Shown here: positions 1 through 54,316 of the stretch, one piece after another
How the letters are laid out: each line of letters begins with the position of its first letter
How positions within the stretch are numbered: position 1 is the stretch's first letter
Origin: Nitrosopumilaceae archaeon
GTDB lineage: Archaea; Thermoproteota; Nitrososphaeria; Nitrososphaerales; Nitrosopumilaceae
Length of the DNA stretch: 54,316 bases
Assembly: GCA_965200155.1 (NCBI GenBank)
Contig: CBDATR010000013.1
Location: 1-54,316, forward strand
Reading direction: 5' to 3'
The notes under the pieces: generated by a model
Database searches by the model: none
Seen by the model: only the letters and a program-made list of their open reading frames with translations
Told to the model about the DNA's origin: nothing
Program-made: the position numbers and the translations under genes

Positions 1-198
1 CATCTATGCAGAATGCGGGAGAGGTTTCCGCCAGTAGTAACGTATGGTGTGATTGCAAATGCTGTGCAGTGAAATAACAGGATTTAATCTCTGCCTTGGT
101 GGCATATATGGAAGAGTAACCTAAACGGTTACCAGCCAAAACTGTTCTTATCATCTTTACTCACATTGTTTTTAAATGGGAGTTAGCCTACCCCGGTA

Positions 199-978
199 AT
201 GGTAACCGGCCTGGATATACGCATGAGTCGCATACTGTGCAATGGCCGCATGCTATGCATCCCCATGGATCACGGCATATCCAACGGACCCATCGAGGGC
301 CTGAAGGTTCCCGGAGATGTAATATACTCATGCCAGGAGGCAGGCCTTACCAGCGTCATAATAAACAAGGGAATCATAAAGGCATTGCCCAGTGTACCTA
401 ACCTGGGCATATTAGTGCACTTTTCCAGCAGTACGTCACTCTCCCTTTCACCCAATCGCAAGATGCTTACCGGTACCGTAGAGGAAGCCGTGCGTATGGG
501 TGCTGACGGTGTCTCATTACACATCAACATAGGCGGCCGGGAAGAGCCAGAAATGTTGCACGATCTGGGCATGATATCTGAGAGGTGCCAGAACTGGGGA
601 ATGCCCCTGCTTGCTATGATGTATCCCCGGGGCGAAAATATCAGCAACCCCCACGATCCACAGGTAGTAGCCCATGCGGCCCGCATAGGCGCCGAGTGTG
701 GCGCAGACATAATCAAGACAGTATACACTGGAGACGTGGACTCTTTCCGGGACATAATCAAAAGCACGCCGGTGCCGGTAGTAGTGGCAGGTGGACCGCG
801 CGCAAAGACCGTACATGACCTGTTGCGCATGACCCATGACGTAATGAGTGCCGGTGCCTGTGGCGTAACATATGGACGGAACATATTTGCCCACCAGGAC
901 CCACCGGGTATGGTACGGGCACTTTCTGACATTATATTTCGGGGACACAGTGCCGAGGAGGCGGCAAGACATGTCTAG
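199..978 (+). CDS. aroA': 2-amino-3,7-dideoxy-D-threo-hept-6-ulosonate synthase (class I aldolase, DhnA family)
   Basis: PMDHG, MMYPRG, GADIIKT, VVVAGG and GRNIF motifs; first gene of an archaeal shikimate operon. Confidence 0.9.
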   Translation: MVTGLDIRMSRILCNGRMLCIPMDHGISNGPIEGLKVPGDVIYSCQEAGLTSVIINKGIIKALPSVPNLGILVHFSSSTSLSLSPNRKMLTGTVEEAVRMGADGVSLHINIGGREEPEMLHDLGMISERCQNWGMPLLAMMYPRGENISNPHDPQVVAHAARIGAECGADIIKTVYTGDVDSFRDIIKSTPVPVVVAGGPRAKTVHDLLRMTHDVMSAGACGVTYGRNIFAHQDPPGMVRALSDIIFRGHSAEEAARHV

Positions 979-1990
979 GGAACAGGATATTATTGTGGCC
1001 CCGGGCCCGGGCATAACCATGAACCAGTTGGGATCTCTGGGCATACGAATGGTACTGACTGATGCCCAGGAGATACCCGCGGGCATGATGGCTTTGCGCA
1101 CCACCGATGGCACCACGTATACCATAACCGGGAATAACACGAATCAGGACGGCAAGCGCTATTGCATACGGTCCAATGCGGACATTCACGATATGCTGCA
1201 AGAGGCTTCCGCGGGACTGGACTTTGTCATAGTGGATGTAGAGGACTGGAAGATAATTCCCCTGGAAAATACCATAGCCAAGCTACATGATATAGATACG
1301 CGTATTATTGTCACCGGACGCACGGCCCAGGAGACCCGCAAGCTCTTCTCCATACTGGACATAGGTGTGGATGGCGTCATACTGGAATCTGCATCCATGG
1401 ACGAGATAGCCGGTACTGTATCACTATTCAGAAATGCCGGTCTTGAGATGCAACCGGCTAAGATAACTGCCGTCCTGGAAGTGGGCGACGGGGAACGGGT
1501 ATGTGTCGATACGATCTCCATGCTGGGCATGGGCGAGGGAATGCTGGTGGGCAACCGATCCAACTTTCTGTTCCTCGTACATAATGAGTCGGTGGGCTCC
1601 TCATTTACATCACCAAGACCTTTTCGCGTAAATGCCGGAGCCGTTCACTGCTATACCATAACCCCGGACGGTACCACAAAATATCTCTCAGAACTGGAAA
1701 GCGGCTCAGAAGTTCTTGTTGTAGACCAAAAGGGAAAGACCCGCCGTTCCGCGGTTGGACGCTCAAAGATAGAGCGGCGGCCCATGCTATACGTGGCCGC
1801 GGCCACTGATGATGAGCAGGGCAGCATAATAGCGCAGAACGCGGAAACCATACGCTTTATACGACAAGACGGCGACTTGGTATCGGTCACCCATCTAAAG
1901 GAGGGTGACCACATAATGGTGCATGCCACCCCCGCGGCGGGCAGGCACTTTGGGATGAGAGTGGCCGACGAGTACATTCTCGAGAAATGA
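971..1990 (+). CDS. aroB': 3-dehydroquinate synthase II
   Basis: WKIIPLEN, GERVCVDT, RPFRVNAGAVH and QNAETIR motifs; ATG at 971 overlaps the upstream gene end. Confidence 0.92.
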   Translation: MSREQDIIVAPGPGITMNQLGSLGIRMVLTDAQEIPAGMMALRTTDGTTYTITGNNTNQDGKRYCIRSNADIHDMLQEASAGLDFVIVDVEDWKIIPLENTIAKLHDIDTRIIVTGRTAQETRKLFSILDIGVDGVILESASMDEIAGTVSLFRNAGLEMQPAKITAVLEVGDGERVCVDTISMLGMGEGMLVGNRSNFLFLVHNESVGSSFTSPRPFRVNAGAVHCYTITPDGTTKYLSELESGSEVLVVDQKGKTRRSAVGRSKIERRPMLYVAAATDDEQGSIIAQNAETIRFIRQDGDLVSVTHLKEGDHIMVHATPAAGRHFGMRVADEYILEK

Positions 1991-2652
1991 AGTATACCAC
2001 ATGTGTTCCACTGGCACATGATACCACTCATGCCATGATGACAAGTCTTGAGGACGCCCTTGCGGTATCAAGGTATGTGGAGCTGAGGCTGGATTATTTA
2101 GAGCCGGACCACATCATTCCATTCATGGAACAGGCAAGACAGAACCACGACATGAGCAGAATTATACTTACAGTGCGGCCGGACTCTGAGGGTGGCCGCT
2201 TTGCCGGGAATGAGTCCCGGCGCCATGATATCCTGGAAGAGATATCAGGATATGGCCCACATTTTACCGATGTCGAGTATGACACACTAAGGAATCAGCC
2301 CGGACTGCAAGAGCGCATACAGTCTCATATACTGGTATCGTGGCATGACTTTGGGGGGACGCCCCCGCCGTTACAACTGCAAGCCCGCATGCAGGACATG
2401 ACTGAATACTCGGATACGGTAAAGATTGTGGTGACCATTCAGGAGTCACGGGAAGCAGCTGGCATACTGAGTATGTATACGGAACGGGGCAATACTACAC
2501 TGGTGGCCTTTGCGATGGGGATGGCTGGCAGATTCACGCGGGTCTGCGCCATGCACCTGGGATGCCCATTCATGTATGCCTCGCTGGGCAAGGCAGTGGC
2601 TCCGGGCCAATACTCCATAGAAGAGGTGCGCCGCATGGAGGGTATCATTTGA
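1987..2652 (+). CDS. aroD: type I 3-dehydroquinate dehydratase
   Basis: VELRLD, EGG, SWHDF and APGQ motifs; operon context. Confidence 0.9.
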   Translation: MKYTTCVPLAHDTTHAMMTSLEDALAVSRYVELRLDYLEPDHIIPFMEQARQNHDMSRIILTVRPDSEGGRFAGNESRRHDILEEISGYGPHFTDVEYDTLRNQPGLQERIQSHILVSWHDFGGTPPPLQLQARMQDMTEYSDTVKIVVTIQESREAAGILSMYTERGNTTLVAFAMGMAGRFTRVCAMHLGCPFMYASLGKAVAPGQYSIEEVRRMEGII

Positions 2653-2684
2653 ACTTAAATTCACCATAGGAATGGTGCTGTATA

Positions 2685-3491
2685 TTGAAGACTTTTGCCA
2701 TCATAGGATACCCCATAAGCCACTCCCTCTCACCGGCAATGCATAACGCCGCCTTTGCGGACATGGGCATGAACTGTACCTATATGGCGTACAAGGTAAG
2801 ACCGGAAGACCTCCACGACAGCCTGGACTCACTGCGAAATTCCGGAATTGCGGGATTCAATGTAACAATTCCCAACAAGGAGGCCATAATGAGGTATCTG
2901 GATGTGGTATCAGAATCCTGCAGTATGGTGGGCGCCGCCAATACCGTATCCATAGAGAATGGCATCATGCACGGATACAACACAGACATGGAAGGATTTC
3001 TGCGGCCACTGGATGAGCGCAGCATACAATTAAAGGGTGCCAAGATTCTGTTACTGGGCGCCGGGGGCGCGGCACGCGCTGCGGCAGTGGGACTGGTTAC
3101 CAGAAATATACAGTCAATACGCATATGTAACAGGGACCGGAACCGTGCCAAAAACCTCGCCATACACTGCAGGAAGATGGGAGCTGAATCTTACCACGGC
3201 CCCCTGCCTGCGGAAATACCTCCCGACTACGACTTGGTGATAAATGCGACCTCCGCGGGCATGGGCGGGGGCTCATTCCCCGTAAGTATGGCCAAGGGCA
3301 GGTATGTAGCATATGACATGGTATATACTCCGCCGAAGACGGATTTTCTTGTACGTGCCAGTATGGCCGGTGCTGACATAATATACGGATGGGAGATGCT
3401 ATTGGCTCAGGCAGAGCTGGCCTTTGAGATATGGCACGGCTCAAAGGCGCCCCGGGAAATTATGAGGCGCGTCCTCATGGGGGACTTATGA
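2685..3491 (+). CDS. aroE: shikimate dehydrogenase
   Basis: HSLSP, NVTIP, NTD, GAGGAARA and DMVY motifs; TTG start. Confidence 0.93.
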   Translation: MKTFAIIGYPISHSLSPAMHNAAFADMGMNCTYMAYKVRPEDLHDSLDSLRNSGIAGFNVTIPNKEAIMRYLDVVSESCSMVGAANTVSIENGIMHGYNTDMEGFLRPLDERSIQLKGAKILLLGAGGAARAAAVGLVTRNIQSIRICNRDRNRAKNLAIHCRKMGAESYHGPLPAEIPPDYDLVINATSAGMGGGSFPVSMAKGRYVAYDMVYTPPKTDFLVRASMAGADIIYGWEMLLAQAELAFEIWHGSKAPREIMRRVLMGDL

Positions 3492-4336
3492 AAGAGGCTC
3501 AGGCCATCGTATATGGGGCCGTATCCATAGTAAATGCCATAGGGACTGGCAGGGGGGCCACCTTGGGAACCTCCCTGAGTACGGTGGCCACTGTCTCGGC
3601 CTCGAGTGGTAGCGGAATCGTTGTGAATACGGCAAACCAGAGCCCCCAGCTCATGGGCATGACCGTAAGGAATATTGTTCCGCGCAGGGATCTGGAGAGA
3701 TACCAAATCGACATATCCATAGAGACGCATACGCCTACAGGATGCGGACTCAAGAGCTCCAGTGCGACATCGACTGCCGTATCCATGGCTTGCGCCAAAC
3801 TATTCAATCCCGAGGCTAGCGAGAAAGAGATACTGTACGCGGGAGTGGATGCGGCCATAAGATCCGGCGTAAGCATGACGGGCGCGTATGATGATGTCTG
3901 TGGATGTTATTATGGCGGCATTAACATTACGGATAATACTGCCAAATCACTGGTCAAACGGCTGGAGGCGCCGCACAGCATGGTTGCGGTAATATTTGTG
4001 CCCAATGAGCGGCGGCGCCACAACGTACGCAGTCTTAGGAGGGTATCGGCATTGCTGGACAAGTGCTGGCATTTAGCCAAGAATGGTTACCACTGGGATG
4101 CCATGATTATGAACGGTCTGGCCGTATCGTCCATTCTTGGCCCCAATCCCCAACTGCTGAACGAGTTACTACAGGAAGGCGCCATAGCGGCGTCCCTCTC
4201 CGGGAACGGGCCTGCCATAGCGGCCCTGGCGCGATCCGGTGAGGAAAGAACGGTTCAAAGAGTGTTTACGGACATGGACGGGCGCGTCATAATATCACCC
4301 CTAAGTAACAGGAAGGCCGAATGCCATGAACTGTAA
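3488..4336 (+). CDS. aroK: archaeal shikimate kinase (GHMP family)
   Basis: GAVSIVNAI, GLKSSSA, TGAYDD and SGNGP motifs; ATGA overlap at 3488. Confidence 0.9.
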   Translation: MKEAQAIVYGAVSIVNAIGTGRGATLGTSLSTVATVSASSGSGIVVNTANQSPQLMGMTVRNIVPRRDLERYQIDISIETHTPTGCGLKSSSATSTAVSMACAKLFNPEASEKEILYAGVDAAIRSGVSMTGAYDDVCGCYYGGINITDNTAKSLVKRLEAPHSMVAVIFVPNERRRHNVRSLRRVSALLDKCWHLAKNGYHWDAMIMNGLAVSSILGPNPQLLNELLQEGAIAASLSGNGPAIAALARSGEERTVQRVFTDMDGRVIISPLSNRKAECHEL

Positions 4337-5603
4337 GGTAGAAAAATCCGTACTGAGCGGATGCGTGGCCTGCCCGCATAACAAGAGCTATACTCATAGA
4401 GCAATATTCCTGGCATCACTGGCAGGAGAGGGCAGCATAGTTCGGGAGGCCCTATTATCAGAGGATACACATGCAACCATACGGGTCTGCAGGGCCTTGG
4501 GAGCAACATTGCACGTGGACGATGTCATTAGGGTGGAGAGGGGCATGGATTTGCAATCAGATGTTATGATTGACGCGGCCAACTCCGGCACGACTATACG
4601 CATAGCCGCGGCGCTGTCGGCTCTGTTCCCACATATGGTGACATTGAGTGGCGATACAAGCCTACAGCGGCGGCCCATGCAACCATTACTGGATGCACTA
4701 GAGTCGGTGGGCGCCCGGTGCAACTCCACACAGGGCAGGCCGCCCATACAGGTATCGGGAATAATGAGGGGAGGAACCATTAGCATATCGGGTGATGTCT
4801 CCAGCCAGTTCATATCTGCCCTTATGATCGCCGCGCCCCGTACCGCCCGGGGCATGGAGATACACGTGAAAGCGGATTTGGTCTCAAAGCCGTACCTGGA
4901 CATAACCATGGCGACTATGCGCCGCTTTGGGGTCGCGGTAAGAACCATAATGCCGTATCGCTCCTATGTGATTCCGCCGCAACCCTATCGCCCCGGGGAG
5001 TTTACCGTTCCGCTGGACTTTTCCAGCATGGCCATACTGTTGTCCGCGGCAGTAATGTGCGGCGGGAATATGACCATAAGAGGAACCATGGATGAGCTGC
5101 CACAGGGCGATGAGGCATTCATAGACATACTGGAGATGCTGGGCATTACCGTGACAGTATCAGAGGATATAATATCGGTCAGTGTGCCATCGGTATTGCG
5201 GGGCGGCTCCTTTGATTTGGGGAATTCGCCGGATTTGTTGCCTCCCCTGGCCATACTGTCACTGATGCCCGGAAAACCCATAAACATAACCAATGTAGGG
5301 CATGCCCGGCTCAAGGAGACAGACAGGATAGGAGCCATATGCCAGGAACTGCAAAAGATGGGCGTCACGATTCATGAGAGACCGGACGGAATGCTTCTTG
5401 AGTCACCGTCTTGCATACGGGGAGCCAGCCTGGACGCTAGGGGAGATCACCGTTTATTCATGGTATTTTGTATAGCGGGTATGTATGCCGGTAACTGTGT
5501 GGTATCGGATGCGGATTCTGTTTCAGTATCGTATCCGGCATTCATACAGGATATGGTAGCAGCAGGCGGCCAGCTGAGCACAGAGCAAGATGCCTGGCAT
5601 TGA
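4326..5603 (+). CDS. aroA: 3-phosphoshikimate 1-carboxyvinyltransferase (EPSP synthase)
   Basis: KSYTHR, NSGTT, SSQFISAL, RLKETDR and DHR motifs. Confidence 0.93.
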   Translation: MNCKVEKSVLSGCVACPHNKSYTHRAIFLASLAGEGSIVREALLSEDTHATIRVCRALGATLHVDDVIRVERGMDLQSDVMIDAANSGTTIRIAAALSALFPHMVTLSGDTSLQRRPMQPLLDALESVGARCNSTQGRPPIQVSGIMRGGTISISGDVSSQFISALMIAAPRTARGMEIHVKADLVSKPYLDITMATMRRFGVAVRTIMPYRSYVIPPQPYRPGEFTVPLDFSSMAILLSAAVMCGGNMTIRGTMDELPQGDEAFIDILEMLGITVTVSEDIISVSVPSVLRGGSFDLGNSPDLLPPLAILSLMPGKPINITNVGHARLKETDRIGAICQELQKMGVTIHERPDGMLLESPSCIRGASLDARGDHRLFMVFCIAGMYAGNCVVSDADSVSVSYPAFIQDMVAAGGQLSTEQDAWH

Positions 5604-5648
5604 TTCATACCGGTATAGAACCGCTTAAATCAACCCAGTTATAGCCAT

Positions 5649-6707
5649 ATGTCATTGACCTCGGCCCTGCAGAGACTTTTGAGCGAGATGAATACAGTTG
5701 ATGCATCAGTCATACATGATGATACGATAGTGAGTGCCGGCAAGTACAAGATTATTCCGGATAATTTCAGGGAGATTCTACCAACGAGTAATCCCGGAAA
5801 GATTGTATTCATAGACGGCGGCAATGGAGTCATATACCAGTCACCAAGACATGCCGTTGTGATAAATCGACTGTATGCCTGCGCCTTCCGGGGCGATACC
5901 AGGGTGAAGGAGTTTCCCCATACGCGAGTCCAGTATTATTCGCTGATTACGCGCAAGGGCAACTCGGTAGATACCATGTCATATGATGTGAAACTGTTCA
6001 CGGACCAGTCAAATCAACACATGCCCGACGAGGAAGATGTGGCATCGGCCATATTGTACAGGCCCTGGGATAACACGCGGGTTCTGTCATCGGCCAGGAG
6101 TCTGGGGGAGTGGCGCATGGCGTGTAATGTAATAGATACTCTGGAAGAGGGCGATGTTATAGTAAAGGACGGCTCCCTTATGGCCATTGGTCCGACCGAG
6201 GAGTCTTATGCTGAGCAACTGTTTGAGGCAGCGCGGAGTCGTGGTGTTATAGTATGCACACTCTCAAAGACCAGTGACAAGCTTACCCGGGGCGGCGAAC
6301 CATTACTGGAACATGTTAAAAACGTGTCAAAAGAGGTAGGGTTTGGCATGTGGTATATTGAGGTGGCAGAGAATATGACCGAGTATGACAGGGGATTTGT
6401 CATGGCCATACGGCTGCACCAAGCAGCGGACAGGGTATACAGGTTTGACATACTACGAGAGCAGTATGAAGAAATGAGTGTTCAGGAGAGAGAGCATGTA
6501 CTAAGTAGTGTGGCGGCAAACTCCGGCGATATCGTATACCTTGGATATCCGTACGGCCTGATTGATGCAGACAGGTGGGCACAGGTAAGAATAGAGGATA
6601 TCATTATCAACAGGCAGTCCATGATATATGGACAGGGGACTAGTATTGATGAGGCATACTTTGGCAGTGTTGCAATGCACGAGTATCTCAACGAGGTGAC
6701 CGGTTGA
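5649..6707 (+). CDS. nurA: NurA 5'-3' nuclease
   Basis: FIDGG, KDGSL, SKTS and [10 protein letters not shown] motifs; coupled to a HerA gene. Confidence 0.85.
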
Positions 6708-8230
6708 CTACAGGACAGATTGTAGGGGGAGAGATAAGCCAGATACTGGTGCGGCAACAGTCAAAGTCGCGGCTGGAGATAGGCGACCTTTTGGTCTCGC
6801 AGGAGGATGATGGCTCCATGCTGATATTGCAGGTCTTTAATCTTACATATGGCTCCCAGCTGGAAGCCAAGACAAAGGAGCTTATATCAGGAGTGTCGCT
6901 GGAGGGCCAGCCGCAGGATGCAACATTCTATGAGTCGCATGTAGTGAATTATGTGCTGGCCAGCGTAAAGGCGCTGGTGCATGTGGGCGCGAAAGTCAAG
7001 CTGCCCAAGAATCTCCCCCCGTTCTTTAACAAGCTGAGAATGATAACCACAAATGATCTGCGGTTCCTGCAACAGGGTGGTTCCAACAAGATATTTGTGG
7101 GAAACATACGGAGCGGGAGCAAGGTTCTAGATGCAGAAGTCTGGCTGGACGCAGTGGAGATATTTTCCCATCACGTACTGATACCGGCTACGACGGGGCG
7201 GGGTAAATCCAACCTTGTGAAGGTAATACTGTATCATTTACTCAACTCCAACAGCGTGGGGACGCTGGTTTTAGACGCGCATAACGAGTATTACGGGGAT
7301 TTGAACGGTCATAGAATGGCACGAAATAACCTGAAATATTATACGCCCGGAAATCCCCCTCCCGGGGCACTACACCTTACCATTAGTCTTGAGACAATAA
7401 TGCCGGACCATTTTGAGGGAATAGTGGAGCTTACAGAACCACAAGTCCGTGCAATGAAGAGTTACCGGTCAAGGAATGGCGAAAAGTGGATAAGCAAGAT
7501 AATGCTGGATGACCCCACAAAGGTGAGCGAGGAGACCAAGAGCGCCACACTATTTGCTTTACAGCAAAAACTCAGGCTGGCACTGGATTTGGATATTGAT
7601 TATGCAAACAATGTACTGGTCTCAAAGAACAAGGTATTTGATAGTACAAGAGGGGACAGGACTGTCAATGATATAGTGGGGCATATCGAGTCAGGAAAGG
7701 TGGTGGTACTAGATACGTCCACGCTTAGTGATCAGGCGGAGCTTATTGTGGGGTGTATGGCGGCATCCCGTCTTTTGGATAAGTACAGGGAAGCCAAGAC
7801 ACAGGGGACTCTGGGGGGAAAGCCGGTGGCCACCATAGTGATTGAGGAAGCCCCGAGAGTCATAGGTGATGATGTATTGCAGTCGGGGACCAATAATATT
7901 TACTCTACAATAGCCCGGGAGGGACGCAAATTCAAGGTAGGGCTTACCGCGGTGACGCAGCTTAGTAGCGTGATACCCAAGACAATACTGGCTAACATGA
8001 ATACAAAGATAATTCTTGGTAACGAGATGCAGCTGGAAAGGCAGGCATTGATTAGCTCTGCATCGCAGGATCTCTCAGATGATGATCGCAATATCGCAAG
8101 CCTGGACCGGGGCGAGGCACTAATTACCAGCATATTTGTGCCCTTTGCGTTACCCATCAAGATTCCCAGTATTGAAGAAGTGAAAAAGAAGGAAGTGGCT
8201 GCCAAGGTTGAGAAGCTCAAGGTTTTTTGA
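6704..8230 (+). CDS. herA: HerA/FtsK-family DNA translocase/helicase
   Basis: N-terminal HAS-barrel-like region, Walker [27 protein letters not shown] and TQ motifs. Confidence 0.9.
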
Positions 8231-8492
8231 GTGGCAAGTGCCGGGTTTTTTGGACATCAAGTTTGTGACACTGTATCGGACTAGATTTTTGAAGTGATAG
8301 AAATAATGGATTTTTGTCCGTGATCGTTTTGAGCATCGTTGTTTTACAGACCTATTTGCATAATGTCCTACAAATGAATTTTCTTAACTCGTTCTTCCCA
8401 AATATTCTACACTAGACCGTATGCGCAGAATCACTTCTCCCACCCTGCACGTCTAAACCAAGTTGTTAGATACGAACAATTGACCTAGTATC

Positions 8493-9692
8493 ATGGGTTT
8501 TCCCACAGACTCGTGTGAAACAGAAAAGTTAAGACCTAATTTTGTAATACCAGGTATGCTAAAAGCAGAAGAACTCACCAGGGAGCAGTTAGTCACAGAG
8601 TACTGCCGGCTACGCACCAGGTCCGAGGCCGAAGTAACAAACCTGCGTGGAAAAGTTGACAGTTTACGTGGGAAAAATGACAGCCTGCACGCCAAACTTG
8701 AAGCTCAAACAAAGAATGCCCTCGTTTCAAATCTTGATGATATCATAGAACGCAAGGATCAGCTTCATTCCCTGACCGGATGCACCCCGGAAGAGTTCAA
8801 ATGGATACTAATCAGATTCACAGAATACGTAGAGTCCCTGGAAGGCGATGATGCACGGCGATTCTTAGAACTTACAAATGATCGCGGGCACGTGAACAAA
8901 TTTCCGGTCAGGCATGTACTCTTAGTTACACTGATACGCCTGCGCTGCAATACAAAGCAGGAGCTGCTGGCAGCAATACTCAAGATAAACCAGTCAAACA
9001 TATGTCGTTACATCCAGTTTACAAAGCAGGGACTGATCAAGATACTCCCAACGGCCGATACCGTTGCAAAAGCAATATCACAAATCAAGTCAGCATCGGA
9101 CTTTAAGGAAATTGTTCCAGGCCGAGCCGGAGGGGAGATAAAGACTGACGGGACACATGTACGCGTACAACGTCCTGAAAAAAATCAGGAGGCAATGTAC
9201 TCTGGTAAACAAAAAACCCACACGTATAACGTACAGATAACATCAAACAAGAAAAGACTGATAATTCACGTCAGTGGAGTATATGAGAGAAAAAGACACG
9301 ATTATGGTATATTCAAGAATGATATTCCCCTCGGTGGCAAGTCCCTAAAAGAATCAACCACGCTGCCATCTGAGAAGATAACAGTAATAGCAGATGCAGG
9401 ATACCAGGGTATGAAAGACTTCCTACCCGGCGCAAAGGTCATGATTCCATACAGGGGTAGGGAATCACTCACTAAAACTGAAAGGAAATACAACCAATAT
9501 GTATCAAAAAGGCGCATATTAATCGAGAATGTAATTCGAATGCTAAAGGTATATCGTAGATTAAGTCAGGTATATGATGGCAGTCGTGAGGAATTCCGGG
9601 AAGATCTACTCGTAGTATCCGGGTTGCATAATTTACACATTATGCACAAGCATACCAGGTACAAGAAATTCTTGAAAAATATCTGTCCATAA
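8493..9692 (+). CDS. IS5-family transposase, open reading frame intact
   Basis: DGT, YSGKQKTH, ADAGYQG and RILIENV..LK motifs; HTH upstream. Confidence 0.88.
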   Translation: MGFPTDSCETEKLRPNFVIPGMLKAEELTREQLVTEYCRLRTRSEAEVTNLRGKVDSLRGKNDSLHAKLEAQTKNALVSNLDDIIERKDQLHSLTGCTPEEFKWILIRFTEYVESLEGDDARRFLELTNDRGHVNKFPVRHVLLVTLIRLRCNTKQELLAAILKINQSNICRYIQFTKQGLIKILPTADTVAKAISQIKSASDFKEIVPGRAGGEIKTDGTHVRVQRPEKNQEAMYSGKQKTHTYNVQITSNKKRLIIHVSGVYERKRHDYGIFKNDIPLGGKSLKESTTLPSEKITVIADAGYQGMKDFLPGAKVMIPYRGRESLTKTERKYNQYVSKRRILIENVIRMLKVYRRLSQVYDGSREEFREDLLVVSGLHNLHIMHKHTRYKKFLKNICP

Positions 9693-9747
9693 TTTCCGTG
9701 TTATTATAATTCGAATATTACTCATCAGAAAATCCACTAAATTAATG

Positions 9748-9846
9748 GTATGAGTTCACGTCTTCCGGAATCTTGTGCACAAAAGAACCGGTTCTTTAAC
9801 TGTCGCGATCAGTTGTGCGTAAATTTAGACACAGGTGAACTCATAC
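9748..9846 (+). mobile_element. 92-bp MITE (99-bp scarred variant) inside IS5 copy 1
   Basis: TIR GTATGAGTTCAC/GTGAACTCATAC; TCACA replaced by AGAACCGGTTCT. Confidence 0.95.
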
Positions 9847-10340
9847 AACCGTTTAGCTCACTTCCGATATACTTCATCAAGATCCGGTTACCCCACTACA
9901 CGACATACGTTAGTGCTGGCAGGTGCCATTCACATTGTTCATGCTTGACGGATTGTGTGCCATAAAATACACCCCAGTTTGAAGCAACATGGGCTGTTAC
10001 TGTCAATCATGCGCATAAGGTCTAATGTCAACCTGTAGAAAAACTGAGTTTCACTTATGGTGGCCGCGGAACTTGCAGCCAATCTGGGAATGGTTCTCCC
10101 AGTAGAGTGACCTTTTAGATCATCCTCCGACTCTCTCTGCTTCAGATAGTCAGTGTCTAGAGGATTGAAACTGGTCAGTCTTTCCCAATGGTCTCATCAA
10201 GACCGTACCAAGACTTGTACTCTCTTGTGTGACCTAAACGGTTACATGTCGTGTCGTTATGGATGTACCACAATCCCACTAATGACGAACCGATCAAGTT
10301 AGGGCGCCATGTAAGTGTGGATGAGGCCATAATAGAAAAA

Positions 10341-10922
10341 TTATAGATTGTCCATGGAACGGGAATGCTTGGACGTATGCGGTCTCTCTCCGGAGTATCT
10401 GCGACGCATGTGACCAGAGGGTCGGCCATCCAGCAGTTCAAGGAACCATGATTCATGCTCTATCTCTTCTGCCAGTATGTGAGATGCAAGCTCGTATGTC
10501 ATGGGATCCTTGCCATGAGTCATATTGCATACCTTGTTCCAGTTTACGATAGCGCCCTGCTCGGCCTTGAGACATTTTTCCAGTATCTGTCGCAGGCTTG
10601 TACTCTTTGTGGACTGGAGAAAGTCCGCTCCTGCCAACTTTGTGAAATCAGATATATCCTTTGGAAACTCGCCGCCCAGCTGGTATATTCTGTCTATGCA
10701 TGACTCAAAGTGGCTCAGATCCTCGAGGCGTGCATCCTCAATGACCCCCTTGACACCCTCGCCATCCATGCCGGTACAGAATGCCCTCAGATTTGTAAAG
10801 TAATAATATGCCACAAACTCTACGGACGCGTTGTATACCAGTACGTCAATGAGCTCGTCTACATCTATTCCATTCTGCTTTAGTACCTTGACGCCCACAA
10901 CTGTGTGTTTTTTTGTTGCCAT
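10341..10922 (-). CDS. ferritin-like DNA-protection protein (Dps-like/DpsL)
   Basis: AYYY, EDARLEDLSHFE, KAEQGAI and EEIEHE di-iron motifs. Confidence 0.85.
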   Translation of the reverse strand: MATKKHTVVGVKVLKQNGIDVDELIDVLVYNASVEFVAYYYFTNLRAFCTGMDGEGVKGVIEDARLEDLSHFESCIDRIYQLGGEFPKDISDFTKLAGADFLQSTKSTSLRQILEKCLKAEQGAIVNWNKVCNMTHGKDPMTYELASHILAEEIEHESWFLELLDGRPSGHMRRRYSGERPHTSKHSRSMDNL

Positions 10923-11058
10923 TGAGGGAGGACAATATCAATTACGTATTAAATATTGATGTCATTATCTGTGTAACCGTTTAGGTCTCACCATGACTTA
11001 ACCATATGTTCTGATTAGTCCAATACACGACATATGGAAGACCCCGAGGTTGAGATTC

Positions 11059-11159
11059 GTATGAGTTCACGTCTTCCGGAATCTTATGCATAAATCACAT
11101 TAACTAGAACAACCTGTTCCATCAGTTATGCGTAAATTTAGACACAGGTGAACTCATAC
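11059..11159 (+). mobile_element. MITE (101-bp variant with a 15-bp scar)
   Basis: Both TIRs present; GTCGCG replaced by AGAACAACCTGTTCC. Confidence 0.95.
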
Positions 11160-11997
11160 GTGAGAAGTGCAATCTTCTCTCATTGTAGTAGTCTACATAA
11201 TCCCGGAGACTGTCATAATACCATATCTCGTTGGACTCTTAAATAAGAGTCCCCTAGTCCTCAATCGTTCTATGGAAGCGCTCCAGTTTGCCATTTGACT
11301 GCGGGGGGTATGGTCTGGAATTGATTAGTATGATGTCTTGATCCAGCAGTTCTTCCTAGAATAGTGTGGGTTTCCAGTTATTTTTGCCCTTTTATTGTCC
11401 TACGAAACACGCGCCGTTATCCGAGATGCAGGGGCGCCGAATCGTTTCATTGCCAATCTCAGTAATAGAGTGGCGTTCTCTGAGGTTGCATACTCAAATA
11501 GTACAGCTCCGACTATACACCTGGATGCATCATCTATGAGATTCAGTCCCCTGAAGCGCTCATCTTTTCATGACATGCCAGTGCCACATTGCATTGGAAT
11601 ATTTACGCTCATAGCGTACCCACTCTGACTTTGCAGGTGATGAGACTGTCGTGCCGTTCTTTTTCATTATGCGATATACTGAGCGATATATTGTAATTCT
11701 GTCTAAGCCTCTTTGCAATACGTACTACTCCGGCGGGGTCCTTGCTGTATGCTTCAGTTACCATTCGTATTTGGGTGGCGGTGATTGGTATCATGGGCCT
11801 GCCCATCTTTACTCGAGTCGTTCCCGTTCTCTGGTTCACAATCTTCGTACGTGTCTTGTTTCAGGTCTTGAGCTATGTTGGTTGTGGCAACGCCTCTTTT
11901 TGTCTTGATTCCTCTGTTATTCTATTTACCATCTGGCTTGTGCAATCTGAACTACTGTACGCCGGATCCTAAGCGGACTTACTTTTCGTACTATTGA
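11160..11997 (-). pseudogene. IS481-family element remnant, followed by a partial MITE (12001-12026)
   Basis: DDASR, SDNG, PYPPQSNGKLERF and YYNERRLH fragments with frameshifts; homologous to 35307-36363. Confidence 0.85.
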
Positions 11998-12137
11998 TCG
12001 AGATTCCGGAAGACGTGAACTCATATGCATGATTAGCTAACTTGATGTCCCTGCCGGGGCGCGCCTCCCAATCTTGCATGAGCAGTTACCGGTGCCCGGC
12101 AACACCGTTTATAAAAGGACTGTCCATCACAATGCTA

Positions 12138-12410
12138 ATGGCCTCCAAGAACCGACCCGGTGCACAGGACAAGGACAAAAAGAAGGACAAGGATACACAG
12201 ACCAAGGCGGAGATAACTGTAGTACTTACGGATAAACAGGCCGAGCGCTATCTCAAGAGCTCCAAGGTTATTACCGCGTCGGAACTGGCGCACCAGACCG
12301 GCGTAAAGATATCTGCTGCCAACCTATACCTGAAGGACGCGGTTCAGCAGGGGACTATAAAGAGAGTGGGCGGATATAGTGGCCACTGGCTCTATCAGCG
12401 TAATTCATAA
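12138..12410 (+). CDS. rps25e: 30S ribosomal protein S25e-like
   Basis: Lys-rich N-terminus plus winged helix (VITASELA..GVKISAA); TATA box TTTATAAA near 12108. Confidence 0.7.
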   Translation: MASKNRPGAQDKDKKKDKDTQTKAEITVVLTDKQAERYLKSSKVITASELAHQTGVKISAANLYLKDAVQQGTIKRVGGYSGHWLYQRNS

Positions 12411-12790
12411 ATTTTGAATACATCTCCAGCCCTGACATTTTGCAGTACGTTTGTGTCATCCTGGATGGTGCCGATGGGCGTCATTTTGGCAGTAGGGGTG
12501 CAGTCCCGTGTAAAAAAGCACAGACAGCGCTGGTTGGACAGGAATGCCACATCGCCGGACTTGAACTTTTCTCTGGTCCGTTCCCGACCCGAGTCAATCT
12601 CTGTATTGATGTATATCATATCATCTGTGCGGTGGGCGTTACCCTGTATGGGAAGTGACTGTAGCATGATTCTGACTGTGCGTGGGGCCAAGTGACGCTT
12701 AAAATTTACGGGAATTTGGGTATCCTGCACTTGTAGGATGGTATTTTGAAATGATACTGTGCCTTTTTGTAGTATGGCATCATTCTGCAT
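12395..12790 (-). CDS. cyclophilin-like fold protein (DUF369/TM1367-like)
   Basis: APRTV..LP, GDVAF..CLCFF and MTPIG motifs. Confidence 0.7.
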   Translation of the reverse strand: MQNDAILQKGTVSFQNTILQVQDTQIPVNFKRHLAPRTVRIMLQSLPIQGNAHRTDDMIYINTEIDSGRERTREKFKSGDVAFLSNQRCLCFFTRDCTPTAKMTPIGTIQDDTNVLQNVRAGDVFKIYELR

Positions 12791-12911
12791 TCAATATATC
12801 ATTCCATCAGTAGACTATTTAGGAATTGGTGCGCATGTGTACAATTCCGGCGCGGGCCTGGCAAAATACAACTTGTTTGTGGGAACTATTGTGGGGCGGA
12901 GTGTGGCTGTT

Positions 12912-13003
12912 GTATGTGTTCACGTCTTCCGGAATCTTATGCACAAATCACATTAACTGTCGCGATCAGTTATGCGTAAATTTAGACACAGGTGAACTCA
13001 TAC
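12912..13003 (+). mobile_element. 92-bp MITE
   Basis: Matches the consensus with one TIR mismatch; no TSD. Confidence 0.95.
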
Positions 13004-13823
13004 AAATAGCCTTCCGCTAGACGTACTTGGTATTGTCGGTGAATACCATCAAGTTTATTTAAAAAATCTCAGATATTAATGCTTGGATCCAAGTTAGTAA
13101 TTACCATGACAGAATGATCGAAAATACTCAAACCGTTTCTCACATACATTTTTAATCTAACTTGTTTGGAGTTATACAACAAACTAACTGACAGTTACGC
13201 TTTATATCAGGACATGTGGGTAATGGGTGGCAGAATGATGATAGGGTATTCTGAGTGATTGATGAGATAAGCCCTGGGGTATCTGACTGTGAGTGTGACC
13301 GAATCGCGATTATTACTCGCTTCTGGAATCGGTACACTATGGATGTATCATGAGGACCGCCGGAATAGTGCTGTACCGGCACGATGATTGTATGAGTTTG
13401 CGTCATGTAAAATCGTACTATTCGTTACAATGTGGGCGCACTCGTGCCTCTTATGGAGTCTTTGACCACTTCATAACGTCTTTAATTTCTGGAATGCGCA
13501 TACCTCTGGAGTCTGTCAACTTGGATAGAATGCTAGGCCCGTTCCACAGACAATGCCATATCTGGGTAGCAAGCGCAGAATTGCCCTGCAGATTCTGTAA
13601 TGGTTCCCAGCAAACATGTGGCGAGTGGTGGGCGCCCTTTGCAGGCTCCGTGACAATATCTGTTCATGCATTATTCAATGGGTAACCGTTTATAGCGGCC
13701 ACCATAAGTCTTTGGGCGACTAATTTGATCAAAATATCACAATTATCACAGGCTTATTTGCGCGCCCCCAAGAGGGTGGTTAATTTGGCATGTCAATATG
13801 GTATTGTGTGCAGCTAAATATGG

Positions 13824-13922
13824 GTATGAGTTCACCTGTGTCTAAATTTACGCACAACTGATCGCGACAGTTAAAGAACCGGTTCTTTTGTGCACAAGAT
13901 TCCGGAAGACGTGAACTCATAC
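13824..13922 (-). mobile_element. MITE (99-bp scarred variant) with 8-bp TSD AAATATGG
   Basis: TIRs and a perfect direct repeat; same scar as 9748-9846. Confidence 0.95.
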
Positions 13923-14089
13923 AAATATGGTACTTTGAATCAAGATAAAAGTAGAAACTTCGATCTTATATACTAGTATAATGAATCGCGCCCAACAATT
14001 ACACCAAATTCAGGCAAGCGAGGGATCCGGGCCAATTGCGCGCCGACTGGGCATGCTGATGTTATTGCTGAATATGCAGCTTAATTTTG

Positions 14090-14468
14090 GTATGAGTTCA
14101 TGTCTTCCGGAATCTTGTGCACAAATCACATTAACTGTCGCGATCAGTTGTGCGTAAATTTAGACACAGGTGAACTCATACCAACAAGATACGTGGGCAA
14201 CCGTTTAAGTCACCACAGATTGAGATATGCACTTATTCCCTAAAATGGGTTGCCAGCTCGGTGCTATGATTTAGTATGTCGCCACAAATTCATCTAAATG
14301 TATCTGGGGGTGGCACTCATCACATATCGCGCCAACTTGTCATTATGAAGTGTTGCGTGGTAACAGGATTCAAATTGTATGAGTTCACCTGTGTCTAAAT
14401 TTACGCATAACTGATCGCGACAGTTAATGTGATTTGTGCATAAGATTCCGGAAGACGTGAACTCATAC
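14090..14468. mobile_element. composite of two inverted MITEs (14090-14181, 14377-14468) with 195 bp cargo
   Basis: Outer 8-bp TSD TAATTTTG; neither MITE has its own TSD. Confidence 0.9.
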
Positions 14469-15733
14469 TAATTTTGCGCAAGCCGCCATAAAGTATCAGT
14501 ATGATATACGTACTGTCATAACGTGATATAACCGGTTACGGCAGGGAGGTAATGATACAGCGGGAATCTGAGACTGACAAGCCCAGATCAGCTCGCCCCA
14601 CGAAAATAAAGCGAGAACAGCTGGAGAGTGCCCGTTTATGGGCGCCAAGCCACGTATTCACCACTACAGGATTACCTCGAAGAGATATCCGGCATATGGC
14701 TGAGCGCACATCAGGTTCAAGCGTTACGCCAAAAAGTGGGGTTGCTCCAACAAAAAGTCATCCCCAATCCACATGAATTATGATTCAATGGAAGACGTGA
14801 AAAAATGGAGGTAAGAAATGTCAGAAAAGGTTGCACGTTACATAAAGATGGATTATGCCATTGTTACCCAGGATGAATCCCATTTCAAGACCGAGAGATT
14901 ATCTGCGCGATTCTGGGCTCCTGCAGGCAGGCGCGTACTCATGGTATGAACCGGCAGGCGATACCGGTTCTCCATGGCCTGTACTATGATTAATGACGGC
15001 AGGGTATTCCTTGATGATTATACGGTCATAGATACAGAGAATTTCCTGGATCACATACATAACAAGGTGGGCAAGATGGTACTATTCGTGGACATGGCAC
15101 ACCTCAAGGAAGGCCAAGGAATTCTTTGCTGATCGGGACATAATCGTAATAGAGTATCCGGTTGGACATCCATACCTGAATCCAGTCAAGGAATTCTGGA
15201 GCGTACTCAAGAGGAGGATGGATCACTCCATACGATATTCGGATATCAATTACCACAAGCATGCAGTGTATGATTTCAAAGATGGCCATAAGCTCGATTA
15301 TGATTTTAACAAATTCTGAAACAGAAAACCAGCTGATGGATTAATACTGCCAATCATGGAATCAGTACGCAAGGGGGAACCCAGTGATCCAAAAACAAAA
15401 AAAAAAAACGGTTCAAAAAGTGCAGGCGGTGCGGAAAGCACATCCGTGTCGGCCGGTATAGTACAAAAGGTCAAACTAGGTTTACCTACAAAGTAGTTGG
15501 TACACTATTTCATGCCACTCTGATCAGGGAATAAGTGGTGGATTTTTGTGCGTGATCGTTCTGGAGGCCCATACATGTACACAGTCATTATACGCCACTA
15601 AACTCGTCATGAAGTATTCCATGTCCATAAAGTATGGTAGGGTACATTACTTGCATCTGCTGATTTAGCCTGTCTGCCATCCCTGTTGTGATATTTTATG
15701 GAAAATCACTGCCAAGACTTATGGTGACTGCTA

Positions 15734-15866
15734 TAGGTCATCCTTGGACAATCGATAAAAATACGCCGCTAGCATGTCCGTTCTTGCTTTTTCTAACACT
15801 ACGTCTCGAATATGCCCGTGAATTCACCATCTAGGCGTTGCTCTTTAACTCGACCTAAACGGTTAC
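15734..15866. repeat. second, older ~140-bp MITE family (TIR GTAACCGTTTAGGTC); left tip at 13682-13692
   Basis: Aligns in reverse with 50037-50176; left TIR is split at TA by the IS630 element. Confidence 0.7.
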
Positions 15867-16110
15867 TGCTTGGGCGGCGTGAATGACACATGAGTCACTA
15901 TACATTTCACCCTCTGTGGTGTGAGTTCGCGTACACGTCAACACCATGTCACTAATTCACCGTATGTGAACTCTTCTGGTAATATCCGGCTGTAAAACGG
16001 AATCAATCATGACACCATAGCTCCTGTATGGGAGACTAGAACTACTGATCATACCATTAGTTTTAGCTAATAAACGATTATTATTTAACGACTGTGCGAA
16101 TGGTTGCTGC

Positions 16111-17106
16111 GTGGAAAAACGAGTCTTGTATATTGTGGTGGCATGCGCCTTGGCGGCTGCTTCCTGGTACGGCTTGGCCCAGAGCGATAACGCGCAGGAT
16201 CAGCGCATGCGGGTCGCATTCTTTCCCAATATAGCACACGCGGTTCCCGCAGTCATTGTGGAAAGGAATGCCTTTGTAAGCGAGGATGTAACACTGGAGG
16301 CCAGACTCTTTGACAGCGGACCCCGTGCCATTGAGGCCCTATTCTCAGACTCCATAGACATGGCATATGTGGGTCCGGGACCGGCCATAAACGGCTTTCT
16401 CAAGTCCACCAATGGGAGCATTAGGATAATTGCCGGTGCCGCCAGTGGCGGAAGCAGTCTTGTGATACATCCGGACTCGCTTATATCCGGTCCGCAGGAT
16501 TTAGCCCACAAGAGGGTGGCCGCGCCACAGATAGGGAACAGTCAGGATATATCACTAAGAACATACCTGAACCAGAACAATCTGGATACCCGGGAGAGGG
16601 GCGGCACCGTGGCGGTACTGAATATAGCCAACGCGGACATATACACACTATTCGTCAAGGGTGAGATAGATGCAGCATGGGTGCCGGAGCCCTGGGCAAC
16701 CATTCTGGTGCAGGAGCTTTACGGTACAAGACTATTCTACGAGGAGGATCTCTGGGATGATGGACTGTTCTCCTCAGTAGTACTCGTGGCGCGCGAGGAA
16801 TTCGTACAGCAGAATGGCGCCGCGGTAGAGACATGGCTGGAGGCGCACCACTCCATAATAGAATGGATAAACGAGAACCCCATAGACGCAAGAGACTCAT
16901 TCAACCTGTACGTGGCCGCGGAGCTGGGCAGGCCCTTTCCAGACCAGATAATAGATGAGTCACTTAACAACATACATTTTACCGGGGACCCGCTGCCCTA
17001 TACCATAGACGAGTTTGCCTTGCGGGCAGACTCGCTGGGCTATCTTGGGAGGCACGGATATAATCTAGATGGACTATACATGGAGATAGGAAATGCTGGT
17101 ACTTGA
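16111..17106 (+). CDS. ABC transporter substrate-binding protein, sulfonate/nitrate/taurine (SsuA-like)
   Basis: Signal anchor; FFPNIAHA, YVGPGPA, PQIGNSQD and WVPEPW motifs. Confidence 0.85.
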   Translation: MEKRVLYIVVACALAAASWYGLAQSDNAQDQRMRVAFFPNIAHAVPAVIVERNAFVSEDVTLEARLFDSGPRAIEALFSDSIDMAYVGPGPAINGFLKSTNGSIRIIAGAASGGSSLVIHPDSLISGPQDLAHKRVAAPQIGNSQDISLRTYLNQNNLDTRERGGTVAVLNIANADIYTLFVKGEIDAAWVPEPWATILVQELYGTRLFYEEDLWDDGLFSSVVLVAREEFVQQNGAAVETWLEAHHSIIEWINENPIDARDSFNLYVAAELGRPFPDQIIDESLNNIHFTGDPLPYTIDEFALRADSLGYLGRHGYNLDGLYMEIGNAGT

Positions 17107-17845
17107 GGCCCACGACGTGGTAAAGTATTTTGTCCACAAAAAGCAGCAGATGCAGGCGCTGGGGGGCATAAATTTAGATATTGAGGAGGGTGAGATAGTA
17201 TCCCTCATAGGCCCCTCTGGATGTGGCAAGTCCACATTCCTGCGTATAGTTGCCGGTCTGGAAAAACCCGATGGCGGACACATAAACCTGGACGGCAAAC
17301 CCGTATTGGAGACCGGTCCGGACAGGATAATGGTATTCCAGGAGGGAGCCCTCTTTCCGTGGCTCAACGTCAGGGACAACGTGGAATTCGGGCTTAGAAT
17401 TACCAATGTGAATCCGGAAAAGCGTACGCAGACCGCAGACAAATACTTGGACATGATGCACCTGTCCAAATTCTCGGATTCCTACATACACCAACTCTCC
17501 ACGGGGATGAAACAGAGGGTGGCCATAGCAAGGGCGCTGGCAATGGAGCCCCGAATTCTTCTTATGGATGAGCCCTTCTCTGCACTGGATGTGTCCACCA
17601 GGGACCGCCTGCTTGCGGAAGTGCAGGACATTTGGAAGAAGACGGGCAAGACCATTTTATTCATCACGCATAATGTGGTAGAAGCCTCAGTAATGGGATC
17701 CCGGGTTGCAGTATTCAGCAACCGCCCCTCTCATATACGCAAGGTGATAAATGTGGATGCAGACCGGCCAAGGAACAGTGATGATCCCAACTTGTTACAC
17801 GCACAGCAGGAGATACGCTACGAACTAAGGCAAAGTGGCTCCTGA
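17093..17845 (+). CDS. ABC transporter ATP-binding protein (SsuB/TauB-like)
   Basis: GPSGCGKST, LSTGMKQR, LLMDEPF and H-loop. Confidence 0.92.
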   Translation: MLVLEAHDVVKYFVHKKQQMQALGGINLDIEEGEIVSLIGPSGCGKSTFLRIVAGLEKPDGGHINLDGKPVLETGPDRIMVFQEGALFPWLNVRDNVEFGLRITNVNPEKRTQTADKYLDMMHLSKFSDSYIHQLSTGMKQRVAIARALAMEPRILLMDEPFSALDVSTRDRLLAEVQDIWKKTGKTILFITHNVVEASVMGSRVAVFSNRPSHIRKVINVDADRPRNSDDPNLLHAQQEIRYELRQSGS

Positions 17846-18605
17846 CATGAACGTACCACTCTCGGTAAAGCGAATAGTATTCTATGTGGCACTGGTGGCA
17901 GCATGGCAGATATTTGCCAGTACGGGTACCCTGCCCAGCAACATATTTCCCTCGCCATATGAGGTGGCCGAGGATTTGGCATACATGTTCAACGACGGGA
18001 GCCTATTCTATGGCATAGGTACCAGCTTGGGCCGACTGGGACTGGGTTTCATTATAGCTGCCATGGGGGGCCTTGTGCTGGGCGTATTCATGGCCCGCGT
18101 ATTGGTGGTGGACCAGACCATCGGATCCCTGGTTCTAGGGCTGCAATCCATACCATCGGTTGCATGGGTACCACTGGCGGTATTATGGTTCGGTCTGACG
18201 GATATGGGTATAGTATTTGTGACCGCGGTAGGGGCAATCTTTGCGGTTACAATAAACACAAGCTCCGGCGTCAAGAACATAAACCCCCATTACATCGAGG
18301 CCGCCCGGAATATGGGGGCACGGGGCAGCACCTTGATAGTCAGACTGCTTATACCCGCGGCCTTTCCGTACATGATATCCGGATTCAAACAGGGCTGGGC
18401 CTTTGCATGGAGGGGGGTTATAGGGGCCGAGCTCATGTTCTCCTATCTGGGTCTGGGATTCCTACTTAACGTCGGCAGGCAGCTTAATGACGTAAGCCAG
18501 GTTATCGGAGTCATGCTTGTAATAATGATTATAGGAATAGGGATAGACGGTTTCGTCTTCAAACGGCTAGAGGATCGTGTCATGTCAAGGTGGGGTCTTC
18601 GGTGA
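17835..18605 (+). CDS. ABC transporter permease (SsuC/TauC-like)
   Basis: TM helices, EAARNMGA loop; the start may be 17848. Confidence 0.9.
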   Translation: MAPDMNVPLSVKRIVFYVALVAAWQIFASTGTLPSNIFPSPYEVAEDLAYMFNDGSLFYGIGTSLGRLGLGFIIAAMGGLVLGVFMARVLVVDQTIGSLVLGLQSIPSVAWVPLAVLWFGLTDMGIVFVTAVGAIFAVTINTSSGVKNINPHYIEAARNMGARGSTLIVRLLIPAAFPYMISGFKQGWAFAWRGVIGAELMFSYLGLGFLLNVGRQLNDVSQVIGVMLVIMIIGIGIDGFVFKRLEDRVMSRWGLR

Positions 18606-18721
18606 GTGCGCGGATCCAGCTTTTTGGTGTATATTCGTATGTGTTTACACGATGAATTGCAAAGATTTGAGCACGCCAACTCAGACAGTTTTTATAACCC
18701 GCGTCACAATATTGTGGTATA

Positions 18722-19588
18722 ATGTCTAGATACGATTCACCGGGCATATCTGTAAACAAGGGTGCCGCCAGGGGTGTCGCGCTAGGCATAGTTGCATTGG
18801 TGGTTATAGGCGCCATCGCATACTCCGCGGTACAGATTGTGGATGCAGGACACCGTGGTGTTCTATTACACTGGAACGCGGTGGATACGACCGTACCGCC
18901 CTTGACAGAAGGTCTTCACTTTGTAATGCCCTTTGCTGATAGTGTAATCCAGATGGAGATTCGTACTCTCAAGTATGTGAAATCCACCACATCGGCATCC
19001 AAGGACTTGCAGACCGTATCTACAACGGTAACTGTGAACTATCATCCCTCGCCGGAGATGGTACACCGCTTGTACCAGAGTGTGGGACTGGATTATGAAA
19101 ATCGTATCATACAGCCCGCAGTGGAAGAAGTTGTGAAACAGGTAACAGCCAATTATAACGCGGAAGAACTAATCACCAAGAGACCAGAAGTAAAGAGTGA
19201 CATTGAGCGAGAGATTACAGACAGGCTGAATGACTTTAACATTATGACCGAGGTTATATCAATAACAGACTTTCAGTTCTCCAGCCTCTTTGCCGCGGCC
19301 ATAGAGTCCAAAGTGGAGGCAGAGCAAAGGGCGCTAAAGGCCGAGAATGACCTGTTGCGTATAGAAGTCGAGGCAAGACAGGCAGAACAGCAGGCTACAG
19401 GTGAGGCCAACGCGAATATAGCCAAGGCTAATGGTGAGGCCGAGGCCATACGCATAATCAATGAGGCACTGGCCCAGAACCCCAACTATCTGGAATGGCT
19501 CAAGACCCAATCTTGGGACGGTCGGCTACCGCTGGTTACGGGCCAGGGCGGAACGCCCTTCATACAGATACCTGTGTCAGATCCCTAG
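18722..19588 (+). CDS. prohibitin/SPFH (band 7) family protein
   Basis: N-terminal TM, GHRGV, EGLHF, SKDLQ and an AxxxAEA coiled coil. Confidence 0.88.
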   Translation: MSRYDSPGISVNKGAARGVALGIVALVVIGAIAYSAVQIVDAGHRGVLLHWNAVDTTVPPLTEGLHFVMPFADSVIQMEIRTLKYVKSTTSASKDLQTVSTTVTVNYHPSPEMVHRLYQSVGLDYENRIIQPAVEEVVKQVTANYNAEELITKRPEVKSDIEREITDRLNDFNIMTEVISITDFQFSSLFAAAIESKVEAEQRALKAENDLLRIEVEARQAEQQATGEANANIAKANGEAEAIRIINEALAQNPNYLEWLKTQSWDGRLPLVTGQGGTPFIQIPVSDP

Positions 19589-19913
19589 ACGGGAATATTC
19601 TTGAAGCCTGGTATGGGGGGCTATTCATTCCACGAACAAGTTTACACGATGAATCGCATGATTGGACGAAGGCAAGGACTTGGTGGTCATTTCGGGTTGC
19701 CCAAGCTGACACAACAATTGATTGGTCCGGATAACCACGAACCCCGCTTTCATGACATTGGATATGGGTGCTAGTGTGGGAAAAAATGGTACAAGCTCGC
19801 ATCTTCCCCTGATGTTACAATCGTACTGGTTCTCGGGATACATTTTATGTAAATTTACGCATAGGTGAACACGCATGGCAGAGACGCATCTATCAGAGTA
19901 ACCTAAAAAGATT

Positions 19914-20005
19914 GTATGAGTTCACCTATGTCTAAATTTGTGCACGGTTGATCGTGACAGTCAGTGTGATTTATGCACGAGATTCCGGAAGACATGAACT
20001 TGTAC
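19914..20005 (-). mobile_element. diverged 92-bp MITE (a more decayed copy lies at ~19789-19876)
   Basis: TIRs and internal similarity to the consensus. Confidence 0.85.
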
Positions 20006-20067
20006 AAACGGTTCAACACACTCAGCGGATAAAAACCCAAATAACGGGGTTGCAGTATTCATTATTC

Positions 20068-21429
20068 ATGGCGTACAGGTATGATGAGGACTCTTTGGGC
20101 AAGGTACAGGTGCCGCAAGAGGCGTACTATGGTCCCTTTACCAGCAGGGCCCTCAAGCAGTATGTGGTGACCGGTCATCCTGCCCATAAAAATCTGGTAA
20201 AATCATTTGTAATGATAAAACGGTCCGCTGCAGTGGCCAACATGTCTGTGGATGCCATAGAGCGATCACTGGGGGATGCTATTGTTCGTGCCTGCGATGA
20301 CATATTGAACGGAAAACATCTGGAATGGTTTGCCGTTGACATGATAAACTCCGGTGCCGGGACCGCCTTCAACATGAACAGTAACGAGGTTATTGCTAAT
20401 GTGGCGCTGGGCATACTTGGATACGAACTGGGACAGTATGGGCATCTGCATCCCAATGATCATGTCAACATGTCCCAGTCCAGTAATGATACATATCCTA
20501 CTGCCATGCACATGTCCACCCTCTTTGGGACCAACGAACTGATTCCCGCTCTGGAAGGACTGGGTGTGTCACTGAGCAAGAAATCATCGGAGTTTGCGTC
20601 CTTTCGCAAGATAGGCCGGACTCATCTCATGGATGCACTGCCGGTAACCCTTGGCAGCGAGTTTGGGGCATACTATCATGCAATAGAGAAATGCACCAAA
20701 CAGATACGTCATGCCTATGAGAGCTTGTGTCCGGTAGCGCTGGGGGGAACCGCCGTCGGCAGTGGTGCCAATGCGCCACCCGGTTACAGGGATTCAGTGA
20801 TACCGGAACTGGCACGAATATCGGGTCTGCCTCTGAGCCCGGAACCAGACATGCAACACGGACTACAGAGCCGCTTTGCCATGGTACAAATGTCCGGTGC
20901 CCTGCGAGGCCTGGCCGTGGAACTGGGCAAAATATCCAATGACATACGACTAATGGCATCCGGCCCGGTAGCCGGGCTCTCGGAATTGGGTATTCCCGCA
21001 GTACATGCGGGCTCTTCCATAATGCCAGGAAAGGTGAATCCATCCCTGGCAGAATGTATGAACATGATATGCTTCAATGTAGTGGGAAATGATGCTGCCA
21101 TATCTGCCGCGGCCCAGGGCGGACAGTTTGAGCTGAATGTAATGTTGCCCGGCATGCTCAAGTGTATGCTGGAGTCCCTTGACATGCTCTCCGGCTTTAT
21201 ACCAGTATTCACGACCAATCTCATAGACGGACTCAGTGCCAACGGGACCCGGCTGCGCGCCCACATATCCAAGAGTCCGGTAATGGTAACACTGCTGACG
21301 CCGCGCATAGGCTACCTAAAGTCAGCTCATCTCTTCAAGGAGTCCCTGGCTACCGGCAAGAGTGTGGGGGATCTGGTAGTATCTGAGGGGCTAATGAGCG
21401 CCGAAGAGGTAGAGAAGCTACTGTCATGA
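20068..21429 (+). CDS. class II fumarate hydratase / aspartate ammonia-lyase
   Basis: HPNDHVNMSQSSND, GRTHLMDA and GSSIMPGKVNP signature; real start at MAYRYDEDSLG. Confidence 0.9.
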   Translation: MAYRYDEDSLGKVQVPQEAYYGPFTSRALKQYVVTGHPAHKNLVKSFVMIKRSAAVANMSVDAIERSLGDAIVRACDDILNGKHLEWFAVDMINSGAGTAFNMNSNEVIANVALGILGYELGQYGHLHPNDHVNMSQSSNDTYPTAMHMSTLFGTNELIPALEGLGVSLSKKSSEFASFRKIGRTHLMDALPVTLGSEFGAYYHAIEKCTKQIRHAYESLCPVALGGTAVGSGANAPPGYRDSVIPELARISGLPLSPEPDMQHGLQSRFAMVQMSGALRGLAVELGKISNDIRLMASGPVAGLSELGIPAVHAGSSIMPGKVNPSLAECMNMICFNVVGNDAAISAAAQGGQFELNVMLPGMLKCMLESLDMLSGFIPVFTTNLIDGLSANGTRLRAHISKSPVMVTLLTPRIGYLKSAHLFKESLATGKSVGDLVVSEGLMSAEEVEKLLS

Positions 21430-21430
21430 T

Positions 21431-22693
21431 ATGGCCCGAATATATGTAGAGGCACACGGCTGCTCGGCAAGTTATGGCGATTCAGAGATAATATCCGGCA
21501 TCTTGGTAAATGGCGGTCACAGTATATCTGCCACACCTGATCAGTCCGATGCCAGCATCTTGGTCACCTGTTCTGTAAAGGACGCCACGGCAAACAAGAT
21601 GATACATCGCATCAAGTCCCTGGGCGAGAAGCCGCTGGTGGTGGCCGGTTGCATGCCAAAAGCAGAGAGAAAGACCGTGGAAAAGTTCTCGACAAATTCC
21701 AGTCTCATGGGGCCCGGTTCCCTGAACCGTACCCTGGACATGGTAGACTCAGTCCTGGCGGGAACAAGGACAGTGGACCTGACAGATACGGACAAGAGCC
21801 TGGACTTGCCCAGGGTTCGGCTTAATCCGGCCGTCTCCATTATGCAGATAGCCATGGGATGCATGAGTGAGTGTACATTCTGCCAGACAAAACTGGCCAA
21901 GGGTGATCTTGTCAGTTACCGTCCCGGCGATATTGTAAGACAGGTAACCGCGGATGTACGATCCGGGTGCCAGGAGGTATGGCTGAGTAGTACCGATAAC
22001 GGCTGCTATGGCCTGGATATAGGCACGGATCTTCCATACTTGGTGAATGCCATAAGTGATGTGCCATATGACTTTATGATACGGGTGGGCATGATGAACC
22101 CCATGTACATGCCGCGCATACGGGATCGTCTGTGCGATTCATACCGGTCACCCAAGGTGTACAAATTTTTGCACATACCAGTACAGAGCGGGAGCGGCGA
22201 TACCCTGGCGGTTATGCGCCGGGGACACACCGCAGAGACCTTCCGGAATACCGCAGAGACATTCAGATCAAGGTTCCCCGGCATTACAATATCGACTGAT
22301 GTCATAGTGGGATTTCCCTCCGAGAGCGAGGATGACTTTGAGGATACGCTCTCCCTTGTACGGGAGGTGCGACCTGACATGGTGAATATATCCCGGTATG
22401 CCGCGCGACCGGGTACCGAGGCAGCCCGCATGTCACAGATTGAGAAAGATGTGGTGCAGCGTCGCAGTCGTGTATTACATGACATATGTACGGACATGTC
22501 GCTGGAATCAAACCGGCAATGGATAGGGTGGCAGGGAGACGTACTCTTTGCGGAGCGCACCGAGAGGGGGGTGCGTGGCCGTAACTACGCATACAGGCCG
22601 GTACACGTGGACGCGCCAGTAAGTCTGGGCGAGCGCCACAAGGTGAGGGTGATAAGAGCCACTGCTCACGGTCTTGTGGCCGCGCTGTGCTAA
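21431..22693 (+). CDS. tRNA t6A37 methylthiotransferase (archaeal MtaB/MiaB-like radical SAM)
   Basis: UPF0004 N-domain (HGCS, TCSV, AGC), CxxxCxxC, C-terminal TRAM-like region. Confidence 0.88.
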   Translation: MARIYVEAHGCSASYGDSEIISGILVNGGHSISATPDQSDASILVTCSVKDATANKMIHRIKSLGEKPLVVAGCMPKAERKTVEKFSTNSSLMGPGSLNRTLDMVDSVLAGTRTVDLTDTDKSLDLPRVRLNPAVSIMQIAMGCMSECTFCQTKLAKGDLVSYRPGDIVRQVTADVRSGCQEVWLSSTDNGCYGLDIGTDLPYLVNAISDVPYDFMIRVGMMNPMYMPRIRDRLCDSYRSPKVYKFLHIPVQSGSGDTLAVMRRGHTAETFRNTAETFRSRFPGITISTDVIVGFPSESEDDFEDTLSLVREVRPDMVNISRYAARPGTEAARMSQIEKDVVQRRSRVLHDICTDMSLESNRQWIGWQGDVLFAERTERGVRGRNYAYRPVHVDAPVSLGERHKVRVIRATAHGLVAALC

Positions 22694-22748
22694 TTATATA
22701 GTATAACATAATGAGGAAAACTATAAACGGTTTTTGCATTCATAGTTA

Positions 22749-23684
22749 ATGTTGCAACAAAATGAGTCCACACTAATCCTGGGACTGGGCGGTTGCGGTT
22801 CCAGACTGGCTGCGGCCTTGCAGGGTATGATGGGCTGTCATTGCGTTGGGGTCTCCGCGGATTCCATGGATCATATACCCGGACATGACATGATTCATGT
22901 ATCCTGTGGCGTGTTGGTGCCAACAGTGGGGGATATACGGGCAGCAACCCCGGTGGAGAAGATATCCTCTGTGGTATCCGGTTTTGGTCGTATAATTGTG
23001 GTGGCAAACTTGGCAGGGAGATCAGGAATGGCACTGGCGCCAGTAATATTGCGACTATGCCATGCAATGAAGAAGCAGACAGCCACATTTTGCATCATGC
23101 CCTTTCGCTATGAGGCAGATCGCATATTTCCGGCCGGCCTTGCATTCAAGAGGGTTCGGGAGTACTCTGACTATACCACAGTACTAGATAACGACTCCCT
23201 TATGGAGTGCAATCCTGATATGAGTGTGCAGGACTGCTATGTAGCTGGCAATGGTGCCCTGCTATATGTGGCGGCACACATGGAGGGGGGCGTCACTGCC
23301 GGTGAGAATGTAATATCCGCGGGCAGATTCAAAGAAAACATTACCGACTCTGTAATGGATGCCATCAAGATGTTATACGAGACCGCACCCCCCTATACTC
23401 TAAAAAAATCCATCATACACGTTACCGGCAACGTTTCCGCGGGAACAGTGGAGTCTGTATCACAACTGGTTCGGGATATTACCAAGACGCCTACCAGTGT
23501 AATGGTGGACGGCTCCGGTGAGTCCGGTACCATCCTGGTGTCATCGGCCCAGAGTATACCAAAGTTTGATGCCTATGATCCCCTTGGCGTGATACCAGAT
23601 GATAAAATTCTGGACTGGGAGGATCCCGAGTGCAACGCAAATCTGGGTCGCCATACATGTATTGATGATATGGAATTCGGCTGA
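22749..23684 (+). CDS. divergent FtsZ/tubulin-like GTPase (thaumarchaeal type)
   Basis: GLGGCG, MPFRYE and LDND motifs; tubulin signature degenerate (NLAGRSG). Confidence 0.75.
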   Translation: MLQQNESTLILGLGGCGSRLAAALQGMMGCHCVGVSADSMDHIPGHDMIHVSCGVLVPTVGDIRAATPVEKISSVVSGFGRIIVVANLAGRSGMALAPVILRLCHAMKKQTATFCIMPFRYEADRIFPAGLAFKRVREYSDYTTVLDNDSLMECNPDMSVQDCYVAGNGALLYVAAHMEGGVTAGENVISAGRFKENITDSVMDAIKMLYETAPPYTLKKSIIHVTGNVSAGTVESVSQLVRDITKTPTSVMVDGSGESGTILVSSAQSIPKFDAYDPLGVIPDDKILDWEDPECNANLGRHTCIDDMEFG

Positions 23685-25022
23685 TGATACGGATTTGTAT
23701 GAGTTCACGTGTTTTGATCACATAATAAGATAGAATGCATCCCAGTTTTTTAATTATAATTGCATTCTGGCAGCAACCTCGTTCATTACAGAAAGGCCCT
23801 GAGCCCGCCATCTCTGAACACATGTGGACATGCGGCGCATTACACCCTTTATCTGGCCACTAATCTTGCGGAATACCACTGCGTATCAGAACCGGTTCCA
23901 CTGCTCCGCTGGATTGTTGGTGGGCTCCACACTGTCATATTCTAAGAATACGAACATGCATGGTATGGCCTTATTCAATCCTTTTACCTTCTTTTGCAGT
24001 TCAGTATCATCAACATCACAATACTGATGCATCTGCTCCTGCCTCAAATGAGTGTCGTAATTGCGCGGACGGCCCGTAGCGATTCACGTGCGCTCCGGAT
24101 CAAATCGTTGTCAAGTTTGATCCGGGCGTCCTGATCACCGGGATCGATATAGAATCCTGCATGTAATATACTGGTATCGCGCAATCAATGCGCCCAGATG
24201 GTGCTTCCCACCGTCATCAAACCGGCGATACACAACGTACCTGTCTGTGACTATCGCGCCCTGGTAACCGTTCAAGTATTTGCCCACTACATATGAACTC
24301 CTACTTTTGTATATCATCCACTCTTCGGCCCGCATCCCCCATATCCAGCCACGCTTACCCGCCAGTGATATACCAGTTTCGTCCACATGAATGCTGGGTG
24401 ATTTTTTCATAAATTGTTTCATAAATGATTCGCATGCATCGGCGGCCCTGGCAATTATGTTGTTTACCGCACCCACCGATATATTCAGGCCGAAGAGATC
24501 CCTCGAAATTACAGGTACGCGTTTTATTGGAATCTTTTCCGCACGTAACGCAGTGTTGGCACCACATCTCAAAACCACCACTCTCTGGGACGTCCGCTGC
24601 TGGGGCTAGTTGTTTTTTACCGCACATGCAGGAGGCCATCTCTATAACATGAAGGGTCTCCTCTATTCTGGCTGGTATTAATTCTGTTATGCGTCGTTGT
24701 TTCCAACCACTTTTTGTCATTATATTGCTGCACTCACATTGTGGAGTATGCTCAAAGGTGTGGTGCATTACTCTGTCGGGGTTGTGGGAACGGGAAACCC
24801 CCTTGTGTCCCTTTTGCGCGCTAGCCTTTTTGGCTGATTTCGTACTGGCTTCTGTCTGTTGCTTATTATCTCCCTGTTTCCGCTTCTGTTTCCGCTTCTT
24901 GTACTGGAGGAATTGAAGGGATGGTGGCGAGTGAGCATTCTCATAATATTTAAGTCGCGTTGTGATTACCGCAATTTTCCCCTGTTTTTCTTCTAATTTC
25001 TCATTTAATTCGTTTACATAAT

Positions 25023-25495
25023 GTATGAGTTCACGTGTTTTGATCACTAGACCTTATGCGCAGAATCACTTGCCCAACCTTACACGTTTAAACCAAGTTT
25101 ATAGATGCAAATTATTGGTATGAGTTCACGTGTTTTGATCATACGATGAAACTTGATATGACAATATTTGGTTAAATTGTAGTATGAGCAGACGCCGGCC
25201 ATGAGGAACTGGAAATCTCCGGATACCCTTGCGTCTACCAAGAGAGATCTTGCACACTACAAGGAACGTGTAAGAAGCAGACATAACATAGAAAAAATGC
25301 GTTTAGAAATTATGTAAATGAATTGGAAGGAAAACAAGGGAAAATTGCGGTAATCATGGCTCGGCTTATATGAGAATGCTCACTCTCCACCATCCCTCCA
25401 GTACAAGCATGAGGTTGCTATAAGAATGCAGTTATAATTAAAAAAACTCGGATGCATTCTATCATATCATATGATCAAAACACGTGAACTCATAC
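25023..25495. mobile_element. nested insert: IS66 end + IS5 left end + internally deleted IS66 derivative (25118-25495)
   Basis: 8-bp TSD TACATAAT around the whole insert. Confidence 0.85.
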
Positions 25496-25587
25496 TACAT
25501 AATTCCTAATAATTTGGAAATCTTGTGTGAGATTTTGTATTTCTTCTGTGATGCGTGACATATATGTTTCCAATACTCTCACACGTT

Positions 25588-25762
25588 CCTTGTAATGTGC
25601 AAGATCTTTCTCGGTGGCCGCAAGACGTAGGACAAGGCGGCCCATGGCCTCTGCCTTGTAATGTGCAAGTTCTTTCTTGGTAAACGCAAGTATTATGTCT
25701 CCACGTTTTATCTCTCACTCATTCTCCTTGTAATGTGCAAGTTCTTTCTTGGTAGACGCAAG
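25588..25762 (-). repeat. CRISPR-like mini-array in the IS66 transposase 5' region: 3 x 37-bp repeats, 29- and 35-bp spacers
   Basis: Repeats at 25588-25624, 25654-25690 and 25726-25762; spacers unrelated to each other; sister copies have a single unit. Confidence 0.7.
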
Positions 25763-25911
25763 GGTATCCTAAAGAAGCTTATTTTTTAGTTCCAATTCCT
25801 TATAGGACAGGCGTCTTCTCATTAGATTCTTATTGCAAATTTGGTATTTAAGCAAAATATTGTCATACCAATCTATATCTTAGTTAATGATCAAAACACG
25901 TGAACTCATAC

Positions 25912-26180
25912 GAAAAGTTTCCTATCCGGTGCAAAGGTCATAATTCCATACAGGGGTGCGGAATCACTCACTAAAACTGAAAGGAAATACAACCAAACTG
26001 TATCAAAAAGGCGCATATTAATTGAGCATGTAATTCGAATGCTAAAGGTATATCGTAAATTAAGTCAGGTATATGATGGCAGTCGTGAGGAATTCCAGGA
26101 AGATCTCGTAGTATCCGGGTTGCATAATTTACACATTATGCACAAGCATACCAGGTACAAGAAATTTTTGAAAAATATCT
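25912..26180 (+). pseudogene. IS5-family transposase 3' fragment
   Basis: Homologous to ~9415-9685. Confidence 0.85.
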
Positions 26181-26272
26181 GTATGAGTTCACCTGTGTCT
26201 AAATTTACGCACAACTGATCGCGACAGTTAATGTGATTTGTACACAAGATTCCGGAAGACGTGAACTCATAC
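26181..26272 (-). mobile_element. 92-bp MITE
   Basis: Matches the consensus; no TSD. Confidence 0.95.
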
Positions 26273-26650
26273 CGTGATTCTCCATGCATAAATTAGGTAC
26301 AAAAAACTTATACAAGATATTATCGTAGCATGGAATCTATTTTAAAAATACTAAATGTGTTGACAAATTTGTCCAGTATGGCATGTCTGCTTAATTGTGA
26401 TCCACAATTCTAGTATCCGTTCTGTGCCTAAACTGCTATCATTTGCATGCATAGGTGTACTTGTGTTAACTCTGGACGGCTTTGAAAAATTATGCGTAAT
26501 TTGATTAATTTACTAAAATTAGATTTTTATAACGGCGTTATTATCTACTAAACATGAAGAAGTTTAAGCATACAAATGAAGAGTTGGAGCAAGCAAGGCT
26601 TCTAGCTGAAAAGAGTAAAAAATCTCGATAATGTTACACAAGTTTTTTTA

Positions 26651-27021
26651 CTAAATTTTATTTGACCACTTATTCTCTAGGTCGTAATACAGGTTCAATC
26701 TATCCTTCTTTGGATTCATGTCTTGGTTATACATTTTTGTAAAGAATGCAGCTATTATGCGTTCGTTGTCTTTGTTTAGAAATTGTACACTGTAACTGGT
26801 GCGTTGACCCTTCTCTTCCTGTACAAAACGCACGGTAGATACTTTGTCAACACGAATATGCATATGAGCTGGCCCGTCATTGTGCCCAATCGTGATCCAG
26901 TCTTTTTTATGGGACACGACCAAGCCGCTACGTATCTCGGCCACTGCCCCGTCGCTGCGGATTACAAACAATATGTCAGATATGGACTGTAATCTTCTAG
27001 AATATCTACTAGAGTGGACAT
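26651..27021 (-). pseudogene. ChuX/HutX/HemS-like heme-utilisation protein with an apparent 5' frameshift
   Basis: GAVAEI, HMHI, SYSVQF and FFTK motifs; the ATG at 27021 (TAATG overlap) is one base out of frame with the main ORF. Confidence 0.6.
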
Positions 27022-27299
27022 TATGCCATTCCTACCCCGTCTATGTTGATTATATTGTCTGGATCCATGCGAATGCAGTCGGTGCCCACAGACTTTAGTT
27101 TGGTAAAACTAACTGTCCCTGTGGGTATGACTTTCTCTTGCTGTAACTGATGTATTTTTCCGGAGACTATGTGCTTGTGCTCTTCACAGGTCACGCCTAC
27201 CATATACTCATCGGTCTGGTGTTTGACAGAGACTACATGTGTGGGTGGGTTGGGGCATTGCTTCTTGTTTCGCGTTATTGCGCAACGATCTGGAAACAC
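27021..27299 (-). CDS. small Cys/His-rich hypothetical protein
   Basis: C..CPNPP and TCEEH motifs; coupled to the downstream gene. Confidence 0.65.
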   Translation of the reverse strand: MFPDRCAITRNKKQCPNPPTHVVSVKHQTDEYMVGVTCEEHKHIVSGKIHQLQQEKVIPTGTVSFTKLKSVGTDCIRMDPDNIINIDGVGMA

Positions 27300-27466
27300 G
27301 CCCTAACGGCGATAAATGATACTATAAATGTAAGGTAACAGTTAGCTAATTTATTGTAAATGTTTACTGCATGCATACAGTAACGTGTCTAAATTTCCTG
27401 CCGATGAACTCTTTTCTACAATGGTATTATTTATCTGTATTTTCAAGGGGGCGCTGTAAAGAAATC

Positions 27467-27609
27467 GTATGAGTTCACGTCTTCCGGAATATTAGTATGA
27501 GTTCACGTCTTCCGGAATCTTATGCACAAATTACATTAACTGTCGCGATCAGTTGTGCGTAAATTTAGACACAGGTGAACTCATACGAATATTATGCACA
27601 AATCACATT
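27467..27609 (+). mobile_element. MITE nested in a MITE (inner 27495-27586, TSD GAATATTA)
   Basis: Outer MITE resumes after the inner copy and is then cut by IS5. Confidence 0.92.
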
Positions 27610-29061
27610 AGACTTTATGCGCAGAATCACTTGCCCCACCTTACACGTTTAAACCAAGTTTATAGGTGCAAATGATTGGCCTAACACAAACACGTGTGTG
27701 AAATAGAAAAGTTAAGGTCTAATCTTGTGGTATCCAGTATGCTAAAAGTAGAAGAACTCACCAAGGAGCAGTTAATAGCAGAGTACAACCTTCTACGCAC
27801 CGAGTCTGAGGCCGAAGTAACAAACCTGTGTGGAAAAGTTGACAGCTTGTGTGGGGAAATTGACAGTTTACGTGGGAAAAATGACAGCTTGTGTGGAGAA
27901 ATTGACAGTTTACGTGGGAAAAATGACAGCTTGCACGCCAAACTTGAAGCACAAACAAAGAATTCCCTGGTTTCAAATCTTGATGTTGTAATAGAACGCA
28001 AGGATCAGCTGCATTCGCTGACCGGATGCTCTCCGGAAGAGTTTACTTGGATACTGACCAGATTCAAGGAATACGTAGAATCTCTGGAAGGTGATGATGC
28101 ACGACGATTCCTAGAACTTACAAATGATCGTGGACATGTTAACAAATTGTATGAGTTCACGTGTTTTGATCATTCACTAAGATATAGATTGGTATGGCAA
28201 TATTTTACTTAAATACCAAATTTGCAATAAGAATCTAATGAGAAGACGCCGGTCCTATAAGGAATTGGAACTGGAAAATAAACTTCTTCAGGATACCCTT
28301 GCGTCTACCGAGAAAGATCTTGCACATTACAAGGAACGTATGAGAGTATTGGAAGCATATGTGTCCCGCACCATAAAAGAAATACGAAATCTCACACAAG
28401 ATTTCCAAATTATTAGGAATTATGTAAATGAATTGAAAGAGGAATTGGTAGAAAAAGACAGGAAAATTGCGGTATTCACAACGCGACTTAAATATTATGA
28501 GAATGCTCACTCGCCACCATCCCTTCAATCCCTCCAGTACAAGAAGCGAAAACAGGAGGAGCAGAAGCGAAAACAGGGAGATAATAAGCAACAGACAGAA
28601 GCCAGTACTAAATCAGCCAAAAAGGCTGGCGCGCAAAAGGGACACAAGGGGGTTTCTCGTTCCCACAACCCCGGCAGAGTAGTGCATCACACCTTTGAGC
28701 ATACTCCACTATGTGAGTGCGGCAATATGATGACAAAAATTGGTTGGAAACAACGACACATAACGGAATTAATACCCGCCAAAATAGAGGAGACCCTTCA
28801 TGTGATAGAAATGGCTGCATGCAAGTGCGGCAAAAAACAACTGGCCCCAGCAGCTGGCGTCCCAAAGAGTGGTAGTTTTGGGGTTCAATTATGCGGTGCC
28901 ATCACTGCATTGCGTGCGGAAAAGATTCCAATAAAACGCATACCTGTAATTTCGAAGGATCTCTTCGGCCTGAATATATCTGTGGGTGCAGTAAACAACA
29001 TAATTGCCAGGGCCGCCGATGCATGTGAATCATTTATGGAAACAATTCATGAGAATATAAT

Positions 29062-30635
29062 AGACCTTATGCGCATGATTGACAGTAACAGCCCATGTTG
29101 CTTCAAACTGGGGTGTATTTTATGGCACACAATCCGTCAAGCATGAACAATGTGAATGGCACCTGCCAGCACTAACGTATGTCGTGTAGTGGGGTAACCG
29201 GATCTTGATGAAGTATATCGGAAGTGAGCTAAACGGTTGTATGAGTTCACCTGTGTCTAAATTTACGCACAACTGATAGAACCGGTTACCAGTTAATGTG
29301 ATTTGTGCACAAGATTCCGGAAGACATGAACTCATACCATTAATTTAGTGGATTTTCTGATGAGTAATATTCGAATTATAATAACACGGAAATTATGGAC
29401 AGATATTTTTCAAGAATTTCTTGTACCTGGTATGCTTGTGCATAATGTGTAAATTATGCAACCCAGATACTACGAGTAGATCTTCCCGGAATTCCTCACG
29501 ACTGCCATCATATACCTGACTTAATCTACGATATACCTTTAGCATTCGAATTACATTCTCGATTAATATGCGCCTTTTTGATACATATTGGTTGTATTTC
29601 CTTTCAGTTTTAGTGAGTGATTCCCTACCCCTGTATGGAATTATGACCTTTGCGCCGGGTAGGAAGTCTTTCATACCCTGGTATCCTGCATCTGCTATTA
29701 CTGTTATCTTATCGGATGGTGGCGTGGTTGATTCTTTTAGGGACTTGCCCCATTTGCCACCGAGGGGAATATCATTCTTGAATATACCATAATCGTGTCT
29801 TTTTCCCTCATATACTCCACTTACGTGAATTATCAGTCTTTTCTTGTTTGATGTTATCTGTACGTTATACGTGTGGGTTTTTTGTTTACCAGAGTACATT
29901 GCCTCCTGATTTTTTTTAGGACGTTGTACGCGTACATGTGTCCCGTCAGTCTTTATCTCCCCTCCGGCTCGGCCTGGAACAATTTCCTTAAAGTCGGGTG
30001 TTGACTTGATTTGTGATATTGCTTTTGCAACGGTATCGGCCGTTGGGAGTATCTTGATCAGTCCCTGCTTTGTAAACTGGATGTAACGGCATATGTTTGA
30101 CTGGTTTATCTTGAGTATTGCTGCCAGCAGCTCCTGCTTTGTATTGCAGCGCAGGCGTATCAGTGTAACTAAGAGTACATGCCTGACCGGAAATTTGTTC
30201 ACGTGCCCGCGATCATTTGTAAGTTCTAAGAATCGCCGTGCATCATCGCCTTCCAGGGACTCTACGTATTCTGTGAATCTGATTAGTATCCATTTGAACT
30301 CTTCCGGAGTGCATCCGGTCAGGGAATGAAGCTGATCCTTGCGTTCTATGATGTCATCGAGATTTGAAACGAGGGCATTCTTTGTTTGAGCTTCAAGTTT
30401 GGCGTGCAGGTTTGTTACTTCGGCCTCGGACCTGGTGCGTAGCCGGTAGTACTCTGTGACTAACTGCTCCTTGGTGAGTTCTGCTTTTAGCATACCTGGT
30501 ATTACAAAATTAGGTCTTAACTTTTCTGTTTCACACGAGTCTGTGGGAAAACCCATGATACTAGGTCAATTGTTCGTATCTAACAACTTGTTTTAGACGT
30601 GCAGGGTGGGAGAAGTGATTCTGCGCATACGGTCT
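29062..30635 (-). mobile_element. IS5-family element, copy 2, with 3-bp TSD AAT; contains a scarred MITE at 29239-29337
   Basis: Near-identical to 8414-10023. Confidence 0.9.
29393..30556 (-). CDS. IS5-family transposase, open reading frame intact
   Basis: Same DDE motifs as 8493-9692. Confidence 0.88.
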   Translation of the reverse strand: MGFPTDSCETEKLRPNFVIPGMLKAELTKEQLVTEYYRLRTRSEAEVTNLHAKLEAQTKNALVSNLDDIIERKDQLHSLTGCTPEEFKWILIRFTEYVESLEGDDARRFLELTNDRGHVNKFPVRHVLLVTLIRLRCNTKQELLAAILKINQSNICRYIQFTKQGLIKILPTADTVAKAISQIKSTPDFKEIVPGRAGGEIKTDGTHVRVQRPKKNQEAMYSGKQKTHTYNVQITSNKKRLIIHVSGVYEGKRHDYGIFKNDIPLGGKWGKSLKESTTPPSDKITVIADAGYQGMKDFLPGAKVIIPYRGRESLTKTERKYNQYVSKRRILIENVIRMLKVYRRLSQVYDGSREEFREDLLVVSGLHNLHIMHKHTRYKKFLKNICP

Positions 30636-31888
30636 AATAAAATCACCCAGCATACATGTGGACGAAACTGGTATATCACTGGCGGGTAGGCGTGGTTGGG
30701 TATGGGGGATGCGAGCCGAAGAGTGGATGATATACAAAAGTAGGAGTTCAAATGTAGTGAACAAATACCTGAACGGTTACCAGGGAGCGATAGTAACGGA
30801 CAGGTACGTTGTGTACCGCCGGTTTGATGACGGTGGGAAGCACCAGTTGTGTTGGGCGCATTTATTGCGCGATACCCAGGCATTACATGCAGGATTCTAT
30901 ATTGATCCCGGTGCTCAGGACACCCGGATCAAACTTGACAACGACCTGAAAGGATTGTTCCGGAGCGCACGGGAATCCCTGAATCACTGCGGGCCGTCCG
31001 CGCAATTACGACACTCATTTGAGACAGGAGCAGATGCATCAGTACTGTGATGTTGATGATACTGAACTGCAAAAGAAGGTAAAAGGATTGAATAAGGCCA
31101 TACCAGGCATGTTCGTATTCTTAGAATATGACAGTGTAGAGCCCACCAACAATCCAGCGGAGCAGTGGAACCGGTTCTGATACGCAGTGGTATTCCGCAA
31201 GATTAGTGACCAGATAAAAGGTGGTGAAAGGGCCATGCGCCGCATGTCCACATTCGTATCATGTGTTCAGACATGGAGGGCTCAGGGCCTTTCTGTAATG
31301 AACGAGGTTGCTGCCAGAATGCAGTTATAATTAAAAAAACTGGGATGTATTCTATCTTATTATGTGATCAAAACACGTGAACTCATACCATCCGCATGCT
31401 AAAGGTGTACCGTAGATTAAGTCAGGTATATGATGGTAGTCGTGATGAATTCCGGGAAGATCTAATTGTAGTATCCGGATTGCATAACCTGCACATTATG
31501 CAAACCAGATACAAGAAATTCCTGAAAAATATATGTCCATAGGCTTCCATAATACGAATAAGTTTTATGGTAATCATTTATGCCACTCAAGCAATCACAG
31601 CAGGACTTGTAACACACGCTGGGGCTGGTGGGCACCATTTCCACTGGTCAGGACCATCATTCCAATAGTCCTCTGGTTGGACTGTTACGTAACAGTCCCT
31701 TGTTTGTTCATGTTTACCGGATTGTGTCATAAAATACACCCTAATTTGAAGCGACCTAAACAATTACTGTCAATCATGCGCATAAGGTCTATTAAGTTAC
31801 ACCACTTTGTATTTAAACATTACAAGGGAAATCAGGGGAATTATATAGTTAAGTTACGTTTATAAAAGCGAATCAATATCATGACAAT

Positions 31889-32791
31889 ATGCAACAAGCA
31901 CCAGGCAAGTCATTCAGAAAGGGAGTCACCATGGCCGAATTGTTCCAAATGTTCCCGGATGAAAAGACCGCCATGAAGTGGTTCGAAACTACTCTCTGGA
32001 AGGACGGTAGAAAATGCCCCCGATGCGGTTCCAGTATGACGTCCGAGTCCGCACATAGAACAATGCCGTACCGCTGTGTAGACTGTAAGCAGTTCTTTAG
32101 TGTTAAAATGGGGACCATAATGGAACGTTCTAAAATATCATACCAGTCTTGGGCGATAGCAACATACCTGTTTGCCACTAATCTAAAGGGTGTCAGTTCC
32201 ATGAAGCTGCACCGTGACTTGGGTATCACACAGAAATCAGCGTGGTTCCTTGTACATCGACTAAGAGAGTCATGGGGAACATTGGTCAGTGATAAGATGG
32301 AAGGGCCAGTGGAGATCGATGAGGTATACATTGGTGGCAAAGAGAAGAATAAGCACCATTCTAGAAAAGGCGCCACAGGTAAAACCGCGGTTGTAGGCAT
32401 CAAGGATAGAAAGACGGGAACCATTCTCGCCAAGCCTGTTTCCGAGACTACAGCGGCACGTCTCGGTCAATTTAATCAAGATAATGCCGAGGCGGATGCT
32501 GTCAAATACACGGATGACAACATGGCTTACAAATCGTTAAAACACCATGAGAGTGTGAAGCACAGTGTAGGTGAATATGTCAAAGAACAGGCTCACACGA
32601 ATAGAACCGGTTACAGTCGTTCTGGGCATTGTTGAAACGGGGGTATTACGGCATATTCCACCATGTTTCCGCGAAACACTTACACCGGTATGTTAACGAA
32701 TTCGCCGGGAGATTCAACATTAGAGTACTAGACACCATTTCAATGATGGAATCGATAACACGTTCCATGACTGGTCACAGGCTGACATATC
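31889..32791 (+). pseudogene. IS1595-family transposase, frameshifted and truncated
   Basis: Zn ribbon CPRC..CVDC, VEIDEVYIGG, YTDD, HTN/SFWALLKR and YVNEF motifs; frameshift at 32603-32614. Confidence 0.9.
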
Positions 32792-32883
32792 GTATGAGTT
32801 CACGTCTTCCGGAATCTTGTGCACAAATCACATTAACTGTCGCGATCAGTTGTGCGTAAATTTAGACACAGGTGAACTCATAC
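32792..32883 (+). mobile_element. 92-bp MITE joining truncated IS1595 and IS481
   Basis: Matches the consensus; no TSD, and both neighbours are clipped. Confidence 0.95.
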
Positions 32884-33947
32884 AAAGTAAGTCCGCTTAG
32901 GATCCGGCGTACAGTAGTTCAGATTGCACAAGCCAGATGGTAAAGAGAATAACAGAGGAATCAATAGTTAGACAGCGCAAAAGAGGCGTTGCCGCAACCA
33001 AAATAGCTCAAGACCTGAAACAAGACACGTACGAAGATTGTGAACCAGAGGACGGGAACGACTCGAGTAAAGATGGGTAGGCCCATGATACCAATCACCA
33101 CCACCCAGATACGAATGGTAACTGAAGCATACAGCAAGGATCCCGCCGGAGTAGTACGTATTGCAAAGAGGCTTAGACATAATACATATCGCGCAGTATA
33201 TCACATAATGAAAAAGAACGGCACGACAGTCTCATCACCTGCAAAGTCAGAGTGGGTACACTATGAGCGTAAATATTCCAATGCAATGTGGCACGTAGAC
33301 TGGCATGTCATGAAAAGATGAGCGCTTCGAGGGACTGAATCTCATAGATGATGCATCTAGGTGCATCGTCGGGGCGGCACTATTTGAGCATGCAACCTCA
33401 GAGAAGTATGAGTTCACGTCTTCCGGAATCTTGTGCACAAATCACATTAACTGTCGCGATCAGTTGTGCGTAAATTTAGACACAGGTGAACTCATACTCA
33501 GAGAACACCGTTCTATTACTGAGACTGGCAATGAAACGATTCGGCGCCCCTGCATCTCGGATAACGGCGCGTGTTTCGTAGGACAATAAAAGGGCAAAAA
33601 GAACTGGAAACCAACACTATTCAAGGAAGAACTGCTGGATCAAGACATCATACTAATCAATTCCAGACCATACCACCCGCAGACAAATAGCAAACTGGAG
33701 CGCTTCCATAGAACGATTGAGGACTAGGGGACTCTTATTTAAGAGTCCAACGAGATATGGCATTATGACAGTCTCCGGGATTATGTGGACTACTACAATG
33801 AGAGAAGATTGCACTTCTCACTGGATATAGATAACGACGAAACACCGCTTCAGGAATAAAAAGGCGACCCAGACAATTAGGGCAAATGATGCAAAATGGA
33901 CGGAGCGAGATGCCAATGACTAGCGGACCGACTTTTCATACATTACA
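32884..33947 (+). mobile_element. IS481-family remnant with a MITE at 33406-33497 (TSD TCAGAGAA)
   Basis: WHVDW, DDASR and GKLERF fragments; end ...CATACATTACA. Confidence 0.88.
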
Positions 33948-34002
33948 GGTTACTAGCACAACAGCAATACATAATATAAAAGGGAATACAAATTTCTATT
34001 GG

Positions 34003-34668
34003 ATGAAATACGCGATCGTGGGATTTATTCTTGTTTTGTCTTTTATCCCCGCATACGGCCAGGAAGAAGAGGACGATATTACATTCTGCTCGTTTACGGA
34101 GTTTGATCCTGAATGTAGTCCGTCCGGCTGGGTCCAGTTTCTACTGGGAGATGTAGTAATAGCCCTAACTCTGGGTTACCTGCTATACCGCCTGGGTAAT
34201 AATAACATAAAAACTCTGGAACTCACTACCAAAAAAATCGAGAAGAGCCAGAGGTACTTGGACAAAATCACGAAGGAAGAGGAGGAACACAAAAGAAAGA
34301 TAACCATATTCGCCACGCAATCAGTTAAGAACTACTTTGGTGTCATTCTCATAATCATAGGTCTCATGAACCGCGCCCTAACAAAGGGGACAACTAGGGA
34401 GAGCATACCGGCCAAGATATGGGAACAGGAAAAGGATCTGGGACGCACAATAAAACACCTGCGAGATACAATACAGATATTTGTAGGATACGGAGATCCC
34501 ATGATCATTGAACAGATACGACGACTCTTAGACGAGCTTGAGAAAATAGATCCCGCCAGTGGTATAGGCGAGGGATTTCCCAACTATACAAGTCTAAAAG
34601 AAACGATAAAGGACTTGTCCAAAAAGATGGATGAAAGTACAAGTCCAGATGATCTAGTCATAAAATAA
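34003..34668 (+). CDS. hypothetical membrane protein with signal peptide
   Basis: MKYAIVGFILVLSFIPAYG signal, TM segment, helical C-terminus; upstream ORF extension is IS481 sequence. Confidence 0.7.
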   Translation: MKYAIVGFILVLSFIPAYGQEEEDDITFCSFTEFDPECSPSGWVQFLLGDVVIALTLGYLLYRLGNNNIKTLELTTKKIEKSQRYLDKITKEEEEHKRKITIFATQSVKNYFGVILIIIGLMNRALTKGTTRESIPAKIWEQEKDLGRTIKHLRDTIQIFVGYGDPMIIEQIRRLLDELEKIDPASGIGEGFPNYTSLKETIKDLSKKMDESTSPDDLVIK

Positions 34669-34979
34669 TTACAAATACCACCCTGTTCTGTTGGTGAAAG
34701 TATAGCTATTATCATAAGTCTCTGCACAATCCCCGTCTTGCAACAGACTTGCAGAACATGCCATAGGTCAATTTGGACAATAAATGAACCCATACTTCCA
34801 CTACAGGGTATCAAGAAAACGATTATTCTATGCTTGTGACGACTTGAACGGTCTGTAGCCGCTTAGGTCGCCCAAGTAGTTTTCCACATATATCGCCAAG
34901 GCATAGACTAAATCCTGTTATTTTACTACACGACATTTGTATAACAAGGCAGTACGGCATACGTTAGGGCCGGCAGGAA

Positions 34980-35071
34980 GTATGAGTTCACGTCTTCCGG
35001 AATCTTATGCACAAATCACATTAACTGTCGCGATCAGTTATGCGTAAATTTAGACACAGGTGAACTCATAC
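34980..35071 (+). mobile_element. 92-bp MITE, TSD GGCAGGAA
   Basis: TIRs and 8-bp direct repeat. Confidence 0.95.
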
Positions 35072-35306
35072 GGCAGGAACCATTCCCTGCCGGTTTGCTT
35101 ATGCTTACTGGATTTTGTGTTATGAAAACACGCCCTAATTCAGGGTGACTTGGACGGTCACTTATGATCTCGCCCATAAGATTGTCATTCTATCCCGTAA
35201 CATCTTGACTTTTGGGTCTTCTGTCTGGCCTGTATCGACTTAAACAGTATGTTGTTGGCGTTAAGCTGAACCTTCACGCGATCGAAATAGTTACAACGAT
35301 CTACCA

Positions 35307-36363
35307 TTTAATAGTACGAAAAGTAAGTCCGCTTAGGATCCGGCGTACAGTAGTTCAGATTGCACAAGCCAGATGGTAAAGAGAATAACAGAGGAATCAA
35401 GACAGTACATCATAAGACAGCGCAAAAGAGGCGTTGCCGCAACCAAAATAGCTCAAGACCTGAAACAAGACACGTACGAAGATTGTGAACCAGAGGACGG
35501 GAACGACTCGAGTAAAGATGGGTAGGCCCATGATACCAATCACCACCACCCAGATACGAATGGTAACTGAAGCATACAGCAAGGATCCCGCCGGAGTAGT
35601 ACGTATTGCAAAGAGGCTTAGACATAATACATATCGCGCAGTATATCACATAATGAAAAAGAACGGCACGACAGTCTCATCACCTGCAAAGTCAGAGTGG
35701 GTACACTATGAGCGTAAATATTCCAATGCAATGTGGCACGTAGACTGGCATGTCATGAAAAGATGAGCGCTTCGAGGGACTGAATCTCATAGATGATGCA
35801 TCTAGGTGCATCGTCGGGGCGGCACTATTTGAGCATGCAACCTCAGAGAACGCCGTTCTATTACTGAGACTGGCAATGAAACGATTCGGCGCCTCACATA
35901 TGATACAATACCGTCTATGTCGAAATCCTACTATTACTGAGACTGGCAATGAAACGATTCGGCGCCCCTGCATCTCGGATAACGGCGCGTGTTTCGTAGG
36001 ACAATAAAAGTGCAAGAAAAGCCGGAAACCCACACTATTCGAGGAAGAACTGCTGGATCAAGACATCATACTAATCAATTCCAGACCATACCACCCGCAG
36101 ACAAATGGCAAACTGGAGCGCTTCCATGGAATGATTGAGGACAAGGGGACTCTTATTTAAGAGTCCAACGAGATATGGCATTATGACAGTCTCCGGGATT
36201 ATTTAGACTGCTACAATGAGAGAAGATTGCACTTCTCACTGGATAGATAACGGCGAAACGCCGCTTCAGGAATAAAAAGGCGACCCAGACAATTAGGGCA
36301 AATGATGCAAAATGGATGGAGCGGGATGCCAATGACTAGCGGACCGACTTTTCATACATTACA
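35307..36363 (+). mobile_element. IS481-family non-autonomous copy with ~14-bp TSD ACAACGATCTACCA
   Basis: Imperfect TIRs ending ACA; direct repeat at 35293-35306 and 36364-36377. Confidence 0.88.
35858..35966. repeat. 36-bp exact duplication flanking a 37-bp foreign insert (repeat-spacer-repeat)
   Basis: CTATTACTGAGACTGGCAATGAAACGATTCGGCGCC at 35858-35893 and 35931-35966; single copy in the three sister elements. Confidence 0.9.
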
Positions 36364-36414
36364 ACAACGATCTACCATAAAAACACAAATATCCGATAAT
36401 GCTGTACGATTACC

Positions 36415-37890
36415 ATGAGCCAGCGACGCAGTAGCAGGGTGTCCATACGAACAACTTTGGAACCCATGTACAGGTCAGTAGATCTTCAGGGTCGCGTTAT
36501 AGATTGCAACTACAAATATGCTCGTATGCTAGGTTACATAAAAGACGAGATAATAGGTATGTCCATATTTGATCATACGCCAAAGGATCAGCATCATGTC
36601 CTTACGGGCATATTCGAGCGCTGGAAGGCCCATAAACCAATAAACAACCGCAGGTTTCCGCTAATAACAAAGGCTGGTGTACCCTTTGATGTATTGGTTA
36701 CCGTCGAGGGTGTCTTTGGTGATGATGGTAAGGTTGTCCGGAGTAATACAACCCTGCTGGATTTTGAGGAGGTCCACCAACTACAGAATCTAATCAAACT
36801 AAGCAAGTATGAGAGCCTGTATGAGAATTCTCCGGACATGTACTTCACGGTAAATGTGGAAGGTGTGATCGTGGACTGTAATCGGGCATATGAGGAGAAG
36901 ATGGGATATACCAAATCGGAAATTATTGGAAGGAATTTTGCGGATCATGTATCTGACAGGAGCGTATCGCAGATACTGATTAATCTGGCACAATGGAGAG
37001 TCAATGGCGTATGTAAGAGTGTGGATGTGTGGGTTAGAGCACAGGATGATACCGAATTCCCCGTACGAGTGACCCCTACAAATCTGCATGCAGAGGATGG
37101 AGCACTGCTGGGTCGCAATGTCGTAATTCAGGATCTTACAGAGATACAAAAAACACAAGATCAGCTCAAGGAACGAAAGGAGATAGAACAAATGAAGGAC
37201 GAATTCCTAACCGGAATCACGCATGAGCTCAAGACTCCACTGACTCCCATAATTGGATTTGCGCAGGCATTGAGCAAGCAGGGCATGCTTGGCGACCTTA
37301 ACAAAAAGCAGGAGGAAGCGGTCCGTATAATAGTGAATAATGCCGTCCACTTGCGCAAACTGGTGATGGATTTGCTGGATATACACAAACTGGAGTTGGG
37401 GAAAATGAAATTCGACATCAAGGAGTTTGATCTTGAAAAGATGATGGCAGACTTTATGTCATCTATGGACTATACGTATAAGGAAAAGAGGGTGGAGTTG
37501 ACACTGGACATGAAATGCAAAGGCAAGGTAATAGGAGACTCGTACCGCATATCAGAGATATTGTTGAATTTGACATACAATGCACTGGACTTTGTTCCCC
37601 CAAAGACTGGCAAGGTACACATAGTTGTATCAAAAGATGACAAGTATTTGCACTTTTCTGTGACTGATAACGGGGTGGGTATTCCCAAAGACAAGCAGTC
37701 TCAGCTATTCAACAAGTTTTATCAAGTATCCACTACAGTAACCCGTATGCACGGCGGAACCGGCTTGGGCCTCTCCATATGCAAAGGTTTAGTAGATGGA
37801 ATGGGTGGCTCAATAAGGGTGGATAGTACTGTGGGCGTAGGTAGCAAATTCTATTTCTCCATATTACAGAAGGAGGTAGTGGCTCCATGA
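36415..37890 (+). CDS. PAS-PAS sensor histidine kinase
   Basis: Two PAS repeats, HELKTPL H-box, N, DNGVG and GGTGLGL boxes. Confidence 0.93.
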   Translation: MSQRRSSRVSIRTTLEPMYRSVDLQGRVIDCNYKYARMLGYIKDEIIGMSIFDHTPKDQHHVLTGIFERWKAHKPINNRRFPLITKAGVPFDVLVTVEGVFGDDGKVVRSNTTLLDFEEVHQLQNLIKLSKYESLYENSPDMYFTVNVEGVIVDCNRAYEEKMGYTKSEIIGRNFADHVSDRSVSQILINLAQWRVNGVCKSVDVWVRAQDDTEFPVRVTPTNLHAEDGALLGRNVVIQDLTEIQKTQDQLKERKEIEQMKDEFLTGITHELKTPLTPIIGFAQALSKQGMLGDLNKKQEEAVRIIVNNAVHLRKLVMDLLDIHKLELGKMKFDIKEFDLEKMMADFMSSMDYTYKEKRVELTLDMKCKGKVIGDSYRISEILLNLTYNALDFVPPKTGKVHIVVSKDDKYLHFSVTDNGVGIPKDKQSQLFNKFYQVSTTVTRMHGGTGLGLSICKGLVDGMGGSIRVDSTVGVGSKFYFSILQKEVVAP

Positions 37891-38258
37891 AGCTTCTCGG
37901 TGTGGACGACAACCCGGATATACTCAAGTTTGTACAGATGACCGTAGAGATGATGGGTCACGAGTTTAATAGTGCAGGCGGAGGGAAAGAGGGACTGGAG
38001 AAGATACGCACCAGAGAGTATGACATGGTATTCCTGGACTTGTCTATGCCTGACTTTTCTGGACTAGATGTCATAGATGCACTGGAGAAGGACGGAATAC
38101 TTAGGGAGTGTAATATAATACTGTTCACGGCGTCATACCTTGGCGTATCCGATTTGGAGAAGAGTCTTTCAGAAAGAGGAGTTCTGGATGTTCTTACAAA
38201 ACCCGCAGACATTGATCAGATAATGGAAAAGATACAGCAGGTAGAGGATAAACTCTAG
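37887..38258 (+). CDS. single-domain response regulator (receiver)
   Basis: VDD, FLDLSMP, TA and KP motifs. Confidence 0.92.
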   Translation: MKLLGVDDNPDILKFVQMTVEMMGHEFNSAGGGKEGLEKIRTREYDMVFLDLSMPDFSGLDVIDALEKDGILRECNIILFTASYLGVSDLEKSLSERGVLDVLTKPADIDQIMEKIQQVEDKL

Positions 38259-38303
38259 TGACCGTAACTGGCCCCAAACAAATCATGTGATAATCTTTTG
38301 ATT

Positions 38304-38386
38304 GTATGAGTTCACCCGTGTCTAAATTTACACATGATTGATCGTGACAGTTAGTACACGAGATTCAAGAAGGCGTGAACTCATAC
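38304..38386 (-). mobile_element. diverged MITE (83 bp), TSD TTTTGATT
   Basis: TIRs and 8-bp direct repeat. Confidence 0.9.
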
Positions 38387-38610
38387 TTTTGATTCATGAC
38401 GAGTCTCCCTGCATGATCTTGGCATAATCCAAGAGATACTAATCTTGTGTCATCATAACACGGAAACGCATGATCAGATTGGCGGATGCCATTCCGGTAC
38501 ACCACAAGCTTGATGTCTGTACCTGCTCAACTACGACAGACGTAGTCGTAAATGGGATCCGCCAACCCGATAAAAAAAAGTTATTAAGAATACCAAGATA
38601 TTACATGATA

Positions 38611-38919
38611 ATGACAATAGTAGCGGCCGGTCCCAAGGACAAGTTCCCCCCAGGCAGCATGACCAAGGTTGATGTCGATGGCCTGGATGTGCTTTTGGTG
38701 AACAAGGATGGAGAGTATTATGCAGTGGATGATACCTGCACCCATGCTGGCGCCAGCTTGGCCGAGGGTCGCCTGGACGGATGTAATCTAGTGTGTGGCT
38801 GGCACGGGGCGGAATTTGACTGTACCAGTGGCAAACTGGTAAAGTTTCCTGCCAAGATACGAGATCTTGGGACGTATACAGTCTCCACTGATGATGATAT
38901 CATATACATCGAGAAGTAA
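38611..38919 (+). CDS. Rieske [2Fe-2S] ferredoxin
   Basis: CTH...CGWHG motifs; start 38605 or 38611. Confidence 0.9.
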   Translation: MTIVAAGPKDKFPPGSMTKVDVDGLDVLLVNKDGEYYAVDDTCTHAGASLAEGRLDGCNLVCGWHGAEFDCTSGKLVKFPAKIRDLGTYTVSTDDDIIYIEK

Positions 38920-39201
38920 CAGATTACCCAATGTAATATTTTAGATTAATAGTGGCTGGCTGTACTTGACAGACCCCAATCATCGTGTAAACCAGACGTA
39001 ATTCGCATCAGACATACGAATACTGGAGTCCGCCATGAGAGCCACCAAAGAAAATCACGAATTCGCCTGTATCTAGTACGACGTATAGTGGTTGGGGAAG
39101 GCGTGAGCTCGTACGATTCACATGTTATAGAAAAACTGTCGAGTGAATCAATATGCCAAAACTGTAATGCATACACTCTCATATATCATTTCAGTCACAG
39201 A

Positions 39202-40266
39202 ATGATTATGTGCAGGGAAGCCATACTGTACGAAAAAATCCAGGACGGCGGGGTGCGCTGTACTGCCTGTGCCAGGTACTGCGTATTGGCTCCCAGTCAA
39301 GTGGGGTTGTGCGGCATCCGGGAGAATATAGCAGGCAAGCTGAACTTGGCAGTATATGGACGGGTCATAGCCGGTCATGTAGATCCCATAGAGAAGAAAC
39401 CAGTCACCCACTATATGCCCGGCTCCAAGATATACTCCATAGCCACCACCGGATGTAACTGGCTTTGCCGGTATTGCCAGAATCACGATATCAGCCAGAG
39501 AAGAAAGGTGGAAGGGGCAGTCATGTCCCCCCAAGAGGTAGCCCAAGCGGCTATACGGAATGGCGCCGATGGTATAGCCTACACATATAACGAACCATCC
39601 ATATTCATTGAGTTTGCCCGGGACTGCGGATTAGCAGCCAGAAAGATGGGACTATTCAATGTCTTTGTGTCCAATGGTTATGATACCCCCCAGTCGGTGG
39701 GAATGATGGGAGAGTTTCTTGATTCCATTACCATAGACTTTAAGGGTAACGCCGAGCCGGAATTTGCAAGAAAGTATGTGGGTATTCCGGATCCACAACC
39801 CATATTCGATACAATTCTGGATATTCACAGCAGGACAAAAATCCACATCGAGATAACAAATCTGGTAATACCCACAGTGGGAGATAGCCTGGAGTATGCT
39901 CGTCGACTGTGTGTTTTTGTGCACGACAATCTGGGTCCTGACACACCCATTCACTTTCTGCGCTTTCACCCGGACTACAAAATGACTGATTTCGGTTATA
40001 CGCCTGTACGTACACTGGAACAGCATCATCAGATAGCAACAGAGACCGGACTCAGATATGCATATGTGGGCAACGTTCCCGGTCACCCATACGAGCACAC
40101 GTACTGCCCCGGGTGTGGCAATATTGTAGTTGGTCGGTATGGCTTTGACATAGAATCATGGAATCTGGACAAGGCAAACCGTTGCATAAAATGTGGCTAC
40201 CACATACACATGATCGGTAACCTCTCACCCAACCGTACCAGGAACCGCTTTCATATGGTTCAATGA
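39202..40266 (+). CDS. amrS: AmmeMemoRadiSam radical SAM enzyme
   Basis: CxxCxxxC, DPIEKKP, GCNWLCRYCQN, YTYNEP, RFHPDY and YVGNVPG motifs. Confidence 0.88.
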   Translation: MIMCREAILYEKIQDGGVRCTACARYCVLAPSQVGLCGIRENIAGKLNLAVYGRVIAGHVDPIEKKPVTHYMPGSKIYSIATTGCNWLCRYCQNHDISQRRKVEGAVMSPQEVAQAAIRNGADGIAYTYNEPSIFIEFARDCGLAARKMGLFNVFVSNGYDTPQSVGMMGEFLDSITIDFKGNAEPEFARKYVGIPDPQPIFDTILDIHSRTKIHIEITNLVIPTVGDSLEYARRLCVFVHDNLGPDTPIHFLRFHPDYKMTDFGYTPVRTLEQHHQIATETGLRYAYVGNVPGHPYEHTYCPGCGNIVVGRYGFDIESWNLDKANRCIKCGYHIHMIGNLSPNRTRNRFHMVQ

Positions 40267-40295
40267 TACAAAACCGGCTTTTGTGTGTGCGCTAA

Positions 40296-40532
40296 TTATT
40301 GTGGACTCAGGAGTATCTTTGGTTTATTGGGCGTATCATGATGACATTTTTTCCCACATACAGGACATCGTTTGCGATCCAGCGCCACACACTGGCATAT
40401 ATGAGACTCCATATATGATTCTGCAACCTTTGTGTATTCACCGGTACCATTGCAAAAATTACACTGAAGCTGTAGTAGTTTTATCGTTCCTGTGCCCTTA
40501 CACACTGCACATACCTTTGACATACATGACAA
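40296..40532 (-). CDS. small Zn-finger protein (CxxCxGxG repeats)
   Basis: CAVCKGTG, CNFCNGTG and CPVCGKKCHH motifs. Confidence 0.7.
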   Translation of the reverse strand: MSCMSKVCAVCKGTGTIKLLQLQCNFCNGTGEYTKVAESYMESHICQCVALDRKRCPVCGKKCHHDTPNKPKILLSPQ

Positions 40533-40894
40533 TGGTAACGGATGAATAAAGACTTGACGGTTTGTTTCATGATATCAAACACTTCCTTGTGACAAGTATT
40601 GTTTGGGAGGTCGTACCACGGACACAAATTGCTACTCCGCGGCAGGATTGATTATAATGCGGACTCAGGTGATCTCATCTGGCATGAGCTCGCCGATGTC
40701 TAAATTTATCCACGACTGATCTCAAATTTATGCACAAGATCAAGACGCGAACTCGCACCGTCGGGAAGTGTACCTACATGTGAAAGTGGGTACAAGATAC
40801 CACTACATATATTCGAATGGTGACGGAGGTATGCAGGCGTGGTACATATTGCACGTGCTGATTCATCATACGTGAATTTAGTAGTAGAGGAACT

Positions 40895-41984
40895 GTATGA
40901 GTTCACCTGTGTCTAAATTTACGCATAACTGATCGCGACAGTTAATGTGATTTGTGCATAAGATTCCGGAATGTAATGTATGAAAAGTCGGTCCGCTAGT
41001 CATTGGCATCCCGCTCCATCCATTTTGCATCATTTGCCCTAATTGTCTGGGTCGCCTTTTTATTCCTGAAGCGGCGTTTCGCCGTTATCTATCCAGTGAG
41101 AAGTGCAATCTTCTCTCATTGTAGCAGTCTAAATAATCCCGGAGACTGTCATAATGCCATATCTCGTTGGACTCTTAAATAAGAGTCCCCTCGTCCTCAA
41201 TCATTCCATGGAAGCGCTCCAGTTTGCCATTTGTCTGCGGGTGGTATGGTCTGGAATTGATTAGTATGATGTCTTGATCCAGCAGTTCTTCCTCGAATAG
41301 TGTGGGTTTCCGGCTTTTCTTGCACTTTTATTGTCCTACGAAACACGCGCCGTTATCCGAGATGCAGGGGCGCCGAATCGTTTCATTGCCAGTCTCAGTA
41401 ATAGAACGGCGTTCTCTGAGGTTGCATGCTCAAATAGTGCCGCCCCGACGATGCACCTAGATGCATCATCTATGAGATTCAGTCCCTCGAAGCGCTCATC
41501 TTTTCATGACATGCCAGTCTACGTGCCACATTGCATTGGAATATTTACGCTCATAGTGTACCCACTCTGACTTTGCAGGTGATGAGACTGTCGTGCCGTT
41601 CTTTTTCATTATGTGATATACTGCGCGATATGTATTATGTCTAAGCCTCTTTGCAATACGTACTACTCCGGCGGGATCCTTGCTGTATGCTTCAGTTACC
41701 ATTCGTATCTGGGTGGTGGTGATTGGTATCATGGGCCTACCCATCTTTACTCGAGTCGTTCCCGTCCTCTGGTTCACAATCTTCGTACGTGTCTTGTTTC
41801 AGGTCTTGAGCTATTTTGGTTGCGGCAACGCCTCTTTTGCGCTGTCTTATGATGTACTGTCTTGATTCCTCTGTTATTCTCTTTACCATCTGGCTTGTGC
41901 AATCTGAACTACTGTACGCCGGATCCTAAGCGGACTTACTTTTCGTACTATTGACATAAGATTCCGGAAGACGTGAACTCATAC
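40895..41984 (-). mobile_element. MITE (TSD GAGGAACT) interrupted by an IS481 copy (40972-41956, 13-bp TSD TAAGATTCCGGAA)
   Basis: Both TSDs are visible; IS ends TGT...ACA. Confidence 0.92.
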
Positions 41985-42049
41985 GAGGAACTAGTACGAG
42001 TTGCGGGTTATGCTAGGGAGTACCCGGCCATATGTTCACATCTGAAAAG

Positions 42050-42830
42050 GTGGTGTCCGCCAGTGTGACATCTATCGTATCCCCAGCGGTGGTTGGATCC
42101 CAGCATCACAGAGACCATGACGCCGGACTCTTGAGTTCCCGCAAACCTCCATACTCGCGTAAATTTCCCCACGCCTAGTAGCATCAGACCCCGTCATCAA
42201 CTATCACCACTACTGTAACAGGAGATGCGGGGTTCGTAATGTCGACTATCTGTACCTCATCATTGTGAATAGAGGATACTAGCGCATATGTCCTCTCAAA
42301 TATCTCGGATACGACAATCTACTACCCCCTCACTATCTATAAAACCGGAATCAGGTACGGCCTCAACCGGTGATGCGGGGTTCGTAATGTCGACTATCTG
42401 GATACCGTGTTTGGTAACTATCAGCGCATATGTCCTGTAACCTATCTCTGCTATGTCTATGCCCCTGGCCAGCTCCGTAAACCCACTGCCCCATCAGTAA
42501 TTACAGCAGTTGTAGTTGGATTAGTAGGAACAGTGATAACAATGATCTGGACACCGTCACCGCCCAGGGCCACAACTAGCGCATATGTCCTGCCATCTAT
42601 CTCAGATACCGCTACGCTGTTTGCACCGTCCAGCTCCGTAAACCCATTTTCATCATCAGTTACTGCCACCGGTGATCCAGGATCAGTGATGTCGATTATT
42701 TGTACACCGTTATCTGCCGAGGCCACAACTAGCGCATATGTCCTGCCATCTATCTCAGATATTGTCGTATCGCTAACCCCATCTAGGTTCGTATAGCAGT
42801 ACACATCCCGGATTATCTCCGCCATTGCAG
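42050..42830 (-). pseudogene. decayed LVIVD-like beta-propeller repeat surface protein
   Basis: Repeated IDGRTYALV..DNGVQIIDITDP units broken by frameshifts. Confidence 0.7.
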
Positions 42831-42884
42831 GAGGGAATATGATATCAATTATTCATGCATTATAATGTTCTATGTATTGTAAAT

Positions 42885-42976
42885 GCGTGAGTTCACCTGT
42901 GTCTAAATTTACGCATAACTGAACGCGACAGTTAATGTGATTTGTGCATAAGATTCCGGAAGACGTGAACTCATAC
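42885..42976 (-). mobile_element. 92-bp MITE, TSD TTGTAAAT
   Basis: TIRs (one mutated) and direct repeat. Confidence 0.93.
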
Positions 42977-43245
42977 TTGTAAATAATTACCGAATATATC
43001 GTAGCCGGTGTCCAAGGGCACCCTAGGTAGTGATACGTGACCCAAGGTGTAGAGCTTGCTAATGAGAGATATTGGTACCTCTGCCGCAACCGCACCGTTG
43101 ATATCCATTGTCTGGTTCGCAACACACTTGGGCGAAATGGAACCAAGCAGGCCACCAGGTGGCCAACTCCAGTAGGGGTCAGGAGTCAGCCTAGCAGTAA
43201 TGAGTGTTGGTTCAATATCGTACTTGTCAAGGAATCTCAATATTG

Positions 43246-43344
43246 GTATGAGTTCACGTCTTCCGGAATCTTGTGCACAAATCACATTAACTGGTAACCG
43301 GTTCTATCAGTTGTGCGTAAATTTAGACACAGGTGAACTCACAC
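43246..43344 (+). mobile_element. MITE (99-bp scarred variant)
   Basis: TCGCG replaced by GTAACCGGTTCT. Confidence 0.93.
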
Positions 43345-43479
43345 ACTACATTTGCATAACAAGTATTACTCCAAGGCTAACGGGATCATTCCCTGCCGGT
43401 TTGAGATATGTTTGCAGGATTCCATTACACGAAAACGCGTCCCAATTCGGAGCAACCTGAATGATTACCTAAAAAGTCA

Positions 43480-45135
43480 CTATTTATGCGAGAAGACTGC
43501 CTGCCGGGCCGATTCCTTGCGGGCATACCCAAATCGCACAAACTGCATCATGGAATAGTCAGGGAGATAGTCATAGTACGGCTCCACCATACAATCCAGT
43601 CGGGGCATACTGTTCTCATCAAATTCCTCACCCTTGAACGGTGGGCCCGGAACCAGTACTATTATGGATATGGCAGAGTCCGCTGGCACCCAGTGTACCC
43701 GTGGTGCATCAGGTACATTTGGAACATACGAAACTGTCGTGCCGTCCCATGTTGCCGCTCCCAGACCCATCAGGTGTATGGCCCCGGAATCCAGCAGTAG
43801 TGCATCAGCCTTCTCCAGTATTATTCCCCCAGTGGCATCCAGTGAGCGGGGTTTGTCTCCCGAACCAGACAGGGCGGGCAGTTGTACGGGTCCGGGCATG
43901 TCTGAGGTGGCCAACGTTACAGGGTCACGTACCAAATGCAATCGTACGCTACCGGAATCTATTACGCTACGATTATTCGATTCCAGTGTCTGGAAGGGAG
44001 CGGTAGTATCGGACTTTGTAAAGCCCAGCGACCGGACAAACCGGCGTATGGCTTCTGGCTGTATACCCCGGCGCTTGAGGCCCTCCAATGTGGGAAGGCG
44101 GGGATCATCATAGCTGGCCATATGTCCCCTTTCCAGGAGCGGTCTTATCAGACGCTTTGATACTGGCATATCCTGCAGGGCCAGCCTCGAGAAGGATCCT
44201 ATATACGGCTGGCGCAAGCCCAGCGATTCCTGTATGGAGTGGTACAGTTGGTCCCTCATCTCGTACTCCTTGGAGCGGAATGCGTGGGTTACCCCGTCCA
44301 AGCTGTCCTCAACGGCTATGGCCAAATCATAACTTGGCCAAGTGCGATACTGATTCCCCAGCAATGGATGCTTCTCGTCGGTGATTCGGAATAGTACCGG
44401 ATCACGCATGGTAGTATTGGGAGAGCCCATATCTCCACGATACCGTAGTATGGCGGTGCCGGGCTTGTACTTTGTCTGCATGCGCGCCCAGCGAGAGTGA
44501 TTCTCCTCGGCCCCCAGCTTGCTGCACTTGCATGATATCTTGCTACGGCGGTTGGCAGATATGTCCTCCCGGTTACATGTACACACGTATGCCCTGCCTA
44601 TGTGTATCAGCTCTGCCGCCTTCTGGTGTAATGTATCCATGTCATCGGACGTATTCTTGATATGATCAAAATCTATTCCCAGCCACTCAAGACCAACCTT
44701 TATGGCGGCATAGTACTCCAGCCGCTCCGCGGCGGGATTGGTATCGTCCATGCGCAGAATTATCTTGCCCCCATACATCATGGCGTACTGATAATTTATG
44801 ATTGCCGCCTTGGCGTGTCCTATGTGCGGGTAGCCACTGGGCTCCGGCGGAAACCGCGTAATGACGCCACCCTGTATGGCACCCGGCAGTGGGGGCAATT
44901 CATTCTCTGCACGCTTGAGAGTAGGGGCTGGCCGGAACCGTTCTAGTTCCTTTTTGCCCATGCCGTTCACCTGCTCCACTATATCGTTTATGATTGGTAT
45001 CAGATTCTTGGCGTCTTTGCGCAAATCCGGCCTTGTACCCAACAGCTTGGCCAGTACTATTTTGGATGTGGTGGAGCCATGCGATGCCGCATTGGCCAGG
45101 GCAATTGCCCGTATGTCTTTATTGACACCTTCCAA
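43480..45135 (-). CDS. gltX: glutamate--tRNA ligase (archaeal type)
   Basis: RFPPEP, HIGH, DDTNP, VSKR, DDPRLPT and QFVRFGY motifs. Confidence 0.95.
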   Translation of the reverse strand: MEGVNKDIRAIALANAASHGSTTSKIVLAKLLGTRPDLRKDAKNLIPIINDIVEQVNGMGKKELERFRPAPTLKRAENELPPLPGAIQGGVITRFPPEPSGYPHIGHAKAAIINYQYAMMYGGKIILRMDDTNPAAERLEYYAAIKVGLEWLGIDFDHIKNTSDDMDTLHQKAAELIHIGRAYVCTCNREDISANRRSKISCKCSKLGAEENHSRWARMQTKYKPGTAILRYRGDMGSPNTTMRDPVLFRITDEKHPLLGNQYRTWPSYDLAIAVEDSLDGVTHAFRSKEYEMRDQLYHSIQESLGLRQPYIGSFSRLALQDMPVSKRLIRPLLERGHMASYDDPRLPTLEGLKRRGIQPEAIRRFVRSLGFTKSDTTAPFQTLESNNRSVIDSGSVRLHLVRDPVTLATSDMPGPVQLPALSGSGDKPRSLDATGGIILEKADALLLDSGAIHLMGLGAATWDGTTVSYVPNVPDAPRVHWVPADSAISIIVLVPGPPFKGEEFDENSMPRLDCMVEPYYDYLPDYSMMQFVRFGYARKESARQAVFSHK

Positions 45136-46122
45136 CTATATGCTCCTCTTCACCACAAAATCCAGGAGTGTTTCCAGGTTATCCTTGTGGCGTCCGGAAT
45201 ACTCCCCTATTGCCCGTCGCGCAGCATTGGCGTATGACCCGGCGCGATTCCGCACAGTATCCTCTATACCCAGATGGCGTATGACATCAACTGCGCCAGA
45301 TATGTCCTGGGGTGATGCATTATGGTTACCCAGTGTATTACGTATGAGGTTCAACTCATCACCGGTTGCTGTATCCAGTGCCATCAGTATGGGCAGGGAT
45401 TTTTTACCCTCGCGTATGTCGTTACCGACGGGCTTTTTTGTCACACGGGTATCTCCCACGACGCCCAAGAGATCATCAGTTATCTGGAACGCGGTTCCCA
45501 GGTTCAGGCCAAAGGACGTGGCATTGGCAAGATCTCTTGATGACGCACCCGCGCATATGGCGCCCATGGCGCAGGACACCTCAAAGAGGGCGGATGTCTT
45601 TTTGCGTATCATGGACGTGTACAGCGCCAGCGAGGGCATGGTTTTACTTGTACCCATGGCGATATCCATGCATTGACCTTCGCAAATGTCCACGCATGCA
45701 ACTGCCAGTCTGTCCAACAGATCCGCCCGTATTTGTGCAGGCAGGGATGATTTTGAGAGCGACTGGAACGCCTTGGAGAAGAGTGTATCGCCAGCCAGTA
45801 ATGCCAGGGACATGTCATACTTTTTGTGGGTAGTTGGTACACCGTGACGGGTGTCGTCGTTGTCCATTATATCATCATGGACTAGGGAAAAGTTATGAAC
45901 CATCTCCACGGCTCCGGCCGCGGCCATTGCAGCGGACTCGCTACCCCCCAGCATCTGGCATGTCTCAAGAACCATATACGGACGCAGTCGCTTACCGCCG
46001 TGCACAATCAAGTGAGATGCTGCCTCATACAGTATCTCCGGCGTGCCCAGAATTTCCCCACTCAGATACCTGTTTATGGACTGGACCGATTCCGGGGACA
46101 CACTCAGGGCAATAACCTCCAC
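45136..46122 (-). CDS. geranylgeranyl diphosphate / polyprenyl synthase
   Basis: GGKRLRP, HDDIMD, GQ, KKT and FQITDD motifs; start uncertain (GTG 46122). Confidence 0.9.
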   Translation of the reverse strand: MEVIALSVSPESVQSINRYLSGEILGTPEILYEAASHLIVHGGKRLRPYMVLETCQMLGGSESAAMAAAGAVEMVHNFSLVHDDIMDNDDTRHGVPTTHKKYDMSLALLAGDTLFSKAFQSLSKSSLPAQIRADLLDRLAVACVDICEGQCMDIAMGTSKTMPSLALYTSMIRKKTSALFEVSCAMGAICAGASSRDLANATSFGLNLGTAFQITDDLLGVVGDTRVTKKPVGNDIREGKKSLPILMALDTATGDELNLIRNTLGNHNASPQDISGAVDVIRHLGIEDTVRNRAGSYANAARRAIGEYSGRHKDNLETLLDFVVKRSI

Positions 46123-46718
46123 TGATCCCCATTCATGTGGTGCGAGACCATCTCCAGCAGGAGACCGGTGATGCCGGACTCCAACCACGGCCCTATGGGG
46201 TATGTGTCGGGAACCTTGATTCTTGGTAACAGTGCAAGCGCCAGCAGCATCCATGGACAGTACAGCATGGAATCGGCAATACACATGTCTGACGCGGAGA
46301 CGTACTTTGTCTGGGTTATCTCCTGGACGTTGGGTTTTGCCGACTGCCCCCTTATTATTCCCAGCAGGGTGCCGCATATCTCATTCTCCGAGCCGCGATC
46401 ATCATCGGTCACATGATACTCAAACTTCATGGAATAATCCAGGTGACAGTCCAGTCCCAACTCTTCCGGAAGACGCCGCCGGGCAGCATCCACATAGCTC
46501 TCATCTTTTCTGGGATGACTGGCGACGGTACCATCCCACTTGTCCGGCCAGAGCATCTTGGATGGTGCGCGTCTGGTAAGCAGGAGACGGCCCATATCAT
46601 CAAAGAGTAATGTCGTAAAGGCGCGATGCAGTATTCCCTTACCCTGATGGCACCGTGTCTTCTCCTCGTAGCCTGTGGGGTTATCGTTACGATCCACCAG
46701 TATCAAATATTCAGTCAT
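46104..46718 (-). CDS. idi: type 1 isopentenyl-diphosphate delta-isomerase (Nudix fold)
   Basis: LHRAF, SHP, RRLPEELG, ENEIC and CPW motifs. Confidence 0.88.
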   Translation of the reverse strand: MTEYLILVDRNDNPTGYEEKTRCHQGKGILHRAFTTLLFDDMGRLLLTRRAPSKMLWPDKWDGTVASHPRKDESYVDAARRRLPEELGLDCHLDYSMKFEYHVTDDDRGSENEICGTLLGIIRGQSAKPNVQEITQTKYVSASDMCIADSMLYCPWMLLALALLPRIKVPDTYPIGPWLESGITGLLLEMVSHHMNGDQWRLLP

Positions 46719-47533
46719 ACTACTCCTGGAAACAGCGTTCCTGTTATATTTCCATGTAATGCATCTCTAATGCACCGGGGCTTGTTACCGTTCAAGATTA
46801 CTGCAGCTACTCCGCATTGCGCAATTTTGTCGGCCGACACTACCTTGCGCCTCATGCCCCCGGTTACATCACTCCCTTTACCGGAGTCCGGCTCCCTGAC
46901 AACTCCCTCTGCCACCAGGCTCCTGGCCATGGTATTATCCACCCGTTCCATCACCTCTCCGCCCCTATACAGCCCATCCACATTGGTGGCAAATATGGCA
47001 AGGCGCGGACGCAGTATATGTGAGAGTAATATCATGATGTCATCGCCGGATAGTATGTACGAGTATGGTGTGTCACGTGTATCATATAACATGGCATCGC
47101 CAAAGGTGACAGGGCACATTCCCGCCTGTGCAATGCGTTTCATCTCATGTACCCGTGATATGGTAGTATCAGAGCATAGCAGTGAAGATTCATGGGACAG
47201 TTTTGTATCATACATGAATACGGATGGCGGACAGGCATACGGTCGCATTCCATTCTCAAGCATCGTGTCCAGTATGAGACTGTTCAACCGCACCATGGAA
47301 TTCTTGACCGCGGCCAGACCCTCTAGGCTGTACTGGCGGGGCATACTGTGCATATCATATAGGACAGAATAGTGGTGTCCGAAAGAGCCACCGCCATGCA
47401 CCACCATGACGGGTTCCCCCTGATCTATTATTTCAGATACTGTACTGGACAAAGCCGCCACCGCCTCCTTCTGAAAGGAGAGCGGAATTGACTTGTCAGT
47501 AATTACTGAGCCACCAAGCTTGAGTAAAATCAC
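46715..47533 (-). CDS. isopentenyl phosphate kinase
   Basis: LKLGGSVITDK, HGGGSFGH, SGDD and DVTGGM motifs; likely GTG start at 47533. Confidence 0.88.
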   Translation of the reverse strand: MILLKLGGSVITDKSIPLSFQKEAVAALSSTVSEIIDQGEPVMVVHGGGSFGHHYSVLYDMHSMPRQYSLEGLAAVKNSMVRLNSLILDTMLENGMRPYACPPSVFMYDTKLSHESSLLCSDTTISRVHEMKRIAQAGMCPVTFGDAMLYDTRDTPYSYILSGDDIMILLSHILRPRLAIFATNVDGLYRGGEVMERVDNTMARSLVAEGVVREPDSGKGSDVTGGMRRKVVSADKIAQCGVAAVILNGNKPRCIRDALHGNITGTLFPGVV

Positions 47534-47663
47534 AATTATGAACAGACCCAGTTCAATTATTAACTTGTCGGAAAAATACTGCGGTATTAATGGAATTCCC
47601 GTAGCGGCGATCATAAGTCTTGGTGACAAATTTCCGTAAATTATCACTGGATGGCCAACAGGA

Positions 47664-49277
47664 GTATGAGTTCACGTCTTCCGGAATCTTGTGCACAAAT
47701 CACATTAACTGTCGCGATCAGTTGTGCGTAAATTTAGACACAGGTGAACCCATACCTTGCGTCTACCAAGAAAGAACTTGCACATTACAAGGCAGGGGCC
47801 ATGGGCAACATGCGCCTTGTCCTACGTCTTGCGGCCACCGAGAAAGATCTTGCACATTACAAGGAACGTGTGAGAGTATTGGAAGCATATGTGTCACGCA
47901 CCACAAAAGAAATACGAAATCTCACACAAGATTTCCAAATTATTATAAATTATGTAAATGAATTGGAAAAGAAATTAAAAGAAAAACAGGGGAAAATTGC
48001 GGTACTCACAACGCGACTTAAATATTATGAGAATGCTCACTCGCCACCATCCCTTCAATCCCTCCAGTACAAGAAGCGAAAACAGGGAGATAATAAGAAA
48101 CAGAAAGAAGCCAGTACTAAATCAGCCAAAAAGGCTGGCGCTCAAAAGGGACACAAGGGGGTTTCCCGTTCCCACAACCCCGACAGAGTAATGCGCCACA
48201 CCTTTGAGCATACTCCACAATGTGAGTGCAGCAATATAATGACAAAAAGTGGTTGGAAACAACGACGCATAACAGAATTAATACCAGCAAGAATAGAGGA
48301 GACCCTTCATGTGATAGAGATGGCTGCATGCAAGTGCGGCAAAAAACAACTAGCCCCAGCAGCGGGCGTCCCAGAGAGTGGCGGTTTTGAGATGTGGTGC
48401 CATCACTGCATTACGTGCGGAAAAGATTCCAATAAAGCGCATACCTGTAATTTCGAGGGATCTCTTCGGCCTGAATATATCGGTGGGTGCGGTAAACAAC
48501 ATAATTGCCAGGGCCGCCGATGCATGCGAATCATTTATGGAAACAATTTATGAAAAAATCACCCAGCATTCATGTGGACGAAACTGGTATATCACTGGCG
48601 GGTAAGCGTGGCTGGATATGGGGGGTGCGGGCCGAAGAGTGGATGATATACAAAAGTAGGAGTTCATATGTAGTGGGCAAATACCTGAACGGTTACCAGG
48701 GCGCGATAGTCACAGACAGGTACGCCGTGTGTTACCGGTTTGATGACGGTGGGAAGCACCAGTTGTGTTGGGCGCATTTATTGCGCGATACCAGTATATT
48801 ACATGCAGGATTCTATATCGATCCCGGTGATCAGGACGCCCGGATCAAACTTGACAACGATTTGATCCGGAGCGCACGTGAATCGCTGCGGGCCGTCCGC
48901 GCAATTACGACACTCATTTGAGGCAGGAGCAGATGCATCAGTATTGTGATGTTGATGATACTGAACTGCAAAAGAAGGTAAAAGGATTGAATAAGGCCAT
49001 ACCAGGCATGTTCGTATTCCTAGAATATGACAGTGTGGAGCCCACCAACAATCCAGCGGAGCAGTGGAACCGGTTCTGATACGCAGTGGTATTCCGCAAG
49101 ATTAGTGGTCAGATAAAGGGTGGTGAAAGGGCCATGCGCCGCATGTCCACATGTGTTCAGACATGGAGGGCTCAGGGCCTTTCTGTAATGAACGAGGTTA
49201 CTGCCAGAATGCAATTATAATTAAAAAACTGGGATGCATTCTATCTTATTATGTGATCAAAACACGTGAACTCATAC
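47664..49277 (+). mobile_element. MITE (47664-47755) fused to a 5'-truncated IS66 pseudogene
   Basis: MITE replaces the left end; right TIR ends at 49277; 37-bp repeat pair at 47756-47864. Confidence 0.9.
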
Positions 49278-49415
49278 ACGGATTTAGTCATCCGCTACTA
49301 CACAATTTACGTACGAGTTCACGTCTTTGGGAATCTCGTACACTAACTGTTACTATCAGTAGTGCAAACATGGGTGGACAATACCCATGACCTTGAAACC
49401 TAGTGTATGAGAAAT

Positions 49416-49826
49416 CTATTTCTTGCTATCTGGCTGTTCGGTGTTCTGCTCGGCACTTTGGGCATTTTTGTCTTCCAGTTCCGGTTTTGTAGCCTTGTCC
49501 GGGAGAGGCGAGGTCGTGTCACCCTCAACTGGAGTATCTTTGACTGGTGAATCCAGTGGGGGAGCGCTAGCGGTCTCCTCGGTCTTGTAAGGCAGGACTA
49601 GAATTGCGTCGTCATCCTCTACTAATTCCACGGATATCTTTCTTGGGGGTCTCCTTACCCCTCGGGCCCATATCTGTTGTGCCAGCTCCTGATCTATCTT
49701 GACGTTGGTCGTATGTGCATGGCGGTAAACGTACTCCCGTATCATGTTTATTGCACGCACTGCTCTGTGCTGGCTCTGGGATAGCATTACCTTGCCCAAG
49801 TTTATCGTATGTACGCCCTCATCCAA
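49416..49826 (-). CDS. rpl31e: 50S ribosomal protein L31e with a low-complexity C-terminal extension
   Basis: TINL, RAVRAI and IWARG..PP motifs. Confidence 0.88.
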   Translation of the reverse strand: MDEGVHTINLGKVMLSQSQHRAVRAINMIREYVYRHAHTTNVKIDQELAQQIWARGVRRPPRKISVELVEDDDAILVLPYKTEETASAPPLDSPVKDTPVEGDTTSPLPDKATKPELEDKNAQSAEQNTEQPDSKK

Positions 49827-49829
49827 TGC

Positions 49830-49988
49830 CTAGCCCACCTCCACATCAGTACTGCGCCAGGCTCTGCGCTTGGGATTATTCCTTACGTTGCGCTTTGTCT
49901 TTAAGACTATCCATGTGGGTACCGGTGATGCCTGCTTGGTCTTTTTTATGAGACGGATCTTGCGGGATGTGCTCTTTCGGGCGGGCAT
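49830..49988 (-). CDS. rpl39e: 50S ribosomal protein L39e (not in the ORF track)
   Basis: MPARKSTSRKIRLIKKTKQASPVPTWIVLKTKRNVRNNPKRRAWRSTDVEVG; directly upstream of rpl31e. Confidence 0.92.
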   Translation of the reverse strand: MPARKSTSRKIRLIKKTKQASPVPTWIVLKTKRNVRNNPKRRAWRSTDVEVG

Positions 49989-50036
49989 GACTCTACTCTT
50001 TACGAACTCTTTTTAAATATATCTAATGCGCAGGTT

Positions 50037-50176
50037 GTAACTTTAGGTCGTGTTAAAGATCAACACCTAGACGGTAAATTCATAGTCATATGTGGGATGA
50101 CATGATAGAAAAAGCAAGATCGGACGTGTTAGCGGTGTATTTTGAACAGTTGCCCAGGGGTGGCCTAAACGGTTAA
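50037..50176. repeat. older ~140-bp MITE family copy
   Basis: GTAACTTTAGGTC...GGCCTAAACGGTTAA; aligns with 15734-15866. Confidence 0.7.
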
Positions 50177-50189
50177 TGTCCTGCCGTCA

Positions 50190-50800
50190 TCAATCATACA
50201 TGGAGAACCGGCGCCGCCCGACTGTCCATGCCATGAGTTCTCGCACTGGTCCAGAATCGCGCGGATAGTCTCTCGGTCTTGACCCATCAGGGGTGACTAT
50301 GGAATAGTTATGTAATGAGTGATCTGCCGGGACATGTTTTGTATCCCCTCTTCTACGTCTTTTACTGGATCCCGGTTTATGTGGATTGGGGAACGACTTT
50401 TTGGTGACGCGACCACACTTTTTGGCGTAACGCCTGACCTGGTTTTCGCTCAGCCGTGTACCGGATATCGCTTCCAAGTAATCTTGCTGCTCCTTTATGG
50501 CGCATACGTGACTTTGTGCCCATGATCGAATCATCTCCATCTGTTCCGGTTTTATTTTCGTGGGGCGGCCTGATATGCGCTTGTCCTTGAGCGACTTTCC
50601 TATTCCCTCTATATTCTGGCTCCCTGCTGTAACCGGTTATGCCATCTTGCAACAGTGCGCGTGTCGCAGTTATACTTTAGGGTGGCCTTTGCAAAATTAA
50701 CCTGTACATTCATTAGCATGCACAATCGGCACGAGACTTGCCCGGATTCTCTCGCTTGCTCGAATTTAGTGTAATTGTTGGGCGCAATCCATTGGAGAAT
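50190..50800 (-). pseudogene. IS630-family transposase fragment
   Basis: RTVARWHNRL and GRP HTH-type motifs; homologous to ~13980-14770. Confidence 0.65.
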
Positions 50801-51430
50801 ATGCAGAATCAGACAAATCATCAATTTCCAAAACAAAACATTTCTAAGTGGAATTATTCCAGTAAATATGATGCCCAAATTTAAGACACTCCCTGAAGAA
50901 ATGAAGCGTCTTCAAGTGAGTCTTGAACGCGCACATAAGGGGATAAAAAAGAGGGATAAAAAGCTGGAAGAGAGAGATAGGAAGATCAAGGAACTGGAAG
51001 AGTCACCTGCAAACTTAACCACACATGAAAGATGATGCATATCTTCACAAGATGATCAAAGAGAAAGCTGATCCGGATGATGTACGCCATTACGTAAATT
51101 TGGAAAACACAGTAAAGGATCACAAAAAGATGCATGACACTGCATTGTTGACAATCGAGGCATTCTGGTACATTTGCAGTCGTGTGTCAAAAAACATAGG
51201 CAATCACGAAAAGACTCTACTATTCAAGGATCTAGATGCGAATTCAGCCGAACCGGGGTCCAGACGCAAGCTGCTCTTTCATCATGCTACTAGAGCCAGA
51301 TCAAAAATGACCGAAGCTGAAATAGTAGCGGGGTGAACCAGTCCACGGTGAGTCGCTATGTCAGCGTCTTATCAAAACCTGTACAGGAAGCACTGGTATC
51401 ACCGGTGAAGATAACTGAGGCAATAGGTGC

Positions 51431-52012
51431 GTATGAGTTCACGTCTTCCGGAATCTTGTGCACAAATCACATTAACTGTCGCGATCAGTTATGCGTAAAT
51501 TTAGACACAGGTGAACTCATACCAGGATTCTATATCGATCCCGGTGATCAGGACGCCCGGATCAAACTTGACAACGATTTGAAAGAATTGTTCCGGAGCG
51601 CACGTGAATCGTTGCGGGCCGTCCGCGCAATTACGACACTCATTTGAGGCAGGAGCAGATGCATCAGTACTGTGATGTTGATGATACTGAACTGCAAAAG
51701 AAGGTAAAAGGATTGAATAAGGCCATACCAGGCATGTTCGTATTCTTAGAATATGACGGTGTGGAGCCCACCAACAATCCAGCGGAGCAGTGGAACCGGT
51801 TCTGATACGCAGTGGTATTCCGCAAAATTAGTGGCCAGATAAAGGGTGGTGAAAGGGCCATGCGCCGCATGTCCACATTCGTATCATGTATTCAGACATG
51901 GAGAGCTCAGGGCCTTTCTGTAATGAACTAGGTTGCTGCCAGAATGCAATTATAATTAAAAAACTGGGATGCATTCTATCTTATTATGTGATCAAAACAC
52001 GTGAACTCATAC
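51431..52012 (+). mobile_element. hybrid unit: MITE (51431-51522) + IS66 3' end, TSD ATAGGTGC
   Basis: 8-bp direct repeat flanks the hybrid. Confidence 0.92.
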
Positions 52013-52531
52013 ATAGGTGCGGCAAAAACCAACGAGGATATCACGAACATGCTGGCAGAGGAGGATGGCGTCATACCTTTGATACTGGATGGTACTGTAG
52101 TACGGACGGTGCGTCCCATAGACTCCCAGAAACAAAAAAGTCAATACTCCGGAAAAAAGAAATCACACGGATACACCATACTAATACTGACCGATATTCA
52201 CGGGGACACAATATGGACCAACGACGCCTTTGATGGTAGTACGCACGATTTTAGTATTCTAAAGCAGTCCATGGCAAAGCTAAATGGTCTAGGATTACTA
52301 TTTGAGGCCATGATCAAAAAGAACTCCGGATTGAAGGTAAAACTGTACACGGATCTGGGATTTGTGGGTATAGAAAAGATATTACCGGGAATCATATCTA
52401 TCCAGCCGCTCAAGAGATCAAAACATGAGAAACTAACAGAAGAGCAGAGGAAACACAACGCGCGTATAAACAAGACCAGAATAAAGGTAGAGCAAAGTAT
52501 AGGGAAGATCAAAATGTCTACCAGAATGTCC

Positions 52532-52653
52532 GTATGAGTTCACCTGTGTCTAAATGGAACGGGTCATTCTATAACTGATCGCGACAGTTAAAGAGTAACC
52601 GGTTACTATTTTGTGCATAAGATTGGAACCGGTTCCAAGACGTGAACTCATAC
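52532..52653 (-). mobile_element. triple-scarred MITE (122 bp), TSD GAATGTCC
   Basis: Three replaced segments relative to the 92-bp consensus. Confidence 0.93.
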
Positions 52654-53003
52654 GAATGTCCGACATATATCTTGGAATCATAGATATGAAGAGTTTCAGA
52701 TGGCTTGTGCTATAGTAAACACAATGGTCATATATTAGTCGGGATCAGGATCCCTTCGGACTGCTACCAGCACCGGAATAAGATCCGTCATGTTCTGATG
52801 TCGTCGGGTGTATGTTTCCCTATTCATCAGCTAGTCGTTAACAGTTTCATGTGGGGCACATTACTGTGCTGTGATTCCCCACATGTTTTTCCGGCTTTTA
52901 GACTAAAAACGACTGTTTTACAACGAAAATTATGTAGATGAATTTATTCCTAGATATTGGCAGTAGATTCTGTACACTTTATGTTTTAGAGAACTGATTA
53001 TTT

Positions 53004-53370
53004 GTATGAGTTCACGTCTTCCGGAATCTTATGCACAAATCACATTAACTGTCGCGATCAGTTATGCGTAAATTTAGATACAGGTGAACTCATACCATGA
53101 TATACGTCATCAAGATCCTGTCGCCCCACTACACGACATTTGCAATCACGGCATACGTTAGTGCTGGCAGGTGCCATTAACATTGTTCATGCTTGACGGA
53201 TTGTGTGCAATAAAATACACCCCAGTTGGAAGCAATATGGGATGTTACTGCCAATCATGCGCATAATGTCTAATATATGTATGAGTTCACGTCTTCCGGA
53301 ATCTTATGCACAAATCACATTAACTGTCGCGATCAGTTATGCGTAAATTTAGACATAGGTGAACTCATAC
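53004..53370 (+). mobile_element. composite of two direct MITEs (53004-53095, 53279-53370) carrying an IS5 right end
   Basis: Outer TSD GATTATTT. Confidence 0.9.
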
Positions 53371-53579
53371 GATTATTTGTTTGATTCTGCATATTCTCTA
53401 TTGTACTATTAAGTGAGATTAAAGTTACTAACTTTTATCCTGCTATATAATACCATATATAGCTGCGTATAATACCAAATTAAAATACCCAAGCTAACCG
53501 CCACCGGAAGGCGCACTAAACCGTAGGTTAGTATGATATTTTGAAGGAATTAGTTACCCCAAGATTTATGATCGCTATA

Positions 53580-53741
53580 GATGGGGGGACTTACTGTTAT
53601 TCTACTATTTCCCCAATTGTGACCGGATCTGTGGGATCCGTAATATCCATTATCTGGATGCTGTCATCATAATATGCAGTCACCAGCGCATACGTCCTAC
53701 CATCTATGTCAATTACCTCGATAATTCTTGGCCCACTTATC
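53580..53741 (-). pseudogene. LVIVD-like repeat fragment
   Basis: IDIDGRTYALVTAYYDDSIQIMDITDP unit. Confidence 0.6.
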
Positions 53742-54316
53742 GTATGAGTTCACGTGTTTTGATCATTCACTAAGATATAGATTGGTATGACAATATTTTA
53801 CTTAAATACCAAATTTGCAATAAGAATCTAATGAGAAGACGCCGGTCCTATAAGGAATTGGAACTGGAAAATAAACTTCTTCAGGATACCCTTGCGTCTA
53901 CCGAGAAAGATCTTGCACATTACAAGGAACGTGTGAGAGTATTGGAAGCATATGTGTCACGCACCACAAAAGAAATACGAAATCTCACACAAGATTTCCA
54001 AATTATTATAAATTATGTAAATGAATTGGAAAAGAAATTAAAAGAAAAACAGGGGAAAATTGCGGTACTCACAACGCGACTTAAATATTATGAGAATGCT
54101 CACTCGCCACCATCCCTTCAATCCCTCCAGTACAAGAAGCGAAAACAGGGAGATAATAAGAAACAGAAAGAAGCCAGTACTAAATCAGCCAAAAAGGCTG
54201 GCGCTCAAAAGGGACACAAGGGGGTTTCCCGTTCCCACAACCCCGACAGAGTAATGCGCCACACCTTTGAGCATACTCCACAATGTGAGTGCAGCAATAT
54301 AATGACAAAAAGGTAT
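53742..54316 (+). mobile_element. IS66-family element left end and transposase 5' part (runs off the window)
   Basis: TIR plus MRRRRSYKEL ORF from 53831; ends in GTAT, probably another MITE. Confidence 0.88.

Follow-up and report, generated by a model that had tools for sequence, protein, structure and literature searches.

Why does one 12-bp palindrome, RKAACCGGTTMY, recur in the mobile DNA of a sponge-associated archaeon of the Nitrosopumilaceae? The window analysed here, a stretch of 54,316 nucleotides from a 2.38-Mb assembly that is 87.6% complete, holds 13 matches (positions 9784, 13875, 14528, 23888, 29278, 31167, 32603, 43294, 49066, 50629, 51792, 52595 and 52625), whereas shuffled sequences average 0.04 and never contain more than 1. 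All 13 occurrences of the 8-bp core AACCGGTT in the window carry the flanks of the full pattern, and two 15-mers lie at 11106 (minus strand) and 52556. The coordinates listed by a first-pass annotation of the window were all correct in this pattern search, which also returned the matches at 14528, 50629 and 52595, absent from its list. Genome-wide, the pattern occurs 162 times, against 4 occurrences of a reversed-pattern control. Across 401 genomes of the class, the host's 162 is followed by 12, 8 and 7 (controls, 0 to 9); none of the 400 other genomes exceeds 12, so the phenomenon is restricted to the host genome.

A principal carrier is a short, non-coding MITE with 12-bp inverted ends, present in 573 full-length copies, 321 of which have an exact 8-bp target duplication. 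Its parent IS, of ~1.09 kb, has both ends in common with it (MITE bases 1-77 and 62-92). An unscarred 92-bp copy (26181..26272, plus strand) served as reference, an unscarred full-length parent IS lies within the 8-bp duplication GAGGAACT (40895..41984, plus strand), and a consensus was built from the 400 MITE copies that are exactly 92 bp long. Alignment to this consensus confirmed the replacements proposed in the first-pass annotation, at five sites. In type A, the 15-mer GGAACAGGTTGTTCT takes the place of CGCGAC in the central loop, a net gain of 9 bp (11106..11120, minus strand). Type B has AGAACCGGTTCT for TGTGA/TCACA, a net gain of 7 bp, in a 99-bp MITE copy (9784..9795) and in another copy (13875..13886). 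Type C has AGAACCGGTTAC for CGCGA, again in the central loop with a net gain of 7 bp (29278..29289), and appears in the opposite MITE orientation as GTAACCGGTTCT (43294..43305). The remaining two types share a single MITE copy of 122 bp, which carries three scars and lies within the 8-bp target duplication GAATGTCC (52532..52653, plus strand): the type D 15-mer GGAACGGGTCATTCT for TTACGC (52556..52570, plus strand) and type E, in which GGAACCGGTTCC replaces CCGG at the centre of TTCCGGAA with a net gain of 8 bp (52625..52636). The third scar in this copy is GTAACCGGTTAC, nested within an older type B scar (52595..52606).

The same patch is found in unrelated contexts. An IS66-derived repeat carries AGAACCGGTTCC plus A in place of GCAAAGC, a net gain of 6 bp, at 23888..23899, with further copies of the scar at 31167..31178 (where it interrupts the transposase frame with a stop codon, PTNNPAEQ WNRF*), 49066..49077 and 51792..51803; genome-wide, 41 of the 73 copies that span the position are filled. 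In an IS1595 transposase, AGAACCGGTTAC replaces GGTATCG, a net gain of 5 bp that shifts the frame and ends it at 32635 (32603..32614; two copies filled, one empty). Another repeat, of 21 copies, is filled once; ATAACCGGTTAC lies in a 3-copy repeat for which no empty paralogue was found (14528..14539). Filled and empty paralogues at the five MITE sites, IS66, IS1595 and the 21-copy repeat share one anatomy, in which 12-15 bp are inserted for 4-7 bp deleted, with TG, A or TA as extra bases at junctions. This alignment to unscarred paralogues, a check put forward in the first-pass annotation, upheld its description of a replacement that deletes a few bases, leaves no target duplication and draws nothing from the flanks.

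That the scars reflect chance, an assembly artefact or a library linker is so improbable as to be scarcely credible. The shuffles and reversed-pattern controls exclude chance, and point-mutated descendants of scars, together with carriers that have proper target duplications at dozens of loci, argue against an artefact. In addition, the single-copy GTAACCGGTTAT, in non-coding DNA (50629..50640), lies inside gap-free contigs of public runs X1, X3 and X5 from two studies, one of which may be the source of the assembly. Scar-bearing MITE words form loose ends in the same three runs. No polymorphic, ongoing event was seen in these contigs, beyond whose reach lie events inside repeats.

How many events do the 162 matches represent? 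The 233 classifiable AACCGGTT cores fall into 61 site classes, in 29 of which each half carries R-K, where 3.8 would be expected (P = 4e-19). The 162 matches reduce to these 29 classes; three classes in the 92-bp MITE and the IS66 derivative contribute 105 copies, and 131 of 161 classified copies lie within the MITE/IS or the IS66 repeat. The high genome-wide count is thus mostly amplification of earlier events. The first-pass annotation needs one correction, in that its four IS66 hits are copies of a single event and most of its MITE hits are likewise copies; at the level of site classes the enrichment is still far beyond chance. MITEs with the type A scar occupy 54 distinct loci, those with type B 37 and those with type C 13, with exact 8-bp duplications at 36, 27 and 6 copies, respectively. 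Transposition therefore continued after scarring, which leaves the earlier suggestion of targeted transposon inactivation unsupported. Overall, some 25-30 separate sites have the palindrome where 4-7 original bases used to be, and most of these sites are in transposons whose copy number later rose.

Beyond repeats the picture is different. The 233 cores form 44 flank clusters; the bare 8-mer shows no enrichment outside repeats (34 singletons against ~36 expected from base composition), and the excess lies in repeat families. This separates the patch from HIP1-type palindromes of cyanobacteria, which it resembles as a short palindrome strongly over-represented in one lineage. HIP-type palindromes occur throughout unique and coding DNA and arise by substitution, whereas the patch core does not exceed chance outside repeats and originates as an insertion coupled to a deletion; we rejected HIP1-like membership on the singleton count and on the contrast between 162 matches in the host and at most 12 in the 400 other genomes. 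Sixteen of 18 checked sites sit in reading frames no longer than 126 aa and are therefore probably in non-coding or pseudogene DNA. One of the two long-frame sites (489 aa) is probably a chance hit, because it matches what we take to be a conserved motif of IMP dehydrogenase. Neutrality and amplification account well enough for the bias towards mobile DNA. The clustering of five sites within a single 92-bp element is a very large local excess for which neutrality alone is insufficient. Stems of at least 3 bp surround 6 of 7 sites, against a background of 46% (P ~0.04), which is only suggestive of a preference for hairpin tips.

Could the palindrome instead be a functional site for a host or transposon protein, with one or few origins, spread by short-patch gene conversion and element-level selection? 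The distribution of scars A, B and C over two SNP backgrounds follows that of unscarred copies (chi-square p = 0.42, 0.58 and 0.27), and the two MITE SNPs that flank the scars are tightly linked (p = 3e-33); this spread implies conversion or repeated MITE birth from scarred IS masters. The presence of scarred subfamilies at 13-54 loci points the same way. Conversion cannot, however, reach the non-homologous positions at which patches lie (five MITE sites, IS66, IS1595 and unique DNA), and the scar ruins the transposase frame in both IS66 and IS1595. We regard this explanation as quite improbable.

The two halves of the palindrome provide evidence of another kind. Over the 29 site classes, half-units begin with AG 22 times, GT 17 times, GG 11 times and AT 8 times, and perfect palindromes account for 9 classes, where independent halves would give 8.3. 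The halves behave as independent draws, as the first-pass annotation had proposed in describing freely mixed half-units. Within the amplified type B class the outer bases are invariant, even with core mutations in four copies; outer bases are fixed within one amplified class, and half variation therefore arises at the event and not later. Older patches have been re-hit at their centre twice (C5:44021 and window position 52595). In a one-sided variant, AGA|GTAACCGGTTCT, the surviving half of an older scar seems to have paired with just one new tail, GT plus AACCGGTT.

Our tentatively preferred reading, held at somewhat less than even confidence, is that the 12-mers are repair patches, neither conventional element copies nor random sequence, left by the tagging of broken ends. 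Rare breaks would lose 4-7 target bases; each of the two 3' ends would gain two semi-random bases (a purine first, G or T second) and then the self-complementary AACCGGTT, identical on both ends; and the two tails would pair through AACCGGTT, with gap filling to give RK-AACCGGTT-MY from independently chosen halves. Joining out of register, of a 10-nt tail with a 5-nt tail, would give the 15-mers. Patches would become fixed where neutral, in transposons, pseudogenes and spacers, and the hit elements (the 92-bp MITE and its parent IS, the IS66 derivative, IS1595 and others) then multiplied, which accounts for the 40-fold excess. The replacement anatomy, the independent halves and the one-sided variant fit a process in which both ends are tagged independently and then annealed. 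We infer the initial double-strand break, the addition of tails to 3' ends and the source of the constant 8-mer, which may be existing scars used as template, or a dedicated oligonucleotide or enzyme.

End-tagging of this kind may be set beside synthesis-dependent microhomology-mediated end joining (SD-MMEJ), which makes templated insertions at breaks (PMC2943611 and PMC5728401). The two share the loss of a few bases, a short, untidy insertion at one junction and the pairing of new tails by microhomology. SD-MMEJ inserts differ at every site because they are templated beside the break, whereas the patch core is constant and absent from unscarred flanks. A templated SD-MMEJ insert was rejected because the same core occurs at all sites, and the unscarred 92-bp consensus lacks both AACC and GGTT. 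A literature search returned no earlier example of such a constant filler, and we know of no process that matches the patch signature.

An ultra-small, non-autonomous mobile cassette, in which a putative enzyme would copy the whole 12-mer or 15-mer from existing copies to new sites, with a preference for small hairpins and for the unit itself, is unlikely but draws on several of the same observations: one sequence in unrelated contexts, nested insertions and confinement to one genome. One MITE copy has the unusual GTAACCGGTTAC at two positions (C5:44021 and C5:44056), and a single 15-mer design recurs, in one orientation, at two MITE sites; both observations look more like whole-unit copying than independent tails. 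The genome also holds a genuine tiny insert, a hairpin of 22 nt whose 5-bp target duplication is clean (47 filled and 38 empty copies at one site, and four other contexts). Compared with that clean insert, patch junctions are untidy, with 4-7 bp lost, extra bases and no duplication; 12 bases leave almost no space for recognition sites, and halves assort at random.

Such a cassette would resemble a known family of small repeats. Very small dispersed repeats (SDRs, 21-27 nt), which Elhai and colleagues reportedly described in heterocystous cyanobacteria in 2008 (Genome Res 18:1484), are said to insert into their own copies and into MITEs and to have conserved secondary structure. Like them, the patch is very short, hairpin-capable, narrow in lineage and without a known enzyme, and it nests in itself (C5:44021 and window position 52595) and in MITEs (five sites in one MITE). 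The patch differs in its length (12 bp, 15 bp in two cases), its variable outer bases, its replacement of 4-7 bases in place of clean insertion, its independently varying halves and its archaeal host. REP/REPIN elements are defined as imperfect palindromes of ~20-40 nt between genes. They are short palindromic repeats mobilised by RAYT transposases (PMC3116915) that, like the patch, multiply within one genome; they exceed the patch in length, occupy intergenic DNA and are accompanied by a Y1 (RAYT) gene, whereas most patches ride inside other transposons. Membership was rejected on patch length (12-15 bp), on the location of 131 of 161 copies inside the MITE/IS or IS66, and on the lack of PF01797 matches in the 87.6%-complete genome, where no Y1/HUH transposase was found.

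Cut-and-paste excision leaves remnants of both inverted ends, keeps the target duplication and matches the ends of a resident element. A footprint, or near-precise remnant, of a transposon with inverted ends starting RKAACC would yield a palindrome from two abutted ends with no element present, as at the scars, and in a sister species (G008) a 195-bp repeat has GGAACCGGTTAT three bases from one end. The target bases at the scars are, however, lost and not duplicated (4-7 bp), and the outermost bases vary, whereas conservation within a transposon end is normally highest at its tip. The assembly yielded no element with ends of this kind: RKAACCGG half-sites without a following TT number 473 against 427 for the reversed control, no repeat starts in this way, no MITE is interrupted by a larger insert at scar sites, and none of the MITE, TnpB-element or other IS ends equals the scar. 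A 10-mer expected from the ends of another resident IS, AGACCGGTCT, occurs twice, against once for its control. Membership among excision footprints was rejected on these grounds, and we consider an origin by excision decidedly improbable.

Is there an enzyme for tagging ends? Searches of the 87.6%-complete genome returned no Prim-Pol, Ku, C5 methylase or Y1 transposase, and no prokaryotic reverse transcriptase, the sole match being a eukaryotic LTR retroelement on a contaminant contig; because of that incompleteness these absences are weak evidence. Cas1, a 289-repeat CRISPR array and ~25-30 TnpB elements are present and showed no link to the scars. The first-pass annotation's proposal that both 3' ends are extended and annealed fits the junctions and the independent halves, but no enzyme or template for it was found. 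It is possible, though rather doubtful, that the archaeon has, or recently had, a dedicated sequence-specific repair system that places the self-complementary R-K-AACCGGTT on both 3' ends, joins them through it and has no described counterpart.

If the patches stem from a break-repair step that adds a defined tag or filler, they would represent a new way of joining DNA ends, and one that leaves a barcode-like scar readable in genomes. Were the 12-mer mobile instead, it would be, to our knowledge, only about half as long as any mobile repeat yet described. The separate 22-nt hairpin suggests that ultra-small insertions may be commoner in archaea than recognised. The products of end-tagging would be visible only because they landed in transposons that then multiplied. 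On either reading, a transposon burst can preserve and amplify rare repair events that would otherwise be invisible, and filled and empty copies of high-copy repeats can be compared at little cost to uncover such events in other genomes.

The palindromic pattern RKAACCGGTTMY occurs 13 times in the window, where dinucleotide-preserving shuffles averaged 0.04 matches and never exceeded 1, and R-K and M-Y flanks surround all 13 AACCGGTT cores; 15-mers lie at 11106 (minus strand) and 52556. On re-check, every coordinate in the first-pass annotation was correct, and the sites that it gave stood, with 14528, 50629 and 52595 left out of its list. The same stretch codes for type II 3-dehydroquinate synthase, ribosomal proteins S25e and L31e, and HerA. 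Throughout the archaeal assembly to which the window belongs as contig C13 (G000; 2.38 Mb, 51 contigs, 46.6% G+C, completeness 87.6%, contamination 0.39%), the core is present 233 times, ranking fourth in frequency among 8-bp palindromes, and its flank logo shows a purine at -2 and G/T at -1 with the complement on the opposite side. Genome-wide, 162 copies of the full pattern were counted versus 4 of the reversed pattern. No other genome was enriched among 30 relatives and the 401 genomes of the class, four of which are flagged as unpublished and enter with their counts alone, no conclusion depending on them; the runners-up were the sister species G008 (12 matches, control 3), G053 (8, control 3) and G310 (7, control 7), and G053 was rejected as a scar carrier, its matches being coding repeats. 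A structured repeat of ~195 bp in G008 (at least 10 copies at loci L001-L015, for example L013:4270-4464) ends in ...GGCCCACC GGAACCGGTTAT ATT and holds the 12-mer three bases from one end; it matches nothing in Rfam, resembles none of the G000 repeats and was set aside. Many small G000 contigs of 2-11 kb (C2-C4, C6, C14-C18, C26-C29, C32-C33, C40, C44-C45 and others) have 35-41% G+C, as opposed to 45-49% in large ones, and are scar-free; another organism or replicon may be their origin.

Grouped by immediate flanks, the 233 core sites form 61 site classes, and R-K stands on both halves in 29 of these versus 3.8 expected (P = 4e-19). From the rows of the site-class table, 161 pattern copies could be classified by carrier: the 92-bp MITE or its parent IS holds 90, an IS66-derived repeat 41, IS1595 2 and three further repeat families 14, and sites of one or two copies account for the remainder. 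There is thus a real excess, but it goes back to ~25-30 events that were then amplified. Outer dinucleotides over the 29 classes were AG (22), GT (17), GG (11) and AT (8), exactly the four purine-then-G/T combinations, and 9 of the 29 classes were perfect palindromes versus 8.3 expected under independent halves. Within the amplified type B class of MITE scars, the outer bases are invariant and single core mutations appear in four copies; variation thus arises at the event, not through later decay.

Filled and empty copies of the same site reveal the anatomy of single events. In the IS66 repeat, GCAAAGC becomes AGAACCGGTTCC plus A (41 filled and 32 empty among 73 site-spanning copies), and the patch introduces a stop codon within a conserved transposase motif (PTNNPAEQ WNRF-stop). 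In IS1595, GGTATCG becomes AGAACCGGTTAC (2 filled, 1 empty), a frameshift that ends the ORF at 32635, and one filled copy of a 21-copy repeat has AGTATGC replaced by TG plus AGAACCGGTTCT. All such comparisons show a loss of 4-7 target bases and a gain of 12-15, at times with 1-2 extra junction bases, and no target duplication in any of them. As AACC and GGTT are missing from the unscarred MITE, the flanks did not serve as a template for the insert. A footprint left by an excised element would be an improbable source: the resident IS with ends AGACC...GGTCT was rejected, its joined 10-mer occurring twice versus a control of 1, and no repeat in the genome begins with a scar half-site.

The main carrier, the 92-bp MITE, is present in 573 full-length copies by blastn (~2% of the genome; unscarred example, window 26181-26272), 400 of them 92 bp long, 59 of 99 bp and 66 of 101 bp. 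It has 12-bp inverted ends and an 8-bp target duplication, exact in 321 of the 573 copies. It stems from a ~1.09-kb parent IS, with which it has its bases 1-77 and 62-92 in common. The MITE was not found in the 9 other genomes of the genus or in 60 of the family, and no relatives of the IS transposase turned up when one genome was scanned for each species. The target preference (a symmetric logo of GCW, 8 AT-rich bases and WGC) is unrelated to the scar and was rejected as its source. Nearly all length variants are scar variants, at five positions: CGCGAC to GGAACAGGTTGTTCT (A, 69 copies), TGTGA to AGAACCGGTTCT (B, 43 copies alone and 12 in combinations), CGCGA to AGAACCGGTTAC (C, 19 copies), TTACGC to GGAACGGGTCATTCT (D, 13 copies) and CCGG to GGAACCGGTTCC (E, 8 copies). 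Another IS of ~1.6 kb, with ends AGACCKTATGCGCA..., is inserted in MITE copies at MITE positions 46-48 with a 3-bp duplication, AGT (window 25066 onward; C24:315408-317055; C24:506929-508507).

MITEs with scars occupy 54 distinct loci for A, 37 for B, 13 for C and 7 for a triple-scar form; exact 8-bp duplications flank many of them, which shows that scarring did not stop transposition. Scars B and C are also present in full-length parent IS copies. One full-length IS copy (C43:33823-34903) is inserted exactly into a scar, so that the 8-bp core AACCGGTT forms its target duplication, and the region around it (C43:33793-34911) has a second scar 22 bp upstream inside a short tandem duplication. 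Two T/C SNPs 33 bp apart, at MITE consensus positions 32 and 65, are tightly linked (p = 3e-33; 158 TT, 115 CC, 32 TC and 21 CT). A, B and C scars fall between the two, yet spread over the backgrounds like unscarred copies (p = 0.42, 0.58 and 0.27). Scar A never occurs together with B or C in one copy, whereas by our arithmetic ~5.5 A+B copies would be expected if hits were independent. Both observations point to one of two histories: short-patch conversion about the central hairpin, or scarred IS masters giving rise to MITEs repeatedly. Conversion also figures in an account of the 12-mer as a functional palindrome that is selected or converted, which we regard as a poor prospect.

Some events struck older scars. 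At C5:44021 the centre of a scar was hit again (GGAAC/CGGT/TCC to GGAAC GTAACCGGTTAC TCC), and the centre of a type B scar was re-hit at window 52595. A one-sided variant, AGA/GTAACCGGTTCT, found in 5 copies, reads as a single new tail that would have paired with the surviving half of an older scar. By our reading, each 15-mer fits a tail of 10 nt joined to one of 5 nt (GGAACCGGTT plus GTTCT), with 1 and 3 mismatches, respectively. Target bases are lost, junctions are untidy, the self-complementary core is constant, the outer dinucleotides are independent, one variant is one-sided and the 15-mers are out of register; taken together, these features are the grounds for a tentative reading of the scars as repair tagging of breaks, which we hold to be plausible while short of probable. 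A break would be repaired with a defined self-complementary filler, its two sides chosen independently, and the 15-mers would be out-of-register joins. A micro mobile cassette, copied as a whole unit, is a less likely origin; in its favour are the same rare variant occurring twice in one MITE copy and the 15-mer design repeated at two sites.

The first-pass annotation had likewise proposed break repair, and the scar anatomy fits that proposal; no enzyme making the scars was found in G000 (87.6% complete), nor were a Y1 transposase, Prim-Pol, Ku or C5 methylase. The sole reverse transcriptase match was rejected as host contamination: it belongs to a reading frame at C50:20900-24500 that combines gag (zinc knuckle), protease, RT, RNase H and integrase in the manner typical of eukaryotic LTR retroelements, and contig C50 probably comes from the host (sponge) and was binned together with the archaeon's DNA. 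At C9:66700-92051 (locus L016 covers 60000-79999), a 636-aa ORF comes first, then a 549-aa ORF containing a complete Cas1 domain, then a CRISPR array (C9:71010-92051; 289 repeats of 36 nt, 288 spacers). CRISPR self-targeting was discounted, as 0 of 288 spacers match the MITE, IS66 or IS1595; only spacer 57 matches outside the array, over 28 of 37 nt at C25:4806-4833, adjoining a repeat with GGAACCGGCTCT. A TnpB element of ~1.55 kb, in ~25-30 copies (for example C10:38746-40291), has inverted ends TGTATAGCG...CGCTATA; the assembly yielded no Y1 TnpA. TnpB homing or cleavage was rejected, as the element has its own unrelated ends and 0 of 18 listed right flanks are MITE sequence. Its coding region natively includes GTAACCGGTTTC, and in some copies a second GTAACCGGTTAC or GTAACCGGTTCC, possibly a scar, lies ~50 nt from it.

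Among single- and low-copy sites, 16 of 18 checked lie in open frames of at most 126 aa, and several adjoin or sit within transposon remnants. Of the remaining two, both in long frames, one (489 aa) matches a conserved motif of IMP dehydrogenase, probably by chance. The MITE has a central 5-bp hairpin, and scars A and C lie in its 7-nt loop; scar E lies at the centre of TTCCGGAA, and nested re-hits lie at scar centres. Hairpin-tip targeting was set aside after a marginal formal test (stem of at least 3 bp at 6 of 7 sites versus 46% of random positions).

DNA near-identical to the window is present in sponge metagenome runs from two studies, one of which may be the assembly source; contigs of four public runs cover its unique stretches with 0-2 differences. 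Gap-free pieces of runs X1, X3 and X5 contain the single-copy scar at 50629. We regard an artefact as a very remote explanation. Loose ends of the public-run contigs hold scar-bearing MITE words; these contigs break at repeats and so have no bearing on polymorphism of scars inside MITEs. At window 52523-52654, contigs of all four runs join both ends, omitting the triple-scar MITE, with 9 bases common at the joint; these contigs represent either an empty allele or a MITE-less copy of the surrounding IS.

An unbiased survey of words inserted in repeat copies uncovered a second tiny insert, the 22-nt hairpin GGGACTCTTATTTAAGAGTCCA, gained cleanly with a 5-bp target duplication and present at ~59 loci genome-wide (in the window, 11233-11252, 33729-33748, 36147-36166 and 41169-41188). 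At one site in the ~1.09-kb IS family, 47 copies carry it and 38 are empty; tandem second copies were found, and each of four other contexts has its own 5-bp duplication. No IS whose ends match it was identified. The hairpin looks like a genuine ultra-small mobile element, and its junctions are clean where those of the 12-mer scars are untidy.

The nearest known things are cyanobacterial dispersed repeats (reportedly 21-27 nt), templated insertions of alternative end joining, highly iterated palindromes, REPINs and excision footprints, each of which fails at least one defining feature tested on the scars. Full-text literature searches turned up no account of any constant palindromic replacement of 12 bp. 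We file the scars among very short dispersed palindromic repeats, with a real chance that they are the products of a new repair process.

Follow-up and report, generated by a model that had tools for sequence, protein, structure and literature searches.

A segment of 25.6 kb carrying gltX and isoprenoid genes lies between an ftsZ-like gene and rpl31e, bounded by the right ends of two inverted IS66 copies and by an 8-bp target duplication. We consider it probable (about 0.6) that this segment was placed there by copy-and-paste composite transposition, probably over a short range, and that the donor copy was lost afterwards. That the transposase reacted with two right ends is very likely. The window, i.e., the whole stretch of 54,316 nucleotides that was analysed, contains the following features:

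22749..23684, plus strand: ftsZ-like gene, flanking the element on the left (Pfam Tubulin/FtsZ, weak TIGR00065)
23689..23696, plus strand: left copy of the target duplication ACGGATTT (sequence)
23697..25911, minus strand: left IS66 copy, right end outward, frameshifted and broken by a nested element (PF03050 fragment, alignment, degenerate subfamily)
25023..25495, no strand: nested non-autonomous element of 473 bp, with ends of IS66 type and a separate 8-bp duplication, TACATAAT (sequence)
25912..33947, no strand: mobile-DNA nest (IS5-like, DDE_Tnp_4, pieces and one full copy, an IS1595-like copy, a 1-kb repeat, 92-bp MITEs)
26295-27460: unique island inside the mobile-DNA nest, the sole one there
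26651..27299, minus strand: HutX-like gene and a hypothetical gene, small host genes from a separate ancestral locus (congener comparison)
28149-31388: third IS66, inside the mobile-DNA nest
34003..34668, plus strand: conserved hypothetical gene (congener gene order)
36415..38258, plus strand: PAS histidine kinase and response regulator (domain matches, congener order)
38470..38919, plus strand: Rieske ferredoxin (domain matches, congener order)
39088-40266, plus strand: amrS (distant locus in congeners)
40296-40532, minus strand: small Cys-rich gene (distant locus in congeners)
43480..47533, minus strand: gltX, polyprenyl (GGPP) synthase, type I idi and ipk, a single-copy housekeeping block (domain matches, copy number)
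47664..47755, plus strand: 92-bp MITE standing where the right IS66 copy would have its left end, flanks unmatched (sequence, alignment)
47756..49277, plus strand: right IS66 copy, right end outward, reading frame broken (domain matches, alignment, degenerate subfamily)
49278..49285, plus strand: right copy of the target duplication ACGGATTT (sequence)
49416..49988, minus strand: rpl31e and rpl39e, flanking the element on the right (gene calls)

The octamer ACGGATTT stands in direct orientation at 23689-23696 and 49278-49285, flush with outward-facing IS66 right ends that are 25,581 bp apart and delimit the segment at 23697-49277. The left copy is read from the minus strand and the right one from the plus strand; both outer ends belong to the right-end subtype, and the terminal inverted repeat at both starts with GTATGAGTTCAC. 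An earlier note on this DNA had described this arrangement, which we find again in the sequence. Its statement that the family duplicates 8 bp agrees with the whole genome, where 662 of the 1,376 IS66-type ends belong to simple MITE pairs whose 8-mers match and 17 left-right IS66 pairs have matching 8-mers. As the duplication adjoins two right ends, one simple insertion cannot be the cause, as had likewise been argued.

ACGGATTT alone is not rare (four occurrences in the window, 1.6 expected), and its evidential weight lies in its placement at the two ends, not in the 8-mer itself. Two unrelated target sites match over eight positions with p ~4.9e-5, so that the 1,245 facing pairs of ends with single-copy flanks located 3-60 kb apart should yield 0.06 matches; one match, the ACGGATTT pair, was observed. 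With regard to the flanks, the check proposed along with the earlier claim was that the 3' regions of the ftsZ-like gene and rpl31e should adjoin in relatives. These genes are tail-to-tail neighbours in all nine congeners and adjacent in seven of nine genomes of other genera of the family, with a spacer of 0-47 bp in the seven genomes measured. The host genome is a deep branch of its genus, and gene order was therefore compared with distant relatives. Searches yielded no close strain with an empty site; the metagenome contigs searched contained neither a match for a 25-nt pattern from the left flank nor a protein related to the FtsZ-like one. Two hallmarks of a composite transposon (for the general definition see PMC10969869) are present, i.e., two copies of one IS bracket other genes, and a target duplication lies outside both outer ends at a formerly contiguous site.

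A chance match of 8-mers or an assembly path misled by repeats is very improbable. Across the genome, chance alone should yield about six pairs irrespective of geometry, repeated DNA makes up 12.8 kb of the segment (12,761 of 25,581 bp), no contig from the four runs examined spans the whole, and overlapping variant contigs occur elsewhere in the assembly. A random pair, however, would not land on ancestrally adjacent flanks, and an assembler cannot generate a duplication beside a right end without reads. Furthermore, three of the four runs, from two studies, contain one exact contig each for the right junction, for the junction of ipk with the MITE and for the stretch from the kinase via the Rieske gene to amrS. 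For the right junction this is an 832-bp contig (49250-50081) that matches without any difference and enters the IS end by only 28 letters, the threshold for bridging being 31. The empty allele was absent among the matches listed for the four runs, and contigs of this kind drop rare variants.

On sequence grounds, the bounding elements are members of the ISBst12 group of the IS66 family: the element comprises 1,674 bp with one 508-aa ORF for the transposase and generates an 8-bp duplication. PF03050 and zf-IS66 are present in the fragments in the window, on which NF033517 stays below cut-off, while intact copies from the genome give stop-free PF03050 matches. A profile search of the 87.6%-complete genome did not find the TnpB accessory gene (PF05717). 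Both bounding copies fall into the same degenerate subfamily, which comprises 11 of 41 copies and has a support of 43; we rejected them as sisters because only the subfamily is common to them, yet they are mutual top-two matches over 1,300 bp. Neither encodes a usable transposase today, both being frameshifted or interrupted, and the transposase would thus have acted in trans. An intact frame of 508-515 aa is present in five of the 12 full-length IS66 copies examined in the genome. CRISPR-like repeat-spacer units occur near the 5' end of the left copy.

In Tn5 and Tn10 the IS copies are inverted, and the two outer ends are of one type. Same-type outer ends are, therefore, no anomaly, and left and right IS66 ends in addition share a perfect 24-bp repeat. 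A different route to the same picture would be a simple IS66 insertion the left end of which was later swapped for a right end within this common repeat, rearrangements having filled the middle. Some 180 ends in the genome offer the identical 24 bp, but such a length is short for homologous recombination, and apart from the 25.6-kb segment no right-right pair of this IS66 family with single-copy flanks was found in the genome. Same-type pairs of MITE ends, which have ~12 bp in common with the partner end, are better accounted for by the transposase. We regard this exchange of ends as improbable. C10:470699-472607 was rejected as a right-right precedent as it is a divergent IS66.

Transposition with same-type ends has occurred elsewhere in the genome. 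Among pairs with single-copy flanks, four L-L pairs and one M-M pair have an 8-bp duplication, and the empty site is present in repeat siblings for two of the four L-L pairs (44 and 26 hits) and for the M-M pair (46 hits). The largest composite proven elsewhere in the genome (2,721 bp, C24:502960-505680) has L-L ends, two host genes and a fresh 8-bp duplication; it is 100% identical to its donor, C10:257770-260490, whose left MITE retains its own duplication. Composites with retained donors are also represented by C9:133232 / C24:53643 and C43:110523 / C24:186303. The smaller composites are accordingly seen as pairs of donor and copy. A 6.8-kb candidate, C9:129571-136395, was rejected as its 8-mer is accounted for by the duplication of a MITE, and cross-contig 8-mer pairs without an empty site, of which ~6 are expected by chance, were left out as evidence.

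Domain and gene-call checks upheld the earlier identification of gltX, GGPPS-idi-ipk, amrS and a two-component pair in the segment. The host cargo is single-copy by sequence and by depth, and no second copy of the segment was found in the genome. The cargo is a mosaic of genes from at least five loci in congeners and is colinear in no relative compared. In the four congeners with both genes on one contig, gltX and ftsZ are 325-907 kb apart. The kinase/regulator pair, on the other hand, is of local origin, lying 7-15 kb beyond rpl31e in congeners, so that the donor was probably close by. The conserved hypothetical gene, downstream of this pair in congeners, is located upstream and flipped; the Rieske ferredoxin gene, which adjoins gltX in five congeners, is also flipped. 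The gltX-to-ipk block is severed from mvk, and the 130 bp upstream of ipk, which starts near 47533, do not derive from mvk. G008, in which kinase and gltX are 10 kb apart, was rejected as the ancestral state of the cargo as it is not the sister of the host genome.

Remodelling of the segment is evident from its inner IS66-type ends, most of which are without a partner duplication. It is conceivable, though rather unlikely, that only a small right-right composite of IS DNA was inserted and that nearby host DNA was captured later by inversions or circle integration via internal repeats. Recombination between IS66 copies has indeed separated duplication pairs in this genome: a 9-kb flip inverted ychF-kae1 against bud32 (C24:489684/499429; confirmed by outgroup order), and the members of other pairs now lie 138 kb apart or on different contigs, while their empty site can still be recovered. 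Moreover, 14 of 25 broken ancestral adjacencies remain within 40 kb, proven composites are below 3 kb, and the rpl31e-rpl39e flank is unique for only ~750 bp, after which a repeat follows. Such capture would, however, still require the right-right composite plus at least two to three extra events. Two inversions predict inverted cargo, whereas kinase and gltX have the same orientation relative to ftsZ as in three of the four testable congeners, and none of the inner IS66-family end pairs has a matching duplication around host cargo.

A donor scar was not found. At the candidate joint, C25:12081/12082, stop codons abut and C-termini are intact without an IS remnant, and by its sequence this joint looks old. 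The 8-mers at inner ends led to no unique partner, and among 160 partnerless ends near conserved genes the ancestrally adjacent pairs mismatch at 4-8 of 8 positions. Two junctions, Nudix-mvk (C25) and C34 182.6-184.0 kb, link former neighbours of the ftsZ and gltX blocks, which suggests that these blocks had merged before the move. Of the giant composite transposition proposed earlier, the ancestral adjacency of the flanks stands and the two-right-end transposase reaction is very likely; the mosaic cargo, the repeated DNA that fills half of the segment, the lack of a donor scar and the flipping of host DNA by IS66 recombination elsewhere in the genome speak against its one-step move of all 25.6 kb, which is nevertheless the best reading.

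Composite transposition would have proceeded as follows. Two broken, inverted IS66 copies bracketed a stretch of chromosome, forming a one-off composite of Tn5/Tn10 layout in which, judging from the broken frames, an intact copy elsewhere supplied the transposase in trans and the two outer right ends were paired. The target would have been the short spacer that separates the ftsZ-like gene from rpl31e, which converge on it, and insertion of the unit would have duplicated 8 bp there. By analogy with the three smaller composites that retain their donors, the reaction was presumably copy-and-paste, in which case the genome kept gltX and the isoprenoid genes throughout; deletion of the donor copy, probably nearby, would have followed. 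Insertions and small flips within the segment probably both preceded and followed the move.

The event is of a known kind, unusual in size and cargo, and does not define a new kind of element. Tn5 moves by cut-and-paste, unlike the small composites of this genome, whose retained donors point to copy-and-paste. The segment resembles Tn5 and Tn10 in its inverted IS copies, same-type outer ends and target duplication around the whole unit, but its 25.6 kb carry single-copy host housekeeping DNA instead of accessory genes, both IS copies are broken, and the event was a one-off that left no second copy. Well-known composites are described as typically <10 kb (PMC12065110). In the IS1-activated Escherichia coli of the same report (Kanai et al., PMC12065110), 25 of 40 duplications were composite transpositions, the median duplication was 40 kb, and any two nearby IS copies, including inverted pairs, are reported to mobilise the intervening chromosome. 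This provides a laboratory precedent for an IS pair moving a large chromosomal stretch; in contrast to that engineered bacterium with IS1, the segment was found in nature in an archaeon, involves IS66 and lacks the donor copy. Large moves having previously been watched in engineered E. coli, it adds a natural case with an intact duplication, confirmed ancestral adjacency and essential single-copy cargo. Our literature search, in which subscription journals were thinly covered, retrieved no natural IS66 composite with housekeeping genes in archaea.

ISDge4 (ISBst12 group, PMC12898284) is described with a single ORF, an 8-bp direct repeat, ends beginning with GT and a retained donor, all of which it shares with the IS66 of the host; the latter has a perfect 24-bp inverted repeat, a 508-aa transposase and ~600 dependent 92-bp MITEs, as well as composite moves, which the text consulted on ISDge4 does not mention. 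As in the MITE-flanked mobilisation covered by PMC10969869, the 2.7-kb C24/C10 composite has non-autonomous ends moved in trans together with the DNA between them, although the cases reported there are bacterial resistance cassettes and integrons and the C24/C10 composite carries two host genes. Tentatively, at somewhat less than even odds, the ~1,400 IS66-type ends may constitute one interchangeable pool in which the single-ORF transposase pairs any two facing ends from 0.3 to 25 kb apart, whether or not they are of one type; host DNA between them would be copied to a new site, and later deletion of the donor would relocate essential genes. If so, gltX and the isoprenoid genes would have been relocated naturally in a single step at this archaeal locus, and the genome would offer a ready map from which end choice and cargo size in the poorly characterised IS66 reaction can be read. 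IS66 chemistry is considered insufficiently characterised (PMC12898284). The findings constrain it in that the reaction accepts two ends of one type, uses ends in trans and leaves the donor in place, points that intact transposase copies and defined ends make directly testable.

The host is a sponge-associated ammonia-oxidising archaeon with a symbiont genome, and the locus exemplifies how IS expansion can reorder such a genome while vital genes are kept. There is no support for exceptional scrambling of the genome: colinearity with the outgroup G012 holds for 628 of 1,061 adjacent pairs (59%), vs. 131 of 214 (61%) for G005, which was sampled, the samples of other congeners (67-81%) being biased to conserved loci with shadow ORFs kept in and the control comprising fewer G006 stretches than planned.

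Both borders of the 25,581-bp segment (23697-49277) between the ftsZ-like gene and rpl31e are outward-facing IS66 right ends, and the octamer ACGGATTT is present at 23689-23696 as well as at 49278-49285, both copies abutting the terminal inverted repeat. A genome scan for the common end motif yielded 1,376 ends on 18 of the 51 contigs, left and right ends of IS66 being identical across 24 bp:

MITE (92-bp non-autonomous element): 588 L ends, 604 M ends
IS66: 89 right ends, 73 left ends
Unassigned: 22 ends

After removal of 662 ends residing in simple MITE pairs and of ends whose flanking 8-mer recurs, 498 ends remained and formed 1,245 facing pairs 3-60 kb apart. With a match probability of about 4.9e-5 for two unrelated target sites, 0.06 matches were expected and one was observed, that of the segment, which with its duplication at two right ends is a real feature. 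In three of four sequencing runs from two studies, contigs matched exactly the right junction, the junction of ipk with the MITE, and the stretch from the kinase gene to amrS; one of the runs may be the assembly's own source. The right-junction contig extends into the IS end for just 28 letters, and the comparison covered 20 kb, the left junction lying outside that stretch.

Repeated DNA accounts for 12,761 bp of the segment, and the host cargo is single-copy with the same depth as the flank:

23697-25911, left IS66 copy, frameshifted and split by a 473-bp element that has a separate duplication
47756-49277, right IS66 copy, also broken, left end replaced by a MITE
Host cargo, part 1: two small genes, a hypothetical gene, a PAS kinase and regulator, a Rieske protein, amrS
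Host cargo, part 2: a small Cys-rich gene, gltX, a polyprenyl synthase, type I idi, ipk

A 1-kb repeat at 35310-36363, which we take from its motif to be IS481-like, occurs in about 90 copies and shows a 15-bp duplication. Intact frames of 508-515 aa were present in five of the 12 full-length IS66 copies examined. No IS66 TnpB was found in the genome, and an element without it fits the single-ORF ISBst12 group of IS66 as described in PMC12898284. In a tree of 41 copies the bounding elements belong, at low support, to one degenerate subfamily (11 copies) and are not sisters. The 5' part of each carries CRISPR-like repeat-spacer units of about 36 bp (25625-25760 and 47756-47830); the left copy holds two inserts, of which one also occurs in the right copy. 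Many 5-9-bp deletions are common to degenerate IS66 copies in the window and genome, suggesting a signature of repair or slippage.

In agreement with the earlier note, which expected the two flanks to adjoin in close relatives, all nine congeners have the ftsZ-like gene tail-to-tail with rpl31e, so that the duplication marks a formerly contiguous site. Outside the genus, the same adjacency occurs in seven of nine genomes of the family, the remaining two comprising one without an ftsZ match and one with the genes 3 kb apart. The spacer measures 0-47 bp (seven genomes measured), and gltX lies 325-907 kb from the ftsZ-like gene in the four congeners with both on one contig.

In the proposed mechanism, the transposase would pair the outward right ends of the two bounding copies and generate the 8-bp duplication at the target; the donor would stay until deleted, as expected for copy-and-paste, and essential genes would therefore survive the move. 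Such a reaction on two right ends very probably made the duplication. The giant composite transposition put forward earlier is borne out with regard to this duplication and the contiguous site, but neither a donor scar nor a second copy of the segment was found in the genome. A real alternative is that a small composite of insertion sequences was inserted first and host DNA was captured later: at C24:489684-499429, a 9-kb stretch of host DNA has been inverted by recombination of one IS66 copy with another, and the gene order of the outgroup confirms this. Elsewhere in the genome, proven composites reach 2.7 kb at most. The favoured reading, with a probability of roughly 0.6, is that a single copy-and-paste step brought in most of the cargo now present.

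The flipped C24 region features an inverted 8-bp pair at IS66-type ends, its ychF-kae1 block being reversed relative to bud32. In addition, two cross-contig 8-mer pairs join the same two regions (C10:461483-465168 and C24:140833-143334), a pattern that recombination of IS66 copies and a small additional flip could produce; gene order in the outgroup gives no confirmation here.

Among pairs with single-copy flanks, 8-bp duplications accompany five same-type pairs (four L-L, one M-M), and for three of these five, sibling repeats preserve the empty site. They also accompany several pairs of a MITE end with an IS66 right end, one of which has spread as a unit. An apparent right-right pair on C10 proved to be divergent IS66 and was dropped as a precedent. 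Donor retention was clearest for one composite out of the 21 screened for full-length copies:

C24:502960-505680, 2,721-bp composite, two inverted MITEs, two host ORFs (143 and 296 aa), fresh 8-bp duplication
C10:257770-260490, its donor, 100% identical, left MITE retaining its own duplication

The 296-aa ORF is presumably radical-SAM-like, judged by motif. Two further donor-plus-copy pairs were among 31 rows of a genome-wide search for two-copy segments. The layout of the segment resembles that of Tn5/Tn10. Its origin resembles that of the de novo composites in IS1-activated E. coli, where, according to PMC12065110, 25 of 40 duplications were composite transpositions and the median size of all duplications was 40 kb; ISDge4 likewise retains its donor (PMC12898284). 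No natural archaeal IS66 composite with housekeeping cargo was found in the literature within our limited coverage. The segment stands out in size and cargo, and it offers testable hints on how IS66 selects its ends.

Archaeal amoA and the presence of the genome's DNA in sponge metagenome runs identify the host as a sponge-associated ammonia-oxidising archaeon, and its gene content points to the family Nitrosopumilaceae. It forms a deep branch of its genus in a tree of eight window proteins, without a close relative among the nine congeners, and searches for a closer strain found none. IS66 occurs in all nine congeners searched. With 59% colinear pairs vs. 61% in a sampled congener, gene order in the genome is no more scrambled than in that relative. 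The 33 contigs without IS66-type ends include many at 35-41% GC, compared with 45-49% in large contigs, and these small, end-free contigs may represent contamination of the bin. A number of contigs share overlaps of 96-100% identity with others and are strain variants; the pair C12/C22 differs by an IS66 insertion. A second MITE-like family (about 133 bp, about 26 copies) is represented at 50042-50175 and 15736-15869 and, together with an adjoining repeat, flanks the interval 14482-50699 as inverted copies that are 69-78% identical.

The cargo combines the far end of one congener block (fum-miaB-ftsZ-rpl31e-Nudix-Y-Z-ABC-kinase-regulator-hypothetical), most of another (Rieske-gltX-synthase-idi-ipk-mvk-m1) and genes drawn from three or more further loci. 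In the genome, the Nudix gene adjoins mvk (C25:12081/12082) and the left neighbours of fum sit beside m1 (C34, 182.6-184.0 kb). Since three junctions link the two blocks, comparison with these distant relatives suggests that their merger within this lineage preceded the move and that the donor lay near the target. On the same comparison, the donor joint could be Nudix-mvk, which looks old, or the stretch upstream of rpl39e; a diagnostic scar was found at neither. Kinase and gltX are oriented relative to ftsZ as in three of four testable congeners, and the flipped hypothetical and Rieske genes indicate that the cargo block was remodelled. Across the gltX loci compared (G003, G004, G005 and G008), ipk was unmatched between idi and mvk in the latter three relatives and may be lost or diverged there. 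In the segment, ipk is separated from mvk and preceded by 130 bp of unrelated DNA (47534-47663) in which an AT-rich box lies some 25-30 bp ahead of the ipk start, possibly a new promoter for an operon ending in gltX.

Follow-up and report, generated by a model that had tools for sequence, protein, structure and literature searches.

Off-target integration of spacers by the CRISPR adaptation machinery has so far been described mainly for over-expressed Escherichia coli Cas1-Cas2 and for reactions in vitro, as far as the portions of the literature available here extend. Over-expression of the type I-E Cas1-Cas2 of E. coli gives rise to neo-CRISPR loci, and the natural evidence that these sources attribute to the same study, from two other species, is circumstantial (Nivala, Shipman and Church, 2018, cited in bioRxiv 10.1101/148544 and PMC7054753). 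The Cas1-Cas2 of Pyrococcus furiosus is described as using, in vitro, paired non-CRISPR sites that lie one repeat length apart and have a few positionally conserved, repeat-like bases (PMC6698737). In Geobacter sulfurreducens, whose adaptation module was classed as type I-U and is now placed in I-G, the accounts we draw on give a TTN protospacer-adjacent motif (PAM) in about 50% of the unique spacers and integration at the leader-repeat junction (PMC6547450; PMC10274657). The mechanism of off-target integration and neo-CRISPR formation is therefore already known, and it is the natural scale documented below that looks unreported: in a body of literature that lay mostly outside the subscription journals, we found no report of a natural genome carrying dozens of such scars, nor any for type I-G. 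Set against these systems, a unit at positions 35858-35966 of the DNA studied here is very probably the scar left by the type I-G Cas4/Cas1-Cas2 complex of this genome when it integrated a spacer off target in a full-site reaction.

The stretch of DNA analysed (54,316 nucleotides, hereafter the window) makes up contig C13 in its entirety; the assembly to which it belongs comprises 51 contigs, totals 2.38 Mb and is 88% complete, and its other contigs are designated in the same way. The organism is a sponge-associated ammonia-oxidising archaeon; an archaeal AmoA is encoded in the assembly, and the public sequencing runs that contain the window include some labelled sponge metagenome. Two identical 36-mers (100% identity) at 35858-35893 and 35931-35966, spaced 73 nt from start to start, flank a 37-bp insert at 35894-35930 with a G+C content of 35%. 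This confirms the exact repeat around a spacer-sized insert reported in the original prediction, and the statement there that the 37-mer has no second match in the window holds for the entire assembly, in which it occurs once. The insert forms no hairpin (-0.4 kcal/mol). The duplicated target, designated T1, belongs to a recurrent sequence, having five matches in the window at up to three mismatches when none were expected from 100 shuffles.

Both copies of T1 are situated within the decayed transposase frame of an insertion sequence (IS) that probably belongs to the IS481 family, whose hallmarks are a DDE (rve) transposase, inverted repeats at the termini and a target duplication of short length. 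The element that holds the focal unit (copy A, 35308-36363, plus strand) measures 1056 bp, is a pseudogene broken into several frames and has a 15-bp target duplication on either side (35293-35307 and 36364-36378), where ACAACGATCTACCAT occurs twice (family D4). Three collinear frame fragments match the IS481 transposase model NF033577 at profile positions 58-139, 151-192 and 205-241 (E-values 1.4e-6, 5.3e-4 and 3e-10), each falling far below the full-length cut-off, and a weak match to rve_3 is present as well. The transposase gene is broken in every copy of the element examined.

The three other copies in the window carry a single T1 unit each, as had been claimed. Copy C has its unit at 33513-33548 (plus strand), with a 92-bp miniature inverted-repeat transposable element (MITE) just upstream instead, and copy D, recovered in the 36-mer search of the window, has a unit with one mismatch at 11433-11468 (minus strand). 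Copy B (40972-41952, minus strand), with its unit at 41369-41404 on the minus strand, represents the empty site: its arms of 584 nt and 433 nt are both 100% identical to copy A, and exactly 73 bp are missing from it. Since copy B is fully identical and yet is without the 73 bp, the focal event is an insertion, and a recent one. A canonical CRISPR array consists of several repeats matched to its cas genes, follows a leader and is processed into crRNA; the focal unit differs from this in having two repeat copies only, no leader and no counterpart to the hairpin of the native repeat.

Genes for Cas1, Cas2 and Cas4, to which the original prediction pointed as a check, are present in the genome as a Cas4g/Cas1g fusion and Cas2. 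On contig C9, the cas4/cas1 fusion gene (C9:68770-70419; NF049935, 710.7 bits against a cut-off of 560) and cas2 (C9:70569-70844; PF09827) are separated by a leader of approximately 166 bp from an array of 289 repeats and 288 spacers (C9:71011-92087), past which csb1, csb2, cas3g and a Cas3-extension gene lie on the other strand. Cas4g/Cas1g, Cas3g, Csb1 (Cas7g) and Csb2 (Cas5/6g) all score above the respective cut-offs (NF049935, TIGR02621, TIGR02570, TIGR02165, NF049934), and by these profile matches the locus is classified as a type I-G CRISPR-Cas system. The large-subunit gene csx17/cas8g (TIGR04113) gave no match in the 88%-complete assembly, and the control genomes gave none either; we take this gene normally to sit upstream of csb1 in the canonical operon, a spot that is occupied by an IS here.

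The fusion protein is the single Cas1 of the assembly. All residues that six homologues have in common without exception are retained in it; cysteines as well as acidic and basic residues are among them, in the Cas4 part and in the Cas1 part alike, so that the gene looks intact and the integrase is presumably active. Its identity to the nearest homologues found in other phyla, in a search of genome contigs, is 38-51%; matches to it were found in six of the nine congeners searched, and full-length homologues with 58-66% identity are encoded by four of these six and by one further genome of the same family. The native repeat measures 36 bp (ATTTCCGCAGCCTAACGGTTGCGGCCTCATTGAAGG, with the terminus ATTGAAGG), and the spacers are predominantly 35 (16 spacers), 36 (85), 37 (101), 38 (63) or 39 bp (15) long, a range that takes in 280 of the 288. 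The comparison of native lengths with 36 and 37 that the original prediction had proposed thus ends in agreement, the focal duplication having the length of the native repeat and the focal insert the modal length of the native spacers, 37 bp.

The proposed genome-wide scan for similar duplications revealed a sharp excess. An ectopic unit was defined as a 36-37-bp duplication around a unique insert of about 36 bp, with the native array left out, and across the whole assembly 50 exact and 23 diverged units were found, 73 in total or approximately 31 per Mb. Among exact duplications spaced 30-160 bp apart, with the array included, 326 have a length of 36 bp and 184 a length of 37 bp, against a background of 4-9 for lengths of 33-35 bp and of 3-8 for those of 41-42 bp. 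Once the native array had been set aside, along with 16 plain tandem repeats, 52 units with a unique insert were left, and in 37 of these the exact duplication measures 36 or 37 bp; among the other lengths, the longer ones fit a chance extension of the border and the shorter ones a mismatch. The period lies between 71 and 78 in 50 of the 52 units (71 in 3, 72 in 20, 73 in 14, 74 in 7, 75 in 5 and 78 in 1), a distribution of the same shape as that of the native array (71 in 16, 72 in 85, 73 in 101, 74 in 63 and 75 in 15). Pairs with at least 31 of 36 matching positions number 47, 23 and 13 at distances of 72, 73 and 74, compared with about 1-8 at most other distances and higher values where tandem repeats have their periods (50, 66 and 120, for example).

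Some units have grown into neo-arrays of two to five spacers (C9:44447-44840, C24:500844-501096 and C24:237594-237777). About 40 other targets are unrelated single-copy sequences, and the target at C10:229607 is present in a single copy in four congeners. We found no common sequence family and no terminal repeats among the 50 inserts, each of which is unique or derives from a different locus; insertion of a transposon or MITE was rejected as an explanation, the inserts being unrelated to one another and without shared ends. An 800-kb sample of a congener (G006) has a homologous native repeat, also of 36 bp, and contains approximately two units of the ectopic type, corresponding to about one tenth of the density seen here. 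This count takes in units with a unique insert alone, the raw counts at 72 and 75 in that sample being dominated by protein-coding tandem repeats.

The targets resemble the native repeat, to a modest, position-specific and statistical degree. In the better orientation, the 44 distinct targets have 13.05 of 36 positions in common with it, compared with 11.52 (sd 0.33) for random sites given the same treatment; the enriched positions are C5 (59% against 29%), C11 (59% against 31%), C12 and C26 (57% against 29%). For the focal target, 17 of 36 positions agree. The connection that had been drawn through a GCAATGAAAC motif did not survive the comparison with the native terminus given above, the similarity to the native repeat residing elsewhere in the sequence and on the other strand. 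In a leave-one-out weight matrix, 66% of the targets score higher than 95% of random sites, with the focal target in the top 0.09% and a second recurrent target, T2, in the top 0.13%; these high ranks account for T1 and T2, both multi-copy sequences, being hot spots. The matrix also suggests that the CRISPR-sense strand of the focal unit is the minus strand of the window. The sibling unit at C34:37402 agrees on this orientation, with a 39-nt protospacer at C10:243524 that has TTC immediately before it.

The events are also concentrated near the integrase genes. The 10-kb stretch upstream of the array, on the side of cas4/1-cas2, contains five of the 73, when 0.31 would be expected (P = 1.6e-5), and none of the 73 was found in the 10 kb downstream of the array. 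In two of these five, the duplicated segment of approximately 37 bp contains both the stop codon of cas1 and the start codon of cas2; following these junction duplications the spacing between cas1 and cas2 is now 148 bp, and both frames are still open.

With respect to the origin of the inserts, 24 of those in the 50 exact units match the chromosome elsewhere (E < 1e-6), most of them perfectly and over the full length. One further insert and the protospacer of native spacer 58 overlap but are offset from each other, and the remaining 25, including the focal one, are without a match. None of the 288 native spacers matches the chromosome outside the array, compared with 24 of the 50 ectopic inserts (Fisher's exact test, P = 3.5e-23). 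The unmatched inserts have a G+C content of 47.0%, compared with 45.6% for the array spacers (P = 0.55), while that of the self-derived inserts is 51.7%. The original prediction had looked to database searches for the origin and the PAM of the 37-mer, and here the outcome was negative: exact-match searches of viral contigs, metagenome contigs and the rest of the assembly, which diverged protospacers would escape, returned no source. A 26-nt piece common to a native spacer and the insert at C25:4760 likewise had no match in the viral or metagenome contigs.

There is no clear, consistent PAM among the self-derived sibling inserts. TTN adjoins the self protospacers in 4 of 24 cases in the orientation given by the weight matrix, or in five if the border is shifted, and is found on either side of the protospacer in 7 of 19-25 events. 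No native protospacer was found from which the native PAM could be derived. To judge from these counts, PAM selection for the ectopic inserts would be weak or absent, and we speculate that prespacers without a PAM may be the ones that go astray.

Taken with the native system, its repeat and spacer lengths and the roughly 70 sibling units, these observations support the neo-CRISPR interpretation put forward originally, that is, integration of the Cas1-Cas2 kind. We propose the following course for the focal event. The integrase would have taken 36 bp of a defunct IS481-type transposase gene for a CRISPR repeat; a 37-bp prespacer would have been joined in by a pair of staggered strand transfers spaced by one repeat length (36 bp), and repair of the gaps would then have produced the 36-bp duplication. 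The reaction would have been performed by Cas4/1-Cas2, with the repeat length set by a ruler in the protein together with a few base contacts (T3, C5, C11-12 and C26). The ectopic units are probably inert, as the focal target does not have the hairpin of the native repeat.

The composition of the inserts, half of them self DNA and with no clear PAM, would also be compatible with an as yet undescribed, Cas-independent process that adds about 72 nt by inserting a short genomic copy with a compensating duplication of the target. We nevertheless consider such a process improbable. The duplication is fixed rather than compensating, as seen from the 37 of 52 units in which it is exactly 36 or 37 bp, and the periods mirror those of the native array. 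The clustering of events beside cas4/1-cas2, the specific positions that the targets share with the native repeat and the overlap of one ectopic insert with the protospacer of a native spacer all tie the events to the CRISPR system, and the inserts are not clearly rich in hairpins (mean -2.6 kcal/mol, compared with -2.1 for random 36-mers; P = 0.055), all of which argues against this alternative.

The two recurrent targets deserve separate consideration. T1 was struck five separate times with five different inserts, at C13:35858, C34:161231, C34:37402, C10:127995 and C10:326757; the pairs at C34:161231 and C34:37402 are exact, and those at C10:127995 and C10:326757 have diverged (31 and 33 of 36 positions identical). 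The exact T1 36-mer occurs 39 times at 36 loci, three of which carry it as a pair. T2 forms small arrays that are carried by a repeated element, and it accounts for two further ectopic units in the window. One of them, at 25654-25761 (plus strand), consists of a duplication with 35 of 36 positions identical around a 36-bp insert, and upstream of it lies the remnant of a further unit. The same insert is found at C51:127, C10:210203, C10:6462, C24:97241 and C31:2838; its presence at these five other loci indicates that the unit has spread with the repeated element. The other, with T2 reversed, at 47756-47863 (minus strand), also has a 36-bp insert, in a duplication with 32 of 36 identical positions, and shares this insert with C10:210130 and C24:500844.

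Such recurrence could be taken to mean that the insertion sequence carries a purposeful mini-CRISPR array, directed against competitors or used for guidance: the T1 segment is found with a spacer in five IS copies, and T2 arrays with up to three different spacers have spread with their element. This scenario appears very improbable to us, given that 33 of the 36 loci with the exact T1 36-mer consist of a single unit free of any spacer and that the unit is ordinary transposase coding sequence. It is furthermore at odds with the missing native hairpin (-2.9 kcal/mol for the focal target, compared with -7.4 kcal/mol for the native repeat) and with the roughly 40 other targets that are unrelated single-copy sequences, several of them in genes broken by the insertion.

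Among the ectopic events, the focal one was the subject of a check against public sequencing runs. Contigs from run X1 have a depth of 158 in the bin of the insert, compared with 70-88 in the flanks, and those from run X3 have a depth of 54.6, compared with 45-49; one contig from X3 covers 35894-35958. Runs X1 and X3 belong to two separate studies, and the focal insert is present at about single-copy depth. As either of them may be the assembly's own source, however, they should be counted as at least one independent study. In run X9, from a third study, a contig contains an IS copy from which precisely these 73 bp are missing. No contig from the RNA run X6 extends over the bin of the focal insert, although contigs cannot show absence. 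That the unit is an assembly artefact, or a local duplication arising from replication slippage or template switching, is scarcely credible: the locus does lie in a multi-copy IS of a 51-contig draft assembly, but contigs of two studies carry the insert at the depth of a single copy, slippage does not import unique pieces of 35-39 bp from afar and yet 24 of the 50 inserts map elsewhere, and 50 of the 52 filtered units have the period of the array.

Off-target integration, our preferred explanation for these units, would have left its mark on genes. When the insertion is removed, 15 of the 50 events fall in a restored open frame of at least 150 aa, and eight of these 15 keep the frame through the insert; several other insertions have broken long frames, as at C10:229607, C10:288031 and C10:311421. 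The period is divisible by three in 27 of the 50 ectopic units, compared with 101 of 287 in the array (P = 0.017), an excess that is as expected if selection filters the insertions. In a symbiont genome, the integrase is thereby flagged as giving rise to insertions of 72-75 bp, through which genes are broken or lengthened.

The difference in origin between ectopic inserts and array spacers suggests a scenario for how this record came about. The integrase may capture much self DNA, and self spacers integrated into the array would give rise to guides directed at the chromosome and so be lost; at ectopic sites, where there would be no processing, self-derived inserts could persist while being purged from the array. 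The scars would then accumulate under weak selection in an IS-rich, host-associated archaeon. On the whole it seems likely to us that the approximately 73 scars, at about 31 per Mb, constitute the densest natural record yet of off-targeting by a CRISPR integrase, and that, not being expressed as guides, they preserve an unselected sample of what it captures. If this is true, about half of the capture sample is the organism's own DNA, mostly without a PAM, and the real array contains none of it; the record would further show new arrays being born, growing to between two and five spacers, spreading on mobile elements, breaking genes and splitting the cas1-cas2 junction, and in this decaying symbiont genome the CRISPR integrase would then count as an endogenous mutagen of significance.

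The roughly 70 fixed events provide a natural data set on the recognition of sites by an archaeal type I-G integrase, which would combine a 36-bp ruler with a few bases. They also offer a view of prespacer choice before selection, which bears on the autoimmunity cost of CRISPR adaptation, and supply concrete cases of arrays arising from non-CRISPR sequence, which bear on the origin of CRISPR arrays.

Among the known systems, transposons and MITEs share with these units the direct target repeat that flanks the inserted DNA; however, the duplication here is 36 bp, the length of the CRISPR repeat, whereas the elements in the window make duplications of 8 bp (MITE) and 15 bp (IS). The ectopic spacer acquisition described for Streptococcus thermophilus likewise takes place away from the leader-proximal repeat, although the events covered by that account use genuine internal repeats of the array (PMC7999890), and the targets here are non-CRISPR DNA. 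The Geobacter module, as far as the two accounts of it describe, has the same order of a Cas4-Cas1 fusion followed by Cas2, leader and array, with a predominant spacer length of 36 bp (PMC6547450; PMC10274657); it differs in its selection of TTN PAMs in about 50% of the unique spacers (PMC6547450), the ectopic inserts here being without a clear PAM. The sites described for P. furiosus (PMC6698737) are paralleled by the 36-bp spacing seen here and by the bases T3, C5, C11-12 and C26 that are common to the targets and the native repeat. In that description, however, the reaction takes place in vitro on plasmids and with a 30-bp repeat (PMC6698737), unlike the fixed in vivo record of this genome with its 36-bp repeat and its statistical motif. 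There is a likeness, too, to the neo-CRISPR loci of E. coli, for which the sources at hand describe non-CRISPR DNA, away from the array on the chromosome, that is duplicated over one repeat length and encloses an insert of spacer length, and units that can gain more spacers, as do the neo-arrays of two to five here. In contrast to these, and again within what the sources describe, the events reported here are natural and archaeal, would be the work of a type I-G Cas4/Cas1 fusion, number approximately 73 in fixed form with half of the inserts from self DNA, and have struck hot spots on mobile elements as well as the junction between cas1 and cas2.

The second hot target, T2 (CTTGTAATGTGCAAG...GACGCAAG), carries two further ectopic units in the window (25654-25761 and 47756-47863), and a neo-array at T2 on another contig of the assembly holds three different spacers (C24:500844-501096). 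Several copies of one repeated element carry the same T2 target-spacer units; transposition has thus spread a neo-array. Repeat-spacer units can evidently also be duplicated once they have arisen, since the six repeats of the neo-array at C9:44447-44840 separate four copies of one spacer and a single copy of another. A similar appearance, with a period of 71-73 bp, is seen at several other loci (C10:53266, C10:319716, C24:382929 and C24:472912).

Copies B and D (window 40957-41967 and 11080-12010) of the IS481-like element that contains the first hot target, T1, both lie within a MITE (TTCCGGAATCT...) and at the same place in it, suggesting that the element, whose target duplications are 15 bp long, prefers the MITE as a target. 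Copy C contains a 92-bp MITE (window 33405-33497; GTATGAGTTCAC...GTGAACTCATAC), whose insertion, about 10 bp away from the hot 36-mer (T1), left an approximately 8-bp duplication.

Native spacer 58 (C9:75210-75246) and the ectopic insert at C25:4760-4870 have 26-28 nt in common, with an offset; it looks as if the same foreign DNA had been sampled on two separate occasions, possibly through priming.

Two ectopic spacers also lie outside the window at the junction of the native cas4/cas1 fusion gene and cas2 (C9:70400-70590). Because both the stop codon of cas1 and the start of cas2 lie in the duplicated segment of about 37 bp, the gap between the genes is now 148 bp and includes two decoy cas2 starts. 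The Cas1:Cas2 balance might be shifted by this arrangement, which could be a cause of sloppy integration as well as its result. Off-targeting may be a general tendency of this lineage's integrase: a congener genome (G006, 61% G+C) has a 36-bp repeat homologous to the native one, and about two ectopic-type units were found in the 800 kb of it sampled (C1:867871-867980 and 1037483-1037591).

Many contigs of 2-9 kb in the assembly under study (e.g., C2, C6, C8, C26, C32 and C40) have 36-41% G+C, as against 47% in the main contigs, and bear microsatellites and tandem repeats; they may represent host or other contamination of the bin.

A search of this assembly for the large-subunit gene csx17/cas8g, run without a positive control, returned no match. 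In the canonical type I-G operon this gene stands directly upstream of csb1; in the native locus a split DDE_Tnp_4 transposase is found directly upstream of csb1 (C9:99400-100300, equivalent to L002:7629-8526).
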